A stretch of 64,000 nucleotides of DNA from a bacterium (GTDB lineage Bacteria > Patescibacteriota > Minisyncoccia > Moranbacterales > UBA9337). The stretch lies in the NCBI GenBank assembly GCA_021159185.1, contig JAGGSH010000011.1, positions 12,307 through 76,306 on the forward strand. The letters are read 5' to 3'. The notes under the pieces were generated by a model that was not told where the DNA came from, did no database searches, and saw nothing but the letters and a program-made list of their open reading frames with translations. Numbering within the stretch: the stretch's first letter is position 1; every line of letters starts with the position of its first letter. This document shows positions 1-64,000 of the stretch, one piece after another. The position numbers and the translations under genes were made by a program.

Positions 1-86
1 CCTGTTTAATTTTATCAATCGCTTTAATGATTCCCTGGGTATTCTGCCGGAAGTGGAGTAGGAAGTTTTATAAAAATTATTTAAAA

Positions 87-116
87 ATCCCCAAGCTTAA
101 ATGCTGGGGATTTTAT
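87..116. terminator. Bidirectional hairpin terminator (ccccaagc/gcttgggg stem with flanking T and A runs)
   Basis: Inverted repeat aatccccaagcttaaatgctggggatttt read directly. Confidence 0.35.
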
Positions 117-118
117 TA

Positions 119-260
119 TGTCATTCCCGCGAAGGCGGGAATCTAGGATGAGAAAACGCGAATACAATGAAATAACTAGCTAACTTAGATACGCTTACAA
201 TTCCATCCTAGATTCCGGATATTTTTCTTCGCTACTGCTACAAAAAATTCCGGAATGACA
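119..260. repeat. MITE-like palindromic repeat element, family 1 (gtcattcccgcgaaggcgggaatctagg...ttccggaatgaca)
   Basis: Shares the terminal motifs gtcattcccg / cgggaatgaca and the internal agattccggata...ttccggaatgaca unit with at least 12 other loci in this window. Confidence 0.7.
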
Positions 261-314
261 CAAAGAAAGTAAATGAAAAAATATAAATAGTATTTTAAAT
301 TCAATCCAATATGT

Positions 315-671
315 TTAATCCTCAACAACGCTATTTAACATAAAATTAACTAAAGATAAAATCAAACCGAATAACAGCGCCCACCAGAAGCTGGTTACTT
401 CAAACCCCGGAACAATAATGCCGGTGAGCATTATCAACAGCGCGTTGATAATAAAAGTGAATAATCCCAGAGTTAAAACATTCAGCGGCAAAGTTAAAAT
501 TATCAGCACCGGTTTTATGAAAGCGTTTATTATTCCCAGCACAACCGCTGTCACGAACGCTGCGAAAAAGCTTAAAACGGTTACTCCGGGAAGAAGATAA
601 GCGGAAACGATAATGGCCAAAGTGGCCGCCAGCCAGCTTATAATTTTGTTTTTCATAATGATATAAATCAC
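315..671 (-). CDS. Phage-holin-family / DUF360-like 4-TM small membrane protein
   Basis: 118 aa and almost entirely hydrophobic helices. The pattern LPGV...FxxALLxGxxNAFIKPxLxxLTLP resembles the holin family 4 / YvlD-like membrane proteins. Confidence 0.55.
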   Translation of the reverse strand: MIYIIMKNKIISWLAATLAIIVSAYLLPGVTVLSFFAAFVTAVVLGIINAFIKPVLIILTLPLNVLTLGLFTFIINALLIMLTGIIVPGFEVTSFWWALLFGLILSLVNFMLNSVVED

Positions 672-860
672 TAATCAACGCTAATTTTATCCCGAATAAT
701 CTCTAATAAGCAATGATTAATTTAGATAAATTCTTATGAATAAATTATACCATAAAAATCCCCAATATCTAAGAGCGTATCATATAAACAAACCACTACT
801 ACAATATAATGTTATATTGTAGTGAGAATAATTTTTCTTATCCTACTCTCAAAGGAATTT

Positions 861-1445
861 TTAATTCACCAACTTCCGAAAATACCAATCCACATCGCTA
901 ATCCATTTATTGACGCTTTTTGGATTTTGCCCGGCGCAAGATGATCCGCATTTCCAAACAACCATTTTCCTGGGAGTGTCCAGCTTATTTTCATAAACGA
1001 GCTTGTCTATTCTGCCAGCCACCGTATTAACCGCGTCTCTGGGATTATTAAAGCAAGTGTGTCCGTCTGTTCCCATTCGTTCTCTTTTTTCTCTGTATCC
1101 CCAATAATTATAGCAGTCTTGCCCGTTAAGCACCGGCACGCGTTTTCCCCAATCGCTTTCCTTTTTGGCAATGCTCACCATAAAGGCCGCCACTTTTTCA
1201 TCCTTCCGCGCGATATAACGAGCCATATTTTCCATCGGATAGCCTGCTACCATTTCATTTATTTTATTTTCTAAATCCTTATTTACTTCAGCTTTAACCA
1301 CAATAACCTTGTTTTCTTTTTGAATATCTCGATTGAATGAATAAACAAACAGCATTAAAGAGTCTAGCAGTATAATAAGCAAAATAGCCAGAAAAGTTTT
1401 AAGGCGCGCTTCGCTTAAAAGCTTTTTAAACTTAAAATGTTTCAT
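861..1445 (-). CDS. Hypothetical membrane-anchored protein (N-terminal TM, Cys-containing extracytoplasmic domain)
   Basis: 194-aa ORF with an N-terminal hydrophobic anchor. The SIAKKESDWG motif is weakly reminiscent of lysozyme-like or transglycosylase folds, which is not decisive. Confidence 0.4.
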   Translation of the reverse strand: MKHFKFKKLLSEARLKTFLAILLIILLDSLMLFVYSFNRDIQKENKVIVVKAEVNKDLENKINEMVAGYPMENMARYIARKDEKVAAFMVSIAKKESDWGKRVPVLNGQDCYNYWGYREKRERMGTDGHTCFNNPRDAVNTVAGRIDKLVYENKLDTPRKMVVWKCGSSCAGQNPKSVNKWISDVDWYFRKLVN

Positions 1446-1597
1446 ATTCTAAAATAAAAACACAAAAACGGGCTTTCACCCGTTTTTAATTTAGCTTACC
1501 TCTATTATACACTATTTTGCGTAAAAAGCAAGTTGCGCGTTTTAAAAAGTATTGTATAATAAAAGAGTTTAAAAAACTAAAAAATAAAAACAAAAAA

Positions 1598-4500
1598 ATG
1601 AAAACAAAAAAAAGAAATGTGAAAAAAATTCTTCTGGGAAATTTTATCGGGTTGCTTATTTTATCGGGCGCCTTTTTTATTTTTTGGAAAGTTAAATTAT
1701 CTCAAGCCGGAACCATTGCTAATATAGCAGCTTCCGTTTCGGGAACGACTTACACCATAACGCTAACTCCTGAAACAACCATTCCAGTAAATGGAAAAAT
1801 TCACATACAATTCCAGCAAAATGGCGCGGAAGGCACCCAAGTTCCCGCTTCTCTCGCTAAAGGCGCCGCTACTACGGCTAATATAAGTTCCTTAACCCAA
1901 GGATCAACCAGTGAGGTTCGCGCCGAAGCGGGAAGTGAAATATCCGGAGGAACAGCCATAACCATTGAAGCGGAGGGACTGACTAATCCCGGAACGGGAA
2001 AGTATTATCTAACCGTTTGGACATCAAACGCGAACGGAGAAATACTGGACGGAACCAGCAGTCCGACATCCAGCTACCGCGCTTATTACACGATTGGCAC
2101 CCCTCTGGCTACCGGACAAGTTTTAGATCCGGACGGAAATCCTGTTCAAGGCGCTTGGGTAAACATCCATGAGTATAATAGCGCGGAAGGGCAGCCTTTC
2201 TTTGGTTATGATGACACTGACGATTTGGGATATTACGCGATTGGATCGGCCGAATACGGCGCTGTTGTTGCTAACGGAACGCAAGTAAAGATTGTTGCCA
2301 ACGCCCCGCCGGAAAATTTTCAATGGGGAATGACCGAAGAATTTATTCACACTTACAACGGATCTACCATAAGCCAGAATCTCCAATTTACTCTCCCCGT
2401 CAAAACCATTTTAGGAACGCTTACTTATTCGGACGGAGCGCCTGTAGTCGGCGCTACTATTAATTTTTGGTCTAGCGACGGAAACGGGTTCACTAATGAC
2501 ACCACCGATTCTACCGGAAGTTATTCCGCTTTAGTTAAGGGAGGAAAATGGGATGTGATGCCCCAGTCGGAATCAAGCAGTGATTGGTCGTATGGAATGC
2601 CCCCTATGAGCGTGTCTTTTGAAAAAAATACTACGGCTGAATCCCAAACAGTCAATTTTACGGTTTTAAGAGCTAATGCTACTGTGGCAGGATCAGTTCG
2701 CTTTCCTGATGGATCAATACCTTCCAATCCTGACAAATTTGGTGTTGATATCTGTTCAATGATAGGAATGGGCGCGCACGGACAACTGGACAGTAACGGA
2801 AATTTCAGCCTTAATGTTCCGGCTGGCTCTTATCAAGTGGATGTTATGGATATGGACCAGGATTATGCCGCTCCCGAAATGACACCTTTTAGTATTAGTG
2901 AAAATGAAACCGTCAATGTGGGAATGATTACTTTAATTGCCCGAGACGCCTATATCACGGGAACAATTTCGGACGAAAATGGAAATGGAATCGTTGGTAT
3001 GAGTGTTGACGCATTCAGGATAAAAGGAATGGGCTGGGGGCAAGGAACTGTCAATAATTCCGGCACGGCTTTTACTATAAAAGTTTTTCCCGGAAAATGG
3101 ATGGTAAATGTGCCTCCTTTCACGGGTGGCGGGGATAGTTATGTGTTGGATGGCAATCCCCAGCAAGTGGAAATAGCTTCGGGGGAAACAGTTACGGTTA
3201 ATATAAAACTGGTAGCGGCTACTGCCACTATTCGGGGAAGCATACTTGATACCAACGGAAATATGGTCGCTGACAGTTACGGTTTTGTTTTCGCCGACCG
3301 CGCCGGAACAGCTCCTTTTATGGGACCCGGACTGGGTGGTACGGTTAGTCGAGGTAGCTATACTGTCAGTGTCCCTCCCGGAACTTACAATGTGGGAATG
3401 GGAATGATGCCGGGATCTGATTATTCAGCCGGAGAGCCAACCGAAATAACCGTTACTGACAATCAAACTGTCACTAATAATATTACCGTCTATGAAAATG
3501 ATATGACTGTTTCCGGGGAAATTAGAGATGAGAATGGAAATAAGGTTACTAACGCTTTTATGGAAATATTCGCTACCAATAACACCGGCGCTTGGCAAAA
3601 CGCTTTCGTAAATCAGGCGGATGGAACTTATTTATTGAATTTATCGTCAGCGGTTGATCCTTGGAGTTTGGGATACTTCATTGACCCGTCCACCGGATAT
3701 TTTTCAGAAAAATTAACCGATAATTCTATTTCGGGAAACTCCGGCGACACCCTGACTAAAAATATAACTATCCGCCGGGCTGACGCTACAATTTCCGGGC
3801 GGGTATTGGACGGGAACGGTAACCCGATGGAAGGAGTTAAAGTATTCGCGGACAACAGAAGCAGTTCCCATGAAAGAGACGAGGCTATGTTTATGGGACC
3901 GATGTTTATGAACGACAATGTTTCAAATTCCAACGGAGAATTTACTATCCAAGTGCCCTGCGGAACTTATTTCGTGAACGCTTCTCTCCCCCGTTCCAGC
4001 CGTCCGGATCTTATCAATCCTGATAGAATCGAGGTGGTCTTGGAAGAAAACCAAACCATAAGCGGAATTGAGCTGGCATTTAAGCAATCTGATTCAACTA
4101 TAAGCGGAACAGTTGCTTTAGACGGCGCATCCAATGGAAACGCTTATGTCTGGGCTTGGTCCGAAAGCGGAGGCTATAACGAAGCCGAAGCGGAAGATGA
4201 TGGAAGCTTTATTCTTAATGTTACTCAAAACGACACTTGGCATATAGGAGTTAACAACGATGTTGAAGGTTCAACTGATTATGTAAAATCCGGCGAAGAA
4301 GTTATTGAAACGGAAGACCAAGCGGCTATTACCCAAAACATTAATCTGGAAACAGTCAGTGATGGATTGGCCGATCCTCTTTCCACGACATTTTCTTCAA
4401 CTAATTCAAAGGTGGCTAACTTAAGCGACGGTTCAAGAATATCTATTCCCGCCAATGCTATGGGAACTAGCGGGAATGTTACTTTAAACGCTTCCACCAC

Positions 4501-5380
4501 TTCTGAAGTTCCCCGCACCACCAGCGCCAAACCGATAGGGACGGGCATGGAATTAACGGCGTTTGACAGCTCGGGCTCCTCGGTTACTTCATTTAATTCC
4601 AATGTAACTATTTCCATCCCTTATGATGAAGATGAACTGGATGATATGCTTGTTACCGAGGATGATCTAGTGGCGGCCTATTGGGATGAAAATAACGGAA
4701 TATGGGAACCTTTGGATAATTATTCTATTGATAAAGAAAACAATAAAGTAGTTTTTTCCACGAGCCACTTTACCACCTTTGCTCTGGTGTCTGATACGGC
4801 CACAAGTTCGGATTCTTCCGAAGACAGCGAAAGCAGTAGTGATAGAAGCCGACCCAAAATTTATCGCTGGAAAGCGGAGCGATATTATCCTCAAACGGAA
4901 GAACTTAAGGAAAAACTTAAAATGGCTATCTGGGGCTTGCACTTTAGAAAGAACGCTACCGTGACTATCGGAAACGAGGAAGCTGATTCTGATGATGTAA
5001 AAGTGAGCCCGGGCGGTAAAAAACTAATTGCCAAGTTTGAAATGAAAGATTTGCTGAAAAAATATCATCCCAAAAGGCTTGTTTGCGTAATCAATCCCGA
5101 CGGCAAAAACCGCAAGTCCGCCAAGAGAATAGACCTGCGCGATATTCCTTTAAGAATTGAATCTGATGAAATAAACGCTGGCACGCCGGAAGGAATTACC
5201 GTTATCCAGAATATTCTCAAAAATCTGGGTTTTTTCAATCACCCCAACGCGACCGGTTATTACGGTCCGATTACTCGGCAAGCGGTCATTGAATTTCAAA
5301 AAGCAAATGGGATTGATCCGGTGGGAGTAGTGGGACCAATCACCAGCGCCAAACTCCTTGAGCTTAAAAGTAATCTATAA
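1598..5380 (+). CDS. Large secreted/surface protein with repeated CarboxypepD_reg-like beta-sandwich modules and a C-terminal peptidoglycan-binding domain
   Basis: The real start is probably MKTKKRNVKKILLGNFIGLLILSGAFFIFW (signal/TM) at 1598, inside the longer track ORF starting 1517. The motif GxIxDxNGNxVxGAxV recurs more than 8 times. The C-terminus ILKNLGFFNHPNATGYYGPITRQAVIEFQKANGIDPVGVVGPITSAKL matches the PG_binding_1 fold. Confidence 0.6.
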   Translation: MKTKKRNVKKILLGNFIGLLILSGAFFIFWKVKLSQAGTIANIAASVSGTTYTITLTPETTIPVNGKIHIQFQQNGAEGTQVPASLAKGAATTANISSLTQGSTSEVRAEAGSEISGGTAITIEAEGLTNPGTGKYYLTVWTSNANGEILDGTSSPTSSYRAYYTIGTPLATGQVLDPDGNPVQGAWVNIHEYNSAEGQPFFGYDDTDDLGYYAIGSAEYGAVVANGTQVKIVANAPPENFQWGMTEEFIHTYNGSTISQNLQFTLPVKTILGTLTYSDGAPVVGATINFWSSDGNGFTNDTTDSTGSYSALVKGGKWDVMPQSESSSDWSYGMPPMSVSFEKNTTAESQTVNFTVLRANATVAGSVRFPDGSIPSNPDKFGVDICSMIGMGAHGQLDSNGNFSLNVPAGSYQVDVMDMDQDYAAPEMTPFSISENETVNVGMITLIARDAYITGTISDENGNGIVGMSVDAFRIKGMGWGQGTVNNSGTAFTIKVFPGKWMVNVPPFTGGGDSYVLDGNPQQVEIASGETVTVNIKLVAATATIRGSILDTNGNMVADSYGFVFADRAGTAPFMGPGLGGTVSRGSYTVSVPPGTYNVGMGMMPGSDYSAGEPTEITVTDNQTVTNNITVYENDMTVSGEIRDENGNKVTNAFMEIFATNNTGAWQNAFVNQADGTYLLNLSSAVDPWSLGYFIDPSTGYFSEKLTDNSISGNSGDTLTKNITIRRADATISGRVLDGNGNPMEGVKVFADNRSSSHERDEAMFMGPMFMNDNVSNSNGEFTIQVPCGTYFVNASLPRSSRPDLINPDRIEVVLEENQTISGIELAFKQSDSTISGTVALDGASNGNAYVWAWSESGGYNEAEAEDDGSFILNVTQNDTWHIGVNNDVEGSTDYVKSGEEVIETEDQAAITQNINLETVSDGLADPLSTTFSSTNSKVANLSDGSRISIPANAMGTSGNVTLNASTTSEVPRTTSAKPIGTGMELTAFDSSGSSVTSFNSNVTISIPYDEDELDDMLVTEDDLVAAYWDENNGIWEPLDNYSIDKENNKVVFSTSHFTTFALVSDTATSSDSSEDSESSSDRSRPKIYRWKAERYYPQTEELKEKLKMAIWGLHFRKNATVTIGNEEADSDDVKVSPGGKKLIAKFEMKDLLKKYHPKRLVCVINPDGKNRKSAKRIDLRDIPLRIESDEINAGTPEGITVIQNILKNLGFFNHPNATGYYGPITRQAVIEFQKANGIDPVGVVGPITSAKLLELKSNL

Positions 5381-5475
5381 TTCTGCAAGTTGACTTGATA
5401 TAAAACCGTCCTGCCAATTCAGCGGGCGGTTTTTGTTTTACAGAAATTTATCCCACTGTATATTTTATATTTTTC

Positions 5476-5515
5476 TAGATACCATTAGATTGCGACCGCA
5501 ACCTAATGGTATCTA
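5476..5515. promoter_or_regulatory. 40-bp near-perfect palindrome upstream of feoAB (candidate metalloregulator operator)
   Basis: tagataccattag-attgcgaccgcaac-ctaatggtatcta. The 13-bp arms are perfectly complementary, and a TATAAT box lies at 5557-5562. Confidence 0.4.
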
Positions 5516-5569
5516 TTATTTGAGTAGGTTTTGCGGACAATAAAGTTAAAATGTTGTATAATGAGATTT

Positions 5570-5794
5570 ATGAAATTATCACTCCTGCAACTTCCCATAG
5601 GAAAGCAAGGCGTTATTGAAAAAATAAGCGCTGAGCAGGCTATTAGAGAAAGACTGCACAGCTTCGGTTTGATTGAAGGCGTAAAAATAGTTCCCGTAAA
5701 AAATACTCCGCTGGGCTGTCCCAGAATTTATCAGTGCCTAAATACTTTTATAGCCATACGAAACAGCACCGCCAAGCAAATATATTTAAAATAA
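5570..5794 (+). CDS. feoA: Ferrous iron transport protein A (FeoA, SH3-like)
   Basis: 75 aa, MKLSLLQLPIGKQGVIEKISAEQAIRERLHSFGLIEGVKIVPVKNTPLGCP, the typical FeoA pattern, immediately upstream of feoB. Confidence 0.65.
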   Translation: MKLSLLQLPIGKQGVIEKISAEQAIRERLHSFGLIEGVKIVPVKNTPLGCPRIYQCLNTFIAIRNSTAKQIYLK

Positions 5795-5796
5795 AA

Positions 5797-7608
5797 ATGA
5801 TGGGGAATAAAAACACAATCACCATCGGTTTAATTGGAAATCCTAACACAGGAAAAACTTCCCTTTTAAATTCTTTAACCGGTTCCAGTTTGCATGTGGG
5901 AAACTGGCCGGGAAAAACCGTGGAAAAAAAAGAAGGGGAAATTAACTTTCGGGACAAAAAAATAAAAGTGGTGGATCTGCCCGGAACTTATGACATCTCG
6001 CCTTACAGCGATGAAGAAAAGGTATCCAAAAATTTTATTACCCGCCCAAATTGCGATATTATTATTCAGATCGTTGATGTGAACGCATTAGAAAGAAATT
6101 TACTTTTAACTTTAGAGCTTCTAACTCTTAAAAAACCTATTATCTTGACTTTTAATTTCAACAAAGAAGCGGCTAAACGGGGCGTAAAAATCAATATCGC
6201 GAAAATAGAAAAAGTCTTAAATATTCCTATCGTTCAGATAGAGGCTAATACTGGAGAAAACAAAGAAGAACTACTGGAAGAAATTATTCGGGTTTCCAAA
6301 AGCGAATTTAAAGAGCCAAGTTATATTGAGGCGCTTTTAAAAAACAAAGAAGAAATAAGCCATCGCGAATCTATCCGGTTTATTAAAAACGAAATCGGAC
6401 ACTTCTACTCAACCGAAAAACAAAATCGTAAAACAGAAAAAATTGATTCTATTATCTTGAATAAATATACCGCCTTTCCTATTTTTCTGGCGGTTATGTT
6501 TTTGATGTTTAAAATATCATTTTCCATCTCAATTCCCATAGTTGATTTTATTGGGATTTCATTGGGACACCTCGGAGAATTAATCAGAGATTTAAATCTG
6601 CCGGACTTTCTCATTTCTTTCTTAACAGAAGGAATAGTGGGTGGCATGGGATCCGTAATCGCTTTCATACCCCTTATTTTCTTTCTTTTCATAGCTATTG
6701 CCGTGCTTGAAGATAGCGGATATTTATCCCGGACAGTAGTTTTAATTGACAGACTGTTTCAAACCTTTGGTGTTTCCGGGCGGACTTTTATTCCAATGAT
6801 TTTGGGATTTGGATGCAATGTTCCCGCCATTATGGCTACCAGAATAATACGCTACAAAAAAGAAAGGATGATTGCCATATTTACTAATTCTTTTATTTCA
6901 TGCAGCGCTAAATTACCTGCCTATGTTTTATTCGCTACCATTTTTTTCCCCGAAAATGCGGTAAATGTTATTATGTCCCTTTATCTTTTGGGAATTATCG
7001 TTGCTCTCGCGGCAAGTTTAATTCTTTCAAAACTTATTAAAAATAATCGGGAGAAAGCCCTGATTATTGAATTGCCGCCATACAGAATGCCCACAGTGGT
7101 TAATGTTGTGAAGCACGCGTGGCATCAAACAAGCTTATTTATTAAAAAGGCCGGCACTATAATTTTTGCCGCCGTTGTTATTATCTGGGTTTTAGCCAAT
7201 CTGCCGGCAGGAACTGAATATGGTTCTCAAGAAACTATTATAGGGATCGTGGGAGAAAAACTTTCTTGTATTTTTGAACCACTCGGTTTCGGGCATTGGA
7301 CATTCGCGGTAACTCTATTGTTCGGGGTGGCGGCCAAGGAAATTATTATCGGAACACTGGGAACGCTTCATGGTGTTTCCGGCGAGGGGCTTCTCTCCGT
7401 TATTCCTAATTGTATTACGCCACTGGGCGCTCTCTCCTTTTTGATTTTTGTTCTCTTGTATAGTCCTTGTGTCGCTACGATAGCCGTTATTAAAAAAGAA
7501 ACCGATAGCTGGAAATTTACAATAGCGCAAGTCGCGGCTACACTGATAATTGCTTGGATTGTCTCATTTCTATTTTATAATACCGGATTGCTGTTGGGAT
7601 TTAAATAG
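5797..7608 (+). CDS. feoB: Ferrous iron transporter B (FeoB), G-domain plus polytopic permease
   Basis: G1 motif GNPNTGKTSLLNSLTG, G domain, then nucleoside-recognition/Gate membrane domains. The internal ATG at 5797 was chosen over the upstream track start. Confidence 0.9.
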   Translation: MMGNKNTITIGLIGNPNTGKTSLLNSLTGSSLHVGNWPGKTVEKKEGEINFRDKKIKVVDLPGTYDISPYSDEEKVSKNFITRPNCDIIIQIVDVNALERNLLLTLELLTLKKPIILTFNFNKEAAKRGVKINIAKIEKVLNIPIVQIEANTGENKEELLEEIIRVSKSEFKEPSYIEALLKNKEEISHRESIRFIKNEIGHFYSTEKQNRKTEKIDSIILNKYTAFPIFLAVMFLMFKISFSISIPIVDFIGISLGHLGELIRDLNLPDFLISFLTEGIVGGMGSVIAFIPLIFFLFIAIAVLEDSGYLSRTVVLIDRLFQTFGVSGRTFIPMILGFGCNVPAIMATRIIRYKKERMIAIFTNSFISCSAKLPAYVLFATIFFPENAVNVIMSLYLLGIIVALAASLILSKLIKNNREKALIIELPPYRMPTVVNVVKHAWHQTSLFIKKAGTIIFAAVVIIWVLANLPAGTEYGSQETIIGIVGEKLSCIFEPLGFGHWTFAVTLLFGVAAKEIIIGTLGTLHGVSGEGLLSVIPNCITPLGALSFLIFVLLYSPCVATIAVIKKETDSWKFTIAQVAATLIIAWIVSFLFYNTGLLLGFK

Positions 7609-7657
7609 GTATTTTCCGCCAAAGGCGGATCAGCCTCAGGCTGAAAATAAATGTTTT

Positions 7658-8686
7658 ATGAAATCATTTGATGTAATAATTATCGGCGCCGGGCCGGCCG
7701 GATTGCAATGCGCTAAAATTTTGGCGGGAAGCCAAAAGAGTGTTTTGCTGATTGAAAAAAATAAAATAATCGGTCCCAAGGTGTGCGCGGGAGGCTTAAC
7801 CAGAAAATGTTTTAATTACCTTCAGCTTCCTGATTATTTAGTTGAGCGAACTTATCAAAAAATTATTTTCCAAACTCCTTTTAATAAGACGATTCTCCGA
7901 TTCGGAGAAAATTTTTTATACACGGTGGATAGAAAAAAGCTCGGGCAATGGCAATTGGAAAAATTGCGTTCCGCTGAAAATATTGAAATAAAAAACGGAT
8001 CAGCGGTTACGGAATTTAAAAAAAATTATATCATCGTTAACGGTTCGGAAAAAATAGGCTATAAATATTTGGTGGGCGCCGACGGGTCAAATTCAGCCGT
8101 TAGAAGATTCTTGGGCGTTAAAACGAAATTAACAGGCATTGCTTTTCAATATATTGTTCCAGGAAGAAAATTTAAAGATATTCAAATATTTTTAAATTCG
8201 CGACTGTTTGGCGCTTGGTACGCTTGGATTTTTCCTTATAAAAATTCTGCGTCCATTGGCTATGGCTGTTTTCCAATGGTTATTTCTCCCAAAAAAGCCA
8301 AAGAAAACTTTTTAAAATGGGCAAAATCCCAAAAAATAGATCTTTCGCAAGGTGAATATCAAGCAGCGGCTATAAATTGCGATTATCGCGGACATAAATT
8401 CGGCAATGTTTTTTTGGTCGGCGACGCGGCCGGACTAGTGTCCGGACTCACCGGAGAAGGAATATATCAAGCGCTTATTTCCGGAGAAGAAATCGCCAAG
8501 TTAATATTAAATTCATCTTACAAATGCGAGGAAATTAAAAAAGCGCGGGCGGAAATCAGGATACATAAAATATTGCTTGTAACAATTTATATCTTCGGTC
8601 CCCTGCGCTGGATGCTTTACGAAATAGTTGTCCTGGCAGTAAAAAATAAATTCCTGGCCAGAATATTGTTAAGAGTTTTAACTTGA
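7658..8686 (+). CDS. FAD-dependent oxidoreductase, geranylgeranyl reductase family
   Basis: Rossmann motif VIIIGAGPAGLQCAKIL and the GDAAG motif (LVGDAAGLVSGLTGEGI) near the C-terminus. Confidence 0.7.
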   Translation: MKSFDVIIIGAGPAGLQCAKILAGSQKSVLLIEKNKIIGPKVCAGGLTRKCFNYLQLPDYLVERTYQKIIFQTPFNKTILRFGENFLYTVDRKKLGQWQLEKLRSAENIEIKNGSAVTEFKKNYIIVNGSEKIGYKYLVGADGSNSAVRRFLGVKTKLTGIAFQYIVPGRKFKDIQIFLNSRLFGAWYAWIFPYKNSASIGYGCFPMVISPKKAKENFLKWAKSQKIDLSQGEYQAAAINCDYRGHKFGNVFLVGDAAGLVSGLTGEGIYQALISGEEIAKLILNSSYKCEEIKKARAEIRIHKILLVTIYIFGPLRWMLYEIVVLAVKNKFLARILLRVLT

Positions 8687-8698
8687 TTTTTGTAAATC

Positions 8699-8998
8699 TT
8701 ATTTTCTTATTATTCTTATCGCTTTTCCATTAATTAAAGCGTAGCTGATTTTTTTATAAGTTTTTGATAATATGCGCTGAAAAGTACTTTGGGATATATT
8801 CATTTTTTTCGCGCATTCATTTTGATCCAAGTCTTTAATGTTTTTCAATCTTAGCGTCTCTAACTCTTCAACGGAAATTTCTTCCACTTCCAAATCACGC
8901 AGAGGCATTCCCCGCGGTTTATAGTAATTTATTCTATGGCTAAATCTTATCCGCCTGCGTTTTCGCGGGCGGCCCAGTTCTATATTTTTTCCATTCAT
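8699..8998 (-). CDS. DUF134 (UPF0251) family putative DNA-binding protein
   Basis: GRPRKRRRIRF...YKPRG...EELETLRLKNIKDLDQNECAKKMNISQSTFQRIL matches the DUF134 consensus, including its sigma-70 region-4-like HTH. Confidence 0.7.
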   Translation of the reverse strand: MNGKNIELGRPRKRRRIRFSHRINYYKPRGMPLRDLEVEEISVEELETLRLKNIKDLDQNECAKKMNISQSTFQRILSKTYKKISYALINGKAIRIIRK

Positions 8999-9063
8999 AA
9001 CTTTATTTATTTAAAAAAGAAAAACGAGATGACTTATTTTAAAAACAAGCCATCCCGATTTTT

Positions 9064-9231
9064 TTATCTATTTCTTCCCATTCCTCTTCCATTACCTCTT
9101 TGCCCTAATCCTCTGCCACTGCCATCCCTTTTTCCAATTGGTCGCCTTTCACTTTTATCTCCGCAATCTCCCATTCCTCTGCCTGTTTTCGGTCCCTCGC
9201 CTTGAGGTCCGGTTTTGTCTCTATTAGGCAT
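9064..9231 (-). CDS. DUF5320-like small Gly/Arg-rich protein (55 aa; absent from the ORF track because it is under 60 aa)
   Basis: Manual translation of the minus strand gives MPNRDKTGPQGEGPKTGRGMGDCGDKSERRPIGKRDGSGRGLGQRGNGRGMGRNR. The MPxxDxTGPxGxGPxTGRGxGxC signature is that of the DUF5320 family, which typically sits beside DUF134 genes. The plus-strand 89-aa Pro-rich track ORF is its antisense. Confidence 0.5.
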   Translation of the reverse strand: MPNRDKTGPQGEGPKTGRGMGDCGDKSERRPIGKRDGSGRGLGQRGNGRGMGRNR

Positions 9232-9344
9232 ACATTTTTTCGCAAAGCATAAAATAAAATTTCGCGTTATTCTATGTTTCGCGCAGTTAATTGATTACAT
9301 TATGAGTATATACCCATAAGTATTTCTTGTCAAGAGCCATTTTT

Positions 9345-9881
9345 TTATCCCTTATTTCTTGTCTGTCCCGCAAGTTTCTCAACCAATACCCCGTTTAGTA
9401 TTGAAAACGCGATAATATAAAAAGATATAATCAGGGTAAATGCCAAACCGAAATAGTAAATCATAACCGGAATGAAAGGGATTTTTACATTCCGGTTATA
9501 TAAAAACACGGCCAATAAAGAATTTTTCATACCGTGCTTTTTTAATTCTCCTAAAAAAGGATATAAAACATAAGGAGGTCCTGAGATGAGGATGCCTGAA
9601 ATTATAGCGTAAATCCAGCCTTTGATTCCCGATTGTTGGCCAAAGTATTTTTTTATTCTTTTTTCCGTGAAGTAAAAGTTGATTAAAATCATCGCCAAAA
9701 AGACGACCATTAGAATAGGAATAATTTTCCAAATCATTCGCAGAAAGTTTATTAAGGCAATCTCTGCCGCTTCAGCGTTAAATAAGGCGATAATAAAATA
9801 CGCAATCAAAACAATTAAAAAAAACTTCATCCCGCCGGAAAATTTTTGTTTTGGCTTGTTTTTAATTTTATTAAATTCCAT
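9345..9881 (-). CDS. Predicted permease (DUF318/YraQ-like), C-terminal half
   Basis: 6-TM hydrophobic protein, overlapping the upstream half-gene by 11 nt. The two halves total about 317 aa, the length of single-chain DUF318 permeases. Confidence 0.55.
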   Translation of the reverse strand: MEFNKIKNKPKQKFSGGMKFFLIVLIAYFIIALFNAEAAEIALINFLRMIWKIIPILMVVFLAMILINFYFTEKRIKKYFGQQSGIKGWIYAIISGILISGPPYVLYPFLGELKKHGMKNSLLAVFLYNRNVKIPFIPVMIYYFGLAFTLIISFYIIAFSILNGVLVEKLAGQTRNKG

Positions 9882-10290
9882 TAAATATATTTAAAGTATA
9901 AATCGTCAAAATAGCTATTATAATTGAAAAAATAAAATTTATTCCATTTCGCGCGAAGGCGAAATGTTTTCCAAGATACATAGCTTCCAGTGGAAGCATA
10001 GCCACTCCTACTGTCGCCCACGCCATTATAAATGCCGCGACTGCTAATAAACTTACTCCTTGCAGCAATAATTCCCCGCCGATTATATAACTGGTAAGAG
10101 GGATGCCAAATGAGACACTGCCCGCCAGCGCGCCAATAAGCGGATCAATCAGCGCGTTTCCGGTGAATATTTTCCCGTACCAATCTTGCAGAAAAACATT
10201 AAGCAGATTTATAATCAATAAAATACCCACTGTTATGGGAATAGAAATTCTAAAAACCCGCCAGGATTTTTTTATCGCTTGCTTAATCAT
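9871..10290 (-). CDS. Predicted permease (DUF318/YraQ-like), N-terminal half
   Basis: 4-5 TM with the Gly-rich GALAGSVSFGIPLTSYIIGGELL motif. Either a two-gene split permease or a frameshifted gene. Confidence 0.55.
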   Translation of the reverse strand: MIKQAIKKSWRVFRISIPITVGILLIINLLNVFLQDWYGKIFTGNALIDPLIGALAGSVSFGIPLTSYIIGGELLLQGVSLLAVAAFIMAWATVGVAMLPLEAMYLGKHFAFARNGINFIFSIIIAILTIYTLNIFNGI

Positions 10291-10360
10291 TTCGTGTTTA
10301 TTTTAGCATAAAAAAGCAACTCTAAAAAATAACAAATTAATTTTACTAAACAGTTGCTTC

Positions 10361-11710
10361 GTGCCAATTACTCATCTAAAATGTTTATATAAGCTGATCG
10401 CTATGCTTTATAAAATACTTTTATTTTTTTGCCTGTATCTTCCTTTTCAGCTGGCTCTAAATCCGGCGGAAGGAATTGATTTGGCGTCGGGAAGGGCGGT
10501 AATTTTGTTTTTGTTTTTCTTCTGGATAGTTCGGGGGCTTAAAAATAAAAAAATAATAATTGCTCCAAGAATTCAAACGCTTTTAATTATTTCCTTTTTG
10601 TTTTTAAGCGCTTTTTCTCTGATGGTTTCCCAGAATTTAGAATGGTCGCTTCGTAAATTATTCTTTTTACTTTCCATATTCCCGCTTTATTTTATAATTT
10701 CGGGAATTGAATTTAGCAGTGGGAAAATAAAGAAAATAACTCAATGTTTAGTATGGGGAGCGGGATTAGCCGGGCTTTTGGGAATCTTCCAGTTTTTAAT
10801 CCAGTTCTTTTTTGGAATAAAGAAAACTTTTGAATTCTGGGCGGCGGTTATTACTCCTTTCTTAGGCGATGCTTTCGCGCAAGCGGTTTTAGAAAATCCC
10901 AGTTGGCTGGTTAATATCGGCGGGCAGAATTTTCTTCGCGCTACGGCTTTTTTCCCCGATCCGCATATGTTTTCCTTTTATTTAAATATGGCTTTTTTTC
11001 TAGCTCTAGGATTATGTTTTACAAAATTTAAAAATAAAAAAACTTACTTATTTTTAGCCGGAATTATTTTACTGGCGGACTTGCTCACTTTTTCCCGAGG
11101 CGGCTATATCGGTTTGTTGGCGGGAATAATTTTCAGCATATTGTTATTTTGGAAAAAAGCAGGCGTAAGTTATAAAAAAATATTAGCGGGCGGAATAATT
11201 TTTTTAGGACTAATTATAATTATTCCCAATCCTATCGGGAAAAGGCTGATTTCCAGTTTTGACTTAAATGAAGGATCCAACCAAGGGCGAATAGAAACCT
11301 GGAAAAATTCCATAGAGGTGGTAAAAAATAATCCTGTTCTGGGCGTGGGTTTAGGCGGATATTCTCTGGAAATAAAGCCCAGCGCTGATTATCGGGAGCC
11401 GATTTATTCTCATAATATTTATCTGGACATCGCGGCAGAAACGGGAATTTTAAATAGTTTAATTTGGGCAGGGATAATATTGGCGGCTATTTCTTCTTTT
11501 TTAAAGAAGAGGAAAAACGCGGATGGTTTAAAATATATTTATATCGCCATGGCAGCCGGACTAACCGCTTTTTCCGTTCATTCTTTTTTTGAAACCGCCT
11601 TATTTTCCGCGCGGGTTCTGCCGTTAGTGGTTATTTTAATTGCCTTAAGCGCTTTAAATCGCAAGTTTTTTTTATGCCATTCCCGTCCGTCGCAGCGGAC
11701 GAGGATTTAG
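10361..11710 (+). CDS. O-antigen ligase / Wzy_C-family polytopic membrane protein
   Basis: More than 10 TM. TFSRGGYIGLLAGIIF and YSHNIYLDIAAETGILN (the HN..L....E.G motif) are typical of Wzy_C. The start may be the internal MLYKILLFF at about 10403. The C-terminal codons run into a repeat element. Confidence 0.6.
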   Translation: MPITHLKCLYKLIAMLYKILLFFCLYLPFQLALNPAEGIDLASGRAVILFLFFFWIVRGLKNKKIIIAPRIQTLLIISFLFLSAFSLMVSQNLEWSLRKLFFLLSIFPLYFIISGIEFSSGKIKKITQCLVWGAGLAGLLGIFQFLIQFFFGIKKTFEFWAAVITPFLGDAFAQAVLENPSWLVNIGGQNFLRATAFFPDPHMFSFYLNMAFFLALGLCFTKFKNKKTYLFLAGIILLADLLTFSRGGYIGLLAGIIFSILLFWKKAGVSYKKILAGGIIFLGLIIIIPNPIGKRLISSFDLNEGSNQGRIETWKNSIEVVKNNPVLGVGLGGYSLEIKPSADYREPIYSHNIYLDIAAETGILNSLIWAGIILAAISSFLKKRKNADGLKYIYIAMAAGLTAFSVHSFFETALFSARVLPLVVILIALSALNRKFFLCHSRPSQRTRI

Positions 11711-11714
11711 GAAA

Positions 11715-11912
11715 GTGTCATTCCTATGAAGCTTATCCTCAACTTGATCGGGGAACGGGAATCCAGAATGTCATTCCCGCGAAAGCGGGAATCCAGAACA
11801 TTAATAAAAAAAATTAGTAATTCTATTCTAGATTCCCGCCTACGCGGGAATGACATAAAAAAGTCGGGAATGACATAAAAAAGTCGGGAATGACAGAAAA
11901 AAGTCGGGAATG
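11715..11912. repeat. Cluster of family-1 MITE-like elements with tandem gtcgggaatgacataaaaaa units
   Basis: gtcattcc...gggaatccagaatgtcattcccgcgaaagcgggaatccaga...attcccgcctacgcgggaatgacat, followed by three copies of aaaaagtcgggaatgaca. Confidence 0.7.
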
Positions 11913-11953
11913 GCAAAAAGAAGAGATAAGAATGGCATTAAAGAATATCACAG

Positions 11954-13294
11954 ATGTTTATGAGCATCATTAACGCTAAAAATTTAATCTGGCTTTCAGC
12001 GCTTTCAACCCCATTGTATTTGGTGAAATTTTCTTTTTTTGGACTGCCGTTTAATATCCCGGAAGTTTTAATTATAACCGCTTTTGTATTTTGGCTCGCG
12101 GAAAATAGAAATTTTTCTTGGAAGATTTTTTATCGCCGGCATAAAAAATTTTTAGCGGGAATTTTTCTTATGCTTTTAGGTTTGGTGATTTCCGCTTTAA
12201 TCAATCCGAATCGTCTGGCGGAATGGGGAATTATAAAAAGCTGGCTTATAATTCCTTTAATTTTATCTTTTGTTATCGTGAATGAGATTAAAAATAAAAG
12301 GGATATAGAAAATATTTTTAAAGCCCTTTATTTTTCCGCGGCAGCAGTCAGTTTTATCGGATTGATTTATTTTTTTAAGGGCGATTTAACTTATGATTTC
12401 AGATTAAAAGCTTTTTTTCTGTCTCCTAATTATTTGGCTATGTTTTTGTCTCCTGCGGTTTTTATGGGAAATTATTTTATAGTTTCGCGGATTAAAAACG
12501 GCCTTCGGCATTTAATTGAGAAGCGCGTGGCAATTATTTTATTTATTTTATTTCTTTTAAGCCAAGCGGCTGTGTTAGCAGCGCTTTATCTCACTTATTC
12601 TTACGCCGCCTGGATAGCTGTAATTTTAAGTTTCATTATCGTTAATTTAATAATCAAAAATGGTGAAATATTTAAGAAAATTAAAATCGCTGCCGTTTTG
12701 TTAATTATCTTATCAATTATTTTAATAACTCAAGCGGGCAATTCTAAGTTCAATGAATTGTTTAATTGGCAAGCCGAATCGCGATCTTCTTTAGCTTCGC
12801 GAATTATGATTTGGCAATCGGCGGAAAAAATACTGGAAGATAATTTTTTATGGGGCATCGGGCCGGGAAATTTCCAGTCCGAATATTTGGAATACCAAAA
12901 ATACTTCCCGCCTTATTTGGAATGGGCGGTTCCCCAGCCGCACAATCTGTGTCTGGCTTTTTGGCTGCAGGGCGGGATATTGGGATTAGCCGGCTTTCTC
13001 TATTTGGTTTTTTATTGGATTAGAGAGATAGTAAAAATTGCTAAAAGCAAAATTTCTCCTGAGAATGATTTTAAAAAAACAGCGCCGGTGTTGCTGGGAA
13101 TTATGATTTACATTTTACTCCACGGGATAGCCGACACGCCTTATTGGAAAAACGATCTGGCGATTGTGTTCTGGACTGTTTTTTCTCTGGGAGCGGTAAG
13201 CATAAATTTTAACAAAAAAATTGGGTTTAAAACTCCCCCTTTGGAAAAGAGGGAAAGCGAGCGAAGCGAAGCAGGGGGATTTGAAAAGCGTTAA
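11954..13294 (+). CDS. O-antigen ligase / Wzy_C-family polytopic membrane protein (second paralog)
   Basis: More than 10 TM. WGIGPGNF and PHNLCLAFWLQGGILGLAGFLY are Wzy_C motifs. The last 20 or so codons (PPLEKRESERSEAGGFEKR) are encoded by a family-2 GC-rich repeat. Confidence 0.6.
   Translation: MFMSIINAKNLIWLSALSTPLYLVKFSFFGLPFNIPEVLIITAFVFWLAENRNFSWKIFYRRHKKFLAGIFLMLLGLVISALINPNRLAEWGIIKSWLIIPLILSFVIVNEIKNKRDIENIFKALYFSAAAVSFIGLIYFFKGDLTYDFRLKAFFLSPNYLAMFLSPAVFMGNYFIVSRIKNGLRHLIEKRVAIILFILFLLSQAAVLAALYLTYSYAAWIAVILSFIIVNLIIKNGEIFKKIKIAAVLLIILSIILITQAGNSKFNELFNWQAESRSSLASRIMIWQSAEKILEDNFLWGIGPGNFQSEYLEYQKYFPPYLEWAVPQPHNLCLAFWLQGGILGLAGFLYLVFYWIREIVKIAKSKISPENDFKKTAPVLLGIMIYILLHGIADTPYWKNDLAIVFWTVFSLGAVSINFNKKIGFKTPPLEKRESERSEAGGFEKR
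13232..13287. repeat. Family-2 GC-rich hairpin repeat (actccccctttggaaaagagggaaagcgagcgaagcgaagcagggggatttgaaaa)
   Basis: An identical 56-bp copy lies at 14171-14226 inside ksgA. Related copies are at 22741-22800, 22965-23012, 45241-45290 and 56700-56820. Confidence 0.7.
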
Positions 13295-13442
13295 ATAATT
13301 GAGTGTGCAGATTTTCAGCTCCAGCATAAATTAAGAAACCCCCTCTGTCCTTCGGACATCTCCCCCTTAGTAAAGGAGGAGAGGAAAGTAAATTATGAAT
13401 TATTAGCGGGCAAATTCGTGTTGATTGGCGATTTAAATCCTT

Positions 13443-14468
13443 ATGCCGGAAAAACTGGGACAAAATTTTTTAAAAGACAAAACAATCGCTGAGAGGATTG
13501 TTAAAGCGGCCGATTTAAAGCCGTCCGATTTTGTGATTGAAATCGGTCCGGGAAAAGGAATTCTTACAAAAAAACTGGCTGAACGCGCTGAAAAAGTAAT
13601 CGCCGTTGAAATTGACAGGAAGCTGGTTGATTATTTGCAGAGGAAATTCATAAATAAAAAAAATATTGAAATCATAAATAACAATATTTTAAAAATAAAT
13701 CTACTGGAATTACAAAACCTTTTTTCTGTCATTCCCGCGCAGGCGGGAATCCAGAATGTTAACACAAAGCCTAATAATTCTATCCTAGGTTCCCGCTCCC
13801 CGATCGGAGCCGAGGACAAGCTTCGCGGGAATGACATGGAACGCAAGAGTGACATAGAAGATAAATACTTACGCTATAAAGTTGTCGCCAATCTTCCCTA
13901 CTACATTACTTCTCCCGTTATCAGGATGTTTTTAGAATCTGAATATTCTCCGCGGGAAATGATTTTAATGGTCCAAAAAGAAGTGGCGGAAAGAATTACC
14001 GCCGCTCCGGGTAAAATGAGCCTTTTGTCCGTTTCCGTTCAGTATTACGCCCGTCCGGAAATTTTATTTTATGTTGATAAAAAATCTTTTAATCCGGTTC
14101 CTAAAGTGGACAGCGCCGTAATAAAAGCAGTAAGTAGAAAGTATCAAGTATTAAACGGGGGAGATAAAAAACTCCCCCTTTGGAAAAGAGGGAAAGCGAG
14201 CGAAGCGAAGCAGGGGGATTTGAAAATAAGCAAGAAAGGCAAGCTATCTGAAAATAGCAAAGCCAAGGAAAAGAGCAAAAAATTTTTCAAAATAGTTCGG
14301 GCGGGGTTTTGCGCCAGAAGAAAAACCTTAGTTAATAATTTGTCTAATAGTTTGCAATTGGACAAAAAAGAAGTTCAAGAAAAATTAAAAGCGGTTGGTC
14401 TTCCACTAACCGCGAGAGCGCAGGAGTTGAGTATTGAGGACTGGAAGAAATTAACAAAATTGTTTTAA
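13443..14468 (+). CDS. rsmA: 16S rRNA (adenine1518/1519-N6)-dimethyltransferase RsmA/KsgA with two in-frame repeat-derived insertions
   Basis: LGQNFLKD...VIEIGPGKGILTKKLAERAEKVIAVEID (SAM-binding) and VVANLPYYITSPVI are KsgA motifs. At 341 aa it is longer than the usual 260-290 aa, the excess coming from the two repeat elements. Confidence 0.85.
   Translation: MPEKLGQNFLKDKTIAERIVKAADLKPSDFVIEIGPGKGILTKKLAERAEKVIAVEIDRKLVDYLQRKFINKKNIEIINNNILKINLLELQNLFSVIPAQAGIQNVNTKPNNSILGSRSPIGAEDKLRGNDMERKSDIEDKYLRYKVVANLPYYITSPVIRMFLESEYSPREMILMVQKEVAERITAAPGKMSLLSVSVQYYARPEILFYVDKKSFNPVPKVDSAVIKAVSRKYQVLNGGDKKLPLWKRGKASEAKQGDLKISKKGKLSENSKAKEKSKKFFKIVRAGFCARRKTLVNNLSNSLQLDKKEVQEKLKAVGLPLTARAQELSIEDWKKLTKLF
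13728..13836. repeat. Family-1 MITE-like element inserted in-frame within ksgA
   Basis: gtcattcccgcgcaggcgggaatccagaatg...ggttcccgctccccgatcggagccgaggacaagcttcgcgggaatgacat, translated as SVIPAQAGIQNV...RSPIGAEDKLRGNDME inside the KsgA ORF. Confidence 0.7.
14172..14226. repeat. Family-2 GC-rich hairpin repeat inserted in-frame in the ksgA 3' region
   Basis: Identical to 13232-13287 and encodes PLWKRGKASEAKQGDLKI. Confidence 0.7.
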
Positions 14469-14622
14469 AATTATTTTTTGGGTTGAGTTTTTTACGAAAT
14501 GAGGAAAGTTTAAATCCTTAAAAGTGTTGCCTTGAGATTTTGCGATTCTATTGTCATAAAAATAAAATAAAAATTATTGATTGATTCACTTTTTAGTTTG
14601 TTATACTGAAACCTAAAACTTT

Positions 14623-14668
14623 AAAAGGCACTTCTTCATACGACCGTTTTAAGAAGTGCCTTTTAAAA
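14623..14668. terminator. Rho-independent bidirectional terminator after ksgA
   Basis: aaaaggcacttctt...aagaagtgcctttt, a perfect 14-bp stem with flanking A and T runs. Confidence 0.6.
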
Positions 14669-14787
14669 ATTCCAAAAAGCCAAAGAAACTTTAATAAGAC
14701 TTTAAAAGCTTCTGTAAATTTCTTGCTATAGCAAGAAATTTACCAATCTATTTTAATTTTTAAGTTTCGCAATTAAATGAATAAAAA

Positions 14788-14815
14788 ACGCCAGACCTTA
14801 AATCTGGCGTATGCG
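14788..14815 (-). terminator. Rho-independent terminator for the minus-strand 72-aa gene
   Basis: cgccagaccttaaatctggcg hairpin, followed on the minus strand by TTTTTT. Confidence 0.5.
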
Positions 14816-14833
14816 CTGATATGGAAACTTGTC

Positions 14834-15052
14834 TTACGCTTTTATATGCCTGAGTATGCAAGATCCGAATACCGTTTTTCCTCTCAAAGTTTTCACATTA
14901 AATGAAACTTTTTCTCCATTAGCTTCAACAAGGATATCTGAAGAACCAAATGGATAAGCTGAGCAAACGATCCCTTGGACTTCTCTGCCACTTCCCATGT
15001 CCATAATCAGCACCATTTGTCCTGGGGAAAATCCTTTTTCTTTTCTTGCCAT
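14834..15052 (-). CDS. Hypothetical small protein (72 aa)
   Basis: ORF with an AGGAGG-like RBS (aaaaaactaaaggaggattt) upstream and a terminator downstream. No recognised family. Confidence 0.4.
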   Translation of the reverse strand: MARKEKGFSPGQMVLIMDMGSGREVQGIVCSAYPFGSSDILVEANGEKVSFNVKTLRGKTVFGSCILRHIKA

Positions 15053-15096
15053 GATAATAAATCCTCCTTTAGTTTTTTTATTTTAAAGAACCAATA

Positions 15097-16731
15097 CTAC
15101 ACTTTACCTTCTAAAATAATTTTTGTCAAAATAAGCAAGTAAATAATTATCCACGATAAAATCCACCAAATGACATTGCGGGAGTTAATTCTGGCGGAAG
15201 AATCGGATCTCATATTAACAACTGTCCAGAATGACGCCCCGCCGAGCAGGATCGCCCACCAGAAAAGGCGGAATTCGTTTAGCAAAATGACGCTGGAAAT
15301 AAAAGAAATAAAAATTCCGCTTCCCACGATAACTTTTCCCCAATATTCCCCGAAAATTACCGGAATGGTCCAAACACCTTCTTGCCTATCCCCTCTTACA
15401 TCTTTAAAATCTTTAGCCGGAAGCGACAGAGTAAGTCCGACAACTAACAGCGCCGCGATAGAAAAAGGCAACCGAGAAATATTTTGGTCCGAGGAAACTA
15501 AAATAAAACCGGAAATTAAAATCAGGAGTGTGGCTACGGCGCTCACGAAAGACGCCAGATAAGCAAATCTTTTGAACCGCAAAGGCCAAGCGGAATAAAT
15601 CCAAGCCAACGCTTGGTAAGCTATCAGCAATAAAGCAACTTTAAAATTTACAATAGCGGAAAATAAAACAGAAAAGGCGAATAGAATTATTCCGATCGTT
15701 TTGTATTCGCTAGCCGTAAAAATGTTTTTAATCAGCGGGCGTTTCTTGTTCGTTTCTTTGTCAATTTTCCGGTCGGCGATATCGTTCACTGTCACTGAAG
15801 CCATCCAAGCCAGACATACCGCTAGCAAGACAACTAAAAAAGCGACTATATTAAAAAAATTCACTTCCCAAATCGGATGGGTGAAAATTATTCCCAGTCC
15901 GGCTCCCGCGCACAACATCCCTCCGTGGTAAACAAGCTGGGGAAGCCGCGAGTTTTTCAAAAAAGCCAGAAACTTTTCTTTGTAATTTGAAAACAATCCC
16001 GCCGAAATAATGGCTGTAAAAACCAAAGAATAAATCAGACTCATTTTAATGCTAAGCGCGTTCAAAAAACTTCCTTTTTTCTGCGAAAATAATTTAACCG
16101 GAGTCAAGAACATTTTCGCTATGTCCATTTCATTCACTGTCAAAAAACCCTTGGAAAATCCATCTATCACGATGGTTATCCATGAAGGAAAAGTGCTTAG
16201 CATAAAAAGAGTAAAATACACAAAAAGAGATAAAAACAAAGAGCGAACAATGCTTCTATTTTTAATATAAGCGTATATCAAAACAAAAAGCATGGTTATT
16301 GCTACCTCAACTCTAACCCCGTAAGTTATTCCAAATTCCGGACTATCTCCAAAAAAAGTAAAAAATCTTTGTGTCAATTCTCTTAGCCCGTACAGTCCGT
16401 AAAAACTCAAAAAACCTCTTCCGTGAGAAATAAAATAATCAATCAAGGGAGGAAATAAAATTATTAGATAGCCCCAAAGCAAAACATTGGCGGTTTTCTT
16501 AAGGCTTATTTTTAGGAACCTTTTAATTATTTCTATAAATAAAAGATAGGTAGTGAAGAAAAATAACAAATTATAAGTCAGATGATAAAAAAAACTCATG
16601 CCGTTTTTCCCTGAAAAAGCCCCCAGCCAATTTTCAATTAGCACTCTCGCAATAATTAAGCATAAAAGGGAAAGCACGCATGAATAAAAATTTATAGGAG
16701 TATTTTCTATTTTTTGGATTAGTTTAAGCAT
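15097..16731 (-). CDS. UbiA-family prenyltransferase domain (C-terminal) fused to an N-terminal ~270-aa polytopic membrane domain
   Basis: C-terminal half has NDIADRKIDKETNKKRPL (NDxxDxxxD...RPL) and KDFKDVRGDRQEGVWTIP (DxxDxxGDxxxG), the two Asp-rich UbiA motifs. The N-terminal half has 7-8 additional TM helices. Confidence 0.6.
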   Translation of the reverse strand: MLKLIQKIENTPINFYSCVLSLLCLIIARVLIENWLGAFSGKNGMSFFYHLTYNLLFFFTTYLLFIEIIKRFLKISLKKTANVLLWGYLIILFPPLIDYFISHGRGFLSFYGLYGLRELTQRFFTFFGDSPEFGITYGVRVEVAITMLFVLIYAYIKNRSIVRSLFLSLFVYFTLFMLSTFPSWITIVIDGFSKGFLTVNEMDIAKMFLTPVKLFSQKKGSFLNALSIKMSLIYSLVFTAIISAGLFSNYKEKFLAFLKNSRLPQLVYHGGMLCAGAGLGIIFTHPIWEVNFFNIVAFLVVLLAVCLAWMASVTVNDIADRKIDKETNKKRPLIKNIFTASEYKTIGIILFAFSVLFSAIVNFKVALLLIAYQALAWIYSAWPLRFKRFAYLASFVSAVATLLILISGFILVSSDQNISRLPFSIAALLVVGLTLSLPAKDFKDVRGDRQEGVWTIPVIFGEYWGKVIVGSGIFISFISSVILLNEFRLFWWAILLGGASFWTVVNMRSDSSARINSRNVIWWILSWIIIYLLILTKIILEGKV

Positions 16732-16740
16732 AAGCCGGTA

Positions 16741-16830
16741 ATTGGCAACTAGTAACTGGTAATCAGGGCGGGAAATGTCAAGATTAAAATTCCCCCAGTT
16801 ACAAGTTACTGATTACTAGTTACTAATAAT
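16741..16830. repeat. Long imperfect hairpin (aactagtaactggtaatcag ... ctgattactagttact) in a divergent intergenic region
   Basis: Arms of about 17 bp with a ~45-nt loop. A related motif, ctgattactaattgctagttactgattcc, lies at 36441-36475. Confidence 0.4.
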
Positions 16831-16902
16831 AATCTATCATTAAAACAATTGGCTAGGCAAGCGAACTTGTGGTATAATTTTGTTTAAGGTAACATAGAAA
16901 CA

Positions 16903-17925
16903 ATGAAAGCTAAAAACATAAAAATATCATTGGCAATTTTTTCAGCGCTGGTTATCGCCAGCTTCGCGCTTTTCACCGCGGCGCAAGAAAACTCTTCCAG
17001 CAATAAAAGCATTTTTTTGGACTCCGATCAAGATGGATTAAGCGATAAAGAGGAAAAAATGCGTGGAACTGATCCCGAAAACAAAGACACTGACGGGGAC
17101 GGCTATTCCGACGGAACCGAAGTAAGCAGTGGCTATGACCCGCTCAAGCCGGCGCCGGGAGATAAAATAATCAGCCAAGAACAGTCGGATTCAGAACTGG
17201 AAGCGCTGGGAGCGGTTAAGGGCGTTACGGATGAAAATGGAGAAACTGAAGAGAATCAAGCGGAAAACAAGAATCTAACAGAAGAAGTCTCTTACAAAGT
17301 AGCTGAATTAGTTTCCGGTACCGATGCGGAAAATCAAAAGATAACTCTGGAAAACATTGAAAGTTTAATACAAGAATCAATGGAAGGCGAAATAACTTTT
17401 GAGGATTTGCCCGAAATTAACGAAGACGAAATAAAAATCAAGGAACAGGACTATTCATCATTAAGTAAAGAAAAAAGGGAAGATAAGGAAAAAGAAGATG
17501 CGGTTGAATATTTAACCAGTGTTTCATACCTTATTTTAAATAGTTTGCCTCATCAAGTTAATTCTATAGACGACTTGGAAAAATTTTCAGAAGAAATATT
17601 AGAACAAGTTTCGCTTTTTTCGTCTTCTCTTTCCGACATTTCTTATTTCAAGGATTTGGCTGACAGAGGAGAGGATGCTTTGGAACAATTGAAAGATATA
17701 GAAGTTCCTGAAAATCTTTTGGAGCTGCATACAAGAGGATTGCAAATAACAAAGTATGCTATATCTTTATGTGATGAAAGTGATTTTGACTCTCAAGATC
17801 CTATCGCCACCATAACCAACCTTTCTAAAGTTAACGGCTTGGTGATCTTGGGAACGGATTTCTTGGAAGAAATAGACACTGAATTAAAAGAAATGGGAAT
17901 TTCTGAAATTCCTATTGATTTATAA
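16903..17925 (+). CDS. Secreted acidic protein with thrombospondin-type-3-like Ca-binding Asp repeats
   Basis: N-terminal signal peptide, then DSDQDGLSDKEEKMRGTDPENKDTDGDGYSDGTEVSSGYDP, followed by a very acidic (Glu-rich) region. Confidence 0.5.
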   Translation: MKAKNIKISLAIFSALVIASFALFTAAQENSSSNKSIFLDSDQDGLSDKEEKMRGTDPENKDTDGDGYSDGTEVSSGYDPLKPAPGDKIISQEQSDSELEALGAVKGVTDENGETEENQAENKNLTEEVSYKVAELVSGTDAENQKITLENIESLIQESMEGEITFEDLPEINEDEIKIKEQDYSSLSKEKREDKEKEDAVEYLTSVSYLILNSLPHQVNSIDDLEKFSEEILEQVSLFSSSLSDISYFKDLADRGEDALEQLKDIEVPENLLELHTRGLQITKYAISLCDESDFDSQDPIATITNLSKVNGLVILGTDFLEEIDTELKEMGISEIPIDL

Positions 17926-17930
17926 ACAAA

Positions 17931-18932
17931 ATGAAAACTAAATTCAAGATTACTATATTTAGCTTGATGCTGGGCATATCTGTTTTTTCTTTTGCCGGCA
18001 ATGCCTCTGCCTATGTGACATGGCCGGACATAACGGCGATGTCATACAAAGAAGTTTTGGAAAAAATAACCGGTATGATCCATGGAATAATTATGGGCGC
18101 TCTAAAGCAGGCGGCGGTGCAAACCATTAACGACAGTGTTAATAATTTAATTTCGGGGACTACGATGGCTGGGTCTATGTTTATCAGCGATTGGGACAAT
18201 TATCTTCGTATGGGACCTCAAAGAGAGAACGCTCTTTATATGAATGATTTTTTTACTATGACTACCCGTGGCCGGGCGTCGGGATTGAATTACCGATCTA
18301 ATTGCGGACGAGATTTCGCGCGAAGCGACTATTCCAGCTATCTTACTGACCGCGCTCAAAAATATACTATCGCGATAGAAATGCCTACGGTGGATCTTCA
18401 GGAATATGTTTGCGATGCCGCCAATATGTTTGAAGATGAAACATGGGGAGCTTTTGACGCTTTTACAGGTAAGGCAATTAATAATCCCCTCGGATACACC
18501 TTAACCGCTCAGGGAGTTCAGCAAGCGGATGAAGCTAGAAGAAAAAAAGAAGCAGAAATTAGAGCTATCGCTTATCAAGGATTTAAGCCGCAAACCAAAG
18601 GAGATATGGTGGTAACTCCGGGATCAACCATAAAAGATGTGGTATCTAATGTGAAAGATCTTCCCAATAAAGCGTTAGCTGCCGCTAAAGATATGCCTGA
18701 AGTAATTACAAGCATCGTGACAAGCATCCTCACCAAAACAATTCAGCAAGGCATAGGAAACGCGCGCGGAAATATCCAAAGGGAAATAGACGGTAAAATC
18801 TGTAATTTTTCCAAAGGAATTAATGGCAAGCTGAATGGATTCAGTCCCGAAGGAAGATTTGATATGCCGTCATTTTCAAGGGGCAGTTCCAGTTCTAGCC
18901 AATACAGAGGAATGAATTGCAATATAAGATAA
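17931..18932 (+). CDS. Secreted hypothetical protein (signal peptide, 333 aa)
   Basis: Signal peptide MKTKFKITIFSLMLGISVFSFAGNASA. Starts 6 nt after the previous gene, which suggests an operon. No recognised family. Confidence 0.5.
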   Translation: MKTKFKITIFSLMLGISVFSFAGNASAYVTWPDITAMSYKEVLEKITGMIHGIIMGALKQAAVQTINDSVNNLISGTTMAGSMFISDWDNYLRMGPQRENALYMNDFFTMTTRGRASGLNYRSNCGRDFARSDYSSYLTDRAQKYTIAIEMPTVDLQEYVCDAANMFEDETWGAFDAFTGKAINNPLGYTLTAQGVQQADEARRKKEAEIRAIAYQGFKPQTKGDMVVTPGSTIKDVVSNVKDLPNKALAAAKDMPEVITSIVTSILTKTIQQGIGNARGNIQREIDGKICNFSKGINGKLNGFSPEGRFDMPSFSRGSSSSSQYRGMNCNIR

Positions 18933-18971
18933 CGCCAGATTTTTAATTTCCGTTTCAATATAAAAAATAAA

Positions 18972-19004
18972 AAAACCGCCTTGATTTGATGGCGGTTTTT
19001 TTAT
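18972..19004 (+). terminator. Rho-independent terminator (aaaaccgcc...ggcggttttttt)
   Basis: Perfect 8-bp stem plus a T-run directly after the 17931-18932 gene. Confidence 0.65.
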
Positions 19005-19009
19005 TTTCT

Positions 19010-19188
19010 ATGTCATTCCGGAATTTTTTCTGAAACGCAGCGGAAGAAAAAATATCCGGAATCTAGAATTAATTTACAAAACTTTCTTTATGTCATTCCC
19101 GACTTGATTGGGAATCTTTCTTTTGTTTTACGCGTAGATTCCGGATAAATTTCTCTGTTGCTACTCCGAAATTTTCCGGAATGACAAC
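19010..19188. repeat. Family-1 MITE-like elements (two adjacent units plus the tacgcgtagattccggata...ttccggaatgaca unit)
   Basis: tgtcattccggaat..., tgtcattcccgacttgattgggaatc, and cgcgtagattccggataaatttctctgttgctactccgaaattttccggaatgaca. Confidence 0.7.
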
Positions 19189-19197
19189 GACATTGTA

Positions 19198-20178
19198 CTA
19201 CGCTTTTTCCATCCCGGGAACTTTTTCTTCAGCAATTTTATTTTCCAATTCACTGCCAACCTCTTCAGATTTAAGAGCGGCGATTTCTTGAAAAAACAAA
19301 AGCCATGCTGTTTGGCGAAAAGCCGTTACGGCTGAGCTTAATAAGAAAGCGATTAAAATAAAAATTAGTATTCCCAAAACCGCCGTAATAAAAATTCCCA
19401 CCTTAGCTAGGATGAAATATAAAACTAATCCTATCAAAATAAACACAAGCGCCAATGGCAGAATTAGCATAATTATGGCAATGCCCGCTATTATTCCGAT
19501 AGCCAATAAAAGCAATGCCATAATCAGGCTGGGTAATGTATTTTTGCGGAAAACTTGATAAGCGTTTTCTATGGATGATTTAATCCCGGATTTAGCCAGC
19601 ACCAGGTAAAAATAAGCGTACTTTTTCAGAAATGAAACTAGGATTATTAAAGGAATGAAAATCAGAATTGCCAGAATTAATAACAGTGAAGCGGCAATGT
19701 AAGACTTTACATGAAATAGAAACACAACCGGAAGGAAAAGAACAATTAATATTCCAAACGTAAAAAATCCTAAAATCAGATCAATCGCCAAAAGTTTCCA
19801 AAAATATTTCCGTCCTTTCTTAAATCCAATGGAAAAATTTGACTTTCCGCCCTTTTTTATACTACTTACCGATTTGATTATAGCCGCCTGGCTGATTATT
19901 CTCAATACCAAAAGAGCGATTGCAATGGCAGTTAAAATAATCAATCCCGCCGCTATCCATTCAAAATGACCGTTTATAAAACTCAAAATCTCTTCTTTGC
20001 CCGCTTTCGTTTTTTCTTCCCATTTCCCATTATTGTTCATTGGCAACTGGAAATTAGAGCTCCCTCCTCCGCCTAAAGCGATAAAAAAACCAAACCACCA
20101 AAGATATTTATTGTTCCAAATAATTTGCCAAGCGTCTTTGATAATTGCCAAATATTTTATTTCTTTTTTCTTATTCAT
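19198..20178 (-). CDS. Hypothetical polytopic membrane protein (~6 TM, Gly-zipper-like segments)
   Basis: Start set to the internal MNKKKEIKYL at 20178, because the longer track ORF extends into the MITE at 20199-20284. No recognised family. Confidence 0.45.
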   Translation of the reverse strand: MNKKKEIKYLAIIKDAWQIIWNNKYLWWFGFFIALGGGGSSNFQLPMNNNGKWEEKTKAGKEEILSFINGHFEWIAAGLIILTAIAIALLVLRIISQAAIIKSVSSIKKGGKSNFSIGFKKGRKYFWKLLAIDLILGFFTFGILIVLFLPVVFLFHVKSYIAASLLLILAILIFIPLIILVSFLKKYAYFYLVLAKSGIKSSIENAYQVFRKNTLPSLIMALLLLAIGIIAGIAIIMLILPLALVFILIGLVLYFILAKVGIFITAVLGILIFILIAFLLSSAVTAFRQTAWLLFFQEIAALKSEEVGSELENKIAEEKVPGMEKA

Positions 20179-20198
20179 TTTTTCGCATTCTTCTAGTT

Positions 20199-20284
20199 TG
20201 TCATTCCCGACTTGATCGGGAATCCAGAATGAAATCACTGACTTCAAAAATTACTCTAGATTCCCGCCTGCGCGGGAATGACAT
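20199..20284. repeat. Family-1 MITE-like element (canonical ~85-bp unit)
   Basis: gtcattcccgacttgatcgggaatccagaatgaaatcactgacttcaaaaattactctagattcccgcctgcgcgggaatgacat. Confidence 0.75.
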
Positions 20285-20321
20285 AAAAGCGTAATTTTCT
20301 TATCAAGTGTGTAATTTCTAA

Positions 20322-22154
20322 TTATGAATTATGGCTTATAGCTTCACCCACCAACTTATCAAACTCTTCTTTTTCAATAGTTTCTTTTTTCAGCAAAGTC
20401 TCGGCGATTTTATTTAAAATCCCCCTTTTTTCATTAATAATTTTTTCCGCAGTTTGCCTGGCCTCTTCAAGAAAGCGGGAAACTTCCATGTCAATTTCCA
20501 AAGCGGTTTGCTCTGAGTAATCTTTTTCTTCGCTAATTTCCTTTCCTAGAAAAACTAACTCTTCTTTCTTGCCGAAAGTTCTGGGACCGAGCCGGCTCAT
20601 TCCATAACGAGTAATAAGATTTCTGGCCATGTGAGTGGCTCTTTCCAGATCGTTAGACGCGCCCGTAGTTATATCACTGAACACGATTTTTTCGCTCACA
20701 TATCCTCCCAGCAAGATAGCCAGCTCATCAATAAAATAAGCTCTGGACTGGAGATACTTGTCTTCAGTGGGAACAGCCATAGTATATCCTCCCGCCTTGC
20801 CGCGGGAAATAATGGAAACTTTTTGAATCGGGTCGGCGTGAGAAAGGCTGGCGGTTACCAAAGCGTGTCCGGCTTCGTGATAAGCCACTATTTTCTTCTC
20901 TTCTTTACTCATTATTTTACTTTTGCGTTCCGGCCCCATAATAACTTTTTCAATAGATTCTTTTAACTCTTTTATTCCTATAGTTTTTTTCTCCCGGCGC
21001 GCGCTAAGTATAGCCGCTTCATTAACAAGATTGGCCAAATCCGCTCCGGAAAAACCGGGAGTGCGTTGAGCAATAACTTTTAGCTCCACTCCTTTTCTTA
21101 AGGGTTTGTTCTTGGCGTGAATTCTAAGAATGGCTTCTCTCTCCTTAATATCGGGAAGATCTATAACCACTCTTCTGTCAAACCTTCCCGGACGCAAAAG
21201 CGCTGGATCTAAAACATCGGGGCGGTTAGTGGCTGCCATTACAATTACATTAGTGTCAGTTTCAAATCCATCCATTTCCACCAAAATTTGATTTAAGGTT
21301 TGTTCTCGTTCGTCATGTCCGCCGCCCAGACCGGCTCCGCGATGCCGCCCCACCGCGTCAATTTCATCAATAAATACGATAGACGGAGCGTTTTTTTTGG
21401 CCTTCTTGAAAAGATCGCGCACGCGGGAAGCTCCCACGCCCACAAACATTTCCACAAACTCGGATCCGCTGATATTAAAGAATGGAACTTCAGCCTCTCC
21501 CGCTACTGCTTTCGCCATTAAAGTTTTTCCCGTTCCCGGCGGTCCCAATAAAAGCACGCCCTTGGGAATTTTAGCGCCGACAGCCAGAAATTTTTTGGGA
21601 TGTTTTAAAAATTCAACGACTTCCAATAATTCTTCCTTAGCTTCTTTAGCTCCAGCAACATCTTTAAAGGTAGTTTTCTTCTTTTTGTCTTTGGGGTCGG
21701 TCATTCTAGCGCGGCTCATCCCGAAAGAGAGCGCTTGAGTATTCCCTCTTTGAGCTTGGCGCATCATAAACCAGATAAATCCGGCAATTAAAATGAATGG
21801 CAGTAAAAATGGCAAAATAAGCCCCGCCCAAACGGCGGCGGAAGATTCTTTCTTTACCTCAACTTTTACGCCTTTGAGTTTTTCTTTATCCACGCCGTAA
21901 TTATCCAACGATTCGCCTAGAGAACTTTCCATTTCTTTGCTTGTTTTTTCTTTTTCTCCATTATTAAGTTCAATTTTCAGCTCATTTCCCTCAATAATAA
22001 TTTCTTTTACTGCTCCCTCATTTATCTGGCTAACCAACTGGCTTAATGAGGTATCTTCATATTTCTGGGCGGGCGCGTTATAAAGCACCAGTATTCCCGA
22101 AACAAACAAAAAAAACAAAATAATTAATCCTATATTTTTTAATAATTTATCCAT
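20322..22154 (-). CDS. ftsH: ATP-dependent zinc metalloprotease FtsH
   Basis: Two N-terminal TM, Walker [19 protein letters not shown], a second region of homology, and the HEAGHALV zinc motif. Confidence 0.95.
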
Positions 22155-22244
22155 TATATTATCTTAATTTTCTCTATATCCTCTCCTCCTTTACTAAGGG
22201 GGAGATGTCCGTAGGACAGAGGGGGTTTCTTAAATTTAAAAAAT

Positions 22245-23306
22245 CTACATTTTCACTACGCTCACTTTATCACCTTTCTTTTCTATTTTCAACCCTTTGA
22301 ATTCTATTCTTTGAATTTTACTTTTTTTACTTTCAATTATTTTAATAATTTCTTCAATGTGGCAGGTCTCAATGTCGGTTAAATCTGCTCTGATCTGAAA
22401 AATCATCTGGCGCAAAACTTGCCTTTGCATTGCCGGATGTAATTTTTGAAATTTTCCCGCGCTAAAAATAATTTTATCCGTCTTAGTCGCATTTATTTGT
22501 TTAATCATTCGCTTCCCATTCGCGGACAAGCAATCATAATCGTCAGCGACAATCAGCGACATATTAGCTAAAGTTTTTTTAATATTAGGATTGTAATTTT
22601 TTTCCAGATAAGGAATTAACCGATGGCGGATTTTATTGCGGGAGATCTTAATATCTTTATTGGTAATGTCAGTTTGATATTTTAATTTATTTTCTTTAAG
22701 ATATTCTAAAATTTCTTTTCGGCTTGTATTTAACAACGGACGAATAATAATATTCTCCCCCTCCCCTTTGGGGAGAGGGCTGGGGTGAGGGGTTTTCGGT
22801 CTCATAACTGCCAACCCTTGCAATCCTGCTCCTCGCAAAACCCGCATCAAAACCGTTTCGGCTTGGTCGTCCCGATTATGCGCCACCGCGATTAAATTAT
22901 ATTTTTTTCTTTTCCTAATTTTCTCAAAAAAATCATACCGAATCTCCCGCAACCAATTCTCCAAATTCTCCCCCTTTGGAAAAGGGGGGTTAGGGGGGAT
23001 TTGAAAAACCTTCGCATTCTCGTAAATTTTATTTTTCGCAATACTTAAAACGCTAACCCCCAACTCGTACTTTCCTGCCAACTCTCTCACAAACTCCTCA
23101 TCCCTATCCGAATCCTTTCCCCGCAAACCGTAATTCACATGGGCAATGTATAATTTAAAATTATATTTAGGCGCCAGCTTTACCAAAATATCCAAAAGAC
23201 AGGCGCTGTCCGGCCCGCCCGAAACACCGACAATAATCCTTGAGCCTTCCTCCCAAAGCCCATACCGCCCGGAAAAACTTTGAATTTTTTTAACCAAACT
23301 TTTCAT
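22245..23306 (-). CDS. tilS: tRNA(Ile)-lysidine synthetase TilS with two in-frame repeat-derived insertions
   Basis: PP-loop IIVGVSGGPDSACLLDIL and HNRDDQAETVLMRVLRGAGLQGLAVMRP. The inserted segments IPPNPPFPKGENLENW and KTPHPSPLPKGEGENII are encoded by family-2 repeats at 22965-23012 and 22741-22800. Confidence 0.85.
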   Translation of the reverse strand: MKSLVKKIQSFSGRYGLWEEGSRIIVGVSGGPDSACLLDILVKLAPKYNFKLYIAHVNYGLRGKDSDRDEEFVRELAGKYELGVSVLSIAKNKIYENAKVFQIPPNPPFPKGENLENWLREIRYDFFEKIRKRKKYNLIAVAHNRDDQAETVLMRVLRGAGLQGLAVMRPKTPHPSPLPKGEGENIIIRPLLNTSRKEILEYLKENKLKYQTDITNKDIKISRNKIRHRLIPYLEKNYNPNIKKTLANMSLIVADDYDCLSANGKRMIKQINATKTDKIIFSAGKFQKLHPAMQRQVLRQMIFQIRADLTDIETCHIEEIIKIIESKKSKIQRIEFKGLKIEKKGDKVSVVKM

Positions 23307-23430
23307 TTTGTGTTTTTTCTATCTACCGCTACTGCGCGATCGCGCAGTAGCGGTAGATAGAATTAAGCCGGATAAGTTAATTTTAGAGGCATCTATAGAT
23401 GCCTCTATTCTCTATTTTAAATCTCTGATT

Positions 23431-23991
23431 TTATTTCAGATCGTTTTTGATAATCTTTGCCACTTTTAAAACTGTTTCATCTAACTTTCCCTCTTCATTC
23501 TCCACGCTATAATCAAAAGCGTTTTTGTTTTTCGTCCAGCCTTGGGCGTACTTTATTCTTTTTTGTATAAATTTTTCCGAAACTCTGCCTCTGTTTCTGA
23601 TCCTTTTTTCAATAATATCCAAAGGAGCGTTAATCAATATGGCTGGTATTTCCGGCATCATTTTTTTCAGGTTCAGCACTCCCTTATAATCAACTTTCCA
23701 GATGACAATCTTTTCACTATTTCTGGCGCGCTTAATTTCTTTATGAGTCACGCCGTAAAAATTATTATTGTCTTCTTCCGCCCATTCAAAAAAATCCCCG
23801 TTCTTTACGCCTTTTTTAAATTCTTCTTTGGGAATGAAATAATAAGGCCGGCCTTGGGATTCTCCCGGGCGCATTTCCCGCGTGGTAGTGGTGATAACCC
23901 TTTCAATGTCAAGATATTTTTTCAATCCTTTAATGACGGAATCTTCCCCCGCGCCGGACGGACCGGAAATGATAAAAACGTTGGATTTCAT
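23431..23991 (-). CDS. gmk: Guanylate kinase homolog with a degenerate P-loop (GPSGAGEDS instead of GxSGxGKxT)
   Basis: ITTTTREMRPGESQGRPYYFI and FFEWAEEDNNNFYGVT align with the GMK GMP-binding region, but the Walker-A Lys and Ser/Thr are replaced by Glu and Asp. Confidence 0.7.
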   Translation of the reverse strand: MKSNVFIISGPSGAGEDSVIKGLKKYLDIERVITTTTREMRPGESQGRPYYFIPKEEFKKGVKNGDFFEWAEEDNNNFYGVTHKEIKRARNSEKIVIWKVDYKGVLNLKKMMPEIPAILINAPLDIIEKRIRNRGRVSEKFIQKRIKYAQGWTKNKNAFDYSVENEEGKLDETVLKVAKIIKNDLK

Positions 23992-24075
23992 ATTTTTTAT
24001 TTGCTTTAATTTTAAATTATTTCTATAATCTGATTATAGCCATAATTTTCTAAAAAAGGCAAAAGCTATAGTTTT

Positions 24076-24618
24076 TTGTATATGTATAACCTTGAAAAAA
24101 ATACTTTTAAACAAAATTACAATGCGTATGATAACGCATATGTAAAAAATAGCAGTGAGAAAATCTGGGAAAAATTTAAAAAAGGACTAAATAATGAAAA
24201 AGAGAAGAAGTTAACGGAATTTGAAAAAGAAATAAAAAAGGGGGTGCCGTTTGAAGATGCTGACGATGTAGTGGAAGAAGTAAGAAGAATTGTTCCCCCT
24301 ATATTGTCCGTTCCCAAGAAATACTTTAATAAGATAAAAAGCAAAGGTTTTATAGAGCCGAAGCCGGACTGGACTGGATATAGATCAGTAGCGGCTGTAT
24401 TGGGAAGATCCCCCTATACTCCAAAAAATGAAGAAAGGATTTATTTTAAATTAAGCCCTCAAGTTAAGGTTGAACCTAGGTTTATGCCTAAAAATAAAAT
24501 AAGGAAAACAACAAGCGAACTAAATAAAGATGACGCGATGTTTTACGGAGTAGTTCTTGTTTCAGACGATCAAAAACGGCTTCGTTTAGGACATGACTTA
24601 AAACAAATCAGCAATTAA
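24076..24618 (+). CDS. Hypothetical protein (180 aa)
   Basis: ORF in AT-rich host-like codon usage with no recognised motif. Confidence 0.4.
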   Translation: MYMYNLEKNTFKQNYNAYDNAYVKNSSEKIWEKFKKGLNNEKEKKLTEFEKEIKKGVPFEDADDVVEEVRRIVPPILSVPKKYFNKIKSKGFIEPKPDWTGYRSVAAVLGRSPYTPKNEERIYFKLSPQVKVEPRFMPKNKIRKTTSELNKDDAMFYGVVLVSDDQKRLRLGHDLKQISN

Positions 24619-24640
24619 AAGCGCGATATTTCATATAAAT

Positions 24641-26158
24641 TTACTTAGCGCTTTTTTTATTTTTTTCTGGCTTTGCTAGATCTGGCGTAGCCAGACTTTT
24701 CTTTTCTCCTGCCTTTTTCTCTATGACTTTCTTTACTTTTTTCTTTTCCTCTTTCTTTCTTGCTTTCTTACTTACTGCCTGTTGCTTATCGCTTACTTCT
24801 TTATGCTTACTTTCTGCTTCTTTCTTCTTACTGCTCTTATCTTTAACCAGCGCCAATCCCATCCTATGATTTTTCGGCTCTATAGAAAGAATTTTCCATT
24901 GGTAGGATTCGCCTTCTTTTATCACATCGTCCATTCTTTTGCCGGGATACATTTCCTGAAACTCGCTCACATGCGCCAGTCCGTGTATGTTTTTGTCCAG
25001 ATATACAAAAACTCCGAAGCGGTTAATTTTATCCACTTTGCCTTTCACAACATTGCCTGTCTCATATTTCTTTTCAATATTTTCCCATGGGTCTTTTTCC
25101 AGCGCTTTTAAAGAAAGAGAAACGCGCATGTTATTAATTCCAATAATCTGGGCCTTAACTATGTCTCCTTTTTTTATAACCTCTCTTGGGTCATTAATTA
25201 ATTGCCATGCTAATTCTGAAATATGCACCAGCCCCTCCAGTTTATCATCTTCTTTGCCTGAATCTTTTTTGGATGGAGGAAAAAATTTCACAAAAGCTCC
25301 GAAGTCTACTACTCCGCTCACTTCGCCCTCAACGATATCCCCCGCTTTCATTTTGGCGACAGTTTCTTTCTCTTCACTGCTCATAACCGCTTTCTCGCTA
25401 ACAATCAGTTTTTCCTCATCCCTGTCAGCGCTGATGATTTTTACTTTGAGCTCGCGGCCGATTAAATTTTTAAGCATTTCCAAAATTCTGCTCTTGCTCC
25501 CGTCTTCCACGCGGGGATAATTTTTGCTGGATAACTGGGACACGGGCAAAAAGCTTGATATTCCGTTAATTTCAACTATTAATCCTCCTCTGTTAGCGTC
25601 AAGCACTTTCGTAATAATTGTTTTTTGGGCGTCTCTTTTGTATTCTATGTCTTCCCAAGCTTTTTCATAAGAAGCTTCTCTAACGGAAAGTTCCATATAA
25701 CCGCTTTCATCTCCTAAACTAGTTAAAGTCGCGCTGACCGTATCGCCTTCTTTTATTTTCCCGTCAATATTCAATCCGTCTTTCATTTCTTTTCCTAAAA
25801 CTATTCCTGTTCCCAATGGGCCTAAATCAAGCAAGATATAGCTAGAGGAAATTTCAATCACCTTTCCTTCCAAAACATCTCCCACTTCCGGAATTTCTAT
25901 AGGATTCTCTTTCAGTAATTCTTCCATAGAAAGTTCATTTTTCCCTTTCTTGCCTGCCTGCCGGCGAGGCAGGCTTTTTTCAGACGAGCTTTTTTTTACT
26001 TTTACTTTTACTTTTACTTTCTTTTTCTTTATGCTTGTTTCTTGCTTCTTTTTCCTTCCCAGTTCTCGCTTCTCGCTTACTTCTTTTTTCTTCCCGCTTA
26101 TTTCTATTTTATCCACCTCTTCCGCCAGTTTGTCTAAAATGTTTTTTTTGCCAGCCAT
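24641..26158 (-). CDS. rpsA: 30S ribosomal protein S1-like, multiple S1 domains with Lys-rich terminal extensions
   Basis: Four or more S1 repeats (GDVLEGKVIEIS..., GDIVEGEVSGVVDFGAFV, GDIVKAQIIGIN..., GNVVKGKVDKINRFGVFV). The N-terminal region contains an in-frame 27-bp GC hairpin repeat. Confidence 0.8.
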   Translation of the reverse strand: MAGKKNILDKLAEEVDKIEISGKKKEVSEKRELGRKKKQETSIKKKKVKVKVKVKKSSSEKSLPRRQAGKKGKNELSMEELLKENPIEIPEVGDVLEGKVIEISSSYILLDLGPLGTGIVLGKEMKDGLNIDGKIKEGDTVSATLTSLGDESGYMELSVREASYEKAWEDIEYKRDAQKTIITKVLDANRGGLIVEINGISSFLPVSQLSSKNYPRVEDGSKSRILEMLKNLIGRELKVKIISADRDEEKLIVSEKAVMSSEEKETVAKMKAGDIVEGEVSGVVDFGAFVKFFPPSKKDSGKEDDKLEGLVHISELAWQLINDPREVIKKGDIVKAQIIGINNMRVSLSLKALEKDPWENIEKKYETGNVVKGKVDKINRFGVFVYLDKNIHGLAHVSEFQEMYPGKRMDDVIKEGESYQWKILSIEPKNHRMGLALVKDKSSKKKEAESKHKEVSDKQQAVSKKARKKEEKKKVKKVIEKKAGEKKSLATPDLAKPEKNKKSAK

Positions 26159-26554
26159 TTTATTGATTTTAATGCTTAAGCGGAAACGCTGACCGCTTTC
26201 TTAAATAATTAACAGCGTTTTTTCTTTTTAGCCCCCTTTCCCTTCGGGAGAGGATTAAAGTGAAAGTTCTTTTAATCAGCCTTTCCTTTTGCGAAAGGGT
26301 TGCAGGGCTTTATTAAAACAAAAAATTCCCTACCAAATAGGAAACTATCAAGAAAACTGAAAAGATTAATTCCATTTCTCATATTCCCTTTTCTTTTTAT
26401 TAAAGGAGGGATTAAGAGAAGGTTCATCTTTGCTTATTCAATTTTCTTAATAATTACGCTATTTAAGAGTGTATCTTATAAATTTATTTTTGGCAAGAGC
26501 TGTTTAAAATGATAGAATATCAACAGAGATTAATAAATTAATTTTTTAAAATTT

Positions 26555-27304
26555 ATGTTAGAAAAAGAACTTCAAGAAATCGGGCTTAATGAAAAAGAAG
26601 CCAAAGTTTATTTAGCTTCTTTGGAATTAGGGCAGTCCACTGTCCAAAAAATCTCCCAAAAAGCGGGAGTTAACCGGGCCACCGCCTATTTTATAATTGA
26701 AAGCCTGGCGAGAAAAGGACTCGTAAGCAGTTTTCATCAGAACAAAAAACAATTTTTCATCGCTGCCGATCCAAACAGGTTAAGCGAGCTTTTAGAACAA
26801 CAAAAAGAAAATATCAAGAAGAATGAAAAAAAGCTAAAAGAACTTCTTCCTCAGCTGCAATCAATGGATGCTAAGCAAAAAAATCGTCCGGTGGTTAAAT
26901 ATTATGAAGGGAAAGAAGGCCTTATTTCAATACAAGAGGAATTTCTTAAGTCAAGAAAGGGCATTGCGAGCATGGCTTATTCTGTTGACGCTGTAAATAG
27001 AGTATTTACAAACAATGAAATGTCTAGATTTAGAAGAAAAAGATTAAATAAGGATATTAAAAATAAAGTTATTTATACTTACAAAAAAGGTATTTTAGAA
27101 AGCGACAAAACTAGTAAAAGAAAAAAGGTGCCTTTTAGTAAATTTCCCATAACTTGTGATATAGCGATTTACGATAACAAGATAAGGCTTGCGTCGCTGG
27201 GAAAAAGATTGACAGGTATTATTATAGAAGATAAGGAATTGGCAGATTCAATGAAAGCAATTTTTAATTTAGCCTGGGAAGCTGCGGAAAAATACCAAAA
27301 ATAA
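26555..27304 (+). CDS. TrmB-family (winged-HTH) transcriptional regulator
   Basis: The N-terminus LQEIGLNEKEAKVYLASLELGQSTVQKISQKAGVNRATAYFIIESLARKGLVS matches the TrmB HTH domain. Confidence 0.6.
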   Translation: MLEKELQEIGLNEKEAKVYLASLELGQSTVQKISQKAGVNRATAYFIIESLARKGLVSSFHQNKKQFFIAADPNRLSELLEQQKENIKKNEKKLKELLPQLQSMDAKQKNRPVVKYYEGKEGLISIQEEFLKSRKGIASMAYSVDAVNRVFTNNEMSRFRRKRLNKDIKNKVIYTYKKGILESDKTSKRKKVPFSKFPITCDIAIYDNKIRLASLGKRLTGIIIEDKELADSMKAIFNLAWEAAEKYQK

Positions 27305-27578
27305 AAGGGCATCTGAATCTATATCTATTGATCCTGATGCCCATTTTTCCTTTGTCGCCGGCTATTTATTACCGGCAACACTAACAAGATAACCTCCTAG
27401 TCGCACACTTCTTTGTTCCTCCTTTTTTTAGATTTTTCGGGAGCATTCACAAGAGAATGTTTCAAGTTTTTCCTCCTACTAAGCGACGGCTTTAAAAGTC
27501 CGCCGCTTTTCGGCCGGCCAAACTCTCTACAAGTCTCCCATGGTTGACCCCTCCCCCGTAAAAGAACTGCTTTGGATG
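27300..27578 (-). ncRNA. Candidate ~280-nt structured non-coding RNA of unknown class, on the minus strand
   Basis: Flanked by a consensus-like promoter (TTGACA, 17 bp, TAGTAT at 27613-27585 on the minus strand) and the terminator at 27307-27348. It is GC-rich and hairpin-rich, for example ccggtaataaatagccgg and ggccggccgaaaagcggcgg. No ORF over 60 aa. Checked by eye against RNase P, tmRNA, SRP and 6S signatures without a match. Confidence 0.25.
27307..27348. terminator. Bidirectional rho-independent terminator (gggcatc...gatgccc with T-runs on both strands)
   Basis: Hairpin directly after the stop at 27304. The reverse complement is also followed by TTTTATTTTT. Confidence 0.5.
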
Positions 27579-27584
27579 TTTATG

Positions 27585-27613
27585 ATACTAGCAGATTAAA
27601 CAACTTTTGTCAA
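27585..27613 (-). promoter_or_regulatory. Sigma-70-like promoter (TTGACA, 17 bp, TAGTAT) on the minus strand
   Basis: The reverse complement reads ttgacaaaagttgtttaatctgctagtat. Confidence 0.45.
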
Positions 27614-27891
27614 CAGCCGTAAACATTTTTTTAGAATTTCTCAATTTATTCTTAAAATAAAGGAAAAGAGCTAAAAATTTATTTTTGAATAAGATTAACA
27701 AATAAATTATCCATACTAATATACTTTTTTTTATTTTTAGCATTTATATGCTATCGCTTATAAGTGCTAACTAGATAGTTTCCATTTAGCATCTTAAAAT
27801 AAAGTCTGCCTATTTAAACAAGATTTATTTTTGTTCTTTTCTTTATATAAAGCAAGAATTAGGAATTATCAAAATTAAGTGTTAAAAGGGC

Positions 27892-27919
27892 TTGACAAAT
27901 TTTGCCAGTCTGCTATACT
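27892..27919 (+). promoter_or_regulatory. Sigma-70-like promoter TTGACAAATTTT...TATACT, near-identical to the one at 56940-56967
   Basis: cttgacaaattttgccagtctgctatactgg. It drives a leader of about 790 nt upstream of the small-ORF operon. Confidence 0.5.
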
Positions 27920-28716
27920 GGCCTAACGCTGAAAAAGAGAGAAGTTCCTCAAGTTAAAAAGATAGTAATATTTTTCCAACACTGAATAACGCGCTGCTGA
28001 TCTGAAAACGGAAACAGCAAAAAACAGTCAGCCAAGCCGGTTATTTGGTTGAACGCGATCCTTAAAGAATTTGTCAGGCTTTAAATAAATTTATAATTGG
28101 CCTTAACAGAGCGAAAAAGGATTTAGCTCAAAAGGACGAAGTATTATTTTTTAATCCGGTAACATCGTGAAATTCCAGAACATTAACAATTTAACCCTCG
28201 CTTTTTTCCGTTAATTCCTAGCGGGAAGAAGCGAGGGATCCCTCTAAAACTTTGTAAGTAGAGCGTCTCAAGAAATTTGGATAAGGCGTATTTTCCAGCG
28301 AAGTTTTTACGCCCAATTGGCTCAAATTATTATTTGCGAAGTTTTAGAGGGAGGATAAGAAACGACGCAATTATCCTACCTGCAACTACCTCTGTATTGT
28401 TTGGAAAGTTAACAAACAATATAAGTAGAAATGGCAATGTGCCATGGCAAACAATGGGGCGATAGTCTGTTGTTTGTCTCAGTTTTCTGGATAGAAAAAA
28501 CTATCGGCCAGAAAACTGAATTGCGTTGTGGCTTACGAGCGGCGCCGTTGCCAAGTTCGCTCATTGCTTTTTTTAAAAACGCTGCCATGGGAACACAGCG
28601 TAAAGAAGCCGCTTTGAATTAAAAAGGTTTCATGTTCCCCTTTTTAAAAATTCCATAATTTTTTTGTGGAATTTTAGAGGGAAGTAAAAAATTCAAAAAA
28701 AGGAGAAGCAAAAAAA

Positions 28717-28944
28717 ATGAAAAACAAAAGCGCAAGCATTATTATGAGGAAAAGCTTTATTGGGATCATAATCTCATTATTAAGAGAGGACGATCTCGAA
28801 GCAGCCCAACTCATGGGCTACTGGGGTGCAGAGGGCAATGAGGAGGAGTACGATAAGTGCTTCGAGCGCTCTGAAAAACTTGAAACGGTCATCAGGCTCC
28901 TCGGTGAGTTATACCTCGAGGAGAAAAAGGAGGAGATGTCATGA
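28717..28944 (+). CDS. Small acidic hypothetical protein (75 aa), first gene of a foreign-like small-ORF operon
   Basis: Strong SD (aaaaaggagaagc). Codon usage is GAG/CTC/TAC/GGC-rich, unlike host genes. Its stop overlaps the next gene's start (ATGA). Confidence 0.5.
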   Translation: MKNKSASIIMRKSFIGIIISLLREDDLEAAQLMGYWGAEGNEEEYDKCFERSEKLETVIRLLGELYLEEKKEEMS

Positions 28945-29303
28945 AAATGATATACAGAAAAGAAATGAGTTTTGATGTTGATTCAGACTCAGGAGACAGG
29001 GTTGAATTGACATCAGACCGAGGTGAATTATTCGGTGTAAATGTTGATGAAATCAATGATCACACCCGCACGAATGCACGTTGTAGTAAGTGCGGAAAGA
29101 TAAAAGATGGATATGGTAAAGGCGATTTTATTGTGTCAAGTATCATCAATGTTAACACAATGATTCCCGTTAACTTTAGTAAAAAGGTTAGCGAGGTAAT
29201 TGCAAAAACCATACAAGATAGCAGAGATCGCAATTTTATTTGTGACGATTGCATAAATCTTTTGAGTAAACTTTCAGAGGAGGATGTTGCACATGAGAGA
29301 TAA
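28941..29303 (+). CDS. Hypothetical 120-aa protein with a CxxC...CxxC zinc-ribbon-like motif
   Basis: CSKCGK...CDDCINLL, translationally coupled to the upstream ORF. Confidence 0.5.
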   Translation: MKMIYRKEMSFDVDSDSGDRVELTSDRGELFGVNVDEINDHTRTNARCSKCGKIKDGYGKGDFIVSSIINVNTMIPVNFSKKVSEVIAKTIQDSRDRNFICDDCINLLSKLSEEDVAHER

Positions 29304-29484
29304 AAAAACCGAGGCGAAAATCCGGCGGGAGAGGAAGAGACTCGCCCGCCAAAAAATAAAAGCTTCCCCAGAATATTTTCTGGGGATTGAGGACAGTATT
29401 ATTCCCGAAATGTGCGACTGTGGAAGAGTCGCCATGGAGGGAGTCGGCCAGTGCTTAGGATGCTTTAGGCGCTTGTCGTCATAG
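29293..29484 (+). CDS. Small basic protein (63 aa) with a CxC...CxxC motif
   Basis: Start MRDKKTEAK is chosen because GAGGAGG sits 9 nt upstream. It has an Arg/Lys-rich N-terminus and CDCGRVAMEGVGQCLGC. Confidence 0.45.
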   Translation: MRDKKTEAKIRRERKRLARQKIKASPEYFLGIEDSIIPEMCDCGRVAMEGVGQCLGCFRRLSS

Positions 29485-29687
29485 AATTCAGCCCAATCCC
29501 ATGGCTTAAAACCGGGACTGTAATATTTCGGGGAAGCACCGAAGTGCTGGTTTTTCAAAATTTCCGGCGGTCATTAAAAAATCTCGGACAAGAAAATTAA
29601 CATATTTCCTTGTCCTTCCAATCAAGATCGTAAAATGGTTTGCGGTTTTGACGGGAAGAAAAATAGACAACCAAAGGGAGGTGTAAT

Positions 29688-29909
29688 ATGGAAAGCATAT
29701 TTGGTTTGATTGAGATGATGGCAAAATGGGTATGGTCATTTTCTGTAGGAAAGTACATTGTTACCTTTACATTAACCTCGATGATAATCTGGCTGACCGT
29801 GATTCTTTTTGAGTCTCCCAAGATGACAGTGGAGAGAAAGGAAAGAGAATTAAGGGATGCAGAAAGAATAGCAGAAAGATATAAGGCATTGAGAAAGGAG
29901 GTAAAATGA
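29688..29909 (+). CDS. Small single-TM protein (73 aa) with a charged coiled-coil tail (holin-like or membrane anchor)
   Basis: SD gggagg. One hydrophobic helix, IVTFTLTSMIIWLTVILF, then ERKERELRDAERIAERYKALRKEVK. ATGA overlap with the next ORF. Confidence 0.45.
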   Translation: MESIFGLIEMMAKWVWSFSVGKYIVTFTLTSMIIWLTVILFESPKMTVERKERELRDAERIAERYKALRKEVK

Positions 29910-30175
29910 AAATGAAAAAGAAAAAAAATTGGAAGCCTCGTCTCCCGCGGGAGACGATTGAAACTCTCCGCCATCGCGGCGGAGCGCACGGAAGCCCCAA
30001 AGGAAAAAAGGGCTATAGCCGCCAGCGGGAAAAATCCGCTTGGCGCAAACAGATGGATAACAACTCCGTCTGTTTTTTTATTTCCCAAATCTCGACAAAC
30101 CGCTTCTGGTGTGATAAGCTGGGGATATTGAAAAATTATTTGGTTGCAAGAAGACTATTTGCCAATAAAACATAA
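29906..30175 (+). CDS. Small highly basic protein (89 aa)
   Basis: SD aaggagg. KKKKNWKPRLPRETIETLRHRGGAHGSPKGKKGYSRQREKSAWRK. Translationally coupled to the previous ORF. Confidence 0.45.
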   Translation: MKMKKKKNWKPRLPRETIETLRHRGGAHGSPKGKKGYSRQREKSAWRKQMDNNSVCFFISQISTNRFWCDKLGILKNYLVARRLFANKT

Positions 30176-30274
30176 ATTCAGATGCGTCTGAAAAAGTTGT
30201 AAAAAACAACAAAAGTTTCAAGTACACTTGAAACTTTTGAAGAATTGAAAAAGTATAATTGGTGAGCTGTTTTA

Positions 30275-30337
30275 TTACGCGTAGATTCCGGATATTTTTT
30301 CTTTCGCTGTCACTTTAGAAAAAATTCCGGAATGACA
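30275..30337. repeat. Family-1-related element (tacgcgtagattccggatat...aaaattccggaatgaca)
   Basis: Third copy of the unit also seen at 200-260 and 19125-19188. Confidence 0.65.
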
Positions 30338-30437
30338 TGGGGAAAGTAAGCGAAAAACTGTAAACAACGCCGTGAAATATAACACAAAAATCTATTCGTA
30401 TATTCGTATTTTAATTAGTAATCAGTAAAGAGTTACT

Positions 30438-31097
30438 ATGAACATTCAATATTATGGGCATTCTTGCTTTAAAATAACTGCCAGGCCGGCTGGGCGGGCT
30501 ACTGAAGAAGTGGCGGTTTTTATGGATCCTTTTGATAAATCCATCGGACTTAAGCCTCCTTTCGGCCGGGCGGATATTATTTTTATTTCCCACCAGCATC
30601 CCGACCATAATAATGTTTCAGCATTGAAAGGAAGTCCCATAATTATTGACACGCCGGGAGAATATTCGGTAAAAGAAATCAGCGCTATCGGGATAGATTC
30701 TTTTCATGACGAAAAAGAAGGCGCGGAGCGGGGACGCAACACGATTTTCGTTTTGGAAACTGAGAATATCAGGCTGTGCCACTTGGGAGATCTAGGAACT
30801 GATCTTAGCTTAAAACAATTGGAAAAAATGAACGGCGTGGATATTCTATTTATTCCCGTTGGCGGAAAATATACTATTGATGGAAAAAAAGCGGCGGAAA
30901 TTGCCCGCAAAATTGAACCGGCTATGATAATTCCCATGCATTACAAAGTGCCGAATCTAAAAATAGATATAACTGATGAGAAAATGTTTTGCTCTGAAAT
31001 AGGAAGCTGTCCCAAAGAAAAAATTTCTAAAATAAATTTAAAGAAAAAAGATTTGGAGGGAAAGAGTTTGGAAGTGATGTTGATGGAGGTGAAATAA
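30438..31097 (+). CDS. Metallo-beta-lactamase-fold metal-dependent hydrolase (UPF0173-like)
   Basis: YYGHSCFKI...IFISHQHPDHNN (HxHxDH motif) and MIIPMHY. Confidence 0.7.
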   Translation: MNIQYYGHSCFKITARPAGRATEEVAVFMDPFDKSIGLKPPFGRADIIFISHQHPDHNNVSALKGSPIIIDTPGEYSVKEISAIGIDSFHDEKEGAERGRNTIFVLETENIRLCHLGDLGTDLSLKQLEKMNGVDILFIPVGGKYTIDGKKAAEIARKIEPAMIIPMHYKVPNLKIDITDEKMFCSEIGSCPKEKISKINLKKKDLEGKSLEVMLMEVK

Positions 31098-31182
31098 AAA
31101 ACCCGCGAATATACAAATCTTTTTACAAATATATAAATCCTCTCGGGAAAATTTGTAGGTTTGTAACGGTATTTGTAAATTT

Positions 31183-31479
31183 GTGGGTAATATGGATTTA
31201 AATAAAAAAATAGATGAAATAAGAAGCAAGCCGGAGCATATCCGTCTTCGTTATGTTTGGGGAGCGGTGGGGATATGTATGACATTTGTTTTGGTTCTCT
31301 GGGTATTCTCTGTAAGAGAAACTATAAAAACTATGAGCAATCAGGTGAAATCTTCAGGAAGCTGTATGACGGATTTTAAAAAGAAATTTGATGAGCAAGG
31401 TAAAGAAGAAGCGCCTTCCATTGGAGAAATATTAGATCAAACCGGTCAAAAACTGGAAGCGGGAATGTCTAACAACTAA
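31183..31479 (+). CDS. Small single-TM hypothetical protein upstream of gyrA
   Basis: 98 aa, with the TM helix YVWGAVGICMTFVLVLWVF. Confidence 0.4.
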   Translation: MGNMDLNKKIDEIRSKPEHIRLRYVWGAVGICMTFVLVLWVFSVRETIKTMSNQVKSSGSCMTDFKKKFDEQGKEEAPSIGEILDQTGQKLEAGMSNN

Positions 31480-31516
31480 CAACCTATAACTGACAATTTA
31501 CAGCCAAATAATTAAG

Positions 31517-33967
31517 ATGAATAAAATTGAAACCAGCAAACAAAAAAACATACAACCGCGAAAAATAACCGAGGAAGTCCAGCAATCCTATTTAGACTAT
31601 GCTATGAGCGTTATTGTGACGCGCGCTTTGCCGGATGTCCGGGACGGGCTTAAGCCGGTTCACCGCCGCATACTTTATTCCATGTGGAACACGGGGTTGA
31701 AATCCGGCGGAAGATTTAAAAAATCCGCTACCGTAGTTGGCGAAGTGCTGGGTAAATTCCATCCTCACGGAGATTCAGCGGTTTACTGTTCAATGGTGCG
31801 TATGGCTCAAGATTTTTCAATGAGATACCCGTTAATATGGGGTCAGGGAAACTTTGGATCAATGGATGGAGATAGCGCGGCTGCTTATCGTTATACTGAA
31901 GCAAAATTGGCGACTATTGCCGAGGAAATGCTCACCGATATTGAAAAAGACACGGTTGATTTCGTTCCCAATTTTGACGGAACGCACAAAGAGCCGTCCA
32001 TTCTTCCCGCCAAACTTCCCCAATTACTGCTCAATGGAACTATGGGAATTGCGGTGGGAATGGCCACCAATATCCCCCCCCATAATTTAAACGAGCTGGC
32101 GAACGCCATTATCTGCCTTATTGATAATCCAAAAGCGGATATTGATAACCTGATGAGATTTATAAAAGGTCCGGACTTTCCTACCGGCGGAATAATTTAC
32201 AATACCAAAGACATTAAAGAAGCTTATTCAACCGGAAGAGGAAAAATTATCACTCGAGCCAAAGCTAATATTGTGGAAGTTAAGTCGGGAATTTTTCACA
32301 TTATTATCAGTGAGATAACTTACGCTACCAATAAGGCGACGCTGATTGCTAAAATAGCCCAATTGGTAAAAGACGGAAAGATTAATGGAATAAAAGACTT
32401 GCGCGACGAATCCGATAAAGACGGAGTCAGAATCGTCATAGAACTTAAAAAAGACGCTTACCCCCAAAAAGTTTTAAACAAGCTTTATTCCACTACCGAT
32501 TTGCAAAAAAACTTTAATGTCAATATGCTGGCGTTAGTTAACGGAATTGAACCGCAAGTGCTTAATCTGAAATCTATTTTAGAGTATTATATTGAACATC
32601 GCCGTGTGATTGTTACGCGTCGCGCTCAATATGATCTTAAGAAAGCCAGAGAAAGAGCCCATATCCTGGAAGGTCTCAAAAAAGCGCTGGATCATATTGA
32701 CGCTGTAATTAAAATTATCAAAAAATCAGCCACCAAAAATGAAGCGCATAAAAACCTGGTGAAAAAGTTTAAACTTTCCGATATTCAAGCTGAGGCTATT
32801 TTAGAGATGAAGCTTCAAGCCCTTGCCGGACTGGAAAGAAAAAAGATAGAAGATGAATTAAAAGAAAAGAAAAAGTTAATTGGCGAGTTGGAATCTTTGC
32901 TTAAAAGCCAAATAAAAATTTTAGAGATAATTAAAAAAGAATTATTGGAAGTCAAGGAAAAATACGGAAATGAGCGCAAAACCAAAGCGATGCGCGGAGG
33001 AGTTGGAGAATTTAAAGAAGAAGATCTTGTTCCCAATGAAGAAGCTATCATCACGCTCACGCAAAACGGCTACATTAAAAGAATGGCTCCATCCGCTTAT
33101 CATGTGCAAAAACGCGGAGGAAAAGGAGTTATCGGAGCCGTAGCCAAAAATAGTGATGTGATAAAGCAAGTAAGCGCCGTATTGACCCACGATAATTTAA
33201 TGTTTTTTACCGATACGGGAAAGGTTTATCAAATTAAAGCTTATGAGATTCCTCAATCACAGCGGACAGCCAAAGGGCAGGCTATTGTAAATTTTTTGCA
33301 ACTGGCTACCAATGAAAAAATAACCGAAATGATCGCTTTCAATAAAGATGACAATTACAAATACTTATTTATGGCTACTGAGAAAGGAGTTGTTAAAAAA
33401 TCCAATCTTGAAGATTTCGGCAATGTTCGCCTTAGCGGACTTGTCGCCATTAAATTAAGCCAGAATGATAAATTAAACTGGGTAAAACCAACTACGGGAA
33501 ATGATGTAATAAGCATCACTACCGCCTTTGGACAAGCTATTAAATTTAAAGAATCGGATGTGAGAGCTATGGGAAGAGGCGCCGCCGGCGTAAGAGGAAT
33601 AAGATTGAAAACAGATGATTATGCTGTTGGAATGGACGCTGTCCTTAAAAGGCAAAAAGGAAACCAGCTTATGGTTATCGCTGAAAACGGATACGGCAAA
33701 AGAAGCAACCTTAATTTATACAAAATTCAAAAGCGGGGCGGATCTGGCATTAAAACCGCTAAAGTAACCGCCAAAACGGGAAAACTGATCGGAGCCAATA
33801 TTGTTAATGCTGATGATATTGAAGGCGATCTGATAATTACTTCCGAGAAAGGACAAATTATTAGAATTCCACTTAAAAGTATCCCTGTTTTAGGACGCGC
33901 CACGCAGGGCGTGCGCGTTATGAGACCAAGCGCCGGAGACAAAGTTTCCGCTTCAGCCGTTTTATAA
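31517..33967 (+). CDS. gyrA: DNA gyrase subunit A
   Basis: [30 protein letters not shown], the active-site Tyr region, and C-terminal beta-pinwheel repeats. Confidence 0.95.
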
Positions 33968-34156
33968 ATTTTCTTGCCAAAAAAGGACTTTAGTGATAGC
34001 GTATAAACAGATTGAAGTAAGAAGTGAGAAGTAAGCTAAAAATGCTTATGGCTTGTCGCCTACTTCTTATCGCTTATTAAATATTTAATCAGCAGACATT
34101 GGTTTTCGGTTTTGTGATTTTTTACAGCCGGAACGAATGTTTAGCTAAATAAAAAT

Positions 34157-34426
34157 ATGGCTTTAAACGCCAAGCAAAAAGAAAGAGTGACTAAGGAAGT
34201 AAAAAGGCATGTCAAAGATTCCGGATCACCGGAATATCAAATCGCTCTTTTTACCGAAAAAATTAAGAAACTCACCGCGCATCTTAAGAAAAATAAAAAA
34301 GACATTCATTCTAGGCGAGGTCTTTTAAAAATGGTTTCCAAAAGGCGGAAATTAATGTCTTATCTCCGAAGATCCAATGAGAAAGCTTACAAAAAACTAA
34401 TTAAAAAGCTTAAGATTAAAGGGTAA
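34157..34426 (+). CDS. rpsO: 30S ribosomal protein S15
   Basis: 89 aa, [48 protein letters not shown]. Confidence 0.9.
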
Positions 34427-34440
34427 GCGCATTCTCTTTA

Positions 34441-34524
34441 TGTCATTCCCGACTCGGTCGGGAATCTAGAATAAAATCGCTGGCTTAAAAAATTACTCTA
34501 GATTTCCGTTTTCGCGGGAATAAC
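34441..34524. repeat. Family-1 MITE-like element
   Basis: tgtcattcccgactcggtcgggaatctagaataaaatcgctggcttaaaaaattactctagatttccgttttcgcgggaataaca. Confidence 0.7.
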
Positions 34525-34545
34525 AAGGGAAAATATTAACATTTT

Positions 34546-35043
34546 ATGTCTAAATTTAAAGAACAGCGCGTGGGCGTGCTGGTTGACATTCAGAATTTAT
34601 ATTACAGCGCCAAGGTTTTGCACAATAAAAAAGTTAATTTTAAAGGCGTGCTGGATGAAGGTGTTTCAGGGAGGAAATTAATTCGCGCTGTGGCTTATGG
34701 CATCCGCACTTTGGAGGGTTCGGAGGAGAAATTTCTAGAGGCTTTGGAAAAACACGGATTTGAAGTTAGGACCAAAGACTTGCAAATTTTTCCCGGCGGA
34801 GCCAAGAAAGGCGATTGGGATGTGGGAATCGCGGTGGACGCCATTAAAATGTCCAAGAGCCTGGATGTGATTGTTTTGGTTTCCGGCGACGGAGACTATA
34901 TTCCCGTCGTGGAGTATGTTCAAAACACTACCGGTTGCCGTGTGGAAGGAATCGCTTTTCTGGAATCCACCAGCGCCAAATTAGTGGAAAGACTGGACGA
35001 TTTTACAAACTTGTCGGAAAATAAGAGGAAGTTTTTAATATAA
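34546..35043 (+). CDS. NYN-domain (LabA-like, PIN-related) protein
   Basis: VGVLVDIQNLYY...DVIVLVSGDGDYIPVVEYVQNTTGCRVEGIAF, the NYN/LabA signature with conserved acidic residues. Confidence 0.7.
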   Translation: MSKFKEQRVGVLVDIQNLYYSAKVLHNKKVNFKGVLDEGVSGRKLIRAVAYGIRTLEGSEEKFLEALEKHGFEVRTKDLQIFPGGAKKGDWDVGIAVDAIKMSKSLDVIVLVSGDGDYIPVVEYVQNTTGCRVEGIAFLESTSAKLVERLDDFTNLSENKRKFLI

Positions 35044-35056
35044 ATTTTGTAAATAT

Positions 35057-35096
35057 AAAACCGCTTCGACGAAGTTCCGTCAAAGCGGTTTTTTTA
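35057..35096. terminator. Bidirectional rho-independent terminator (aaaaccgctt...aagcggtttttttt)
   Basis: Stem-loop with a T-run after the NYN gene. Confidence 0.6.
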
Positions 35097-35719
35097 TTAG
35101 CTTATCCATTCGTTGCAGTAAAGCTTAGTCGGAATTCCCGGCTTTAGCTTTAAAGTGCAACATATTGGGAGATTCGGTCTTCTCCCGCGGGTTTTTCTTG
35201 GGAAAGAAAAGCGAATCACTCCTTTTTGTATTCTCGCCCGAGACAAAACTTTCCTAACCAGCTCCGCGCTTGCCAAAAAAGTTTCATCTTTTTTTGTTAT
35301 ATCTCCTTCATTTTCTGAAAAAATACCGAAGAGAAGAGAGATAAGCTCGTCCAGCGAGCTCAAAAAGTTATTATTTGTATATTTGCTTTTAGAACAACAG
35401 CAGCATGAAAGTCCTTTTACCGGGATTTTCCCTGCAATTTTCCATTCCTCTTGAAACATATTTGCCATATTCACTCTCCATTTTCTGAAAAACTTAATTG
35501 TTTTTTTCTAGTTCATTACTTACCTCTAAATGCGCTTTGGACGAAAAATTCACTTTTCTCCTTTCCAGTTTTCCTGTAATTAGTGAAACTCCGTTGATGA
35601 AAACCTTGCTTGATTCTTGCTGTTCCTTTAAAACATCTTCAGAATTTTTAAAAATATTCTTTTTTGGCTTTTGCGATTCCAATTTTCTTCCCCTTTCTAT
35701 TTTTATTTGTCAAAAAACT

Positions 35720-35803
35720 AGCTCACTTGTGCCTTGGGAGAGACTCGAACTCTCAATCTCTTGCGAGAACTAGTTCCTAAGACTAGCGTGTATACCAATT
35801 CCA
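35720..35803 (-). tRNA. tRNA-Leu (anticodon TAG), type II with a long variable arm
   Basis: Manual fold: acceptor GCCTTGG/CCAAGGC, anticodon loop CTTAGGA, long variable arm, T-loop GTTCGAGTC. 84 nt. Confidence 0.75.
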
Positions 35804-35875
35804 CCACCAAGGCAAAACACCACTCGTAAAATTCTATTCCACTTTTTAATTTTTGGCAACTATTTAGCCGGTTAT

Positions 35876-36169
35876 TTAGCCGATTATTGTTTTAATTCTA
35901 TCCGCTTCTTTTTTTAGCGCGCCGTCTTCTTCATACTCTCCGTGATGGCGGGTGGAATCTCCGTAAGTTTCTTTCTTTTGGTCTAAGTGAATATTAATTA
36001 TAAGATTGCCGCTATCCGCGTACGCGTAAATATGAAAACGGGGATAACCGCCTCGCGCCAGCGGCCTGATGAAGCTCATTTCTTCCCCTATATGCCGCTG
36101 GAAAATATAGCCGGCGCGCCGCAAAAAACTGGCCGGATTTTCTTTGATATTGTTGATTATGATTTTCAT
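35876..36169 (-). CDS. Hypothetical protein (97 aa) between tRNA genes
   Basis: ORF with no recognised family. Confidence 0.35.
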   Translation of the reverse strand: MKIIINNIKENPASFLRRAGYIFQRHIGEEMSFIRPLARGGYPRFHIYAYADSGNLIINIHLDQKKETYGDSTRHHGEYEEDGALKKEADRIKTIIG

Positions 36170-36493
36170 AATTGATTTTTGAATTTTTTTAAAGTGGAAA
36201 ATAACATTGATTTCCCGCTTTAGATTTTAGTCTAATACAGGGTAAATTCTTATACGACCTTCCTTTCTTTTAGCCTCTTCTTCTAATAATTTTAGAAGTG
36301 GCTTTCGCATTATCTCTAGATCTAGATTTTTTTAGTAGATTTCTTAATTTTAGTTGGCACGTAAATTGACGATAATGGTGATAATGGTTTTAGCTTTATT
36401 TTTTCCTCCATTTTTTTTCATTTTTTTAAAAAAGAACTTTAAAATAATTCCTGATTACTAATTGCTAGTTACTGATTCCTAATTATTATTTTG

Positions 36494-36577
36494 TGCCTTG
36501 GGCGAGACTTGAACTCGCATGGGATTGCTCCCACTAGCTCCTGAAGCTAGCGCGTCTGCCAATTCCGCCACCAAGGC
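36494..36577 (-). tRNA. tRNA-Leu (anticodon CAG), type II
   Basis: Acceptor GCCTTGG/CCAAGGC, anticodon loop TTCAGGA, long variable arm, T-loop GTTCAAGTC. Confidence 0.75.
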
Positions 36578-36592
36578 GATATGGTGTTTTTG

Positions 36593-36663
36593 TCGGACTG
36601 CCGAGAATCGAACTCGGTCTACGCCCACCCGAAGGGCGCGTACTGCCGGTATACTACAGTCCG
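36593..36663 (-). tRNA. tRNA-Pro (anticodon CGG)
   Basis: Acceptor CGGACTG/CAGTCCG, D-stem GTAT/GTAC, anticodon stem CGCCC/GGGCG with loop TTCGGGT, T-arm CCGAG-TTCGATT-CTCGG. 71 nt. Confidence 0.75.
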
Positions 36664-36680
36664 AAAACGCGAATTTTAAA

Positions 36681-37316
36681 CTATGCTATTTCTTCCGCCA
36701 CTCTTTCCAAAATATCAACCGCTTTTTCGTTTTTTTCTAATTCACTCACTGATTTTACTATATCTTCCGCCATATTCGCAAGCGCCGGCAAGCTGGACGC
36801 GAATTTTTTTATTATTTTACTGTCGGGCTTTTGGCTGATATATTCCGCCAGAATAGCGTACCAAAGTTTGAATGTTTCACGAGAAATATTTATTCCCGTA
36901 TCAATTTCGGGAGGATTTCTAAAAAAATCCGCCAGTTCTTTCCAATTATTATACTGGCCGTAGATAATTTTATCTTCCAGCAATTTTGACGGAATACACG
37001 CTAAATCTGCCGTTTCGTCCAGCGAATAAAAGCCATACCGGCCTAAAATTTCTTCCCTTTTCGCGTCACAATACAAATGAAATTTCCAGCCAGCCTGAAA
37101 AGATGACAAGCCGCTGAAAGTTAAATCAACTGAACTGAAAACGGAATGGGTGTCGCTCCTTTTTATATTTTCCGCCACTCTTCTGATATCCGGAAAAACC
37201 GTTCCCAAAATGAATTCATTCCCGTTAATTTTGTTAGAGGGATGCTTATCCAAATATTTTTTCGCGTAAACGATGTGGGAAATTTGAGAAGCCATAAATT
37301 TGGCGTTAATAATCAT
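36681..37316 (-). CDS. Hypothetical protein (211 aa)
   Basis: Intact ORF with no recognised motif. Confidence 0.4.
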   Translation of the reverse strand: MIINAKFMASQISHIVYAKKYLDKHPSNKINGNEFILGTVFPDIRRVAENIKRSDTHSVFSSVDLTFSGLSSFQAGWKFHLYCDAKREEILGRYGFYSLDETADLACIPSKLLEDKIIYGQYNNWKELADFFRNPPEIDTGINISRETFKLWYAILAEYISQKPDSKIIKKFASSLPALANMAEDIVKSVSELEKNEKAVDILERVAEEIA

Positions 37317-37323
37317 CTTAACT

Positions 37324-38037
37324 TCACGAAAGCGATTCTTGGTAATTTTTGAGTTGAAATATCGTTTCTTTTTTTAAATTTTGCCTGATCCAATTTTTTT
37401 CTTTTTCGTTTACCAATTCTCCCAATCCTTCTAAAAGCTTTTTGTTTGGCATTTTTTCAATGGCTTTGACGCAGTCCGCCAAATATTCCGCCGTATTTTT
37501 TCCGGTTTTTTTCTTTATTGCCTCCCCGTCAATATCCCATTTATTTTTCGCGAAAAAATAAATATCATACACATCGCGCGAAACCATAAACTTCCTGTCA
37601 ATAAGCGCTACCAATTTCATTGCGAACGCGTAACTTTGCTTGGCGGCTAAAACCGAAATACCAGCGTATTCTTTAATTTCATAATATTTTTTCAAGTTTT
37701 TCGCGCCGGTTCTGATTGATATTTCAATTTTAATATTATGGTCATCCTGTCCATATGACAAAAGCGTAAAAATTGTGTGCCGTTTAATTCTCGCGTCTTT
37801 AACGGTTCCATATTTTTCCGCTATTTTTTTTATTTTTCCTAAAACCTTTTCATAATCAAAATCTTCTCTGTCATCCAGTAAATCAAAATCCAAGTCCACG
37901 GAAAAGCGCGCCAATCCGTAAAAAAAATAAGCGCAAGTCCCGCCCTTAAAACCCAAAAGGGGCGCTAATGTGGTAGTGGTGTATATTTCCCTGATAATTT
38001 CACCCATTATTAAACGATGCTTTTGTTTATTGAGCAT
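37324..38037 (-). CDS. Nucleotidyltransferase AbiEii/AbiGii toxin family (DUF1814), type IV TA toxin
   Basis: GFKGGTCAYFFYGLARFSVDLDFDL, the AbiEii signature. The start overlaps the upstream antitoxin gene by 11 nt. Confidence 0.7.
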   Translation of the reverse strand: MLNKQKHRLIMGEIIREIYTTTTLAPLLGFKGGTCAYFFYGLARFSVDLDFDLLDDREDFDYEKVLGKIKKIAEKYGTVKDARIKRHTIFTLLSYGQDDHNIKIEISIRTGAKNLKKYYEIKEYAGISVLAAKQSYAFAMKLVALIDRKFMVSRDVYDIYFFAKNKWDIDGEAIKKKTGKNTAEYLADCVKAIEKMPNKKLLEGLGELVNEKEKNWIRQNLKKETIFQLKNYQESLS

Positions 38038-38635
38038 ATTTCTGTTCGTATATTCTTAAGTGTTTTACTAATTGCTTGCTTTGATAAATTTCGGCCATTT
38101 CAAAACATTTTTTCCAATCAAGTGAATCTAGATTGTCAAAATAATAATCCCCAAGCAAATATATCGTATCCAAAAAAGCTCTTTCGGGTAAAGCTATACT
38201 GAAATTATCTTTGTTTATAACACCAGCAGGATTATATAGAACCGATTTCTTCAAGCGGCGAAAAGCGAACTTATTTTTTCCTATTTGCAGATTTTTTGAC
38301 CAAGGAGCGGCAACAAAAATTGTTTCGTAATGTTGAAAAATCATACCGGCATCACGCAAAACCGTTTCAAAACTGATGTACGAAGGAGAATATAAACTGG
38401 TTGCCAATTCTCTTGAATTATACTCCATGGTTTTTGCGTAAACTCCCCGCCAAAGGCGAAAAAGATAACCTTTTTTTGTGTAATAATAAATTTTAGTTTT
38501 AAGCTTATTCGGACTGGTTTCTCCCCAAATTAAAGCCAGCTCTTTAGAGGTAAAAACTGTTTTTAAACTTCCATGCAATTTCAATATGGAATTATCCATT
38601 CTTATAATGCAAGTGTTAATTTTTAACACTTCCAT
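38027..38635 (-). CDS. AbiEi-family antitoxin/transcriptional regulator
   Basis: FTSKELALIW...YYYTKKGYLFRLWRGVYA...YSPSYISFETVLRDAGMIFQ resembles the N- and C-domains of AbiEi antitoxins, and it sits upstream of and overlapping the toxin. Confidence 0.6.
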   Translation of the reverse strand: MEVLKINTCIIRMDNSILKLHGSLKTVFTSKELALIWGETSPNKLKTKIYYYTKKGYLFRLWRGVYAKTMEYNSRELATSLYSPSYISFETVLRDAGMIFQHYETIFVAAPWSKNLQIGKNKFAFRRLKKSVLYNPAGVINKDNFSIALPERAFLDTIYLLGDYYFDNLDSLDWKKCFEMAEIYQSKQLVKHLRIYEQKYAQ

Positions 38636-38667
38636 TATACATCATTGAAATAATTTTGTCAAGTAAA

Positions 38668-40809
38668 TTATTTCAGAAATATTCTCGCCAACCGGATAAC
38701 TTCATAATCGTATTTCCCGCCCAAATTTTCATAAGCGGGGCTAAGTGTTTCTGTTCCGCATTTTTCAAACGCTTTTTTAATTTCGTTAAAAATTTCCGGT
38801 GATGGTTTAAGATATTTAATATCAATCTCTTGTCCGGAAGCGGATATTTTTTCAATATGCGAAACAATCGTGTCTTCGGCCAGCCCGCGCGCTTTGGCAA
38901 TACCGGCGATTGGGATTTTCTTTTCCAAAAATTCTCGCGTAATTTGGTATGTTCCGCTGCTAGCGGGTCTTAATTTTCTTTCCCTTTTTCGCCGCCGACC
39001 CAATATAAATTCTTTCGGTTGCAAATTATTTTTTGCGACATATTCTTTTATCACAAGCAAAAAGGCTTTTCCAAAATTTTTCACTTTTTGTTCGCCCACA
39101 CCGGTAATTTTCAGAAAACTATTTTCATCAGCCGGAAAGTAATACGCCATCTCGCGCAAAGAAACATCGGAAAAAATCACAAATGGAGGAACATTCAAAT
39201 TCTCGGCGATCTTTATTCTTAGCTCTCGCAATTTTTCAAACAGGTTTTCGTCGCAGTCAAAATCGCTTTCAACTTTAAGTTCATCATCAAAACTATCTTC
39301 CATTAATTTCGGCAATTCTAATTTTTCTTTTTTGTTTAAAAATACTTTCCCTTTGTTTGTAATAATCGGAATCGGATAATCGCCTGGCGCTTTTGCTAAT
39401 ATGCCGGCGCCCATCAGCGATTTGATTATTTCTTTTAGTTGCTCATCGGAAAAATCTTCCACGATTCCATAAACCGAAAGCGCGCTATGTCTTCTTTCCC
39501 GAATTTGTTTGGTGTTTTTTCCTTTCAGCACATCAATAATGTAATTCGCTCCAAAGCGGGCGCCGGTGCGAACAATCGCCGAAAGAATTTTTTGGGCGAC
39601 AATGGTCGCGTCAAAAGTTTCTTTTTTCGCCAAGCACGAATCGCATCCGCCGCAATTTTCGCTTTCATATTTTTCTCCGAAATATTCAAGCAGATACTTG
39701 CGGCGGCAGGAGCCAAGTTCGGCATATTCCATCACTTCCCGAAGTTTTTTCTCTGTCTGCCGCCTCAAATTTTCATCGCCTATATCGTTCAAAAAATATT
39801 CGTGCTTGCGCGTATCGGCGTAAGTATAAAACATAACGCATTCGGCTGGCAGTCCGTCCCGGCCGGCGCGCCCGACTTCCTGATAATAGCCTTCCAGCGA
39901 TTTGGGAAATGTGTAATGGACGACCAGCCGTATGTTCGGCTTGTCAATTCCCATTCCGAACGCGATAGTAGCCGTGATTATATTTACTTTATCTTTTATG
40001 AATAATTCTTGTGTCTCCTTTCTTTTAGCGCTATCCAGTCCGGCGTGATAAGGAAGCGCGGAAAATCCTTCCGCGCGAAGATCGGCTGCCAAATTTTCCG
40101 TGTCTTTTCTGGAAAAGCAATAAATTATAGCCGATTCTTTTTCACGCCCATCCAAGAGTCTTAAAAGTTTTTCAAAGGCGTTTCTTTTTTCCACAACGCG
40201 AAAAAACAAATTTTCCCGATTGAAACTGGAAACAAAAAATTTGGGATTTTCAAGATTGAGCTGGCTTAAAATATCTTGGCGGACTTTTTCCGTCGCTGTG
40301 GCGGTGAGCGCGATAATCGGCGCGCCGGGAAAAATATTTTTGAGCTTTTTCAGATTGCGGTAGTCCGGACGGAAATCATGCCCCCACTCGCTGATGCAAT
40401 GCGCTTCGTCCACCGCGATTAGACCGGGATTTAAATTTTTCAAAAAATTTTCAAAGTTACCCAAAGCCATCCGTTCAGGCGCGATGTAAAGTATTTTTAT
40501 TTTTCCGTCTAGCGCCTCATTTTTAATCCTTTCAATTTCACCGCCCGATAAGGTTGAATTTAAAAATTCCGCCGCGATGCCGCTTGCTTTCAAGAAATCA
40601 ACTTGGTCTTTCATTAACGCGATAAGAGGAGAAATGACCAAAGTGATTCCGGAAAGTTTCAGCGCCGGCAATTGGTAGCAAAGCGATTTTCCCCCGCCGG
40701 TTGGCATCAAAACAAAAGAGTCTTCGCCCGCCAAAACATTTTCAATAATTTCTTTCTGTAAAGGCCGAAACTCATCAAACCCGAAGTACTTTTTAAGAAT
40801 AGTCCGCAT
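38668..40809 (-). CDS. recQ: ATP-dependent DNA helicase RecQ
   Basis: FGFDEFRPLQKEII, MPTGGGKSLCYQLPAL, DEAHCISEWGHDFRPDY, a Zn-binding Cys cluster, and a C-terminal HRDC-like domain. Confidence 0.9.
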   Translation of the reverse strand: MRTILKKYFGFDEFRPLQKEIIENVLAGEDSFVLMPTGGGKSLCYQLPALKLSGITLVISPLIALMKDQVDFLKASGIAAEFLNSTLSGGEIERIKNEALDGKIKILYIAPERMALGNFENFLKNLNPGLIAVDEAHCISEWGHDFRPDYRNLKKLKNIFPGAPIIALTATATEKVRQDILSQLNLENPKFFVSSFNRENLFFRVVEKRNAFEKLLRLLDGREKESAIIYCFSRKDTENLAADLRAEGFSALPYHAGLDSAKRKETQELFIKDKVNIITATIAFGMGIDKPNIRLVVHYTFPKSLEGYYQEVGRAGRDGLPAECVMFYTYADTRKHEYFLNDIGDENLRRQTEKKLREVMEYAELGSCRRKYLLEYFGEKYESENCGGCDSCLAKKETFDATIVAQKILSAIVRTGARFGANYIIDVLKGKNTKQIRERRHSALSVYGIVEDFSDEQLKEIIKSLMGAGILAKAPGDYPIPIITNKGKVFLNKKEKLELPKLMEDSFDDELKVESDFDCDENLFEKLRELRIKIAENLNVPPFVIFSDVSLREMAYYFPADENSFLKITGVGEQKVKNFGKAFLLVIKEYVAKNNLQPKEFILGRRRKRERKLRPASSGTYQITREFLEKKIPIAGIAKARGLAEDTIVSHIEKISASGQEIDIKYLKPSPEIFNEIKKAFEKCGTETLSPAYENLGGKYDYEVIRLARIFLK

Positions 40810-40991
40810 TGGTTGTTTTTCTAAAAAAATTTCACTTCTCCATTATACCTCAAAAATATTTTATACACACATTCCCATAAATTTTCCGAAAAAAATTCCG
40901 CAGACTTATAGCATCCCCGGGCTTTTTCTTTTTTTTTGACTGATGCCCACTTTTCTTATAAGATGAAAATACCAAACAGATAAACAAACTA

Positions 40992-41564
40992 ATGGAAAAT
41001 AATTTGGAAAAATTAGCTTGGGAATGGATGGCGACCAATCCGGAAAAAGCGCGAGAGGAGAATGAATATTATTGCCCGACACGGGATGTTTTTCAGGCGC
41101 GGGTTGACAGATTTACTGCGGATTTGAACAGAAATAATATCAGCGAAGAAAATGCTTATATAATTTCCGCAATTGCCGGCGAGATCGGCAATAATTCCTT
41201 TGACCATAATTTGGGAAAATGGCCGGATGTGATCGGAATATTTTTTGGTTGTGAAAATTTTGATGGAAAATTCAAAATAATTTTGGCGGATAGAGGGCAA
41301 GGAATTTTAGCAACATTAAAAAAGGTTAAGCCTGAACTTAAAAATGACAGCCAATCATTAGAAACGGCTTTTACGGAGAGAATATCGGGAAGAATGCCGG
41401 AAAGGCGCGGCAACGGCCTAAAATTCGTAAAAGAGAATGTTGAAGCAAAAAAAATGCGCCTTTCTTTTTTTTCAGGAAATGCTCAAGCGGAATTGAACGA
41501 TAAAATGGAAATAAAAAAAGCGGAACGCGCCATCAGAGGTTGCTTGGCAATCTTAGTTTTCTAA
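40992..41564 (+). CDS. GHKL-family ATPase (histidine-kinase-like / anti-sigma-factor-like ATP-binding protein)
   Basis: N-box IISAIAGEIGNNSFDHN, G1 ILADRGQGI, G2 RRGNGLKFV. Confidence 0.65.
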   Translation: MENNLEKLAWEWMATNPEKAREENEYYCPTRDVFQARVDRFTADLNRNNISEENAYIISAIAGEIGNNSFDHNLGKWPDVIGIFFGCENFDGKFKIILADRGQGILATLKKVKPELKNDSQSLETAFTERISGRMPERRGNGLKFVKENVEAKKMRLSFFSGNAQAELNDKMEIKKAERAIRGCLAILVF

Positions 41565-41569
41565 AAAGT

Positions 41570-41851
41570 ATGCGTATTGAACTGAAAAAATTTGGAGATA
41601 TTCTAATTTCTCGCCCAGCGGGCAGAGAAGCGTATTTAGCTATGTCGGCCTATATAACAAAAGATGTCGGCAAAGATGAAATAGTGGAAATTGACTTTAC
41701 CGGAGTGAAAGTTTTGACTCCTTCTTGGGCGGACGAGGTAATAACACCGCTGGCGGAAAAATTCAAAAACACAAAACTTCTTAATACCGACAATTCGTCG
41801 GTTCAAGCTACCTTGAAAACCTTGCGGGAATACTCAGATTTAAAGATCTAA
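41570..41851 (+). CDS. STAS-like DUF4325 protein, the usual partner of the upstream GHKL ATPase
   Basis: 93 aa starting MRIELKKFGDILISRPAGREA, 5 nt after the ATPase stop. DUF4325 is characteristically adjacent to such ATPases. Confidence 0.5.
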   Translation: MRIELKKFGDILISRPAGREAYLAMSAYITKDVGKDEIVEIDFTGVKVLTPSWADEVITPLAEKFKNTKLLNTDNSSVQATLKTLREYSDLKI

Positions 41852-41944
41852 AATTTTTTACCGATAACGCCAAATAAAAAAACCCGCGGATTTATCGCAG
41901 TCCCGGGCTTTTTCTTTTTTCAAACAATTTAACAATATAGCAAT

Positions 41945-43621
41945 TTAACTAACCCAATGCTTTCCCTTCAACTCCTCATCTTCCTCTTCTTTTTTTTCTT
42001 CAATCTTTTCTTTAGCCAACTCGCGGAGACGGGAAATGTCTTCATTGATCAATTCCTTGGCGCGTTTTAAAAGGCGCGAACGGCTGTTTTTAGAAGTATC
42101 TTCAATCACTTCCGCCAATAAAACATCCAGTATGGCGCCGATTTTCGGTCCCGGCTTAATATCCAAGTTTTTTATGAGATCATTGCCGTTTACTTTAAGC
42201 ATCTTCACAGAAATAGGATCACGGCTGACTTTATCAATAAGATATTCCAAATAGCGAAGTTTATAGGGCTTGGCTTTGGGGACGCCGGAGCCTAACCGGT
42301 CAGCTACGCGGAGATCAATCAGATCTTTCATATTTTCCAAACCCACTTTTTTAATTAGTTTCCTTACGGAAGCTTCGCCCACTTCTTCGGGATTGTAATA
42401 AAACATATGATTATCAACCAAAATTTTCACTTTTTGGACTACTTCGCCGGGAAATCGCAGGCGTTTTAGAATTTTTTCCGCCACTCGCGCTCCCACATGA
42501 TCATGGTTGTAAAAAGTGGCGTAGTAGCCCTCTCCGCGTTTGGTTTGCGGCTTGGCAATGTCATGCAGAAGCGCCGCTAAACGCGTTTCTAACTTTTTAG
42601 ACGGGCAATACTTCAAAGCCATAAAGCCGTGCTTATAGATAGTATAAATATGATGGCGATTTTGCCGCATTCCTACGCCTTTTTCTAATTCGGGGATGAT
42701 GCAGGTTAGAAGTCCCGCTTTCCGAAGCGTGTCAATTCCTTCCGCGGGCTGGCCGGAAAGAATTATTTTGCTCAATTCGTCTCTTATCCTTTCTTGGGAA
42801 ATATATTTTAAGTTTTTAGCGTTTTTTTTGATCGCTTCAAAAGTTTTTTTCTCAATTTTCCAATTCAAATCATTTTTCTCTGTCTTTTCGCTTACTACTT
42901 GCTTCTTAATGCTTGCTACCTGGTTAAGCGTACTCGCGAAGCGGATCGCTCTCATCATTCTCAAAGCGTCCTCGTCAAACCTTTCATCCGCATCTCCCAC
43001 CGCCCGAATAATCTTGTCCTTAATATCTTTTTGGCCGCCAAACAAATCAATAACCTCGTAGCTACTTTTCGTGTCGTTCGTATTTGTTCGTAGGTTGGTA
43101 TCGGCAATAATTCGTAGAGCAATAGCGTTCATCGTAAAATCCCTCCTTGATAAATCTTCCTCTAAAGTTTTAGCAAACTTTACCTTATCCGGGCGCCTTT
43201 TGTCCGAATATTTAGATTCAATCCTAAAAGTAGTGATTTCCACGATTTCATAATCAGTTTTTAACTTCGTTAGATTTTCATTTTTATTAGTTTCTTCTTT
43301 TTTCTTTTTTCCAATTGAAGATTGAGTTGTTTTTGATGGAGATTTCTGTATCTTAGAATTTGCAATTTTGCTTGCTGCTTGCTGCTTGCTGCTTGCTGCT
43401 TTTATCCCGACTGTTCCGAAATTGTTTTCATAGAAACTGTTTTCTTTTCCGAAAACCGCCATTATTTCTTCCGGACGGGCGTTTGTAGTGATATCCCAAT
43501 CATTTGGTTTTCTGCCCATTAGCAAATCCCGCGCGCATCCGCCAACAATATAGGCTTCATAACCCGCTTTCTCCAGCTCTCGCAGAATTTCAATAATATG
43601 TTTTGGAATTTTTTTGATCAT
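41945..43621 (-). CDS. cca: CCA-adding tRNA nucleotidyltransferase / poly(A) polymerase family with a C-terminal HD domain and a low-complexity insertion
   Basis: AYIVGGCARDLLMGRKPNDWDITT (PolB-type NT domain), an HD motif LAALLHDIAKP, and an insertion containing a KQQAAS repeat from the tandem gcttgctgctt run at 43370-43400. Confidence 0.8.
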   Translation of the reverse strand: MIKKIPKHIIEILRELEKAGYEAYIVGGCARDLLMGRKPNDWDITTNARPEEIMAVFGKENSFYENNFGTVGIKAASSKQQAASKIANSKIQKSPSKTTQSSIGKKKKEETNKNENLTKLKTDYEIVEITTFRIESKYSDKRRPDKVKFAKTLEEDLSRRDFTMNAIALRIIADTNLRTNTNDTKSSYEVIDLFGGQKDIKDKIIRAVGDADERFDEDALRMMRAIRFASTLNQVASIKKQVVSEKTEKNDLNWKIEKKTFEAIKKNAKNLKYISQERIRDELSKIILSGQPAEGIDTLRKAGLLTCIIPELEKGVGMRQNRHHIYTIYKHGFMALKYCPSKKLETRLAALLHDIAKPQTKRGEGYYATFYNHDHVGARVAEKILKRLRFPGEVVQKVKILVDNHMFYYNPEEVGEASVRKLIKKVGLENMKDLIDLRVADRLGSGVPKAKPYKLRYLEYLIDKVSRDPISVKMLKVNGNDLIKNLDIKPGPKIGAILDVLLAEVIEDTSKNSRSRLLKRAKELINEDISRLRELAKEKIEEKKEEEDEELKGKHWVS

Positions 43622-43635
43622 AAAGTTTCATTCTG

Positions 43636-43707
43636 TGCCCTCACTAGGAATCGAACCTGGATCTCAGACTTAGGAGGTCTTTGCTCTATCCATTGAGCTA
43701 TGAGGGC
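43636..43707 (-). tRNA. tRNA-Arg (anticodon CCT)
   Basis: Acceptor GCCCTCA/TGAGGGC, D-arm GCTCAATGGATAGAGC, anticodon loop CTCCTAA, T-loop GGTTCGATTCC. Confidence 0.7.
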
Positions 43708-43735
43708 TTGTTATGTTATGTTATATTATATAATG

Positions 43736-43807
43736 TGGAGATAGAGGGATTTGAACCCTCGACTTCTTGCATGCCATGCAAACGCTCTACCCCTGAGCTA
43801 TATCCCC
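43736..43807 (-). tRNA. tRNA-Ala (anticodon GGC)
   Basis: Acceptor GGGGATA/TATCTCC with the G3:U70 identity pair, D-arm GCTCAGGGGTAGAGC, anticodon loop ATGGCAT, T-loop GGTTCAAATCC. Confidence 0.75.
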
Positions 43808-44023
43808 AAAACAAGATTTCATTATTTTAATCATAAGCGAGTTAAAAGAGTTAGTCAATTTAATCTCAAAAGCGGAATATAATCTTTTGCGGTAAAAATA
43901 AATGGAATAACTTGTGTATAACTCTCTAAATGATTCTTTTAAACAGCTTATCCACAGATTTAAGGGCTTTGAGGAAAATAAAAAAGGGGACCGCGCTGAA
44001 TTTAGCGTGATTCCCCTAATAAA

Positions 44024-44941
44024 CTAGAAGTCAAAGAATAGCTCGTTGATTTTTTTGATCACTCGCTCACTTTCTTCACGCGAGCAATATTCTTGCTTTT
44101 GTAAATAGTCCTCCTTTACATTTTTATAAGAATTACATTCCTTATTGTATCCCTTAGATCTGACGATTTCAAAGAGACTATTTGGCCATAACCCGTTTAT
44201 TGAGCGCAGTTTCTCCAGTACATCAGCTGGATCAATCTTGCCCGGACGAGGTTCGCCGAATAAATCAAAAGCCAGAAAATAGACAAACTCCGCATATTTC
44301 GGATGACTTTCTATATAGGGCATCATAAATTTCAACTCGCCCATGTCCGCTTCCGGAATTTCAAGCACAACTTTATCCCACAATGCTTTGACAATAGCGG
44401 AATATCTGTAAACTCCAGCCTTCGCAAAAATATACAGAAAATTGTTTAATTTATGATTCAGAACTGATCCCCCGCATGTTAATTGGTTGTAAGAAAACAA
44501 TACCGTATTTCTGATCAGCTGAATGATAACTTCTTGCGGTATTGTTTCCAGCGCTTTTGTCATTATTGCCTGCGGTTTATCGGGATTGATTTCCCTAAGC
44601 ATGCAAAGCCAATCCGCTCTTTCATCTATGTTTGCCGATTTGATATTCGCAAACAATACTTCAATCCTAATCAATTCCGCTAACTTATCGGCGTATTGCT
44701 GTTTTGCACTTTCTTGCCCCATTCTTATCTTATAGATTGTTTCAATGATTACATCTTGCGATGCGCCGATTTTGGCCACATCGTAAGCGTATAGTTCATT
44801 ATCGTTAGATAAACATTTTTTCAAAGCTTCATCAATTTCCTGAACAGTAATTTGATCCCCTTTATCTGCTCTGTTTATTAAACTTCTTATCAATCTGTTG
44901 CTATCCATCCTCATTTTGGCGTAATCTGTAAATTTTCCCAT
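44024..44941 (-). CDS. Hypothetical protein (305 aa)
   Basis: ORF next to the tRNA cluster with no recognised family. Confidence 0.4.
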   Translation of the reverse strand: MGKFTDYAKMRMDSNRLIRSLINRADKGDQITVQEIDEALKKCLSNDNELYAYDVAKIGASQDVIIETIYKIRMGQESAKQQYADKLAELIRIEVLFANIKSANIDERADWLCMLREINPDKPQAIMTKALETIPQEVIIQLIRNTVLFSYNQLTCGGSVLNHKLNNFLYIFAKAGVYRYSAIVKALWDKVVLEIPEADMGELKFMMPYIESHPKYAEFVYFLAFDLFGEPRPGKIDPADVLEKLRSINGLWPNSLFEIVRSKGYNKECNSYKNVKEDYLQKQEYCSREESERVIKKINELFFDF

Positions 44942-45162
44942 TTTCCTTTCCTCCTGCTTGGGTTTAAATTTTTAAAGAACTTCAAGGAAATTTGCCGCTC
45001 AAAAATCCTTGACTTGCAAATTTATCATAAATATGCTATTATGTAAAAAGTATCCTCCATTTTTGGAGGATATAGAAATAATGCTTTATATAAGCAGTTA
45101 TTTGATTTGTGCGGTATAAATTAAATTTCAGCTAAAAATATTCCGGTTTTTATTTTCTCTAA

Positions 45163-45178
45163 TGTTCCACGTGGAACA
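45163..45178. promoter_or_regulatory. Palindromic site TGTTCCACGTGGAACA (copy 1 of 6)
   Basis: Perfect 16-bp palindrome with a CACGTG core. Confidence 0.55.
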
Positions 45179-45207
45179 ATATAGTAGAAACTAAAAACGC
45201 GATCAAT

Positions 45208-45223
45208 TGTTCCACGTGGAACA
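45208..45223. promoter_or_regulatory. Palindromic site TGTTCCACGTGGAACA (copy 2 of 6)
   Basis: Perfect palindrome, 45 bp from copy 1. Confidence 0.55.
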
Positions 45224-45437
45224 ATGAAAAATTTTCTTCCTTTAGAAAAGGGAGATGTCTAGAGGACAAGGGATTTGAAAAAATTCAGTTAATTATCCTT
45301 CTTTCTTTTTCAGCGCTTATTTAACGAAGTATTTCAAATCTTCCTTAAATTCCTCCCAGTCATCCAATGGGACAGGCTTTTTTCCAAAAAGGGGAGAATA
45401 ACTTTCTATTTTTTCCAAGGGAGGAAGGAAATATAAA

Positions 45438-45453
45438 TGTTCCACGTGGAACA
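45438..45453. promoter_or_regulatory. Palindromic site TGTTCCACGTGGAACA (copy 3 of 6), ~107 bp upstream of the TrmB-like gene start
   Basis: Perfect palindrome in the operator position relative to the proposed start at 45560. Confidence 0.55.
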
Positions 45454-45559
45454 TTATAATAAAAACTCCCCCACTCCCTCTTTAAAAAAGAAGGAAAGGA
45501 ATAAGATTGTTCCACTATCCAAAGGCGGGCAGGCATGGAACAATTTGAACTTCAAAAGC

Positions 45560-46276
45560 ATGGACATAACAATATTAGAAGATATTGGCTTTACTAAGGC
45601 GGAAATAAAGGTTTATTTCGCGCTTTTAGAGATGGGGAAAAGCGGCGCCGGAATGATTATTTCCAAAACAGGTTTGCAAAATTCGGTGGTACATATGACT
45701 TTAAATAGGCTTTTAGAGAAAGGAGTTATTTCTTATGTAAAAAAAGGGCGATTTAGGGAATATTATCCGCAAGATCCAAATACGATTTTGGAAATCATAG
45801 AAAAGAAAAAAGAAAGTTTTGAAAAATTGCTTCCGGAAATTTTAGCCAAACAAAAACCGATTGAAAAAAACGAGGCAGAAGTGTTTAAGGGTATGAAAGG
45901 GCTTAAAACCGCTCTATATGATTTAATTGATGACGCGCAAAAAGGCGATGAATTCTTATTTTTCTCCTTTTTTGCCCAAAACCCGGACGATTTTGACGAA
46001 GTTTATGATTTTTACAAAGAATTCGCCAAAGATCGCGAAGAATATGGCATAATTACCAAAGGAATTGCTCCGGCAAGCATTAAAGATAAATTTGCCGGAA
46101 GAAAACTGCGTAACATTACTTTTGTTAATTTCCCTATACCGACAAATATCTCTGTTTTTAGAAATAAAGTGCTAATGACGCCATGGGAGGAAGAAAAAAT
46201 AACTTTCTTGATCCGATCACGCCAGTTAGCCGAATCATTTAGAGCTTATTTTTACTCCATTTGGAGTAAAAAATAG
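45560..46276 (+). CDS. TrmB-family (winged-HTH) transcriptional regulator, second paralog
   Basis: ITILEDIGFTKAEIKVYFALLEMGKSGAGMIISKTGLQNSVVHMTLNRLLEKGVISYVKKGRFREY. The internal start MDITILED is chosen because the longer track ORF begins inside palindrome copy 3. Confidence 0.55.
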   Translation: MDITILEDIGFTKAEIKVYFALLEMGKSGAGMIISKTGLQNSVVHMTLNRLLEKGVISYVKKGRFREYYPQDPNTILEIIEKKKESFEKLLPEILAKQKPIEKNEAEVFKGMKGLKTALYDLIDDAQKGDEFLFFSFFAQNPDDFDEVYDFYKEFAKDREEYGIITKGIAPASIKDKFAGRKLRNITFVNFPIPTNISVFRNKVLMTPWEEEKITFLIRSRQLAESFRAYFYSIWSKK

Positions 46277-46292
46277 AATAAAAAATAAAAAT

Positions 46293-46308
46293 TGTTCCAC
46301 GTGGAACA
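46293..46308. promoter_or_regulatory. Palindromic site TGTTCCACGTGGAACA (copy 4 of 6)
   Basis: Perfect palindrome 17 bp after the regulator stop. Confidence 0.55.
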
Positions 46309-46421
46309 ATAAAAGTACATAACCATAAAGATAAAACAATCGTTTATTTTTAATGGTTTTTTTATAATAAAGTATCTACGAACGATTTATTTAAAATGTC
46401 TTACTAAAAAACAAATCAAAT

Positions 46422-46437
46422 TGTTCCACGTGGAACA
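46422..46437. promoter_or_regulatory. Palindromic site TGTTCCACGTGGAACA (copy 5 of 6)
   Basis: Perfect palindrome. Confidence 0.55.
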
Positions 46438-46520
46438 ATTTGATGTATATAATGTAATCAATAGTGACATATTGCCTTTTTAAACCTCTTTTGGATTATA
46501 TTTTTTGTGATTTACCATGA

Positions 46521-46573
46521 TGTCATTCCCGCGAAACTTGTCCTCGGTTCCGATCGGGGAGCGGGAATCTAGA
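46521..46573. repeat. Family-1 MITE-like element (short unit)
   Basis: tgtcattcccgcgaaacttgtcctcggttccgatcggggagcgggaatctaga. Confidence 0.65.
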
Positions 46574-46704
46574 CTTCGGATAATCTCTTCGAGCTTTCCA
46601 GAATGATAATAGATACTCCATTGGCTTGCTATGGGAGAAAAATTCATTATAAAATTAAAATAGTCATAATATTCTAAGCTGTAAAAATGAATACACATTT
46701 AAAA

Positions 46705-46720
46705 TGTTCCACGTGGAACA
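46705..46720. promoter_or_regulatory. Palindromic site TGTTCCACGTGGAACA (copy 6 of 6)
   Basis: Perfect palindrome about 165 bp downstream of the integrase gene's 3' end. Confidence 0.55.
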
Positions 46721-46885
46721 TTAAGTCGTGAAACTCAAAATTTACCAACACTTTAATGTAAAATCTGTGGATAAGTTGTTTAAAAAAATATTATATAAAT
46801 TTCTTATAAGTTTTATGTCAGTTATTATTTTAATATTACCCGAGCTTCTTGACAGAATGTCTTAAAAATGGTGTGATATACTGGA

Positions 46886-47704
46886 TCAATCCAACGGGCT
46901 TTTAATGTTTTTTAGCTTAGGATTGGTAACTTTAGTATAAAGCTGTGTCGTGCGAATGTTCTGATGTTTCAGTAATTTCTGCACATATCGCACATCTACG
47001 CCATTTTCCAGCAAATGAGTGGCAAAACTGTGCCTTAACGAGTGAAAAGTGGCATCTTTCTTTATTTTAGCCAATTTTAAGGCTCTTTCAAAAACTTTCT
47101 GCGCTGTTCGCGTTGACAATTTTCCGCCACGATTACTTTCAAATAACAAATCATTTTTCTTTTTGCCAGCCATTAAACTCTGAATATCAATCTTTAACTT
47201 TTCCGGAAAAATGGCAATGCGGTCTTTTTTGCCCTTAGTGTTTTTAATATGGATAGTCAGTTCTTCTAAAGCAATATCTTTCACTTTTAAATTTATAATT
47301 TCGCTAACTCGCAATCCTGCTCCATAAGCCAAAGATAATAGCAAACGATGTTTGCTATTGGTAATAGCTAAAATAATTTTTTTAATTTCCCGGCGGGATA
47401 ATACAATAGGCAATTTCCGGCTTCTTTTGGCGAATTTTAAGTCAATTTTTTCCGGCGATTTTAAAATTTCTCTATATAAAAATTTTACTGAGTTTAACGC
47501 TAAATTAATTGTCTGGGGCGATAATTTTTTCTTTTGCTTTTTTAATAAAAATTCTCTTACGGCATCATTTTTAGATATAAATTTTTTACTTTTCACAAAT
47601 CGCAGATATTCCGCGATATAATATAAATAAGCCTTGATTGTTCCACGGCTATAATTTCGCAATAACATATTTTCTTTAATTTTTTTGAGGCTTATTTTTT
47701 GCAT
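46886..47704 (-). CDS. Tyrosine-type site-specific recombinase/integrase
   Basis: R...HxxR...Y catalytic pattern: AYGAGLRVSEIINLKVKDI, HSLRHSFATHLLENGVDVRYVQKLLKHQNIRTTQLYTKV. Confidence 0.8.
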   Translation of the reverse strand: MQKISLKKIKENMLLRNYSRGTIKAYLYYIAEYLRFVKSKKFISKNDAVREFLLKKQKKKLSPQTINLALNSVKFLYREILKSPEKIDLKFAKRSRKLPIVLSRREIKKIILAITNSKHRLLLSLAYGAGLRVSEIINLKVKDIALEELTIHIKNTKGKKDRIAIFPEKLKIDIQSLMAGKKKNDLLFESNRGGKLSTRTAQKVFERALKLAKIKKDATFHSLRHSFATHLLENGVDVRYVQKLLKHQNIRTTQLYTKVTNPKLKNIKSPLD

Positions 47705-47772
47705 ACGATGAAAATATTTGATACAGTATGATTATTATAGTGGATGTTTTTGTCCATTAATATTATACCATA

Positions 47773-47810
47773 CTTCATATAATATACAAATATTTGTATA
47801 TTATATGAAG
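47773..47810. repeat. Perfect 38-bp palindrome (cttcatataatatacaaat|atttgtatattatatgaag) just upstream of the integrase gene
   Basis: The 19-bp arms are exact reverse complements. Candidate recombinase core/arm site or operator. Confidence 0.5.
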
Positions 47811-47866
47811 ATAGTTCGCATAATAACCAGTTGTGACGAAATTCCGCTCCGCTTCATTTCATCACA

Positions 47867-48002
47867 ATGCCCGCCGTTACACGGCTATCGTGCTCCGCAG
47901 AGCTTCGCACAACAACCGTTTATGCACCGCTTACGCTACATTTTCATTTTCCCAAAAGTAAAACTTTTGTTAAAATGAAAACGTTGCATAAACGGCGGGC
48001 AT
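47867..48002. other. GC-rich long imperfect hairpin region (arms atgcccgccgtt / aacggcgggcat ~110 nt apart, nested ttttcatttt/aaaatgaaaa arms)
   Basis: Compositional island in AT-rich DNA with nested inverted repeats. Possible structured RNA or decayed foreign fragment. Confidence 0.3.
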
Positions 48003-48189
48003 TAGGCGAAATCAATTTTTACTTTTTAGATTTTGCTCCAGAGACTTTTTCTTTTTTTAAGAATAAGGAAAGAAAGTTTGATTTTCATTTTTTAATTAGG
48101 GGAGGGATAAGATAAGCGGATATTTTTTGTTCCGTACTTCCGCAAAAAATGAATTATTAAATTTTAAGTAGAAATGTTAAGATAAATTT

Positions 48190-48720
48190 ATGAATAAAAA
48201 AATCATATTTACAATCTTAATTATCATCATTGTTATTGGCGGAATATATTTATGGCAAAAAAACCAACAGAATCAAAGCCCCATTGAAAATAATTCTATT
48301 GAACAAATTCCGACTGGAACAACAAATGGCATAAATAATTTTCAACTTCTAGAAATTGCAAAGCAACATGTTCTAAGCAAACCGCAATTATATTTGAACA
48401 GAGATAAATTCGTTGCATGGGATGATTATAATGAAATAGATTCTAGTTTTTCCAAAGCCACTCCTGAATGGATTATTTCTCAAAAGTCAGATATAAGATA
48501 CATTGAACCAAATAAATATCCTGCACCGCATGACAATTTAAATGATAAATACATTGTTAGTTGGTTCTTCATTCCTAGATGCGAAGAAAATCCAAGTAGT
48601 AATAATAAACCAAATTGGTTTGATAAAAAAGGTCGTCAATGTGTTGGGGGTTATCAATTAAGTGTAATGATAAATCCTAATGAAACAATTGATTATGTAG
48701 CATTAGACGCTCTTGACTAA
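48190..48720 (+). CDS. Hypothetical N-terminally anchored or secreted protein (176 aa)
   Basis: N-terminal hydrophobic segment IIFTILIIIIVIGGIYLW. Confidence 0.45.
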   Translation: MNKKIIFTILIIIIVIGGIYLWQKNQQNQSPIENNSIEQIPTGTTNGINNFQLLEIAKQHVLSKPQLYLNRDKFVAWDDYNEIDSSFSKATPEWIISQKSDIRYIEPNKYPAPHDNLNDKYIVSWFFIPRCEENPSSNNKPNWFDKKGRQCVGGYQLSVMINPNETIDYVALDALD

Positions 48721-49628
48721 TTCGCTAATGAAAATTTGCCCTGAAAAAACTTGCTCACTATTGTTCGCACCACATTGCGTTCTCGCTTCACTTCGTTACA
48801 CTTGGGTCACTTAACAAGAAATAAAAGAAAAATTGCTTGGCTCGCAATTTTCCCAAATTTTCTCCACTACACTCCGAAAACTTCTTTTATCCCTGATGTT
48901 ATTCGCAATTCCGTTTTACTCTATTGCGAATAACGCGCGCGGATGTCTCTCTGCTGTCATACTCCATTCCGCTCCCCTCCAAGGGCGGACAAGCGCGGAA
49001 CTTCGTATAACTTCGGATCATCCGCGCGCGTTAAATATAGTTCGCCAAGTTGTAGAAGATGCGGATATTATTAACGAACTTTTCACCAGCTTTAGCAAGA
49101 AGAAGGGTCTGGCTAAAAAACTTTAATGGCTGCTATAAAAAATATCAAGGGAATTTACCTTTGCCTGCCAGTAGGAAGACTTTTGATTTCCACTTTAGTC
49201 AGATAACCAAAAAAATTGCCCCATTTTCTTAATATGGTATACTGTAAATAATTGATTAAATCATATTAAGCATTTATATAAATTATTTATCACTCAATCA
49301 ATAGAGCGCTCTCTTGATATTTATCTCAAAACTTTAACGCCTGCGAATCAAAAACAAGAAAAATTTTTAACTTTAAAAAAATATCCAAAATTACTCCATT
49401 CTCCGCAAAATATCTTAACTTGCTTGCCAGACAAGGGAAACTTGAGGCATTCAAAGAGGATAGAGACTGGCTAACTTCAAGAGAGGCTGTTGAGCGGTAT
49501 CTTAAAAACCGAACCAGAAAAAGAAAAACTATAAAATAAAAAAATCAAATTTTCTTTTATCCCTGATGTGAAATTACAAATCCACTTAACGCGACTAAAA
49601 AATTTGATAAATCTAACTAACAAATATT

Positions 49629-50501
49629 ATGAAAAAAAACGCGATAACTTTAATTTTACTGGGACTATTTTTAGTTTCATCTTTGGCCTTAGCTCAAGAA
49701 CAAGCTCCAATTCAAGAACAAGCTCCAATTCAAGAACAAGCTAAAATATATTCCGGCTTTAACAGGTTCGTAGATAATGTCAGAATGTTTTTTTCTTTCA
49801 GAGATAAAAAAGTAATGCTGGCATTGGACATTAGAGATAAAGAATTAAGCTCCGCTATTGTGAATACAAAAAATGGAGCTAATGAAAAAGCGGAAAAAAA
49901 TCTTGAAAGAGCGAGAAAGAAGCTTCAATTTATTCAAAATAAAGTCTCAAAAGATATAGCGGAAAATGTAAAAACCAATATCAATAAAACAATCAGTAAA
50001 ATCAATGAAGATAAAGATTTATCAAATAATTTTGGAACATATCTCTTAGAAGAGAAGAAAACTCAACTTACGGCAGAATTAGCTATTGAGAAAGATGATA
50101 AAAGCGGAAAAAATAAAGTTGAAATAACCGTAGACGGGGAAAACGGACAATCAAAAATTATGGAAATTGAGGGAAAAATTATGGAAATTGATAATCAAAT
50201 TAAAGAAAGAGTGATTAATAATGTTATTGAAGACGGGAATAATAATAGCGATGGCGGCCTATTTCCGGAAGTTGAAATAGATAAAGCGCCCACTGAAGAA
50301 AAGAAAGATTTCATTAAAAAAGAAATTACGGTAGAAGATGGAATTATTGATGTGGTTGAGGATAACAAAAATAGGATAGACGAGGTGTTGGAAAATAAAG
50401 AAAATGAGGATATGTCTTCAACCGTTAATAATATTGATGGCAAAATAGATGATAAAATAAATGGCGGACCCGGAGAATTGGGCGCAGTTGATAAAGATTA
50501 A
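49629..50501 (+). CDS. Secreted hypothetical protein with a [18 protein letters not shown] tandem repeat
   Basis: Signal peptide, then a direct peptide repeat from the tandem 15-bp DNA repeat at 49690-49740. Lys/Glu/Asp-rich. Confidence 0.5.
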
Positions 50502-50523
50502 ATATTATGAAAGATTAAATATT

Positions 50524-51099
50524 ATGAAAACTTTAAAAAGAACCAAAACCGAAAAAAACCTGCTTAAATCTTTTGCCGGCGAGTCGCAGGCCAGAATGAG
50601 ATATGATTATTTTTCCAAGCAAGCCAAAAAAGACGGATTGGAGCAAATTTCCGCTATTTTCGCGGAAACAGCGCTGAACGAAAAAGAGCACGCCAAAAGA
50701 TTTTTTAAATTTTTAGAAGGAAGACCTGTTGAAATCTCCGCTGTTTACCCCGCCGGGAAAATAGGAACCACTTTGGAAAATTTAAAAGCCGCGGCTGAAG
50801 GAGAAAATGAAGAATGGACGGAATTATATCCGAAATTTGCGGAAGTTGCGGAAGAAGAAGGGTTTGACGAGATCGCGACTGCTTTTAAAATGATAGCCAA
50901 AGTTGAAAAAGCTCATGAAGAAAGATATAAAAAACTATATAACAATCTTGAAACGGGAAAAGTTTTTAAACGCGAGGAAAAAATAATTTGGAAATGCAGG
51001 AATTGCGGCTATTTGCATGAAGGAAATTCCGCGCCGGAAAAATGTCCCGCCTGTCTGCATCCGCAAGCTTATTTTCAGATTAAAGAAAGTAATTATTAA
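50524..51099 (+). CDS. rbr: Rubrerythrin (ferritin-like diiron domain plus C-terminal rubredoxin-like CxxC...CxxC)
   Basis: [29 protein letters not shown]...EKEHAKRFF..., and the C-terminus [22 protein letters not shown]. Confidence 0.85.
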
Positions 51100-51175
51100 A
51101 AATCTTTTTTTATTTGCCACTAAGTTACGATCGTGAGCTAATGGTAAATTGAACAATATCTAATTAGAGGCGGAA

Positions 51176-51208
51176 TTAAAAACTACAGAGTTAACTCTGT
51201 AGTTTTTA
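51176..51208. terminator. Bidirectional rho-independent terminator (aaaaactacagag ttaa ctctgtagttttt)
   Basis: Perfect 12-bp stem between the convergent rbr and rnpA genes. Confidence 0.65.
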
Positions 51209-51547
51209 ATTTAGTAAATTTATTTCTCCGGCAATTCCCAATATTTCTTTTTCTATTTCTTGATAATTTTTTTCCGTAATTCCCGGGTGGCAGACTATAA
51301 CTACATCCAGTCCGTTTTTAATATCGCTTAAATTTGATTGGATGATTTCTCTGGCTTGTCGCTTGATTTTATTTCTAACCACCGCTTTAGGGGAAACTTT
51401 TTTGGAAACGATAAAACCGAACCGGGAATTTCCCAAGTTGTTTTTAGCGAATTTTATTCCCAGAATTTTAGCGTGCCGCCCTTGCCCGAATTTAAAGACT
51501 TTTTCAAAATCTTTTTTGCCGGTAAGGCGGTATTTTTTTGGAAGCAT
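51206..51547 (-). CDS. rnpA: Ribonuclease P protein component
   Basis: 113 aa, MLPKKYRL...SRFGFIVSKKVSPKAVVRNKIKRQAREII, the RnpA signature. Confidence 0.8.
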   Translation of the reverse strand: MLPKKYRLTGKKDFEKVFKFGQGRHAKILGIKFAKNNLGNSRFGFIVSKKVSPKAVVRNKIKRQAREIIQSNLSDIKNGLDVVIVCHPGITEKNYQEIEKEILGIAGEINLLN

Positions 51548-51629
51548 AGGTTTATTGTTAATTTTTAATGCGTTTATCTATTCTCTCTTTAATTTCCTCC
51601 TCTTTAGTTTGGGCAAAATAGAGTATTTA

Positions 51630-51715
51630 TGTCATTCCCGACCCAGTCGGGAATCCAGGATAAAATCGCTAACTTAAAAAGATATTCTGGATTCCCGCTT
51701 GCGCGGGAATGACAT
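51630..51715. repeat. Family-1 MITE-like element
   Basis: gtcattcccgacccagtcgggaatccaggataaaatcgctaacttaaaaagatattctggattcccgcttgcgcgggaatgacat. Confidence 0.75.
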
Positions 51716-51819
51716 GGGAAACATTCTGGATTCCTAGGTCAAGTCTAGAGATGACATAGAAGGAAAAGCGAATAGCGTAGAAGATTTTCATAATACAAGG
51801 CAATAATGGGAATAGTTTG

Positions 51820-54117
51820 TTATATTCTTTCCAGCGGAGCGTAGGTGGCGGAAAGTTTCTTAATTCCGGTTTTCATAAAAGCTATGGTAATAATATCATC
51901 TTGCGTGGAAATAACCACTCCTTCGCCAAAATCCGGATGGCGGACGCGCTGGCCATCGCTGTAACTCGTAACTCGGGATGGTTTGAATTCTTTTAGGTCA
52001 TGGTTATTTTGATTTGAGATTTGTTTGGGATTTGAAGTTTGGGATTTAGAATCTGTTTGGAAATTGGAAATTGGAAATTGGAAATTCCGCACAAGGTGCG
52101 GCGGTATATCATCCAAAAACCGCGATGGCGGGTTGGCTTGGGTTGATCCGAAAATTACGCGCATTTCCGCGTGGAGAAGACAGACTTTTTCTTTGGCGCG
52201 GGTAATTCCCACATACATCAGCCTTCTCTCTTCCTCCATTTCATCCGCGTTTAACATACTGCGGGAATGCGGCAGAATTCCTTCTTCTAGCCCCGCGATA
52301 AAAACAATGGGGAATTCCAAACCTTTAGCGCTGTGCAGGGTCATTAAATGAACTGTGTCTTGATTTTGGTCAATATTATCTGTGTCCGCCACCAGCGCCA
52401 CTTCTTCCAAAAATAATTCCAAAGACATATTGGCGTTTTCGCCCCGATGTTTTTCAGCTACGCTCAAAAGTTCCCGCACATTTTCTATTCGCGTCTCTCC
52501 TTCAATTCCCATTTTCTCCAAGCTAGTTTCGTAACCGCTGCCTTTAAAAATTTTCTCAATCAAATTAGCTAATCCGGCTCTGTCTTTAAAATCTCTCATT
52601 TGAAAAATAAAATCACAGAACTGCTTAATTGCTTTAATTTTAGCTTCTTTTAATTCTGAATTTTGAGGGCTGATTTTAGCGCTTGCGTCCAGTAAGTTCA
52701 GATCGTTTTCTTTGGCGAAAGCCGCCCATTTTGCTAAAGTTTTTTTTCCAATGCCCCGCCGCGGTTCGTTAATAATCCGTTCCAAAGAAATATAATCGTT
52801 TCCGTTTTGAATAACGCGGAGGTAAGCGACAATATCTTTAATTTCTTTTCTTTGATAAAATTTCAGCCCGCCGATAATGCGATAGGGGATAGATTCTTTC
52901 AGGAAAATTTCCTCTATAATTCTTGATTGGGCGTTGGTGCGGTATAAAACCGCGAAATCGGAATAATTATATTTCTTATTTTTATCGCTAACTTTATTTT
53001 TAATTTCCTCGGCAATAAATTCAGCCTCGTCTTTTTCGTCGTTAGCCTCATAAACAGCCACGGGATGCCCTTTTTTATTTTCCGTCCACACTTTCTTGTC
53101 CTTGCGGTTTACATTTTTGGAAATTATTTCATGGGCCGCGTCTAAAATAATTTGAGTAGAGCGATAATTTTGTTCCAATTTAATAACCTTGGCGCCGGGA
53201 TAATCTTTTTCAAAACTTAAAATATTTTTAATATCCGCTTGTCTAAACATATAAATTGATTGCCAGTCATCACCCACGACGCAGAGATTGCGGTGTTTTT
53301 GGGAAAGCAGTTTTACCAAAAGGTATTGGGCGTGGTTGGTATCCTGGTATTCGTCCACTAAAATATAGCGGAATAAATTTTGGTATTTTGCCAGCACTTC
53401 GGGAAATTCCTGGAATATTTTCACCGCAAGCCGTATTAAATCGTCAAAATCCAGAATATTATTTTTTTTAAGCTCTTCTTGGTAAGCGTTGTAAACTTTA
53501 GCAACAGTTTCTTCGTAAAATCCTTCCGCTTGCCGGGAAAACGCTTCCTCGTCAATAAATTTATTTTTAGCTTCGCTGATAGCGGTTAAAAATGACGCGG
53601 GATTAAATTGGTCTTTACTGATACTCAATTCTTTAAAAATTCTTTTTACTAAAGCTAATTGGTCTTGAGCGTCAAAAATATTAAAAGATTTTTTGTATCC
53701 CAGTTTGTCTATTTCCCGCCGCAAAATTCTGGCGCAAACGCTGTGGAAAGTGCCAACAGTAGGTAGTTTGTAGCTTGTAGTTTGTATCTTAGGATTTGAA
53801 AATTGAGAATTGGAAATTTTACTTGTTGCTTGCCTGCCTGCCGGCGAGGCAGGCTGCTTACTTCTTGCTTCTAACAATTTGGCAATTCTTTCCTTCATTT
53901 CTTGGGCGGCTTTGTTGGTAAAAGTTACCGCCAGAATATTAAGCGGATTTATTTTCTTCTTTTTTATTAAATAAGCCACCCGATGGGTGAGTGTTCTGGT
54001 TTTTCCCGATCCGGCTCCGGCGATAATCAAAACGGGGCCCTCTGTGGCCTTGACCGCTTCTTGTTGCGCGGAATTGAGATTTTTGAGCAGATCGTTCATA
54101 ATTTTATGATATATCAT
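51820..54117 (-). CDS. pcrA: ATP-dependent DNA helicase PcrA/UvrD family, with a repeat-derived internal insertion and a low-complexity C-terminal tail
   Basis: IIAGAGSGKTRTLTHRVAYLI (Walker A), DEYQDTN, and the other helicase motifs. The insertion QPASPAGRQATSK is encoded by the 27-bp GC hairpin also found in rpsA. The C-terminal FQFPISNFQ comes from the ggaaattggaaatt tandem repeat at 52040-52085. Confidence 0.9.
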   Translation of the reverse strand: MIYHKIMNDLLKNLNSAQQEAVKATEGPVLIIAGAGSGKTRTLTHRVAYLIKKKKINPLNILAVTFTNKAAQEMKERIAKLLEARSKQPASPAGRQATSKISNSQFSNPKIQTTSYKLPTVGTFHSVCARILRREIDKLGYKKSFNIFDAQDQLALVKRIFKELSISKDQFNPASFLTAISEAKNKFIDEEAFSRQAEGFYEETVAKVYNAYQEELKKNNILDFDDLIRLAVKIFQEFPEVLAKYQNLFRYILVDEYQDTNHAQYLLVKLLSQKHRNLCVVGDDWQSIYMFRQADIKNILSFEKDYPGAKVIKLEQNYRSTQIILDAAHEIISKNVNRKDKKVWTENKKGHPVAVYEANDEKDEAEFIAEEIKNKVSDKNKKYNYSDFAVLYRTNAQSRIIEEIFLKESIPYRIIGGLKFYQRKEIKDIVAYLRVIQNGNDYISLERIINEPRRGIGKKTLAKWAAFAKENDLNLLDASAKISPQNSELKEAKIKAIKQFCDFIFQMRDFKDRAGLANLIEKIFKGSGYETSLEKMGIEGETRIENVRELLSVAEKHRGENANMSLELFLEEVALVADTDNIDQNQDTVHLMTLHSAKGLEFPIVFIAGLEEGILPHSRSMLNADEMEEERRLMYVGITRAKEKVCLLHAEMRVIFGSTQANPPSRFLDDIPPHLVRNFQFPISNFQTDSKSQTSNPKQISNQNNHDLKEFKPSRVTSYSDGQRVRHPDFGEGVVISTQDDIITIAFMKTGIKKLSATYAPLERI

Positions 54118-54195
54118 TCCCGCCCGCCGCGGCGGACGGGAATCTGGAGTACTTATTTAGACCAGCGATTATATCCTAGATTCCCGATCAAGTCG
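54104..54195. repeat. Family-1 MITE-like element
   Basis: tcattcccgcccgccgcggcggacgggaatctggag...tcctagattcccgatcaagtcgggaatgaca. Confidence 0.7.
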
Positions 54196-54319
54196 GGAAT
54201 GACAAAAATATTTCCCACAACCATTATAGCATACTGCCAAATGAGAAAATTGTTAAATAAAAAAAGCTAAGCTTCTGCATAGAAATTTAGCTTTTTTATA
54301 TGTTACGCTGTCACTCTTT

Positions 54320-55096
54320 CTACAGTTTCTGCTCAATGTATTCCCGAAAACCGGAAACCCTTTCTTTTTCGTCCGGGTTGATTAAAAACGGCTCTACATC
54401 TTTAGCCAAGCTCTTCAGGTCAATTTCGGAAATTTTTTCCAATAACCTGCTTTTTAAATCCTGCCGATTTTTAATATTAAATTTCTCCTTTAAATATTTA
54501 TAATTAAAATCAGCCAACTCCATTAAAAAAGCAATGTCGTAGAAATCTCTGCCCTTAGCTCTTTTACGGCCAAAAACAGCTCCGACTTTCTTGGACAAAA
54601 CTATATTAATCGGCGTTAAATTAATATTTCTGAATACATCAAATTTTGTCAACAAAAAATTTTTGGAATTATAACCGATATTTTCCCGCGCCGTATCAAT
54701 CTGAATCATCATTTTCTCATTTTTCATCGGACTCAATTTACTTTCAAATAAAATATCGGAAAATTTTATGTAAGCGTGGCAAGCCAATTTATAAACGGTT
54801 CTAATTTCAATATTATATCCCTCCCGACTCAATTCTTTTTTAATTAAATCAGCCATTTCTTCAAATTCGCTTTTGTTTAGATGAAAATTATCAAAATCCA
54901 GATCTTCCGAAAATCTTCTGCCTTGGTAACAAATTCTAATGGCTGTTCCGCCTAAAAAAGACATTTTTCCGCCAAACTTGCTTTTAAATATCACATCCAA
55001 TATTTTATATTGCAGATATTCTCTTAAAATACTTTTTTCAAACCCCTGTAATTTTGGATAATACTTTTTTATCTCATTAAGATCTAACATAGGCAT
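54320..55096 (-). CDS. Nucleotidyltransferase AbiEii/AbiGii toxin family (second copy)
   Basis: KFGGKMSFLGGTAIRICYQGRRFSEDLDFD, the AbiEii (DUF1814) signature. Confidence 0.7.
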   Translation of the reverse strand: MPMLDLNEIKKYYPKLQGFEKSILREYLQYKILDVIFKSKFGGKMSFLGGTAIRICYQGRRFSEDLDFDNFHLNKSEFEEMADLIKKELSREGYNIEIRTVYKLACHAYIKFSDILFESKLSPMKNEKMMIQIDTARENIGYNSKNFLLTKFDVFRNINLTPINIVLSKKVGAVFGRKRAKGRDFYDIAFLMELADFNYKYLKEKFNIKNRQDLKSRLLEKISEIDLKSLAKDVEPFLINPDEKERVSGFREYIEQKL

Positions 55097-55691
55097 TAAT
55101 TAATTTTATCTTTTGAGTTATTTTTTTTGAGTCAAATTTTCTTAAATAGTTATTTAATTTGCCACAGCCTATTGTTTCCTTAAAAACTTCCTTATTAAGC
55201 CTTAATTCATAAACATCGTTTTTATTAACTATATCGTTCCTAAAATACAAAAAATCCAGTAAAGCTTTTTCCGGATCGGCGATTTTAAAGGAAATTTTTT
55301 CATTTTTAATTAACCTATAACCAAAAAATAGTTCTGTTTTAATATTGCGATATGAAAAGTTTCCAATTTCCGATTTTATCATTCTTGTTTTTTTTGTGGT
55401 AACGGAAGTGTACAAAAAAACAGTTTCCGGAATTAAATTATAGTAACTCAAAGCGTATTCAAGACTTAGATAAGATGGTTCGTAAAGCTTGTTGGATATA
55501 AAATTCATTTCAAAATCAGATAATTGCTTGTCGGCAAAAATATAAAAATTATTGGCTACTTTTTTCAAATAATGCTTTTTTTGCCATTCATACAAGCGGC
55601 GATGATCAAAATCGCTCTCCGCATTTTTAATATCCGATAAATGAATAATCGGATATTCCTTGAAGTGATTAGAAAAGTCAATGTATTTCAT
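55077..55691 (-). CDS. AbiEi-family antitoxin (second copy), overlapping the toxin gene by 20 nt
   Basis: Roughly 200 aa, positioned upstream of and overlapping the AbiEii gene, with the same architecture as the 38027-38635 / 37324-38037 pair. YEPSYLSLEYALSYYNLIPE parallels YSPSYISFETVLRDAGMIFQ. Confidence 0.5.
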   Translation of the reverse strand: MKYIDFSNHFKEYPIIHLSDIKNAESDFDHRRLYEWQKKHYLKKVANNFYIFADKQLSDFEMNFISNKLYEPSYLSLEYALSYYNLIPETVFLYTSVTTKKTRMIKSEIGNFSYRNIKTELFFGYRLIKNEKISFKIADPEKALLDFLYFRNDIVNKNDVYELRLNKEVFKETIGCGKLNNYLRKFDSKKITQKIKLINAYVRS

Positions 55692-55762
55692 TTCTATTTT
55701 TAGTTATTTTTAACTAATTTCTGAAATAAGTATAACACCGGCTAAAGCAATGGTCAAGTTTT

Positions 55763-56668
55763 TCACCGCTTTCTGTGAAATTTTTGATAAACTCCTTCCA
55801 AGCGACGGTTAGTTATATGGGTGTAAATTTGGGTGGTGGTGATAGACGAATGCCCCAGCATTTCTTGGACACTGCGGATATCGGCGCCGTTGGCCAATAA
55901 ATCAGTGGCAAAAGTGTGGCGTAAAGTATGCGGATGGACATTTTTTATAATCCCGGCTTTAATCGCGTATTCTTTCACTATTCTTTGGACGCTTCTGGGC
56001 GTTAATCTTAAATCAGCGTCTTTGGGAATTTTTTTCACAACGCGGACGAATAATGCCGGGTCAGTGTCTATTCTCTCTTCAAGATATTTTCTTATCGCTT
56101 CTTTGGCTGTGTCGGAGATAAAAACAATTCTGGTTTTTCTGCCTTTTCCCTTAACGCTAAAATTTTGCTTTTCCAGATTGATTTTATCCCGGTCTATATT
56201 TACCAGCTCCGAAACGCGCAGGCCGGCTGAAAAAAGAAGCTCCAAAATGGCGCGGTCGCGCAAAGATTTTAAATCCGTTCCATTGGCTGAATTCAAAAGG
56301 CGATCCACTTCTTCCGGCTCCAAGAATTCCACTTCGCGTTGCGAACTTTTCCCTATTTCCACTTTTTCCGCTGAAAGCGTTTCAATGTCCTGCTTCGCCA
56401 AATATTTTAAAAACCCGCGGAGAACGATGACATAATTATTTTGAGTAACTTGTTTTAAGCAATTTCCCTTTGCGTCTTGGCGGCGGTTAAGGTAAAGTCG
56501 GTACTTTTTTACCAAGCCTAAATCAATATCGCCGGGATTTTTAATTTTAGACCAATTTAAAAAATAAATTAAACAGCGATGATAATTTTCCACTGTTTTG
56601 GGTGAGCGGCTTAATTCAATTTCCAGATGCTCTAAAAATTCTATGAGAAGAGTTTTGATGTTTGACAT
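55763..56668 (-). CDS. Tyrosine recombinase, XerC/XerD-like
   Basis: N-terminal SAM-like core-binding domain. LRDRAILELLFSAGLRVSELVNI...HTLRHTFATDLLANGADIRSVQEMLGHSSITTTQIYTHI. Confidence 0.8.
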   Translation of the reverse strand: MSNIKTLLIEFLEHLEIELSRSPKTVENYHRCLIYFLNWSKIKNPGDIDLGLVKKYRLYLNRRQDAKGNCLKQVTQNNYVIVLRGFLKYLAKQDIETLSAEKVEIGKSSQREVEFLEPEEVDRLLNSANGTDLKSLRDRAILELLFSAGLRVSELVNIDRDKINLEKQNFSVKGKGRKTRIVFISDTAKEAIRKYLEERIDTDPALFVRVVKKIPKDADLRLTPRSVQRIVKEYAIKAGIIKNVHPHTLRHTFATDLLANGADIRSVQEMLGHSSITTTQIYTHITNRRLEGVYQKFHRKR

Positions 56669-56699
56669 ATTTCTATGAAGGATCTCTACGAATTACTTT

Positions 56700-56820
56700 T
56701 TTCTTCTCCCCCTCCTCTTTGAGGAGGGGATTGAGGGGTGGTGTTATTTCCACCAGCGATATTTCACACCCCTCCGCCCTACGGGCACCTCCCCTCAAAG
56801 AGGGGAGGAAGTAAAAGCTA
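56700..56820. repeat. GC-rich palindromic repeat (family 2-like: ctccccctcctctttgaggaggggattgagggg ... cccctcaaagaggggagg)
   Basis: Long inverted-repeat structure related to the gggga/tcccc hairpins at 22741-22800 and 22965-23012. Confidence 0.6.
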
Positions 56821-56939
56821 ACTTTATCTTACCCCAATCTGCCGAAAATAAAAAGAAATTTGCTGAAAGCAAAAATATTCCCGCTTTTTAGCTTATTCAA
56901 GCTAAAATTACGCGCTGTGAATAAGTCCGCAAAAATTAT

Positions 56940-56967
56940 TTGACAAATTTTCAGCATCTCCTATACT
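56940..56967 (+). promoter_or_regulatory. Sigma-70-like promoter TTGACAAATTTT...TATACT upstream of the T4SS-like cluster
   Basis: ttgacaaattttcagcatctcctatact. The -35 region, 12 bp downstream of it, the spacer length and the -10 match the 27892-27919 promoter. Confidence 0.5.
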
Positions 56968-57113
56968 ACCCGTTAAGCGTAAAAGTTAGAGTTTTAGCCG
57001 ATAGGCGGATAGCAATATAGGCAACTGTGAAAAAACGCTTTAAAGCTAAAACTAAATGAAAGATAAATATTATTAGTAGACAAATCCTTGTTTGTCATTC
57101 AAGACCGGAACGA

Positions 57114-58271
57114 TTGAGTCTGAAGCTGAAAGATCTTCAAACTAAAATTTATCACTGGCAAGCGAATTTCGCCAGCTTGGTTAAAGAACGCAGGACCATA
57201 AAATTGCTGCATGTTTTGAGAAATTATTCTGCTTTAGCGGTAGTAGTTTCCAGCGCCATTTTGGTAATAGCTACCAATATGGCGTCCGGCAAAGAGTCTC
57301 GCGGTTTTTTGTTTGGACACTGGAACGACAGTGAAGAAGTTGAAAGCCCTCGGAAAAATAAGATTAGCGGACAAATAAACCGCGAAAGCGGATTGGTTTT
57401 CGTTCCTTTGGCGCAGGCTAGCGCCGCGGTAGATGTGGAGCTTAAAAAAGATGACGAGGAAGAAGTTTCCATTATTCAGGGAAATCAAGGGCAAGTAATG
57501 GTAGCTAATAACAGTCCTGTTTTAAAAGATCCTAAAGAAGGTGAAGGGGTGATTATCTATGAAGTGGAAGAAGGGGATACAGTGAGTTCTATTGCCATCG
57601 CTCACGGAATTACCGTAAATACTATTCTTTGGGCTAATGACATAGATGATATTGATTCTATAATGCCCGGAGACAAGATATTTATTCTTCCCGTAGCCGG
57701 ATTATCTTATACTGTCAAAAAAGGCGATTCGCTTAAAAGCATTGCCAAAGAATATGAAGCTGATGAGAAAAAAATTATCGCTTTCAATGATCTTCCGGCC
57801 AATGGAAAAATAGAAGCCGGGCAGGAAATAATTATACCCGGCGGGAAGAAAGAAATTCCGCTAAGCGCTACTGAATCTTCAAGAATCGCGCGAAGGCAAT
57901 ATGCCACTCCTTCCGGAGGCGCTCCCGCAGTTTCCGGCTGGAAAAAGCTGGATGGGAAAGCCGGCACGGGACACAAATTTCCTTATGGTTATTGCACCTG
58001 GTATGTTTCCCAAAAACGATATATTCCATGGGGAGGGAATGCCGGAACTTGGCTGTATCACGCTAAAGTTAGCGGATACAAAACAAGCAAAACGCCAAGA
58101 AAAGGCTCTATTATCGTAACTTCCGAATCTTGGTGGGGGCATGTCGGCATTGTGGAAAAAATAGACAAGGGAACAGTCACTATTTCCGAAATGAACCACC
58201 GCGGCTGGGGCAAAGTTTCCCGCCGAACACTATCTTCTAAGAGTAGAGTGATTAAAGGATATATTCGTTAG
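57114..58271 (+). CDS. Membrane-anchored peptidoglycan hydrolase: two LysM domains plus a C-terminal CHAP domain
   Basis: TTG start. TM ALAVVVSSAILVIATNMASG. LysM YEVEEGDTVSSIAIAHGITVNTILWAN and YTVKKGDSLKSIAKEYEADEKKIIAFN. CHAP with GYCTWYV (Cys) ... WWGHVGIV (His). Confidence 0.75.
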   Translation: MSLKLKDLQTKIYHWQANFASLVKERRTIKLLHVLRNYSALAVVVSSAILVIATNMASGKESRGFLFGHWNDSEEVESPRKNKISGQINRESGLVFVPLAQASAAVDVELKKDDEEEVSIIQGNQGQVMVANNSPVLKDPKEGEGVIIYEVEEGDTVSSIAIAHGITVNTILWANDIDDIDSIMPGDKIFILPVAGLSYTVKKGDSLKSIAKEYEADEKKIIAFNDLPANGKIEAGQEIIIPGGKKEIPLSATESSRIARRQYATPSGGAPAVSGWKKLDGKAGTGHKFPYGYCTWYVSQKRYIPWGGNAGTWLYHAKVSGYKTSKTPRKGSIIVTSESWWGHVGIVEKIDKGTVTISEMNHRGWGKVSRRTLSSKSRVIKGYIR

Positions 58272-58410
58272 AATTTTTAATTTTGTAATTTTCAATTTTA
58301 AATAAAGGCAGGCGTTAAGCCTGTCTTTATGTTTCATACAACGCTTCGTGAATTCTAAAATCGTGGTATAATAAAATAAATTTTTTGTACTATTCGCACT
58401 AGATAAAATT

Positions 58411-58842
58411 ATGCCTGAGCAAAATGAAGATCGGAGAGATATTATTAGGAAAACATCCTTGTCTTTGGAAAGAATTGCTAGCGGACCTAAATGGAAGATG
58501 CCCGTGGAAGCGTTCAGGTTAGCTCGGGAATACAGAAGACAAATTAACGAACATAAAAACGCCCCATGGTTAATTATAATTTTAGTATCGGCATGCGTTG
58601 ATTTTTTAGGTGATGCCATTTTTATAGGATATTTCATTAAGCCTTTTTTATTTTTTGCTCTTTGGGGAAAAGGAGCATGGAAAGCTAAAATATTTATTAG
58701 ATTTCTTTTATTTATTGAACTTGTTCCCGGATTGAACTTGCTTCCATTGCAAACATTAGCAGCGGTATACGCATGGAAACATACTGCCCAAAGAGCCAAT
58801 GAAGCTGAAAAAAAATTAGCGAAAATTAAAAAGAATATATAA
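58411..58842 (+). CDS. Small membrane protein (143 aa, 3 TM)
   Basis: Hydrophobic helices. Lies between the CHAP hydrolase and the VirB6-like gene. Confidence 0.4.
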   Translation: MPEQNEDRRDIIRKTSLSLERIASGPKWKMPVEAFRLAREYRRQINEHKNAPWLIIILVSACVDFLGDAIFIGYFIKPFLFFALWGKGAWKAKIFIRFLLFIELVPGLNLLPLQTLAAVYAWKHTAQRANEAEKKLAKIKKNI

Positions 58843-58896
58843 TCTACATCCATATCACCAGTTTTCTTTTTTCCATTTTCTGGTATAATAAATGCG

Positions 58897-60948
58897 ATGA
58901 GACAAAAAACAAAAAGCAAAAAAATTAAAAAGAATAAAGTTTTAAAAAGAGCGCTGGCTTTCTTTTGCTTTTTTATTTTTGCTTTTTCTTTATTGAATTT
59001 AAATTTGGCTTTTTCGGATTTTTCAGGCAGTGGTTTGGATTTTTCTATTGTTAATGAGGCTAATGCAGGAACAGAACATATAGATTTAGCTGAAGAAAGT
59101 GGTGGCTGGTGGCCTTTTGATAACCCTTTTGTGGTGGGCATTAACTGGATACTATACGGATTTTTTAGGCTTCTTGCGCTGTTGCTTGGCATAGCCGGTT
59201 TTCTTTTTGACTGGGCGATAGACGCCAATAATATCCGGGATGTTATTCATCGGCAAGCTATTTATGACGCTTGGAAAATGGTAAGGGATTTTCTTAATTT
59301 GGGATTTATTTTAATTCTTTTATATTCGGCTTTTTGCACTATATTTCAAATAGAAAAGTATCATCTTAAAAAAATTCTTTTGATGCTAGTGCTAATGGCG
59401 CTTTTGGTTAATTTCAGTTTTCCCATTTCCCGCTTTATCGTGGACGCTTCCAATGTGACTATGTATTATTTTCTGAATTCAGCTTTTAACCAGGAAGAAA
59501 CGAAAAGTTTTTCCGCCGGACTTACGGGACCTACCGGAATCGCTGATATGCTAGTTCCCAGAGAAAGTGATGGAGATTTTGATTCAGGCGGTTCTACTGT
59601 CCAGATAATGATGGCGATATTTTTCATATTTTGTTTGATGATCACTATGTTTGTGATCGCGGCCATATTTGTAATCCGCATAGTGGCGCTGGCCGTGTTG
59701 ATTATTTTTTCTTCCATCGGATTCGTGGCGGCGGTTTTCCCGGATACTAAATCGTTTGCCAATCAATGGTGGTCTAATCTTTTTAAGTACGCTTTTACTG
59801 GACCCATTTTAGTTTTTATGATGCTGATCGCCTATAATTTAATGAGAGAAATGGCCGCGGAGGGAACAAAAGAATCAATGAAGCAATACGCGCAAAATTA
59901 TGGGCACAATCCGAGCTTATTAGCCAATGCCGCTTATTTCTTTATACCTATAGTTATTCTTTGGATGGGTATTATCGCCACGCAAAAAATGGGTATTGCC
60001 GGGGCCGACTGGACGGTGAAAAAAGCTACCGGCGCCCGCGACTGGTTCGCGAAGATTCCGGTGAATACAGCAAGAGGGGCGGGGATGGCTACTGGAATCC
60101 CAGGTGGAGCAAAACAAGCAACTGAATATTATAAAAAGAAAGGTTTACCTGGCCGTTTAGGAAAAATATGGGGTTTGAGAGGAACAGACAAAAGAGAAGA
60201 ATCGGAAGCTAAATTTGAGGGGGCTTTTGTTGGAGCTGGCAAAGGGGAAACTCCGTGGGGAAGTTTGAAAGAAATGAAAAAAAGATGGGAAGGCGGAAGT
60301 AAGAGTGCTCGCGACAAACGCATCGGAGAAAAAGTTAAAGAGAATAAAGATCTCAATGTCAGTGCTTCTCAGTTATCTCAAGATCTTGGCTCTGAAAACG
60401 AAGTGGCCAAAACAGCTGCCGCTATTACTATGGCTGAAAAAGGATTGCTAACTGATATTGACAGATTTAAAAAAGCGCTGGAAGCGGTCGGAAATGATGA
60501 AGACCTAAAGAAGAAAATTATAGACAAAGCGCCGAAAGAAATAACCAGAGATGTGATAAAAGATGGTAAAAGTTTAAATACGGCGCTGACAGCGGCAGTT
60601 ATAAAAGATGAAAAGGGAAATGAAGATAAAGAAGCTACGAAGAGAGTGCAAGAAACAATCAAAGGCAAAATTAAAGCGGACAATAATGTAAAGATCCTGA
60701 TTGACTATGATGAAAGATATGGCGGTAAATCCAAAGATGATGCTTATCGCGACAATTTGGAAAAAATGTCCGCGGAAAATCTAGCTAAACAGAAAAATTT
60801 GCTTGATACCCAAGAATTTCATGAGTTCTTCTTGCGAGATAAAGCTTCTGGAGGGCTAAACGAGGATCCCGATTTCATTGCAAAGACTGCCGAAAATATG
60901 AATATGAAAGACAGGCTGGATTGGAGGAAGAGAGGATATAAGATTTAG
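58897..60948 (+). CDS. VirB6/TrbL-like polytopic membrane protein with a hydrophilic C-terminal domain (T4SS inner-membrane component candidate)
   Basis: 683 aa. Signal/TM, an extracytoplasmic loop, then 6 or more TM helices (GFFRLLALLLGIAGFLFDW, LGFILILLYSAFCTIF, LLMLVLMALLVNF, IMMAIFFIFCLMITMFVIAAIFVIRIVALAVLIIFSSIGFVAAVF, GPILVFMMLIAYNLM), and a ~300-aa charged C-terminal tail. This architecture is typical of VirB6/TrbL/PrgH-like proteins. Confidence 0.45.
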   Translation: MRQKTKSKKIKKNKVLKRALAFFCFFIFAFSLLNLNLAFSDFSGSGLDFSIVNEANAGTEHIDLAEESGGWWPFDNPFVVGINWILYGFFRLLALLLGIAGFLFDWAIDANNIRDVIHRQAIYDAWKMVRDFLNLGFILILLYSAFCTIFQIEKYHLKKILLMLVLMALLVNFSFPISRFIVDASNVTMYYFLNSAFNQEETKSFSAGLTGPTGIADMLVPRESDGDFDSGGSTVQIMMAIFFIFCLMITMFVIAAIFVIRIVALAVLIIFSSIGFVAAVFPDTKSFANQWWSNLFKYAFTGPILVFMMLIAYNLMREMAAEGTKESMKQYAQNYGHNPSLLANAAYFFIPIVILWMGIIATQKMGIAGADWTVKKATGARDWFAKIPVNTARGAGMATGIPGGAKQATEYYKKKGLPGRLGKIWGLRGTDKREESEAKFEGAFVGAGKGETPWGSLKEMKKRWEGGSKSARDKRIGEKVKENKDLNVSASQLSQDLGSENEVAKTAAAITMAEKGLLTDIDRFKKALEAVGNDEDLKKKIIDKAPKEITRDVIKDGKSLNTALTAAVIKDEKGNEDKEATKRVQETIKGKIKADNNVKILIDYDERYGGKSKDDAYRDNLEKMSAENLAKQKNLLDTQEFHEFFLRDKASGGLNEDPDFIAKTAENMNMKDRLDWRKRGYKI

Positions 60949-60968
60949 ATTATTTAAAGTTTCCGTTT

Positions 60969-61052
60969 TGTCATTCTCGTGAAAACGGGAATCCAGGATG
61001 GAATCACTAACTTCAGAAATTACTCTGGATTCCCGCCTGCGCGGGAATGACA
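60969..61052. repeat. Family-1 MITE-like element
   Basis: tgtcattctcgtgaaaacgggaatccaggatggaatcactaacttcagaaattactctggattcccgcctgcgcgggaatgacat. Confidence 0.75.
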
Positions 61053-61088
61053 TAGAGACAGAAATAATAGCAGCAAATTAAGAAAATT

Positions 61089-62204
61089 ATGTTTAAAGAA
61101 ACAAAAAATTATTCCAGCTTTTCTCCGATGATTGTTCCTGTTGCGGAAAATGAAACAGAGGAAGAGTTTTTGCTAAGATGGAAAAAATTTGACGCGTTGC
61201 CAAAAGAAATAAAAAGCAAACTCTCCGCCAGTGAAACACTGAGAGAAATGGAGAATGTAAAACGGATTTTTAATCTGGAGTTGTCGCAAGTAGCCAGTAT
61301 TTCCAGATTAATTAGAAGCTATTATTTCGGCGAAGTGAAAATAGAAAATTTTGTATCCATTCTGTCAAAAGAAATGGAAATTGATTTATCCAAAGCCCAA
61401 GAAATAGCCAAGCATATTACGGAAAAAATAATTAACCAAAGAATACAGAGTAATAGTGGCGCCGGCGACGAAGCTATCGTCAAACTTCCCATTCTTGAAG
61501 CTCTTAAAAAATATCCTAAGTTAGGCAACCAGAGAATTTCCGTCAATAATATAAAGCTCAAAATTTTTCCCGATCCAGTCAGGCCTTCCATTAAAAACTG
61601 GATCGCCGATTATCGCCAAGTTATGGGGACCGGAAATTACGGAGCCATAGAGAAAAGCAATTATTTATTTCACGGTGAGAACGCCAAAAAACTGAATTCC
61701 CAAGAACTGCAAAAGCTGTCGCTGATTTTAAAATCGCTGGACGGCCATATTCCTCTGACTATTAACGCCAAAGATCAGCAAGTAGTATTTCCGTTATTGG
61801 AAGCAAATGAAGAAGCAGCAAGAAGCAAGCATTATGCGACAAGCAAAGAATCAGAAATTAAAACGCCAAGGATGAAATATTTAGCAAAAGAAAGTAATGA
61901 ACCAGAAATTAGAAAAATAATGCCAAACAGCCAAACAGCCAAACAGCCAAATAAAAATAATACCGGCAGTTTCCGTTTTTCATCTCCCCAAACCCTTGAA
62001 TCGGAAAAGGAAGGAAAAAAGAAAATAAAAGTGGACAAGAAAGAGAAAATAGATAAAGTAAATAAAATAAATAAAGCAAGTAAGGTAAGCAAAAATCCTC
62101 GCTACTATCAAATTTATCCCATGGGAATTAATCATAATAGCGAAAAAGAAGAAAGCCGTCCAAAAACAAAAGGGAATGTCGTAAATCTTAGAGAAGATTT
62201 TTAA
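61089..62204 (+). CDS. Hypothetical soluble protein (371 aa) with a Lys-rich repetitive C-terminus
   Basis: Contains a caaacagccaaacagccaaacagcc tandem repeat (QTAKQPNK). Sits in an operon position between the VirB6-like and PrgI-like genes. Confidence 0.4.
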   Translation: MFKETKNYSSFSPMIVPVAENETEEEFLLRWKKFDALPKEIKSKLSASETLREMENVKRIFNLELSQVASISRLIRSYYFGEVKIENFVSILSKEMEIDLSKAQEIAKHITEKIINQRIQSNSGAGDEAIVKLPILEALKKYPKLGNQRISVNNIKLKIFPDPVRPSIKNWIADYRQVMGTGNYGAIEKSNYLFHGENAKKLNSQELQKLSLILKSLDGHIPLTINAKDQQVVFPLLEANEEAARSKHYATSKESEIKTPRMKYLAKESNEPEIRKIMPNSQTAKQPNKNNTGSFRFSSPQTLESEKEGKKKIKVDKKEKIDKVNKINKASKVSKNPRYYQIYPMGINHNSEKEESRPKTKGNVVNLREDF

Positions 62205-62208
62205 TATT

Positions 62209-62616
62209 ATGTTATTCAATGTCCCGCAATTTATCAATGTTGAAGATAAAATAGTCGGACCTTTTACTGGCAAGCAACTATTGTGGCTGGCCGGGCTGGG
62301 AGCCGTTCTGCTTGTTTTATGGAATGTTCTGGAAAAAGCTGTCTTTATTGTTGCCGCTATTCCCATATCCTTAATTTTTTTAGCTTTTACATTTTACCGC
62401 CCATACAATCAGTCACTCGTAAAATTCGTGGCGGCGGGAATCATGTTTCTTTTTCGTCCCAAAACCTATGTCTGGGAAAGAAAAACACTTAAAGTTAAAG
62501 TTCTTCCGGTTAAGAAAAATAAACAAGATTCGGAAATGAATAAAAATAAAGTTATAACTCCCGAAGAAATTAAAGAGCTGGCGGAAACATTAGATAGCAG
62601 GGGAGGGGAGAAATAA
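62209..62616 (+). CDS. PrgI/VirB3-like small two-TM membrane protein immediately upstream of the VirB4-like gene
   Basis: 135 aa with two adjacent TM helices (LLWLAGLGAVLLVLW, FIVAAIPISLIFLAFTFY). Starts 5 nt after the previous stop. Identified by position and topology only. Confidence 0.4.
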   Translation: MLFNVPQFINVEDKIVGPFTGKQLLWLAGLGAVLLVLWNVLEKAVFIVAAIPISLIFLAFTFYRPYNQSLVKFVAAGIMFLFRPKTYVWERKTLKVKVLPVKKNKQDSEMNKNKVITPEEIKELAETLDSRGGEK

Positions 62617-62647
62617 CAAAGAGGGATAGGTAAGAGGAAAATAATAT

Positions 62648-63340
62648 ATGGAATTTCTACACTCAAAAAAATTAGCTTTCGGCGGAAGCGGAAACAGTAC
62701 CCAGAAATATGTGGATGTGAAAGAAGTGAAAGACGATGTGATTATTTTGAAAAACGGGTCGCTAAGAGCTGTCCTTTTGGTTTCCTCTATTAATTTTGAC
62801 CTTAAATCAAGTGAGGAACAGGACGCCATAATCAGCCAATACCAGAATTTTCTTAATTCGCTTGACTTTCCCATTCAGATAATGATTAGTTCGCGGAAAT
62901 TTAATATAAAGCCTTATCTAGACCTTTTGGAAAAAAAAGAAGTTCAGCAGGAAAACGAGCTTTTAAAATTTCAGATCTCTGAATATAAAAAGTTTATTGA
63001 AAATTTGATAAAAGTTTCCAATATCGTTTCTAAATTTTTCTATATTGTGGTTCCTTTTTATCCCGTGGAGAGCCATGAGCAGGGGGCGCTGGACAAAATT
63101 ATGGCTCTATTTAATTCCCGCCAGATTGTGGCTGAAAACAAAGTCTTGTTTGAAACTTACAAAAACCAATTATGGCAAAGAGTGGACCATATTAACGCTG
63201 GGCTTAGCGGAATCGGAGTGCGTGTGACTTCGCTCAAGACCGAAGAAATAATTGAGCTTTTATATAATTCCTACAATCCTTCCGTTTTCACGAATGCCAT
63301 AATAAATAAAATAGAAGAAGTTGATCTTGAAAAACAGTAG
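62648..63340 (+). CDS. VirB4/TrbE-like ATPase, N-terminal fragment (CagE_TrbE_VirB-type), truncated before a MITE
   Basis: DDVIILKNGSLRAVLLVSSINFDLKSSEEQDAIISQYQNFLNSLDFPIQIMISSRKFNIKPYL follows the VirB4 N-terminal pattern (xDGSlxaxlxlxGxxFELxSxeE...Ln.L...iqi). No Walker A, as expected for a fragment. Confidence 0.5.
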   Translation: MEFLHSKKLAFGGSGNSTQKYVDVKEVKDDVIILKNGSLRAVLLVSSINFDLKSSEEQDAIISQYQNFLNSLDFPIQIMISSRKFNIKPYLDLLEKKEVQQENELLKFQISEYKKFIENLIKVSNIVSKFFYIVVPFYPVESHEQGALDKIMALFNSRQIVAENKVLFETYKNQLWQRVDHINAGLSGIGVRVTSLKTEEIIELLYNSYNPSVFTNAIINKIEEVDLEKQ

Positions 63341-63367
63341 ACTTGCCTAAATTAAGAAACTCTCTTT

Positions 63368-63453
63368 TGTCATTCCCGGCTTGATCGGGAATCTAGGATG
63401 GAATTGCTGGCTTTAGAAATTACTCTAGATTCCCGCTTTCGCGGGAATGACAT
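63368..63453. repeat. Family-1 MITE-like element between two VirB4-like ORFs
   Basis: gtcattcccggcttgatcgggaatctaggatggaattgctggctttagaaattactctagattcccgctttcgcgggaatgacat. Confidence 0.75.
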
Positions 63454-63498
63454 AAAAAAGGGAAGGAAATGACATAGAAAAAATGAAGATGATAAAAT

Positions 63499-64000
63499 AT
63501 GTTTAAATTACGAAAACAAAAAAATATTGAAAACAGCGCTCCCGACAGCGAAGAAATTTATCGCCGGGGAGTGGCTAAAGTGGAGGGGCTTATCGCTCCC
63601 GCGGCTTTAAGAATCAATGCCAATTATATTCAAGTGGGAGAAATATGCGCCCGAACGATTTTCGTAATCGCTTATCCCCATTATCTTGGCACCAATTGGT
63701 TTTCTCCTATCGTCAATGTTGATTTCTCTTTAGACATTGCTATGTTCATCCATCCGATGGAAACTGCCGATGTTTTAAAAAATTTGCGGAAGAGCGCCAC
63801 CCAAGTTCAATCTACTATCCACTTGGAAGAAGAAAGCGGCAAAATCCGCGATCCTATGCTGGAAACAGCCATGAAAAATATTGAAGAACTGCGCACCAAA
63901 CTTCAGCAGGGAACTGAAAAATTTTTCCGTTTCGGGCTTTATATGACCGTTTATGGGAAAAGTGTTAAAGAATTGGACAAAACCACTCGATCGATAGAAG
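63499..64000 (+). CDS. VirB4/TrsE/PrgJ-like ATPase, continuation of the N-terminal domain (partial; runs off the window end)
   Basis: Manual translation gives MFKLRKQKN...GLIAPAALRINANYIQVGEICARTIFVIAYPHYLGTNWFSPIVNVDFSLDIAMFIHPMETADVLKNLRKSATQVQSTIHLEEESGKIRDPMLETAMKNIEELRTKLQQGTEKFFRFGLYMTVYGKSVKELDKTT. The y.RtlfV..YP.yl...Wl.pl and LD...fI.P blocks are typical of the VirB4 N-terminal domain. The ORF is still open at 64000. Confidence 0.55.
   Translation, partial: MFKLRKQKNIENSAPDSEEIYRRGVAKVEGLIAPAALRINANYIQVGEICARTIFVIAYPHYLGTNWFSPIVNVDFSLDIAMFIHPMETADVLKNLRKSATQVQSTIHLEEESGKIRDPMLETAMKNIEELRTKLQQGTEKFFRFGLYMTVYGKSVKELDKTTRSIE

Follow-up and report, generated by a model that had tools for sequence, protein, structure and literature searches.

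Inverted pairs of hairpin repeats assigned by sequence to the Ssn-related motifs in a 64-kb window of a Moranbacteria-like CPR bacterium

Palindromic elements of the window

The window, i.e., the whole stretch of 64 kb of DNA analyzed in this work, has a GC content of 38%, and the best named relatives of its PcrA and KsgA proteins belong to Candidatus Moranbacteria / Parcubacteria / Patescibacteria. It harbors 12 loci of palindromic elements embedding about 25 hairpin units; in agreement with the original prediction that copies sit mostly at gene boundaries and also inside genes, 11 of the 12 loci are intergenic and one (13727-13836) lies within the ksgA reading frame. The loci and their parts are as follows:

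119..260, no strand assigned: inverted pair in a convergent intergenic spacer, directly after a terminator-like hairpin (87-116)
119-146, + strand: left unit of this pair, TGTCATTCCCGCGAAGGCGGGAATCTAG
209-260, forward on the - strand: right unit of this pair, a long-loop variant, ATTCCGG...CCGGAATGACA
11673..11923, no strand assigned: cluster between two Wzy_C/O-antigen-ligase-like genes, overlapping the final codons of ORF 10361-11710
11675-11712 and 11727-11768: degenerate long-loop units of this cluster
11769-11855: complete pair of this cluster
11843-11923: four tandem half-site units of this cluster, 20 nt each, GTCGGGAATGACATAAAAAA
13727..13836, no strand assigned: inverted pair in frame in ksgA/rsmA (ORF 13443-14468, about aa 96-131, 'VIPAQAGIQ...RGND')
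13797-13820: nested 24-nt loop insert in the right hairpin of this pair
19010..19187, no strand assigned: cluster preceded by a terminator-like hairpin (18970-19003), within a convergent spacer
19011-19068, + strand: CCGG-variant unit of this cluster
19091-19117, + strand: 21-nt-stem unit of this cluster
19135-19187, forward on the - strand: CCGG-variant unit of this cluster
20199..20283, + strand: full type A pair separating the ftsH stop from the next gene (- strand), with left 21-nt hairpin ATTCCCGACTTGATCGGGAAT, 36-nt spacer and right hairpin ATTCCCGCCTGCGCGGGAAT
30285..30338, - strand: single long hairpin of the CCGG variant, with CCGGAATGACA at its end, in an intergenic spacer between co-directional genes
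34441..34525, + strand: type A pair, its right unit decayed by 3 mismatches, flanked by rpsO and an NYN-domain gene
46521..46573, + strand: single unit with a nested loop insert of about 27 nt, between TrmB-like and tyrosine recombinase genes
51630..51714, + strand: type A pair flanked by the stop of pcrA and the start of rnpA, both on the - strand
54112..54204, - strand: type A pair in opposite orientation in the pcrA 5' leader, between TATAAT box and ATG; one unit is long-looped, with a decayed tag (ATCA)
60969..61052, + strand: pair separating a TrbL/VirB6-like gene from the following one
63368..63452, + strand: type A pair between TraC-like and VirB4-like genes

The motif CGGGAATGACA, allowing at most one mismatch, has 27 matches in the window versus 0.81 expected, a number that none of 100 shuffles attained. 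All loci are found with an nhmmer profile made from five of the full copies (five full copies on the + strand, one on the - strand, the remainder being variants). The copies form a single alignable family and are not too divergent to align; the full copies of family D1 (20197, 34439, 51627, 60966 and 63366) share 75-87% identity over 97 nt. All 12 loci originally predicted hold the motif at the positions proposed for them or at most about 10 nt away, the one placed at 54104-54195 really spanning 54112-54204. The observation of a dense family is confirmed, its count being 12 and not '13 or more'. The presence of two hairpins per element, the 'ttccggaatgaca' sub-family (209-260, 19011-19068, 19135-19187 and 30285-30338) and the tandem gtcgggaatgaca units (11843-11923, four units of 20 nt) were likewise found to be real.

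The hairpin of each unit is oriented, tGTC-ATTCCCGC-loop-GCGGGAAT-CYAG: a GTC tag, read as (T/C)GTC, is followed by an 8-bp stem (ATTCCCGC/GCGGGAAT) closed by a 4-5-nt loop and then by C-Y-A-G. Most units are joined tail to tail as inverted pairs of 83-140 nt, with tags outward and spacers of 36-90 nt, and two short arrays are present (11673-11923 and 19010-19187). Folded as ssDNA, the units reach z-scores of -4 to -6.7, and the strand of an inverted doublet is able to fold as a single long hairpin. Among 94 distinct units, positions G2, T3, C4 and C25 are invariant; covariation, proposed at the outset as a check on the hairpins, is found in 73 cells, with two-sided changes in six of the eight stem pairs that 0 of 500 shuffles matched, in a set pre-filtered for the six outer pairs. 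The MITE-like architecture attributed to the elements is also borne out, since they possess terminal inverted repeats in the form of inverted terminal hairpins and have no coding capacity. No direct duplication surrounds the copies, whose flanks carry the palindrome on (TTTTA-TGTCA...TGACA-TAAAA). The idea that they might be fragments of CRISPR arrays was rejected: the copies are scattered over 64 kb in no regular array, the sole tandem run has a 20-nt period without spacers, and no cas domains were found.

Relation to the Ssn-related motifs and linkage with ssn

Seven copies match the published 28-base NTS consensus of Neisseria exactly at 27 positions, their first base being T, not C; GTCATTCCCGCGMAVGCGGGAATCYRG has seven exact and three near matches in the window versus 0 expected. 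We took as Ssn-related motifs (SRMs) those sequences corresponding to CGTCATTCCCGCGMAVGCGGGAATCYRG or to HGTCWYN(0-2)YYVSBRHN(0-5)WNVSBRGN(0-2)RNCYNB, whose initial H allows the T at position 1. The degenerate SRM pattern has nine matches in the window against 0.05 in 100 dinucleotide shuffles, and the palindrome of the hairpin is bordered by oriented non-palindromic flanks, with GTC upstream and C downstream, as in SRMs; the pattern as implemented here does not cover the CCGG/long-loop variants or the six units with a 21-nt stem (ATTCCCGACTTGATCGGGAAT). Segment 13731-13751 is the Neisseria master REP ATTCCCGCGCAGGCGGGAATC. By these sequence comparisons, the elements are SRMs, i.e., the repeats known as NTS, and partly as dRS3, in Neisseria, and as 'CGTC-tagged REPs' in an earlier survey.

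The Ssn proteins are small GIY-YIG single-strand DNA nucleases recognizing hairpin repeats (PMC11893778). According to Chenal et al. 2025 (PMC11893778), SsnA binds and cuts NTS as ssDNA only and strand-specifically; for cutting, the upstream GTC is important, and for binding, the C that follows the palindrome. Both the GTC and the trailing C are invariant in the 94 units. The Ssn biochemistry concerns four proteobacterial proteins only, the published function is the restriction of transforming ssDNA (PMC11893778), and an analogy between the repeats and IS was raised as a hypothesis only (Chenal et al. 2025, PMC11893778). Both the repeats and the nuclease acting on them had already been described in 2025, so that the core finding is not new; what is new is the host, an uncultured Moranbacteria-like CPR bacterium, together with the high density of the repeats and one in-frame genic copy.

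The 31-nt unit of the window was found in at least 119 stretches in many phyla in a scan of 185,579 species genomes, with a taxon list biased by the derivation of the pattern from the window; 36 of the 119 matches belong to CPR/Patescibacteria, where the family is abundant. The all-vs-all clustering of the ORFs of the repeat loci picked out a GIY-YIG protein of about 95 aa (Pfam PF01541, E=1e-18), whose gene lies exactly between inverted hairpins in seven units (L040, L054, L060, two in L090, L091 and L119). This gene is the ssn of Chenal et al. 2025. The search for a cognate enzyme originally suggested was the productive route, leading to a GIY-YIG Ssn and neither to an IS200/IS605 TnpA/RAYT nor to an IS with matching TIRs. 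When loci were fetched from metagenomes by the protein alone, a left tag was found within 160 nt upstream in 61/80 (mode -45) and a right tag downstream in 61/80 (mode +37), both tags being present in 47 of the 80. Hairpin-flanked ssn genes occur in other genomes including Saccharibacteria and Gracilibacteria, are often multi-copy, and in one CPR case are adapted to a TGA=Gly code (genetic code 25); the two complete hairpin-ssn-hairpin units of L090 are 85% identical. Two divergent GIY-YIG genes (L006 and L062), which adjoin tRNA genes and have no hairpin flanks, were left out of the count.

Other recurrent ORF clusters near the repeats turned out to be housekeeping or unrelated (ABC ATPases, response regulators, glycosyltransferases, peptide deformylase and four-helix-bundle proteins), and 'pairs' of intermediate length in L075, L110, L029 and L074 were chance pairings with no ssn between them.

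No ssn (single-domain GIY-YIG, cd10448) was found in the 64-kb window, in the 10 kb past its right end or in about 88 kb of the relatives' syntenic contigs, the DNA searched corresponding to perhaps 7% of a genome of about 1 Mb. The tie between the window and Ssn in its own organism is consequently indirect. The copies in the searched DNA are orphans, with neither ssn nor RAYT nearby, and they may be relics of a lost nuclease.

Turnover of the pairs and the forces that might move them

Two questions, the mobility of the repeats and what moves them, can be approached from the gain and loss of the pairs and from the insertion within ksgA. Presence/absence was observed at four orthologous intergenic sites in relatives whose PcrA identity is about 80%. 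The 51630..51714 pair occupies the same site in L201 and is absent in L202 and L203, while the 54112..54204 pair is absent in L202 and is replaced by another sequence in L201. At the 60969..61052 site, which has identical flanks, L202 carries a single palindrome, TGTCATTCCCGTCTGCCGCGGCGGACGGGAATGACA, and L201 an unrelated repeat; the 63368..63452 site is occupied in the relatives by a 26-nt spacer devoid of any element. The 11673..11923 site corresponds in the relatives to an 84-nt spacer with a different repeat. The ksgA alleles are 259, 295, 310 and 332-347 aa long and carry none, one or both insertions, the in-frame pair being a 36-aa insert with nested variants. These comparisons show both gain and loss of the gene-less pairs at orthologous positions, and that a conserved gene can accommodate such a pair in its reading frame. 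Because the flanking intergenic DNA has diverged as well, the relatives yielded no clean empty site bearing a target-site signature.

The SRM elements of the window are probably the gene-less form of an IS-like unit composed of hairpin, ssn and inverted hairpin, known from many phyla, and an Ssn encoded elsewhere would act on them. According to this model, a unit would fold once its DNA becomes single-stranded, during replication, repair or the entry of transforming or conjugative DNA; the GIY-YIG nuclease Ssn of about 95 aa, encoded elsewhere in the genome, would bind the folded unit and would cut a few nucleotides upstream of the tag. The cutting might restrict the recombination of incoming DNA that carries repeats, as happens in N. 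meningitidis, or might drive the copying and loss of the repeats themselves. We infer the presence of an active Ssn in the host genome and its role as the mover of the repeats. A bolder possibility, which we regard as tentative and rather doubtful, is that hairpin-ssn-hairpin represents an autonomous transposable element of a class not formally recognized, having as its sole protein the single-strand nuclease of about 95 aa, with the gene-less pairs of the window as its MITEs, still turning over in CPR. The site polymorphism, the in-frame genic insertions with nested variants, the whole-unit duplicates and the code-25 copy are consistent with this idea, as are the half-site tandem arrays at element ends, possible footprints of a cut-and-rejoin reaction.

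The window contains nine pattern matches and 27 tag-motif matches in 64 kb. The 2.2-Mb genome of N. meningitidis reportedly has about 350 NTS and, if this figure is right, the density in the window is close to that of pathogenic Neisseria. CPR bacteria are thought to be dependent on DNA uptake; given this presumed uptake, a hairpin system restricting ssDNA would matter biologically in these organisms.

Different forces might also have been responsible for the spreading of the pairs. It is possible, but unlikely, that they are REPINs copied by a single-copy RAYT (IS200/IS605-like) encoded elsewhere, the GIY-YIG genes being passengers or users of the hairpins. The inverted-doublet architecture, with a strand folding as a single long hairpin, is REPIN-like, and Neisseria ATTCCCGCGCAGGCGGGAATC REPINs have been reported with a Group 2 RAYT by Bertels and Rainey, who put forward such copying for this identical sequence; yet the tag of the units is xGTC, whereas RAYTs cleave GTAG, and in the survey of Di Nocera et al. 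(PMC3733652) CGTC repeats were not found to flank any tyrosine transposase. Even though a single-copy RAYT is easily missed in 7% of a genome, E. coli RayT (a Group 2 RAYT), used as a phmmer query against the 6,980 ORFs of the window plus some 200 loci carrying the repeat (about 1.1 Mb), gave no homologue at E<=10, whereas the Ssn profile has 88 hits there, and no Y1_Tnp was found among the window ORFs scanned against Pfam. Moreover, it is for SsnA that direct biochemical evidence on the NTS sequence exists (PMC11893778).

Quite improbable, in our opinion, is that the elements are mainly RNA-level devices, i.e., stem-loops stabilizing or attenuating mRNA like classical REPs, kept by the host with no dedicated nuclease here. 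Transcription would be expected at ten of the 12 loci, which are flanked by co-directional or convergent genes or belong to a 5' leader, but the orientation of the full copies relative to transcription is mixed (four sense, two antisense), and one copy is translated within ksgA. The folds are strong and one unit has a T-rich tail; T-tails are otherwise absent from the units, and a terminator scan flags one unit only (19095-19115). In addition, orthologous sites in close relatives are without elements, with operons unchanged, and the conservation of a non-palindromic tag and tail across phyla implies a sequence-specific protein partner. Rfam, at gathering thresholds, returned five tRNAs only, with no known RNA family over the elements. 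The suggestion that the copies act as transcription terminators is not supported, the units not being canonical ones, and their position 'next to terminators' holds for only two or three loci (by eye, 87-116 and 18970-19003) and not for the others. The proposed nucleic-acid-guided system is not supported either, since nothing suggests one.

That the elements mark integration hotspots is the least probable of these readings and can be given little weight: dRS3 is the integration target of Nf phages (PMC11893778) and the window has two tyrosine recombinase genes, one of them about 300 nt from a unit, but these look like ordinary XerC/D-type recombinases and are conserved in relatives without nearby elements, no IS110/Piv gene or prophage is present in the window, and such a role leaves the multiplication of the copies unexplained. 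A role as recombination hotspots, also put forward in the original prediction, would be compatible with the Neisseria literature.

Comparison with known repeat systems

Compared with classical IS-derived MITEs, the elements have the TIRs but neither a target-site duplication nor a matching transposase IS, the Pfam scan of window ORFs having given no DDE transposase. They share with REPIN-RAYT systems the inverted REP doublets, separated by a short spacer and folding into one long hairpin, which are non-coding and form vertically persistent populations. They differ from them in that the loci examined contain no RAYT gene flanked by REP and that GTAG is missing at the REP head; the tag here is xGTC and the associated gene encodes a GIY-YIG nuclease.

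The likeness to the dRS3/NIME repeats of Neisseria is closer. Both have ATTCCC-N8-GGGAAT hairpins around an AT-richer spacer of 20-100 nt and the same inverted-pair architecture as dRS3-RS-dRS3 (see, for example, Neisseria locus L046, 6752-6857). Structurally, the elements correspond to NIMEs, i.e., 20-bp dRS3 inverted repeats around 50-150-bp RS spacers, often arrayed, although their host lies outside the genus Neisseria and, according to the FAM18 genome paper, NIMEs had not been observed beyond Neisseria. The arrays here are short (11673-11923 and 19010-19187) and the spacer families are lineage-specific. With the CGTC-tagged REPs, including Rickettsia RPE-4/RPE-6 (Di Nocera et al. 2013, PMC3733652), the elements have in common a tagged stem-loop, mostly dimeric, with some genic copies; that survey, which filed dRS3 as CGTC-1, covered five phyla with no CPR and concluded that the family 'lack a dedicated transposase' (PMC3733652).

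The closest system is that of NTS/SRM and Ssn (Chenal et al., PMC11893778), to which the window is alike in sequence, in the GTC-tagged oriented hairpin, in the trailing C and in the enrichment result, and whose hairpin-ssn-hairpin unit also emerged, independently, from our analysis of other genomes. The window differs in its CPR host, CPR not being mentioned in the main text of that paper (PMC11893778), in the prevalence of inverted pairs and in having no ssn in the available DNA of this organism; it also displays additional features, namely 21-nt stems, CCGG stems, nested loop inserts, half-site tandem arrays and an in-frame genic copy.

A dense family of paired hairpins

The motif CGGGAATGACA, with at most one mismatch, has 27 matches in the window, where 0.81 would be expected, a number that no shuffle reaches, and the dense palindromic family of the original prediction is therefore real. 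A direct-repeat search revealed five copies of about 97 nt, 75-87% identical (starting at 20192, 34434, 51623, 60961 and 63361), together with shorter families having common ends. The nhmmer profile built from these five copies and run on the window added a sixth full copy on the opposite strand (54110-54207) and recovered every locus listed previously; the total is 12 loci (about 25 hairpins), rather than the 13 or more initially counted. As read from the loci, the unit is tGTC-ATTCCCGC-(4 nt)-GCGGGAAT-CYAG, and the majority of units form inverted pairs, with the GTC tags outside and an AT-rich spacer of 36-90 nt between them. The following variants were observed, including, at four sites, the ATTCCGG-stem sub-family that had been anticipated.

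Variants of the hairpin unit in the window
21-nt hairpin: ATTCCCGACTTGATCGGGAAT
209-260, 19011-19068, 19135-19187 and 30285-30338: ATTCCGG...CCGGAAT stem with a long loop
13786-13836 and 46521-46573: hairpins with a nested loop insert of about 24 nt
11843-11923: four tandem 20-nt half-sites

The hairpin and its oriented tag are conserved. Among 94 distinct 28-nt units gathered from the window and from other loci, neither the GTC tag nor the trailing C varies, and the 8-bp stem exhibits compensated, both-side changes in six of its eight pairs (73 cells), which none of 500 shuffles equals. The percentage of paired positions is partly circular, since this set was pre-filtered for the six outer pairs; the filter discarded 47 sequences, not far from the figure of roughly 34 that chance alone predicts for the search pattern. 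Shuffled sequences fold much less stably than the pairs do as single-stranded DNA (z = -4 to -6.7 for the pairs), and at minimum energy the left and right units usually pair with each other to make a single long hairpin.

The idea that copies lie at gene boundaries, and also inside genes, agrees with our data: 11 of the 12 loci are intergenic (most between co-directional genes, three between convergent ones and one in a 5' leader), the remaining one falls within ksgA, and none of the 12 lies in a divergent promoter region. Their proposed proximity to terminators holds for just two or three loci, which adjoin a terminator-like hairpin; nor do the elements appear to be terminators themselves, the units having no T-tails and a terminator scan flagging one. 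There is no strand bias to speak of, because the six type-A copies (full inverted hairpin pairs) are four sense and two antisense relative to local transcription, and each pair shows one forward unit per strand.

The surrounding genes (window GC content, 38%) encode PcrA, FtsH, GyrA, RecQ, FeoB, two TrmB-like regulators, PrgI, TrbL/VirB6, LysM-CHAP, an NYN-domain protein, rubrerythrin, two XerC/D-type recombinases and two AbiEii toxin-antitoxin pairs (37324-38635 and 54320-55691). Gene content and GC content alike indicated a CPR bacterium. Among named lineages, PcrA and KsgA are closest to those of Candidatus Moranbacteria, the Parcubacteria group and Patescibacteria (about 50-62% identity); identity rises to about 80-90% in a few metagenome relatives. 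The window sequence itself also occurs in Logan, JGI, ENA and NCBI assemblies. A type IV secretion-like cluster (TrbL/VirB6, PrgI, a TraC-like protein and a VirB4-like ATPase) spans 58897-63340 and continues into the sequence beyond the right end (L204, 10852-12672); three hairpin loci sit in its short intergenic spacers. Six palindromes of a different kind, (A/T)ATGTTCCACGTGGAACA(A/T)T, are placed around the gene of a TrmB-like regulator (45437-46276) between 45161 and 46734, next to a tyrosine recombinase gene (46886-47704), and resemble operators or sites of recombination.

Gain and loss among close relatives

Copies have been gained and lost among close relatives. Two sets of syntenic contigs (L201/L207 and L202/L203/L206), whose PcrA is about 80% identical to that of the window, keep its gene order for more than 20 kb; four intergenic sites differ.

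Intergenic sites compared between the window, L201 and L202/L203
pcrA-rnpA spacer: window, pair; L201, same pair with near-identical spacer; L202/L203, 55-nt spacer, element absent
pcrA leader: window, pair between the TATAAT box and the ATG; L201, about 215 nt of other sequence; L202/L203, TATAAT-gattgtggagaaaaaaatt-ATG, element absent
TrbL-next gene: window, pair; L201, unrelated palindromic repeat; L202/L203, single palindrome TGTCATTCCCGTCTGCCGCGGCGGACGGGAATGACA, flanks identical
downstream of the TraC-like gene: window, pair; L201 and L202/L203, 26-nt spacer

Judging by the lone palindrome of L202, an internal deletion may convert a pair into a single long-loop unit, or the conversion may run the other way. 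No target-site duplication was seen at the copies, the flanks of which just extend the palindrome (TTTTA-TGTCA...TGACA-TAAAA). The PcrA of L202 (10001-13423) and L203 (2873-6295), 1,140 aa long, contains an intein (Pfam Intein_splicing), the 765-aa PcrA of the window being intein-free.

Turnover is clearest in ksgA (13443-14468). The ORF is unbroken and matches solved KsgA structures over three blocks, with two extra segments, the first being a hairpin pair read in frame ('VIPAQAGIQ...RGND') and the second a copy of a separate 59-nt repeat. Orthologues 81-93% identical hold differing combinations of these inserts.

Alleles of ksgA
259 aa: neither insert
295 aa: hairpin pair alone
310 aa: hairpin pair plus an extra 7- and 8-aa insert
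332-347 aa: both inserts

The right hairpin loop of the window ksgA also carries an extra 24-nt insert, CCCCGATCGGAGCCGAGGACAAGC (13797-13820), that L207 does not have; the same sequence lies, as reverse complement, in another loop at 46538-46564, and similar 'GAGGACAAGC'-type inserts occupy hairpin loops of unrelated phyla (L101, L043, L071, L176, L109). These inserts point to a second small element or a favoured loop extension.

The 59-nt repeat belongs to a second palindromic family, AAAACTCCCCCTTTGGAAAAGAGGGAAAGCGAGCGAAGCGAAGCAGGGGGATTTGAAAA, with two exact copies, at 13229-13287 (the 3' end of a Wzy_C ORF) and 14168-14226 (in frame within ksgA), and related copies at 22753-22794, 26228-26269 and 56704-56745, in the Wzy-Wzy spacer of L206 and L207 and in L201 (about 3070-3130). 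In relatives it fills intergenic sites that hold Ssn-type hairpins in the window; at such sites, therefore, one family stands in for the other.

A nuclease gene linked to the repeat

The window's 31-nt unit, TGTCATTCCCGN{6,7}CGGGAATCYAGRAT, was scanned in 185,579 species (one genome each) and matches at least 119 stretches. The GC content of the 119 matches listed ranges from 26 to 68%, and 36 of them come from CPR (Saccharibacteria, Paceibacterota, Moraniibacteriota, Falkow-, Wolfe-, Doudna-, Gracili-, Portnoy-, Magasanikii- and Peribacteria); others belong to Planctomycetota, Nitrospirota, Desulfobacterota, Omnitrophota, Verrucomicrobiota, Chloroflexota, Bacteroidota, Armatimonadota and alpha-, beta- and gammaproteobacteria, Neisseria and Rickettsia among them. 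A Moraniibacteriota locus (L031) holds an entire type-A pair, spacer included, 88% identical to the window's.

All-against-all clustering of every ORF in the repeat-matching loci revealed a sole recurrent non-housekeeping family, a protein of about 95 aa with a GIY-YIG domain (Pfam, E=1e-18), here called Ssn. Its gene lies exactly within an inverted hairpin pair in the following loci, and the flanked proteins are 63-79% identical between phyla.

Loci with ssn inside an inverted hairpin pair
L040: Armatimonadota
L054: Micavibrio
L060 and L119: Saccharibacteria
L091: Gracilibacteria
L090: Bdellovibrionales, two copies

The linkage is reciprocal across phyla, CPR included. In 80 metagenome loci chosen by protein relative alone, a left tag lies within 160 nt upstream of ssn in 61 (mode -45), a right tag within 160 nt downstream also in 61 (mode +37), and both in 47. 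Consecutive left-tag/right-tag pairs fall into two length classes, gene-less (60-170 nt) and gene-carrying (358-416 nt); the window elements belong to the former, and their pair architecture is common to the ssn-bearing units. CPR homologues were found by protein search in the Patescibacteria group, Portnoybacteria and Staskawiczbacteria, and through repeat loci in Saccharibacteria and Gracilibacteria.

Several side observations concern these units. The protein search gave at least 8,000 candidates, many on contigs shorter than 2 kb, which fits a very large, often multi-copy and assembly-breaking family. The hairpin-flanked ssn of L091 (5186-5470, Candidatus Gracilibacteria MAG JAQTWP010000001.1) contains four in-frame TGA codons, at glycine positions of its relatives (NGTLYIGVT, KNG, GF), and reads through without interruption in genetic code 25; the element is therefore adapted to, or long resident in, a recoded lineage. 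The two complete units of L090 (2860-3265 and 5330-5730), 2.5 kb apart, are 85% identical along the full ~400 nt, ends included: duplication involves the entire unit. Gene-less pairs of 147 nt are abundant in this MAG (L079, L109). Half-site tandem arrays occur in 11 places, several right beside ssn genes (window 11843-11923; L141 1795-1880 and 1262-1365; L176, two; L124 1802-1846; L150 136-207; L130, L164, L099, L120). Each array has 3-6 units, repeating every 18-21 nt, and a unit comprises a stem arm, the GTC tag and 6-9 nt of outside flank. All arrays border a complete hairpin on the hairpin's outer side, and they may be footprints left by the cutting or repair reaction.

Known relatives and the probable mechanism

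The window repeat looks like the dRS3 repeat of Neisseria. According to the FAM18 genome paper, dRS3 (ATTCCCNNNNNNNNGGGAAT) flanks RS spacers (NIMEs), which were unseen outside Neisseria (PMC1797815). Bertels and Rainey assigned the Neisseria master REP, ATTCCCGCGCAGGCGGGAATC, to a Group 2 RAYT, and this exact 21-mer occurs at 13731-13751. Di Nocera et al. classed dRS3 among the 'CGTC-tagged REPs', a super-family that 'apparently lacks a dedicated transposase' (PMC3733652). Chenal et al. (2025) described a 28-nt motif, the NTS (CGTCATTCCCGCGMAVGCGGGAATCYRG), a degenerate 'Ssn-related motif' (SRM), and a motif-flanked gene encoding SsnA, a single-domain GIY-YIG nuclease that binds and cuts the motif solely as single-stranded DNA and solely on one strand (PMC11893778). 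The hairpin is cut a few nt upstream of the tag; cutting depends on bases upstream of the palindrome and binding on the C after it, ssnA deletion increases transformation by NTS-bearing DNA about five-fold, and NTS-ssnA-NTS resembles an insertion sequence (PMC11893778). The NTS core has seven exact and three near matches in the window (0 expected), and the SRM pattern nine, against 0.05 in 100 dinucleotide shuffles. We are highly confident that the window elements belong to the NTS/SRM-Ssn family.

A cognate transposase had been suggested. None of any kind was found among window ORFs of at least 100 aa, and E. coli RayT (Group 2 RAYT) gave zero matches at E<=10 among 6,980 ORFs of the window and about 200 loci carrying the repeat. 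Nor did tblastn and an Ssn profile, which matches 88 ORFs in other loci, find ssn in the window, in the 10 kb past its right end (L204) or in about 88 kb of the relatives' syntenic contigs; the window copies are thus orphans. The explanation that we consider likely is that they are SRMs acted on by a cognate Ssn encoded elsewhere in the genome; that such an enzyme is active in this host has an even or slightly better chance. Ssn would then act on the window copies in the Moranbacterales host, and their spread would be due to Ssn-dependent cutting rather than to a RAYT or plain recombination. Because the forward units of a pair lie on opposite strands with tags outward, Ssn would nick each strand just outside the element; such nicks could, speculatively, allow the pair to be excised or copied in its entirety.

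Elements of this kind are already known (dRS3/NIME since 2000, CGTC-REPs in 2013, NTS/SRM-Ssn in 2025). The main text of Chenal et al. mentions neither MITE, tandem, Patescibacteria nor Candidatus (PMC11893778). Relative to that text, what appears modestly new is a CPR host with a high repeat density (nine SRM-pattern and 27 tag-motif matches in 64 kb), the predominance of gene-less inverted pairs, the site polymorphism and in-frame genic copy, the nested loop inserts and the half-site tandem arrays.

What the first reader, a model, noticed from the sequence alone, without database searches (positions are those of the whole stretch)
13443..14468. Dispersed repeat elements inserted in-frame inside essential genes (ksgA, tilS, rpsA, pcrA, O-antigen ligase)
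Each essential ORF stays open across its insertion. KsgA carries a family-1 MITE (13728-13836, read as SVIPAQAGIQNV...RSPIGAEDKLRGNDME) and a family-2 hairpin (14172-14226, PLWKRGKASEAKQGDLKI), both read through in-frame. TilS carries two family-2 copies (22741-22800 and 22965-23012, giving PHPSPLPKGEGENII and IPPNPPFPKGENLENW). A 27-bp hairpin, cttgcctgcctgccggcgaggcaggct, occurs in rpsA (25953-25979) and in pcrA (53832-53858) in different frames, giving LPRRQAGK and PASPAGRQA. This suggests selection for frame-preserving insertions, tolerated as surface loops, in a genome saturated with these elements.
Basis: seen in the sequence. Interest (0 to 1): 0.65.

Follow-up and report, generated by a model that had tools for sequence, protein, structure and literature searches.

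The report
Palindromic repeats inserted in-frame in genes
In this small-genome candidate-phyla-radiation bacterium, short selfish palindromic DNA repeats have landed inside housekeeping genes without breaking them, adding floppy loops to the proteins; this is known from Rickettsia, but one 21-base repeat also occurs unchanged across many phyla.

Summary
KsgA, TilS, S1 and PcrA are intact genes that read through dispersed GC-rich palindromic repeats.

Close orthologues from independent metagenomes give filled and empty sites:
- KsgA forms a series of 259, 295, 310, 332, 341 and 347 aa.
- TilS has a clean 36-bp insertion.
- Clean 21-bp and 24-bp insertions sit nested inside other repeats.

The inserted segments fall where solved homologues have short loops. 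They are the only low-confidence parts of an AlphaFold model of KsgA.

Family 1 is a head-to-head dimer of the known CGTC/TGTC-tagged REP hairpin (Neisseria dRS3/NTS, Rickettsia RPE-6). There are 8 matches to the NTS consensus against 0 expected. About 10 of its 11 copies are intergenic.

The small elements are 18, 21, 24 and 36 bp long. They are stop-free in five or six frames, so they preserve reading frames by construction.

The phenomenon is the Rickettsia "selfish DNA in coding genes" kind, here in Patescibacteria.

The unexpected part is the 21-mer CCTGCCTCGCCGGCAGGCAGG:
- It occurs exactly in at least 120 stretches of species-representative genomes from seven or more phyla.
- Its flanks are unrelated.
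- About 40% of copies lie inside long ORFs.
- It often sits inside other repeats.

How any of these elements move is unknown.

The parts
13443..14468 (+). ksgA/rsmA ORF (341 aa), intact, carrying two insertion blocks
   Evidence: Pfam RrnaAD 2e-56. Against B. subtilis KsgA it carries about 44 extra aa between residues 87 and 145 and about 36 extra aa between 232 and 277. Orthologue series of 259-347 aa.
13727..13837 (+). Family-1 element in ksgA: head-to-head dimer of TGTC-tagged REP hairpins, 87 bp plus a nested 24-bp element
   Evidence: The left hairpin matches the NTS consensus with 1 mismatch. It folds at -47.5 kcal/mol, z = -4.1. It is absent from L001 and present in short form in L003 and L004. 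It is open in 2 of 6 frames.
13797..13820 (+). Nested 24-bp palindromic element (SPIGAEDK) in the loop of the right REP hairpin
   Evidence: Clean 24-bp presence/absence: present in the window, L005 and L006, absent in L003 and L004. A second copy lies at 46537-46560 in the loop of another REP hairpin. Open in all six frames.
14133..14273 (+). ksgA site-2 insertion block (+37 aa) containing the 59-nt family-2 element at 14168-14226
   Evidence: Absent from L001, L003 and L005; present in the window, L004 and L006. The 59-nt core is 100% identical to 13229-13287. pLDDT below 50 for residues 241-265.
13229..13287 (+). Family-2 copy forming the last 23 codons and the stop of the Wzy_C gene (11954-13294)
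   Evidence: The L001 and L004 orthologues end earlier with a compact spacer.
13328..13385 (.). Intergenic family-2-like element (mate at 22179-22236, 97% complementary)
   Evidence: Inverted repeat I5. Absent from the L001 and L004 spacer. L003 has a family-1 element at the same spacer instead.
22755..22790 (-). 36-bp family-2 hairpin in tilS (PHPSPLPKGEGE)
   Evidence: Clean 36-bp gap in the L001 tilS. Extra relative to the G. kaustophilus TilS structure 3a2k. Folds with a 10-bp stem.
22965..23012 (-). Older family-2 copy in tilS (IPPNPPFPKGENLENW)
   Evidence: Present in both the window and L001. Extra relative to 3a2k. No empty site found.
25953..25973 (-). 21-nt palindrome (family 3) in the N-terminal Lys-rich tail of rpsA, read as LPRRQAG
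   Evidence: Exact 21-mer. Conserved in the 87%-identical orthologue L007. Lies before the first S1 domain.
53761..53871 (-). pcrA loop insertion (about +30 aa) holding the 21-mer (53833-53853, PASPAGR) and a heptamer/14-mer repeat (53763-53790, IQTTSYK)
   Evidence: The window has 36 aa where G. stearothermophilus PcrA has 6. Orthologues carry different repeats or none in the same loop. Tandem repeat detected.
20199..20284 (.). Typical intergenic family-1 element (86 bp). Others lie at 119-261, 11769-11856, 19091-19187, 34441-34526, 46518-46610, 51630-51715, 54130-54205, 60969-61053 and 63368-63453
   Evidence: Repeat families D1, D2, D4 and D8 and their inverted pairs. Motif scan with gene context. 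Sequences and stop counts.

Best explanation
The window comes from a Patescibacteria (CPR) genome; its named homologues are Moranbacteria-like. It carries several families of non-autonomous, GC-rich palindromic repeats.

**The elements**
- Family 1 is an 86-bp miniature element made of two inverted TGTC-tagged REP hairpins. These hairpins belong to the CGTC-1 / dRS3 / NTS / RPE-6 class.
- Families 2 and 3 and the 24-mer are very small hairpin elements of 18-59 bp.

**How they end up inside genes**
- Copies arise repeatedly, often inside other repeats or hairpin loops.
- Purifying selection then removes those that break genes.
- What remains inside genes are copies that keep the frame, contain no stop codon, and fall in permissive surface loops, interdomain linkers or terminal tails. 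There they are translated as disordered extra peptide.
- The smallest elements are 7, 8 or 12 codons long and open in nearly every frame. They pass this filter automatically and are therefore common in genes.
- The 86-bp element has stops in most frames and survives almost only between genes.

**Shown versus inferred**
- Shown: insertion polymorphism, frame and stop properties, loop location, and repeat identity.
- Inferred: that the peptides are translated and functionally neutral, and how the elements move. Plausible routes are single-strand hairpin-specific nucleases or transposases acting in trans, or copying by recombination or template switching.
For: **Filled and empty sites in independent assemblies**
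- KsgA series of 259-347 aa with clean nested 21-bp and 24-bp indels.
- TilS 36-bp insertion.
- A second independent 21-bp filled/empty pair and a 24-bp pair in pcrA of two relatives.
- Four of six internal indel sites of 4 aa or more across 12 syntenic gene pairs are repeat-derived.

**Permissive positions**
- Gaps against solved KsgA, TilS and PcrA structures.
- The AlphaFold2 model has pLDDT below 50 exactly at the two KsgA insertions and above 90 elsewhere.
- The same loops vary from 11 to 68 aa and from 13 to 54 aa among 120 KsgA homologues and are filled with translations of various palindromic repeats. The PcrA loop behaves the same way.

**Filter by frame**
- Element lengths are 18, 21, 24 and 36 bp, open in 5-6 of 6 frames.
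- Family-1 copies are open in 0-2 of 6 frames, and about 10 of 11 are intergenic in a window that is 84% coding.

**Identity of family 1**
- 8 matches to the NTS consensus against 0 expected.
- The literature equates CGTC-1 REPs with dRS3 and RPE-6, and documents intragenic copies (PMC3733652; PMC11893778).
Against: - No mobilising enzyme (GIY-YIG Ssn, RAYT or other transposase) was found in the window or in 20 kb of flanks.
- KsgA sites 1 and 2 are not clean insertions relative to the empty allele. Flanking codons are also replaced, so insertion boundaries and any target-site duplication cannot be read there.
- Site states are mosaic among alleles, so recombination between alleles cannot be told apart from repeated insertion or loss.
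- Translation of the inserted peptides, and their neutrality, are not demonstrated.
- The skew in reading frames used by the 21-mer (chi-square p = 2e-6) shows selection on the encoded peptide. That is compatible with, but does not prove, mere tolerance.
Confidence: 0.8

Rival explanations
1. The extra segments are ancestral, lineage-specific loops of these proteins that merely resemble repeats. They are not insertions.
For: The older TilS copy and the S1 hairpin are present in every close orthologue examined. A family-1 variant sits at the same KsgA loop in a 71%-identical orthologue (P0010).
Against: - Orthologues 81-93% identical lack the segments.
- The same sequences occur between genes and in unrelated genes at 97-100% identity.
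- More distant homologues and solved structures have short loops at these positions.
Confidence: 0.05
2. The genes are pseudogenes, or the insertions are assembly or sequencing artefacts.
For: The window is from a metagenome-assembled genome, and repeats are a known source of misassembly.
Against: - The same insertions, with intact ORFs, recur in independent JGI and ENA assemblies from different samples.
- Catalytic motifs are invariant.
- The fold is confidently predicted around the insertions.
- The 21-mer is also present in genomes of cultured isolates.
Confidence: 0.02
3. The segments are removed after transcription or translation, as mini-introns or inteins, so the proteins are normal.
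For: Patescibacteria are rich in introns. A relative's PcrA carries a true intein at another site (P0126).
Against: - The elements are 18-111 bp, far below group I or II intron or intein size.
- No Rfam family matches them.
- No intein domain is found in the window proteins.
- The strict absence of stops and the multiple-of-3 lengths would be unnecessary if they were spliced out.
Confidence: 0.03
4. The intragenic copies are retained because they do something. Possibilities are targets of a single-strand nuclease that modulates recombination or DNA uptake (as NTS-SsnA does in Neisseria), RNA hairpins affecting translation or mRNA stability, or useful flexible linkers.
For: - NTS hairpins have a demonstrated role with SsnA in Neisseria (PMC11893778).
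- The 21-mer sequence is identical across phyla.
- Its reading-frame use in ORFs is strongly skewed towards Pro/Ala/Ser/Gly-rich peptides.
- The S1 and older TilS copies are conserved between relatives.
Against: - Presence or absence is polymorphic among close relatives with no sign of compensation.
- Different elements occupy the same loop in different lineages.
- No ssn gene was found nearby.
- The frame skew is equally explained by purifying selection against Cys/Arg-rich peptides.
Confidence: 0.1

Closest known systems
Rickettsia palindromic elements (RPE; Ogata et al. 2000 Science 290:347; 2002 Genome Res 12:808, as summarised in PMC10969869)
   Same: Palindromic repeats inserted in-frame in unrelated housekeeping genes, translated through, and located where they are compatible with the fold. 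RPE-6 and RPE-4 are CGTC-tagged REPs (PMC3733652), the same hairpin class as family 1 here. The host also has a reduced genome and a host-dependent lifestyle.
   Different: - The phylum is different: Patescibacteria rather than Alphaproteobacteria.
- The long element is rarely intragenic here (1 of about 11 copies), whereas nearly half of RPEs are.
- Most intragenic copies here are much smaller (18-59 bp) than RPE-1 (about 150 bp).
- Nested insertions and closely related filled/empty alleles are documented here.
- Sequence similarity to RPE-1 was not tested.
CGTC-tagged REPs / Neisseria dRS3 and NTS / Ssn-related motifs (Di Nocera 2013, PMC3733652; Nat Commun 2025, PMC11893778)
   Same: - The family-1 terminal hairpin is TGTCATTCCCGCG-MAV-GCGGGAATCYAG. 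It matches 27 of 28 positions of the NTS consensus.
- It has an 8-bp stem beginning with AT, a 4-nt loop and a CYAG tail, and is organised as head-to-head dimers.
- The TGTC variant of the tag is described in the literature.
   Different: - NTS copies are only about 2% intragenic in N. meningitidis.
- The class was reported in five phyla, without mention of Patescibacteria.
- The partner gene ssnA (GIY-YIG, cd10448) was not found in the 84 kb available here.
Small dispersed repeats (SDR) of heterocystous cyanobacteria (Elhai et al. 2008 Genome Res 18:1484). The paper is not held in the library; it is cited from memory and through PMC4390886 and PMC3116915.
   Same: Very small (21-27 nt) imperfect palindromes that behave as mobile insertions. 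They insert precisely into other repeats, for example SDR5 inside HIP1 (PMC4390886). The 21-mer and 24-mer here likewise sit inside other palindromes and heptamer arrays.
   Different: SDRs are reported within one cyanobacterial clade. The 21-mer here is identical across seven or more phyla. About 40% of its copies lie in long ORFs. Its 7-codon length and its being open in all frames are noted here.
Intragenic ERIC/BOX/Correia/QMITE elements (PMC10969869; PMC5896051)
   Same: Miniature inverted-repeat elements that occasionally create in-frame fusions or alter the ends of ORFs.
   Different: Those are 100-400 bp with defined terminal repeats and target duplications. Here no target duplication is discernible, and the commonest intragenic units are 18-36 bp.

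Membership tests
CGTC-tagged REP, family CGTC-1 (= dRS3/NTS) | Unpaired 5' CGTC (or TGTC/CCTC) tag, followed by an 8-bp stem starting with AT, a 4-nt loop, and a short CCA-like tail | tested here: met
   The copies read TGTC-ATTCCCGC-GAAG-GCGGGAAT-CYAG. There are 8 matches to CGTCATTCCCGCGMAVGCGGGAATCYRG at up to 2 mismatches against 0 expected. Family definition from PMC3733652.
CGTC-tagged REP, family CGTC-1 (= dRS3/NTS) | Predominantly organised as head-to-head dimers | tested here: met
   The 85-88-bp units have inverted hairpins at both ends.
NTS-Ssn system | A GIY-YIG cd10448 (ssnA) gene in the same genome, typically flanked by the motif | tested here: inconclusive
   No GIY-YIG motif, tblastn hit or Pfam hit in the window or in 20 kb of flanks. 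Only about 84 kb of the genome could be examined.
Rickettsia palindromic elements (functional class) | Palindromic repeat inserted in-frame in conserved protein genes, absent from orthologues, at positions compatible with the fold | tested here: met
Rickettsia palindromic elements (functional class) | The inserted peptide is expressed in the mature protein | not testable with these tools
   This needs proteomics or RNA-seq.
MITE (miniature inverted-repeat transposable element) | Terminal inverted repeats, small size, no coding capacity, multiple dispersed copies | tested here: met
   Family 1 has about 11 copies of 85-143 bp with roughly 29-nt inverted termini.
MITE (miniature inverted-repeat transposable element) | Target-site duplication, and a related autonomous element encoding the transposase | tested here: inconclusive
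   No duplication is visible at the clean 21-, 24- and 36-bp insertions. The family-1 boundaries in ksgA are blurred. No transposase was found.
Small dispersed repeats (very small mobile repeats) | A 21-27-nt imperfect palindrome found as a precise insertion within otherwise conserved sequence, often within other repeats | tested here: met
   - Two independent clean 21-bp filled/empty pairs.
- 16% of copies lie in a tandem-repeat context against 0.2% of control positions.
- There is a 2.3-fold excess of strongly hairpin-forming flanks.
- The family definition is recalled from Elhai 2008, which could not be read here.
Intein / self-splicing intron | Intein splicing domains, or a group I/II intron RNA structure | tested here: not met
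   No such Pfam domain in the window proteins. No Rfam hit apart from tRNAs. The elements are 18-111 bp.

The most novel reading that the evidence does not exclude
The 21-nt element CCTGCCT-C-GCCGGC-AGGCAGG would be a previously undescribed, pan-bacterial "coding-compatible" micro-mobile element.

- It is a 7-codon palindrome with no stop in any of its six frames.
- It moves without a target duplication, preferentially into other hairpins and heptamer arrays.
- It has spread across at least seven phyla, including Bacteroidota isolates, many Patescibacteria classes, Omnitrophota, Elusimicrobia, Planctomycetota, Ignavibacteria and Acidobacteriota.
- Its sequence is held constant by recognition by a still unidentified, widely distributed enzyme.
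- It would be a general source of short in-frame loop insertions in bacterial proteins.
Probability: 0.35. Interest if true: 0.75.

Novelty: new member of a known kind. Interest (0 to 1): 0.5.

Why it matters
**For CPR genome biology**
- It extends the Rickettsia paradigm of selfish DNA inside protein-coding genes to Patescibacteria. These genomes are usually described as streamlined.
- It explains many of the odd low-complexity loops seen in their housekeeping proteins, such as "VIPAQAGIQ", "PLPKGEG", "PASPAGR" and "SNFQFPIS".
- Those loops are repeat translations. They are not lineage-specific functional domains.
- This matters for annotation, for alignment and phylogenomics of CPR marker proteins, and for structure prediction.

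**For the biology of small repeats**
- The closely related filled and empty alleles form a natural series for studying how tiny palindromes insert.
- The cross-phylum 21-mer gives a concrete, searchable handle on the open question of what mobilises REP-like and smaller elements.

Tried and rejected
1. **Search for an Ssn/GIY-YIG gene.** I used a regex, tblastn with an E. coli YhbQ sequence recalled from memory, and Pfam on about 45 ORFs and on 20 kb of flanks. Nothing was found. One 8-residue hit at 772-795 was chance.
3. **The search of protein representatives with the same peptide.** It returned only six hits. All are spurious ORFs across tandem REP arrays of other bacteria, so they say nothing about intragenic spread.
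4. **A GC-island scan as an unbiased element finder.** It was too unspecific, giving 134 islands that were mostly ordinary coding sequence.
5. **A metagenome scan for S1 relatives.** It gave only one close orthologue, and that one also carries the hairpin. No empty site for rpsA was obtained.
6. **A simple exact-stem test of hairpin-apex targeting by the 21-mer.** It was not significant. An MFE-based test showed only tail enrichment: 17% against 7% at -12 kcal/mol or below, with Mann-Whitney not significant.
7. **Clustering of ORFs around 120 copies of the 21-mer.** It found no shared neighbouring gene that could be a mobilising enzyme.
8. **Test of whether 20-nt perfect-palindrome variants avoid ORFs.** The trend was in the expected direction, 3 of 15 (20- and 22-nt variants pooled; 3 of 13 for the 20-mers alone) against 61 of 144, but not significant (p = 0.11), and the sample is biased.
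9. **Elhai 2008.** The paper could not be read because it is not held.
Full report
**1. What is in the window**

The window has 37.8% G+C and is about 84% coding. The named relatives of its proteins are Candidatus Moranbacteria, Parcubacteria or Patescibacteria MAGs. The identical KsgA and PcrA proteins sit on a 141.7-kb NCBI contig labelled only "bacterium".

- KsgA/RsmA, 13443-14468.
- TilS, 22245-23306 on the minus strand.
- Ribosomal protein S1, 24641-26158 on the minus strand.
- PcrA/UvrD, 51820-54117 on the minus strand.
- A Wzy_C O-antigen-ligase-like protein, 11954-13294.

**2. The repeats are real**

The repeat finder returned at least 60 direct-repeat families and 349 inverted pairs. 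Four kinds matter here.

- **Family 1.**
  - It is an 85-88-bp unit bounded by inverted hairpins TGTCATTCCCGCG(A/C)A(G/A)GCGGGAATC(C/T)AG. Variant left arms are TGTCATTCCCGACTTGATCGGGAATC and TGTCATTCCGGAA.
  - There are about 11 copies in the window.
  - Only the ksgA copy lies deep in a gene. Two others overlap the predicted 5' ends of ORFs (19198-20247 and pcrA), where the true start is probably downstream.
- **Family 2.** These are C-run/G-run hairpins such as CTCCCCCTTTGGAAAAGAGGG. The copies at 13229-13287 and 14168-14226 are 100% identical over 59 nt.
- **Family 3.** This is the 21-mer CCTGCCTGCCGGCGAGGCAGG, at 25953-25973 and 53833-53853.
- **A 24-mer.** TCCCCGATCGGAGCCGAGGACAAG sits at 13797-13820 and, in reverse orientation, at 46537-46560. 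In both places it lies in the loop of a family-1 hairpin.

The element-bearing stretches of ksgA (MITE), tilS (22735-22805), rpsA and pcrA fold significantly better than shuffled sequence; the two family-2 stretches at 14165-14230 and 22960-23015 do not. Rfam has no family for any of them.

**3. They are insertions**

*KsgA, protein level.* Close KsgA orthologues from independent JGI and ENA assemblies form a length series of 259, 295, 310, 332/334, 341 (the window) and 347 aa. They are 81-93% identical outside the variable blocks.

*KsgA, DNA level:*
- L001 lacks both blocks.
- L003 has only the short 87-bp family-1 element.
- L005 adds a clean 21-bp insertion (the family-3 palindrome) and a clean 24-bp insertion, both inside that element.
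- L004 has the short element plus the site-2 block.
- The window and L006 have further combinations.

The two large blocks are not clean relative to L001. Neighbouring codons differ as well. At site 1, L001 carries a heptamer-type repeat (KLQTTSCK) that resembles the state in more distant homologues. Boundaries and any target duplication therefore cannot be read for family 1. The mosaic of states implies either recurrent events or recombination between alleles.

*Other genes:*
- In tilS, one family-2 hairpin is a clean 36-bp insertion absent from L001. The other copy is shared.
- In pcrA of two relatives (L149 versus L150), the canonical 21-mer is a clean 21-bp insertion inside a family-2 element. 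A further clean 24-bp insertion sits at the apex of another family-2 hairpin.
- Across 12 syntenic gene pairs between the window and L001, four of the six internal indel sites of 4 aa or more are repeat-derived.
- The Wzy_C-ksgA spacer is compact in L001 and L004. It holds family-2 elements in the window and a family-1 element in L003.
- A paralogous Wzy_C gene carries a TGTCATTCCGGAA-type element in L003 and L004, where the gene is still called as an intact Wzy_C ORF, but not in the window or L001.

For the S1 hairpin I found no empty site. The only close orthologue (L007, 87% identity) also has it.

**4. Where they sit in the proteins**

| Protein | Reference structure | Position | Extra residues |
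|---|---|---|---|
| KsgA site 1 | B. subtilis 6ifs | between the strand ending the SAM-binding half and the NLPY motif | about 44 |
| KsgA site 2 | B. subtilis 6ifs | linker to the C-terminal helical domain | about 36 |
| TilS | G. kaustophilus 3a2k | both copies coincide with alignment gaps | not quantified |
| PcrA | G. stearothermophilus 1pjr | between the motif Ia helix and the TFHS motif | 36 aa replace 6 |

- The S1 copy is in the Lys-rich N-terminal tail, before the first S1 domain.
- An AlphaFold2 model of the window KsgA, built on 120 homologues, has mean pLDDT 80.7. The conserved fold scores above 90. Apart from the first five residues, the only segments below 50 are residues 98-141 and 241-265, which are the two insertions.
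- The same two KsgA loops range from 11 to 68 aa and from 13 to 54 aa among the 120 homologues. The long versions read like translated palindromic repeats of several unrelated families: CHSER...LGMT, PHPxPLPKGEGD, SNFQFPISN, VETRQCLVST.
- The PcrA loop is likewise short in more distant Moranbacteria. In the window's close relatives it is filled with different repeats in each lineage.

These are permissive "hot loops".

**5. Why frames are preserved**

- The small elements are 18, 21, 24 and 36 bp long. They are stop-free in six, six, six and five of six frames respectively.
- They cannot shift a frame and almost never introduce a stop, in either orientation and in any phase.
- The 86-bp family-1 unit is not a multiple of three. 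It has stops in most frames, with 0-2 open frames per copy.
- The ksgA copy is 87 bp and is read in one of its two open frames.
- This fits the distribution. Family 1 is about 10 of 11 intergenic even though 84% of the window is coding.
- Family-2 copies are about half genic. The genic ones are in Wzy_C, KsgA, TilS (two copies) and LspA in the flank L147.
- Both family-3 copies are genic.
- Heptamer tandem arrays inside genes likewise span 30 or 33 nt (43369-43401 in the CCA-adding enzyme and 52057-52086 in PcrA).

**6. What family 1 is**

- Its terminal hairpin matches the 28-nt Neisseria Transformation Sequence consensus CGTCATTCCCGCGMAVGCGGGAATCYRG. There are eight matches at up to 2 mismatches, seven of them differing only by C to T at the first base. 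None is expected in shuffles.
- Di Nocera et al. (PMC3733652) define CGTC-tagged REPs.
  - The tag is often TGTC, the stem is 8 bp beginning with AT, the loop is 4 nt, and the tail is CCA-like. The repeats are mostly head-to-head dimers.
  - They equate CGTC-1 with Neisseria dRS3 and with Rickettsia conorii RPE-6.
  - They also list intragenic REPs, many of them in DNA repair genes including UvrD/Rep helicases.
- The 2025 Ssn paper (PMC11893778) reports four relevant points.
  - NTS is the single-strand target of the GIY-YIG nuclease SsnA.
  - NTS-ssnA-NTS resembles an insertion sequence.
  - Genomes rich in the motif are enriched in symbionts, including Rickettsia and Wolbachia.
  - Only 2% of NTS copies are intragenic in N. 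meningitidis.
- Family 1 is therefore a member of a known repeat class, and its intragenic copy is an RPE-like case.
- I found no ssn, RAYT or other transposase gene in the window or in 20 kb of flanks. That covers only about 84 kb of the genome.
- No paper in the library combines "miniature inverted-repeat" with any CPR or Patescibacteria term. This is not proof that the phenomenon is unreported.

**7. The 21-mer**

*Distribution*
- The records come from many groups:
  - Bacteroidota, including the cultured isolates Arenibacter sp. P308M17, Zunongwangia pacifica, Aequorivita capsosiphonis DSM 23843, Gelidibacter salicanalis, Dokdonia sinensis, and Flavivirga and Maribacter strains.
  - More than a dozen Patescibacteria classes.
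  - Omnitrophota, Elusimicrobia, Planctomycetota, Ignavibacteria and Acidobacteriota.
  - MAGs labelled Gammaproteobacteria.
- About 0.3 exact matches would be expected by chance in 596 Gb (my calculation, assuming uniform base composition).
- Only three IMG/VR viral contigs hold it.
- No paper in the library contains the sequence.

*Structure and context*
- Flanks are unrelated. Column consensus outside the 21 bases is below 50%.
- The unit is 7 + 1 + 6 + 7 bases: CCTGCCT-C-GCCGGC-AGGCAGG.
- 16% of copies lie inside short-period tandem arrays, typically heptamers, against 0.2% of control positions.
- Strongly hairpin-forming flanks are 2.3-fold enriched. Visible examples include insertion into flavobacterial GCTTTCGCGAAAGC palindromes, family-2-like hairpins and REP hairpins.

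*Coding context*
- 48 of 125 copies sit inside open stretches of at least 200 codons, with at least 30 codons on each side.
- The copies are depleted from long open stretches relative to random positions (50% against 74%, p = 4e-8), but far from excluded.
- Frame use is skewed towards PASPAGR (17 copies) and LPAGEAG (18). The Arg/Cys-rich frames have 2-4 copies each (chi-square 34.25, p = 2e-6).
- 20-nt perfect-palindrome variants exist. They are less often in ORFs, but not significantly so.

*Comparison and limits*
- No neighbouring gene is shared among the loci.
- This resembles the "very small mobile repeated elements" (SDRs) of cyanobacteria, which insert precisely into other repeats (Elhai 2008, from memory; PMC4390886). 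The taxonomic range here is far wider.
- The exact-match search necessarily selects identical copies. The degree of conservation within genomes is therefore not established.

**8. Verdict**

- The phenomenon is a new member of a known kind: intragenic REP/RPE-type selfish palindromes, here in Patescibacteria with unusually clear filled/empty allele series and nested insertions.
- How any of the elements move remains unknown.
- The cross-phylum, frame-neutral 21-mer is the part most worth following up.

Noticed in passing
window 25953-25973 and 53833-53853; loci L024-L143: The exact 21-mer CCTGCCTCGCCGGCAGGCAGG occurs in at least 120 stretches of species-representative genomes from seven or more phyla, including cultured Bacteroidota. 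Flanks are unrelated. Copies often lie inside heptamer arrays or other hairpins, and about 40% lie within long ORFs. No paper in the library contains the sequence.
   Followed up: partly
window 43369-43401, 52057-52086, 53763-53790: Heptamer tandem repeats (TGCTTGC x4.7, TTGGAAA x4.3 and a 14-mer x2) lie in-frame inside the CCA-adding enzyme and PcrA. They give peptides such as AASSKQQAASK, NFQFPISNFQ and IQTTSYK. The two heptamer arrays span 33 and 30 nt. Similar heptamer-derived peptides fill loops in many Parcubacteria KsgA and PcrA homologues.
   Followed up: partly
window 45161-46734: Six copies of the perfect palindrome (A/T)TGTTCCACGTGGAACA(A/T)T surround a TrmB-family HTH regulator gene (45437-46276), next to a tyrosine recombinase gene (46886-47704). 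DnaA-box-like TTATCCACA sequences form an inverted pair at 43920-43961 and 46761-46802. They could be operator sites or the ends of a mobile region.
   Followed up: no
window 5409-9339: A 3.9-kb segment encoding FeoB, an FAD-dependent oxidoreductase and a DUF134 protein is absent from the syntenic contigs L001 and L003. It is a strain-specific indel.
   Followed up: partly
protein P0126 (same contig as L001), aligned in A6 columns 344-707: The PcrA orthologue of the closely related genome carries a roughly 360-aa intein (Pfam PF14890), inserted after the DDWQ motif. The window's PcrA has no intein.
   Followed up: no
window 54320-63340 and L147: A cluster of AbiEii toxin, tyrosine recombinase, LysM-CHAP hydrolase, TrbL, PrgI, TraC-like and VirB4-like genes is bracketed by family-1 elements at 54130-54205, 60969-61053 and 63368-63453. 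It looks like a type IV secretion or integrative-element region.
   Followed up: no
window 11845-11923: A tandem array of four 20-bp units (CGGGAATGACATAAAAAAGT) is made of the outer half of the family-1 hairpin. It sits directly downstream of a complete element at 11769-11856.
   Followed up: no
window 29930-30030 (within ORF 29597-30088, minus strand; no Pfam hit): A 101-nt GC-rich, strongly folding stretch (MFE -39.6 kcal/mol) lies in a region with few convincing ORFs (27.3-30.4 kb). There is no Rfam match. It may be an unannotated structured RNA or another repeat.
   Followed up: no

What the first reader, a model, noticed from the sequence alone, without database searches (positions are those of the whole stretch)
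23431..23991. Guanylate kinase homolog lacking the Walker-A lysine (GPSGAGEDS)
The protein aligns with the GMK GMP-binding region (TTTREMRPGE..G..YYFI, F.EWAE). Its P-loop reads SGAGEDS instead of SGxGK(S/T). The Lys to Glu and Ser to Asp changes required two independent codon changes (gaa gat), so a single sequencing error is unlikely. Loss of the P-loop Lys is the hallmark of non-catalytic GK domains such as MAGUKs. Either this reduced genome has a second functional gmk, or this enzyme uses an unusual mechanism or is a regulatory GK-like protein.
Basis: seen in the sequence. Interest (0 to 1): 0.5.

Follow-up and report, generated by a model that had tools for sequence, protein, structure and literature searches.

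The report
Guanylate kinase lacking the P-loop lysine
This is the normal housekeeping guanylate kinase gene of a Moranbacteria-type ultra-small bacterium, belonging to a large, strongly conserved clade that has swapped the supposedly indispensable P-loop lysine for glutamate or glutamine while keeping every other substrate-binding residue, so it probably still works by a rewired active site, though nobody has tested that.

Summary
Window 23431-23991 (-) encodes a 186-aa guanylate-kinase-fold protein with P-loop GPSGAGEDS.

- **Not an error or a one-off.** The 120 closest database clusters all read G(E/Q)D(S/T). At least 227 species genomes (Moranbacteria, Falkow-, Magasanik-, Kerfeld-, Parcubacteria) carry the motif. 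Both synonymous codons are used for E and D, and dN/dS is about 0.05-0.13.
- **Ser-to-Asp is not part of the loss.** Asp after the Walker residue is an older variant that covaries with Lys/Arg at residue 99 (0/88 without Asp, 29/48 with it). It also occurs in lysine-retaining kinases of Chloroflexota and Patescibacteria.
- **Residue 99 is a cation site.** It aligns with human D101, which binds K+ and, through water, Mg2+.
- **The rest of the active site is intact.** All GMP-site, LID-arginine and adenine-contact residues are invariant. This is unlike MAGUK domains.
- **It is the ortholog, not a paralog.** Lysine-retaining Moranbacteria genes sit in the same S1-gmk-tilS-ftsH slot.

Best reading (about 0.55): a still-functional GMP kinase in which Lys99, with Ser12, Asp17 and Glu16, compensates for the missing lysine. 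A non-catalytic GMP-binding protein remains possible. I could not check whole genomes for a second gmk. These proteins score below the TIGR03263 cut-off, which may explain reports of missing gmk in Parcubacteria.

The parts
23431..23991 (-). Guanylate-kinase-fold gene (186 aa) of the lysine-less G(E/Q)DS clade
   Evidence: ORF. Pfam PF00625 E 4.9e-32. TIGR03263 147.6 bits, below the 160.45 cut-off. AlphaFold2 mean pLDDT 94.5. TM-score 0.90 to E. coli Gmk-GDP 2an9.
23938..23964 (-). P-loop GPSGAGEDS (residues 10-18). E16 replaces the Walker-A lysine (human K17), D17 replaces the Mg-binding Ser (human S18), and S12 corresponds to human S13.
   Evidence: Sequence read. Alignments. In the clade, residue 16 is E 89-94% and Q 5-10%, D17 is 100%, S12 is 98-100%.
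23836..23892 (-). GMP-binding segment T34-F52 (TTTTR38..R41..E44..Y50.F52)
   Evidence: R38, R41, Y50 and F52 are 100% conserved in the clade and T34 is 95-96%. They map to human S37, R41, R44 and Y53 (roles from PMC12297293).
23695..23700 (-). W98-K99 at the end of strand beta3. K99 takes the place of human D101, the ligand of K+ and, through water, of Mg2+.
   Evidence: Codons tgg aaa read. Strand 95-99 in the model. W98 is 97-100% and K99 97-98% in the clade. Covariation of K/R99 with Asp17: 29/48 against 0/88, Fisher 3e-17. Role of D101.
23557..23604 (-). LID segment with R130, R134 and R145 (human R133, R137, R148)
   Evidence: All three are 100% conserved in the clade. Roles: adenine cation-pi contact and gamma-phosphate / transition-state contacts.
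23536..23550 (-). Y148 and W152 in the helix after the LID. These are clade-specific; canonical enzymes have Glu at 152 in about 75% of cases.
   Evidence: No E/Q-type protein keeps Glu152, whereas the lysine-retaining sister clade also has W152.
22245..23306 (-). tilS (PP-loop ATPase), immediately downstream; part of the conserved gene order
   Evidence: Pfam ATP_bind_3 5.2e-51. Downstream on the same strand in 31 of 86 loci examined (85 fetched plus the window). Same arrangement next to lysine-retaining orthologs.
20322..22154 (-). ftsH, downstream of tilS; part of the conserved gene order
   Evidence: ORF. Downstream on the same strand in 37 of 86 loci. FtsH domains at the same place in L086 and L088.
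24641..26158 (-). Multi-S1-domain protein (rpsA-like), upstream on the same strand; part of the conserved gene order
   Evidence: Pfam S1, 5 stretches, 7.6e-36. Upstream on the same strand in 35 of 86 loci.

Best explanation
The gene is the vertically inherited housekeeping guanylate kinase (gmk) of a Moranbacteria-type patescibacterium. It is a member of a large clade whose phosphoryl-donor site has been rewired.

**Order of changes (inferred).**
- Step 1, shared with Chloroflexota. The acid that holds Mg2+ through water and K+ directly (human D101) moved from strand beta3 to the P-loop, so the Ser after the Walker lysine became Asp17. Strand beta3 acquired Lys/Arg99. Its charged group sits where the monovalent cation binds in human and mouse GMPK.
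- Step 2, within Patescibacteria. Trp98, Tyr148 and Trp152 were fixed.
- Step 3, one to three events. The Walker-A lysine became Glu or Gln.

**Proposed mechanism (inferred, not shown).** The protein still binds GMP and an adenine nucleotide and still transfers phosphate. Lys99, together with Ser12 and the LID arginines, supplies the positive charge and hydrogen bonds at the gamma-phosphate. Asp17, and possibly Glu/Gln16, ligate Mg2+ or a second cation.

**Shown here.**
- Presence and conservation of the motif.
- The Asp17 / Lys-Arg99 covariation.
- Full retention of the other substrate-contact residues.
- Purifying selection on the gene.
- Orthology by gene order with lysine-retaining gmk.
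For: 1. **Fold and family.** Pfam match over the full length, high-confidence model, and TM-score 0.90 to E. coli Gmk.
2. **Contact residues kept.** Every residue that PMC12297293 shows contacting GMP, ATP or the transition state in human GMPK is 96-100% conserved in the clade, apart from K17. These are S12, S18, T34, R38, R41, Y50, E69, Y79, R130, R134, R145 and N165.
3. **The P-loop is constrained.** It is itself almost invariant, including E/Q16. Both synonymous codons are used. dN/dS is 0.05-0.13.
4. **Covariation.** All 21 E/Q-D domains among the 50%-identity representatives have Lys/Arg99. Among lysine-retaining domains Lys/Arg99 occurs only when the next residue is Asp: 29/48 against 0/88. 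The Asp plus Lys/Arg type is annotated as guanylate kinase in Chloroflexota and Dehalococcoidia.
5. **Position 99 is a cation site.** It aligns with human D101, the K+ ligand. A lysine standing in for K+ has a precedent in K+-independent pyruvate kinases (PMC4374775).
6. **Orthology by gene order.** Lysine-retaining Moranbacteria genes (GKDA/WK and GKDS/WR, about 65% identical to the lysine-retaining query P0131) lie in the same S1-gmk-tilS-ftsH slot. Only 2-3 K/E switches are needed on NJ trees.
7. **Reciprocal differences between the sister clades.** The E/Q type has Ser12 (98-100%) and Lys99. The K type has Ala12 (97%) and mostly Arg99. This reads as compensation.
8. **No second copy nearby.** None in the 64-kb window. 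Only one in 1.25 Mb of related loci.
Against: - No biochemical data exist for any member of this clade.
- In human GMPK the K17A mutant has no detectable activity. An acidic side chain beside the phosphates should be unfavourable unless a cation bridges it.
- I could not inspect coordinates of the model, so the reach of Lys99 to the gamma-phosphate is inferred only from the D101/K+/Mg geometry described in PMC12297293.
- Some Patescibacteria (class Microgenomatia, strain OT8) are reported to lack Gmk entirely and are proposed to obtain NDPs directly by PNPase cleavage of RNA. GMP kinase activity may therefore not be essential in this phylum, which leaves room for a change of function.
- Whole genomes were not searched for a second gmk.
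Confidence: 0.55

Rival explanations
1. It is a catalytically dead guanylate-kinase-fold protein that still binds GMP (and perhaps a nucleotide) and acts as a sensor, regulator or binding module. GDP would be supplied another way, for example by PNPase phosphorolysis of RNA.
For: - The Walker-A lysine is essential in the human enzyme: K17A has no detectable activity.
- Gmk is reported absent from Microgenomatia, including the cultivated strain OT8, where PNPase is proposed to yield NDPs.
- A PNPase gene lies about 10 kb from the orthologous locus in Moranbacteria.
- Some clade members are fused to a NUDIX domain, an S1 domain, or a transmembrane helix followed by an unknown domain.
Against: - A binding-only role does not explain 100% conservation of the three LID arginines, the adenine contacts R130 and N165, Ser12, Asp17 and the whole glycine scaffold.
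- It does not explain the specific pairing with Lys99.
- It does not explain the near-identical active site in the lysine-retaining orthologs.
- MAGUK-type inactivation looks different: degraded P-loop, hinge Ser to Pro, fusion partners.
- The gene sits in translation and housekeeping operons.
Confidence: 0.25
2. It is an active phosphotransferase whose donor or metal requirement has changed. Possibilities are a second divalent or monovalent cation held by Glu16 and Asp17, or a donor other than Mg-ATP. The acceptor GMP would be unchanged.
For: - The donor side is where all the clade-specific changes cluster: E/Q16, D17, W98, K99, Y102, K103, Y148 and W152. The GMP side is canonical.
- Glu/Gln interchange at residue 16 fits a metal ligand or hydrogen-bond role better than a charge role.
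Against: - The adenine contacts R130 and N165 are invariant, which points to an adenine nucleotide as in ordinary enzymes.
- The lysine-retaining sister clade shares W98, Y148 and W152, so those changes are not tied to loss of the lysine.
Confidence: 0.12
3. It is an extra paralog, and a canonical gmk elsewhere in the genome does the real work.
For: - Whole genomes could not be searched.
- One related locus (L053) carries a second, divergent guanylate-kinase-like gene in tandem.
- One metagenome-assembled genome has two E-type copies on different contigs (L038 and L079).
Against: - The gene occupies the same slot as the lysine-retaining gmk of sister Moranbacteria.
- There is no second homolog in the window.
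- 84 of the 85 fetched loci (about 1.25 Mb in total) have no second homolog.
- The L053 paralog has a degraded GMP site.
- A marker-gene survey found gmk 'poorly represented' in Parcubacteria (PMC4508563). That would not be expected if a canonical copy were present.
Confidence: 0.07
4. It is a sequencing or assembly error, or a decaying pseudogene.
For: None found.
Against: - The motif is shared by the 120 best clusters and by 227 genome loci.
- Synonymous codons vary for both residues.
- dN/dS is 0.05-0.13.
- The ORF is intact and the structural model is confident.
Confidence: 0.01

Closest known systems
Canonical bacterial and eukaryotic guanylate kinase (Gmk/GMPK, EC 2.7.4.8; Pfam PF00625, TIGR03263), for example E. 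coli Gmk (2an9) and human GMPK (6nui, 9jab)
   Same: - Same fold (TM-score 0.90) and same length.
- Same GMP-binding residues, LID arginines, adenine contacts and P-loop glycine scaffold.
- Housekeeping genomic context.
   Different: - The Walker-A Lys is Glu or Gln.
- The Mg-binding Ser/Thr is Asp.
- The beta3 acid (human D101) is Lys.
- The acidic residue after the LID (position 152) is Trp.
- The score falls below the TIGR03263 equivalog cut-off.
Lysine-retaining Asp/Lys-Arg variant of Gmk in Chloroflexota and Patescibacteria (GKD[AST] with [KR] at position 99), including the Moranbacteria sister clade GPAGSGKDS/WR
   Same: - Asp17 and Lys/Arg99.
- In the Moranbacteria sister clade also W98, Y148, W152 and K103.
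- Same S1-gmk-tilS-ftsH slot.
   Different: - The sister clade keeps Lys16.
- It has Ala12 instead of Ser12 and Ser14 instead of Ala14.
- It mostly has Arg rather than Lys at position 99.
MAGUK guanylate-kinase-like domains (PSD-95/Dlg, CASK, MPP) and the Ca-channel beta subunit
   Same: Guanylate-kinase fold without a working Walker-A lysine. Weak sequence matches (E 1e-7 to 1e-4).
   Different: - MAGUK domains have lost the P-loop as a whole, along with catalytic and LID residues.
- They carry the hinge Ser-to-Pro type change and bind phosphopeptides.
- They are fused to PDZ and SH3 domains and are eukaryotic.
- None of this applies here.
K+-independent pyruvate kinases (Lys117 in place of Glu117)
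   Same: The concept is the same: a lysine side chain takes the place of the acid that binds the monovalent cation, so the protein carries its own cation (PMC4374775).
   Different: Unrelated fold and reaction. In the present case the substitution is inferred from alignment only.
WNK ('with no lysine') protein kinases
   Same: The concept is the same: an invariant catalytic lysine is missing from its usual motif and its role is taken by a lysine on a neighbouring element (my own knowledge, not tested here).
   Different: Different fold (protein kinase, not P-loop). In WNK the relocation has been shown structurally and biochemically; here it is a hypothesis.

Membership tests
Guanylate kinase (Gmk, EC 2.7.4.8) | Guanylate-kinase fold and domain over the full length | tested here: met
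   PF00625 E 4.9e-32, residues 3-183. AlphaFold2 mean pLDDT 94.5. Foldseek TM-score 0.88-0.90 to E. coli Gmk.
Guanylate kinase (Gmk, EC 2.7.4.8) | Score above the curated equivalog cut-off (TIGR03263, 160.45 bits) | tested here: not met
   147.6 bits for the window protein. 8 of 9 E/Q-type proteins tested, and 2 lysine-retaining sisters, are also below the cut-off.
Guanylate kinase (Gmk, EC 2.7.4.8) | GMP-binding residues (human S37, R41, R44, Y53, E72, Y81, D103) | tested here: met
   T34, R38, R41, Y50, E69, Y79 and D101 are present. Apart from residue 101 they are 95-100% conserved in the clade; residue 101 is always acidic, D or E.
Guanylate kinase (Gmk, EC 2.7.4.8) | Donor-site residues other than the lysine (human S13, T19, R133, R137, R148, N171) | tested here: met
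   S12, S18, R130, R134, R145 and N165 are present and 97-100% conserved.
Guanylate kinase (Gmk, EC 2.7.4.8) | Walker-A lysine (GxxGxGK) | tested here: not met
   Glu16 in the window protein. In the clade the residue is E 89-94% and Q 5-10%.
Guanylate kinase (Gmk, EC 2.7.4.8) | ATP:GMP phosphotransferase activity | not testable with these tools
   Needs an enzyme assay or genetic complementation.
Guanylate kinase (Gmk, EC 2.7.4.8) | Orthology with the housekeeping gmk of related genomes | tested here: met
   Lysine-retaining Moranbacteria genes P0336 and P0334 lie in the same S1-gmk-tilS-ftsH arrangement as the window gene.
MAGUK-type non-catalytic GK domain | Degenerate P-loop and loss of LID and catalytic residues | tested here: not met
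   Only the lysine is changed. The glycines, Ser12, Ser18 and all LID arginines are conserved.
MAGUK-type non-catalytic GK domain | Hinge Ser-to-Pro type change that blocks closure (human S37P is inactive; PDB 4f4j) | tested here: not met
   Thr34 is at this position, 95-96% conserved.
MAGUK-type non-catalytic GK domain | Fusion to PDZ and SH3 modules; eukaryotic origin | tested here: not met
   A stand-alone 186-aa bacterial protein.
Asp17 / Lys-Arg99 variant of Gmk (Chloroflexota and Patescibacteria) | Asp directly after the Walker position together with Lys/Arg at the end of strand beta3 | tested here: met
   D17 and K99 in the window protein. Covariation 29/48 against 0/88. Chloroflexota examples.

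The most novel reading that the evidence does not exclude
A whole clade of essential nucleoside-monophosphate kinases catalyses phosphoryl transfer without the Walker-A lysine. A lysine on strand beta3 sits in the ancestral K+ site and takes over its role, while Glu16 and Asp17 hold the metal. That would be a P-loop counterpart of the WNK kinases. Nature has also supplied a control: lysine-retaining orthologs in the same gene slot.
Probability: 0.45. Interest if true: 0.75.

Novelty: new variant of a known kind. Interest (0 to 1): 0.55.

Why it matters
- **A test of a textbook rule.** The Walker-A lysine is treated as indispensable in P-loop kinases. A large clade of apparently sole, housekeeping guanylate kinases under strong purifying selection carries Glu or Gln there instead. 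This gives a directly testable case of active-site rewiring. The controls exist in nature: sister orthologs that keep the lysine, and Chloroflexota enzymes that have only the Asp/Lys swap.
- **A practical annotation point.** These proteins score below the TIGR03263 cut-off and are often named 'hypothetical protein'. This may account for at least some reports that gmk is poorly represented in Parcubacteria, and it affects metabolic reconstructions of GTP supply in Patescibacteria.
- **If the protein proves inactive.** That would support the idea that these organisms obtain GDP by another route, such as RNA phosphorolysis.

Tried and rejected
- **Error or pseudogene:** rejected on conservation, codon usage and dN/dS.
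- **MAGUK-like dead domain:** rejected as a membership claim because the defining features are not met.
- **Second gmk in the window:** none found with phmmer against all six-frame ORFs.
- **Second gmk near related loci:** only L053 has one, a divergent tandem paralog with a degraded GMP site. A genome-wide check was not possible: only one scan of genome contigs is allowed and flanks are limited to 10 kb.
- **Taxonomy by cluster look-up:** gave few names.
- **First NJ tree on sparse representatives:** it suggested many K/E switches. Denser sampling with the key sites masked reduced this to 2-3. The rooting, and therefore the direction of change, remains uncertain.
- **Literature searches:** four searches, pairing guanylate kinase with candidate phyla radiation, Patescibacteria, Walker A, Parcubacteria and related class names, or P-loop-lysine and inactivity terms, found no description of this variant.
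- **Fusion partners and the neighbouring ORF 24076-24618:** Pfam gave no functional lead.

Full report
**1. The observation**

Window 23431-23991 on the minus strand is an intact ATG-to-stop ORF of 186 aa beginning MKSNVFIISGPSGAGEDSVIKGL. It matches Pfam Guanylate_kin over its full length (E 4.9e-32). Its best solved relatives are true guanylate kinases from bacteria, yeast and mammals (E about 1e-24), with MAGUK domains far behind at 1e-7 to 1e-4. BLASTP against human GMPK places E16 on K17, D17 on S18, S12 on S13, T34 on S37, K99 on D101, R130/R134/R145 on R133/R137/R148 and N165 on N171.

**2. Not an error, not a one-off**

A search of 5.8 billion clustered proteins gave 1818 homologs with E no higher than 1e-5. 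All of the best 120 carry G(E/Q)D(S/T): 112 EDS, 7 QDS and 1 EDT.

A scan of one genome per species (185,579 species) with the peptide pattern [ILV]I[ST]GPSG[ASV]G[EQ] found 257 stretches, of which 227 encode a relative. Titled records are Moranbacteria/Moraniibacteriota, Falkowbacteria, Magasanikbacteria, Parcubacteria and 'Patescibacteria group'. A GQDT form occurs in Kerfeldbacteria.

In 85 genes (84 fetched loci plus the window gene) Glu16 is encoded by GAA 54 times and GAG 27 times; Asp17 by GAT 49 times and GAC 36 times. Pairwise dN/dS is 0.05-0.13. The AlphaFold2 model is confident (mean pLDDT 94.5) and superposes on E. coli Gmk-GDP with TM-score 0.90.

**3. What is and is not unusual**

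An exhaustive HMMER search of 1.84 billion 50%-identity representatives (17,775 hits) let me read the key positions in the best 150.

The residue after the Walker lysine is variable in ordinary guanylate kinases: S, T, G, N or D. Asp there is common, and it covaries with Lys/Arg at query position 99, the last residue of strand beta3. Among lysine-retaining domains, Lys/Arg99 occurs in 29 of 48 with Asp and in 0 of 88 without (Fisher 3e-17). Shared ancestry inflates this number, so it is not a true probability. All 21 E/Q-D domains have Lys/Arg99.

Lysine-retaining examples of the Asp plus Lys/Arg type are annotated as guanylate kinase in Chloroflexota and Dehalococcoidia.

PMC12297293 explains what is being swapped. 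In human GMPK:
- S18 ligates Mg2+ directly.
- D101 holds Mg2+ through water and ligates a K+ ion together with S37.
- K17, S13, R44, R137 and R148 contact the transferring phosphate.
- K17A and S18A have no detectable activity.
- R133 and N171 bind adenine.

Thus Asp17 moves the metal-holding carboxylate onto the P-loop, and Lys/Arg99 puts a protein cation at the K+ site. This is the same logic as Lys117 in K+-independent pyruvate kinases (PMC4374775).

**4. The clade-specific package**

I compared 137 E/Q-type sequences with 76 canonical ones. The conserved, clade-specific residues are E/Q16, D17, W98, K99, Y102, K103, Y148 and W152; canonical enzymes have Glu at 152 in about 75% of cases.

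Every other substrate-contact residue is 96-100% conserved: S12, S18, R38, R41, Y50, E69, Y79, R130, R134, R145 and N165. T34 is 95-96%. This is the opposite of a decaying site and unlike MAGUK domains.

Intermediates exist:
- K16 + D17 + K/R99 + E152 in many lineages.
- K16 + D17 + W98 + K/R99 + W/Y152.
- E/Q16 with the same background.

No E/Q-type sequence keeps Glu152.

**5. Orthology**

In 86 loci examined (85 fetched plus the window), the gene sits in one of two housekeeping arrangements:
- S1-protein, gmk, tilS, ftsH, as in the window: 31-37 loci.
- RluD-like pseudouridine synthase, gmk, rplS: 34-39 loci.

A search with the closest lysine-retaining relative (P0131) revealed a sister clade (GPAGSGKDS/WR, GKDA/WK and similar), several members of which are labelled Moranbacteria. 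Two of these, P0336 and P0334, lie in exactly the same S1-gmk-tilS-ftsH slot. The E-type gene is therefore the positional ortholog of an ordinary-looking gmk, not an extra paralog.

On NJ trees of 169 sequences, with the ten diagnostic sites masked, only 2-3 K/E-Q switches are needed (15 bootstrap replicates). With a Chloroflexota root the lysine-retaining clade nests inside the E/Q grade. This could mean a reversion or a rooting artefact.

The two sister clades differ reciprocally in the P-loop:
- E/Q type: Ser12 (98-100%), Ala14, Lys99.
- K type: Ala12 (97%), Ser14, mostly Arg99.

Ser12 corresponds to human S13, whose hydroxyl turns toward the transferring phosphate in the transition-state complex. 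I read this as compensation.

**6. Second gmk**

There is no other guanylate-kinase homolog in the 64-kb window. In 1.25 Mb of related loci only L053 has one: a tandem paralog with GVGKKE and a degraded GMP site.

A genome-wide check was not possible with the tools. Indirect evidence comes from the literature and from family cut-offs:
- A marker-gene survey found gmk 'poorly represented' in Parcubacteria (PMC4508563).
- The window protein and 8 of 9 E/Q-type proteins tested score below the TIGR03263 cut-off.
- NCBI names many of them 'hypothetical protein'.

So the 'missing' gmk could well be this gene.

**7. Mechanism**

The best-supported reading (confidence about 0.55) is a still-functional ATP:GMP phosphotransferase with a rewired donor site. 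Asp17, and possibly Glu/Gln16, would ligate the metal. Lys99 in the former K+ site, together with Ser12 and the LID arginines, would stabilise the gamma-phosphate.

- **Shown:** the residues, their conservation, the covariation and the orthology.
- **Inferred:** the contacts and the activity.

The main rival (0.25) is a non-catalytic GMP-binding protein. It is made plausible by the absence of activity in human K17A. It is also made plausible by reports that some Patescibacteria (Microgenomatia, strain OT8) lack Gmk and are proposed to obtain NDPs from RNA through PNPase. Smaller rivals are an altered donor or metal requirement (0.12) and a spare paralog (0.07). An artefact is excluded.

**8. 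Novelty**

Four full-text searches found no description of this variant. They paired guanylate kinase with candidate phyla radiation, with Patescibacteria and Walker A, with Parcubacteria/Moranbacteria/Paceibacteria, and with P-loop, lysine, 'catalytically inactive' and 'bacterial'. It is a new variant of a known enzyme family. It is moderately to quite interesting for P-loop enzymology, and it is useful for annotation of Patescibacteria.

Noticed in passing
window 23317-23362 and 23384-23407: Two perfect palindromes (46 bp and 24 bp, no loop) fill most of the 124-bp gap between the gmk-like stop and the tilS start. In related loci the median gap to tilS is 4 bp, and in some the two called genes overlap. 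Other long perfect palindromes lie at 51174-51211, 47773-47810, 46415-46444, 14714-14743 and 30210-30239. They could be terminators or protein-binding sites.
   Followed up: partly
window 24076-24618 (+): A 180-aa ORF with no Pfam match lies on the opposite strand between the S1 gene and the gmk-like gene. In the two lysine-retaining loci whose called genes were listed (L086, L088) that gap is only 57-58 bp; the median across 35 loci is 94.5 bp measured on stop-to-stop ORFs. This looks like an insertion.
   Followed up: partly
L053 2123-2692 (+): A tandem second guanylate-kinase-like gene lies directly after a GSGQDS-type gene. It keeps a P-loop lysine (GPQGVGKKE), but residues of the GMP site are changed (for example no Glu69 equivalent). 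Pfam E 1.7e-19.
   Followed up: partly
proteins P0123, P0125, P0127, P0126, P0130: Fusions of the lysine-less domain. Three 50%-identity representatives carry a transmembrane helix plus an unknown domain of about 200 aa at the C-terminus. One has a C-terminal NUDIX domain and one an N-terminal S1 domain. They may be real architectures or merged gene calls.
   Followed up: partly
L010, L017, L022, L024, L034, L037 and other loci; P0340: Metagenome-assembled genomes titled Gammaproteobacteria, Bdellovibrionales, Lysobacteraceae or Undibacterium carry this Patescibacteria-type gene, including a 1.23-Mb 'chromosome' (OZ246405.1). The organism labels are probably wrong.
   Followed up: no
L038 and L079 (contigs JAGLIN010000150.1 and JAGLIN010000057.1): One genome bin (Candidatus Parcubacteria isolate RS_2_6) holds two different E-type copies on two contigs. 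This is either a true duplication or a mixed bin.
   Followed up: no
L086 1-79 and L088 1-801: A polynucleotide phosphorylase gene lies about 10 kb upstream of the gmk slot in the lysine-retaining Moranbacteria loci. This is relevant to the proposal that Patescibacteria make NDPs from RNA (bioRxiv 10.64898/2026.06.21.733656).
   Followed up: no
window 22245-23306 (-), TilS protein residues about 100-190: The TilS protein contains two similar proline-rich stretches, PPNPPFPKGENLENW and PHPSPLPKGEGENIII, inside the PP-loop domain region. They could be a lineage-specific insertion or an internal repeat.
   Followed up: no
window 55766-56692 (-): A tyrosine recombinase (Phage_integrase, E 8.6e-45) lies in the window not far from UvrD and RecQ helicase genes. 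It could be XerC/D or a marker of a mobile element.
   Followed up: no
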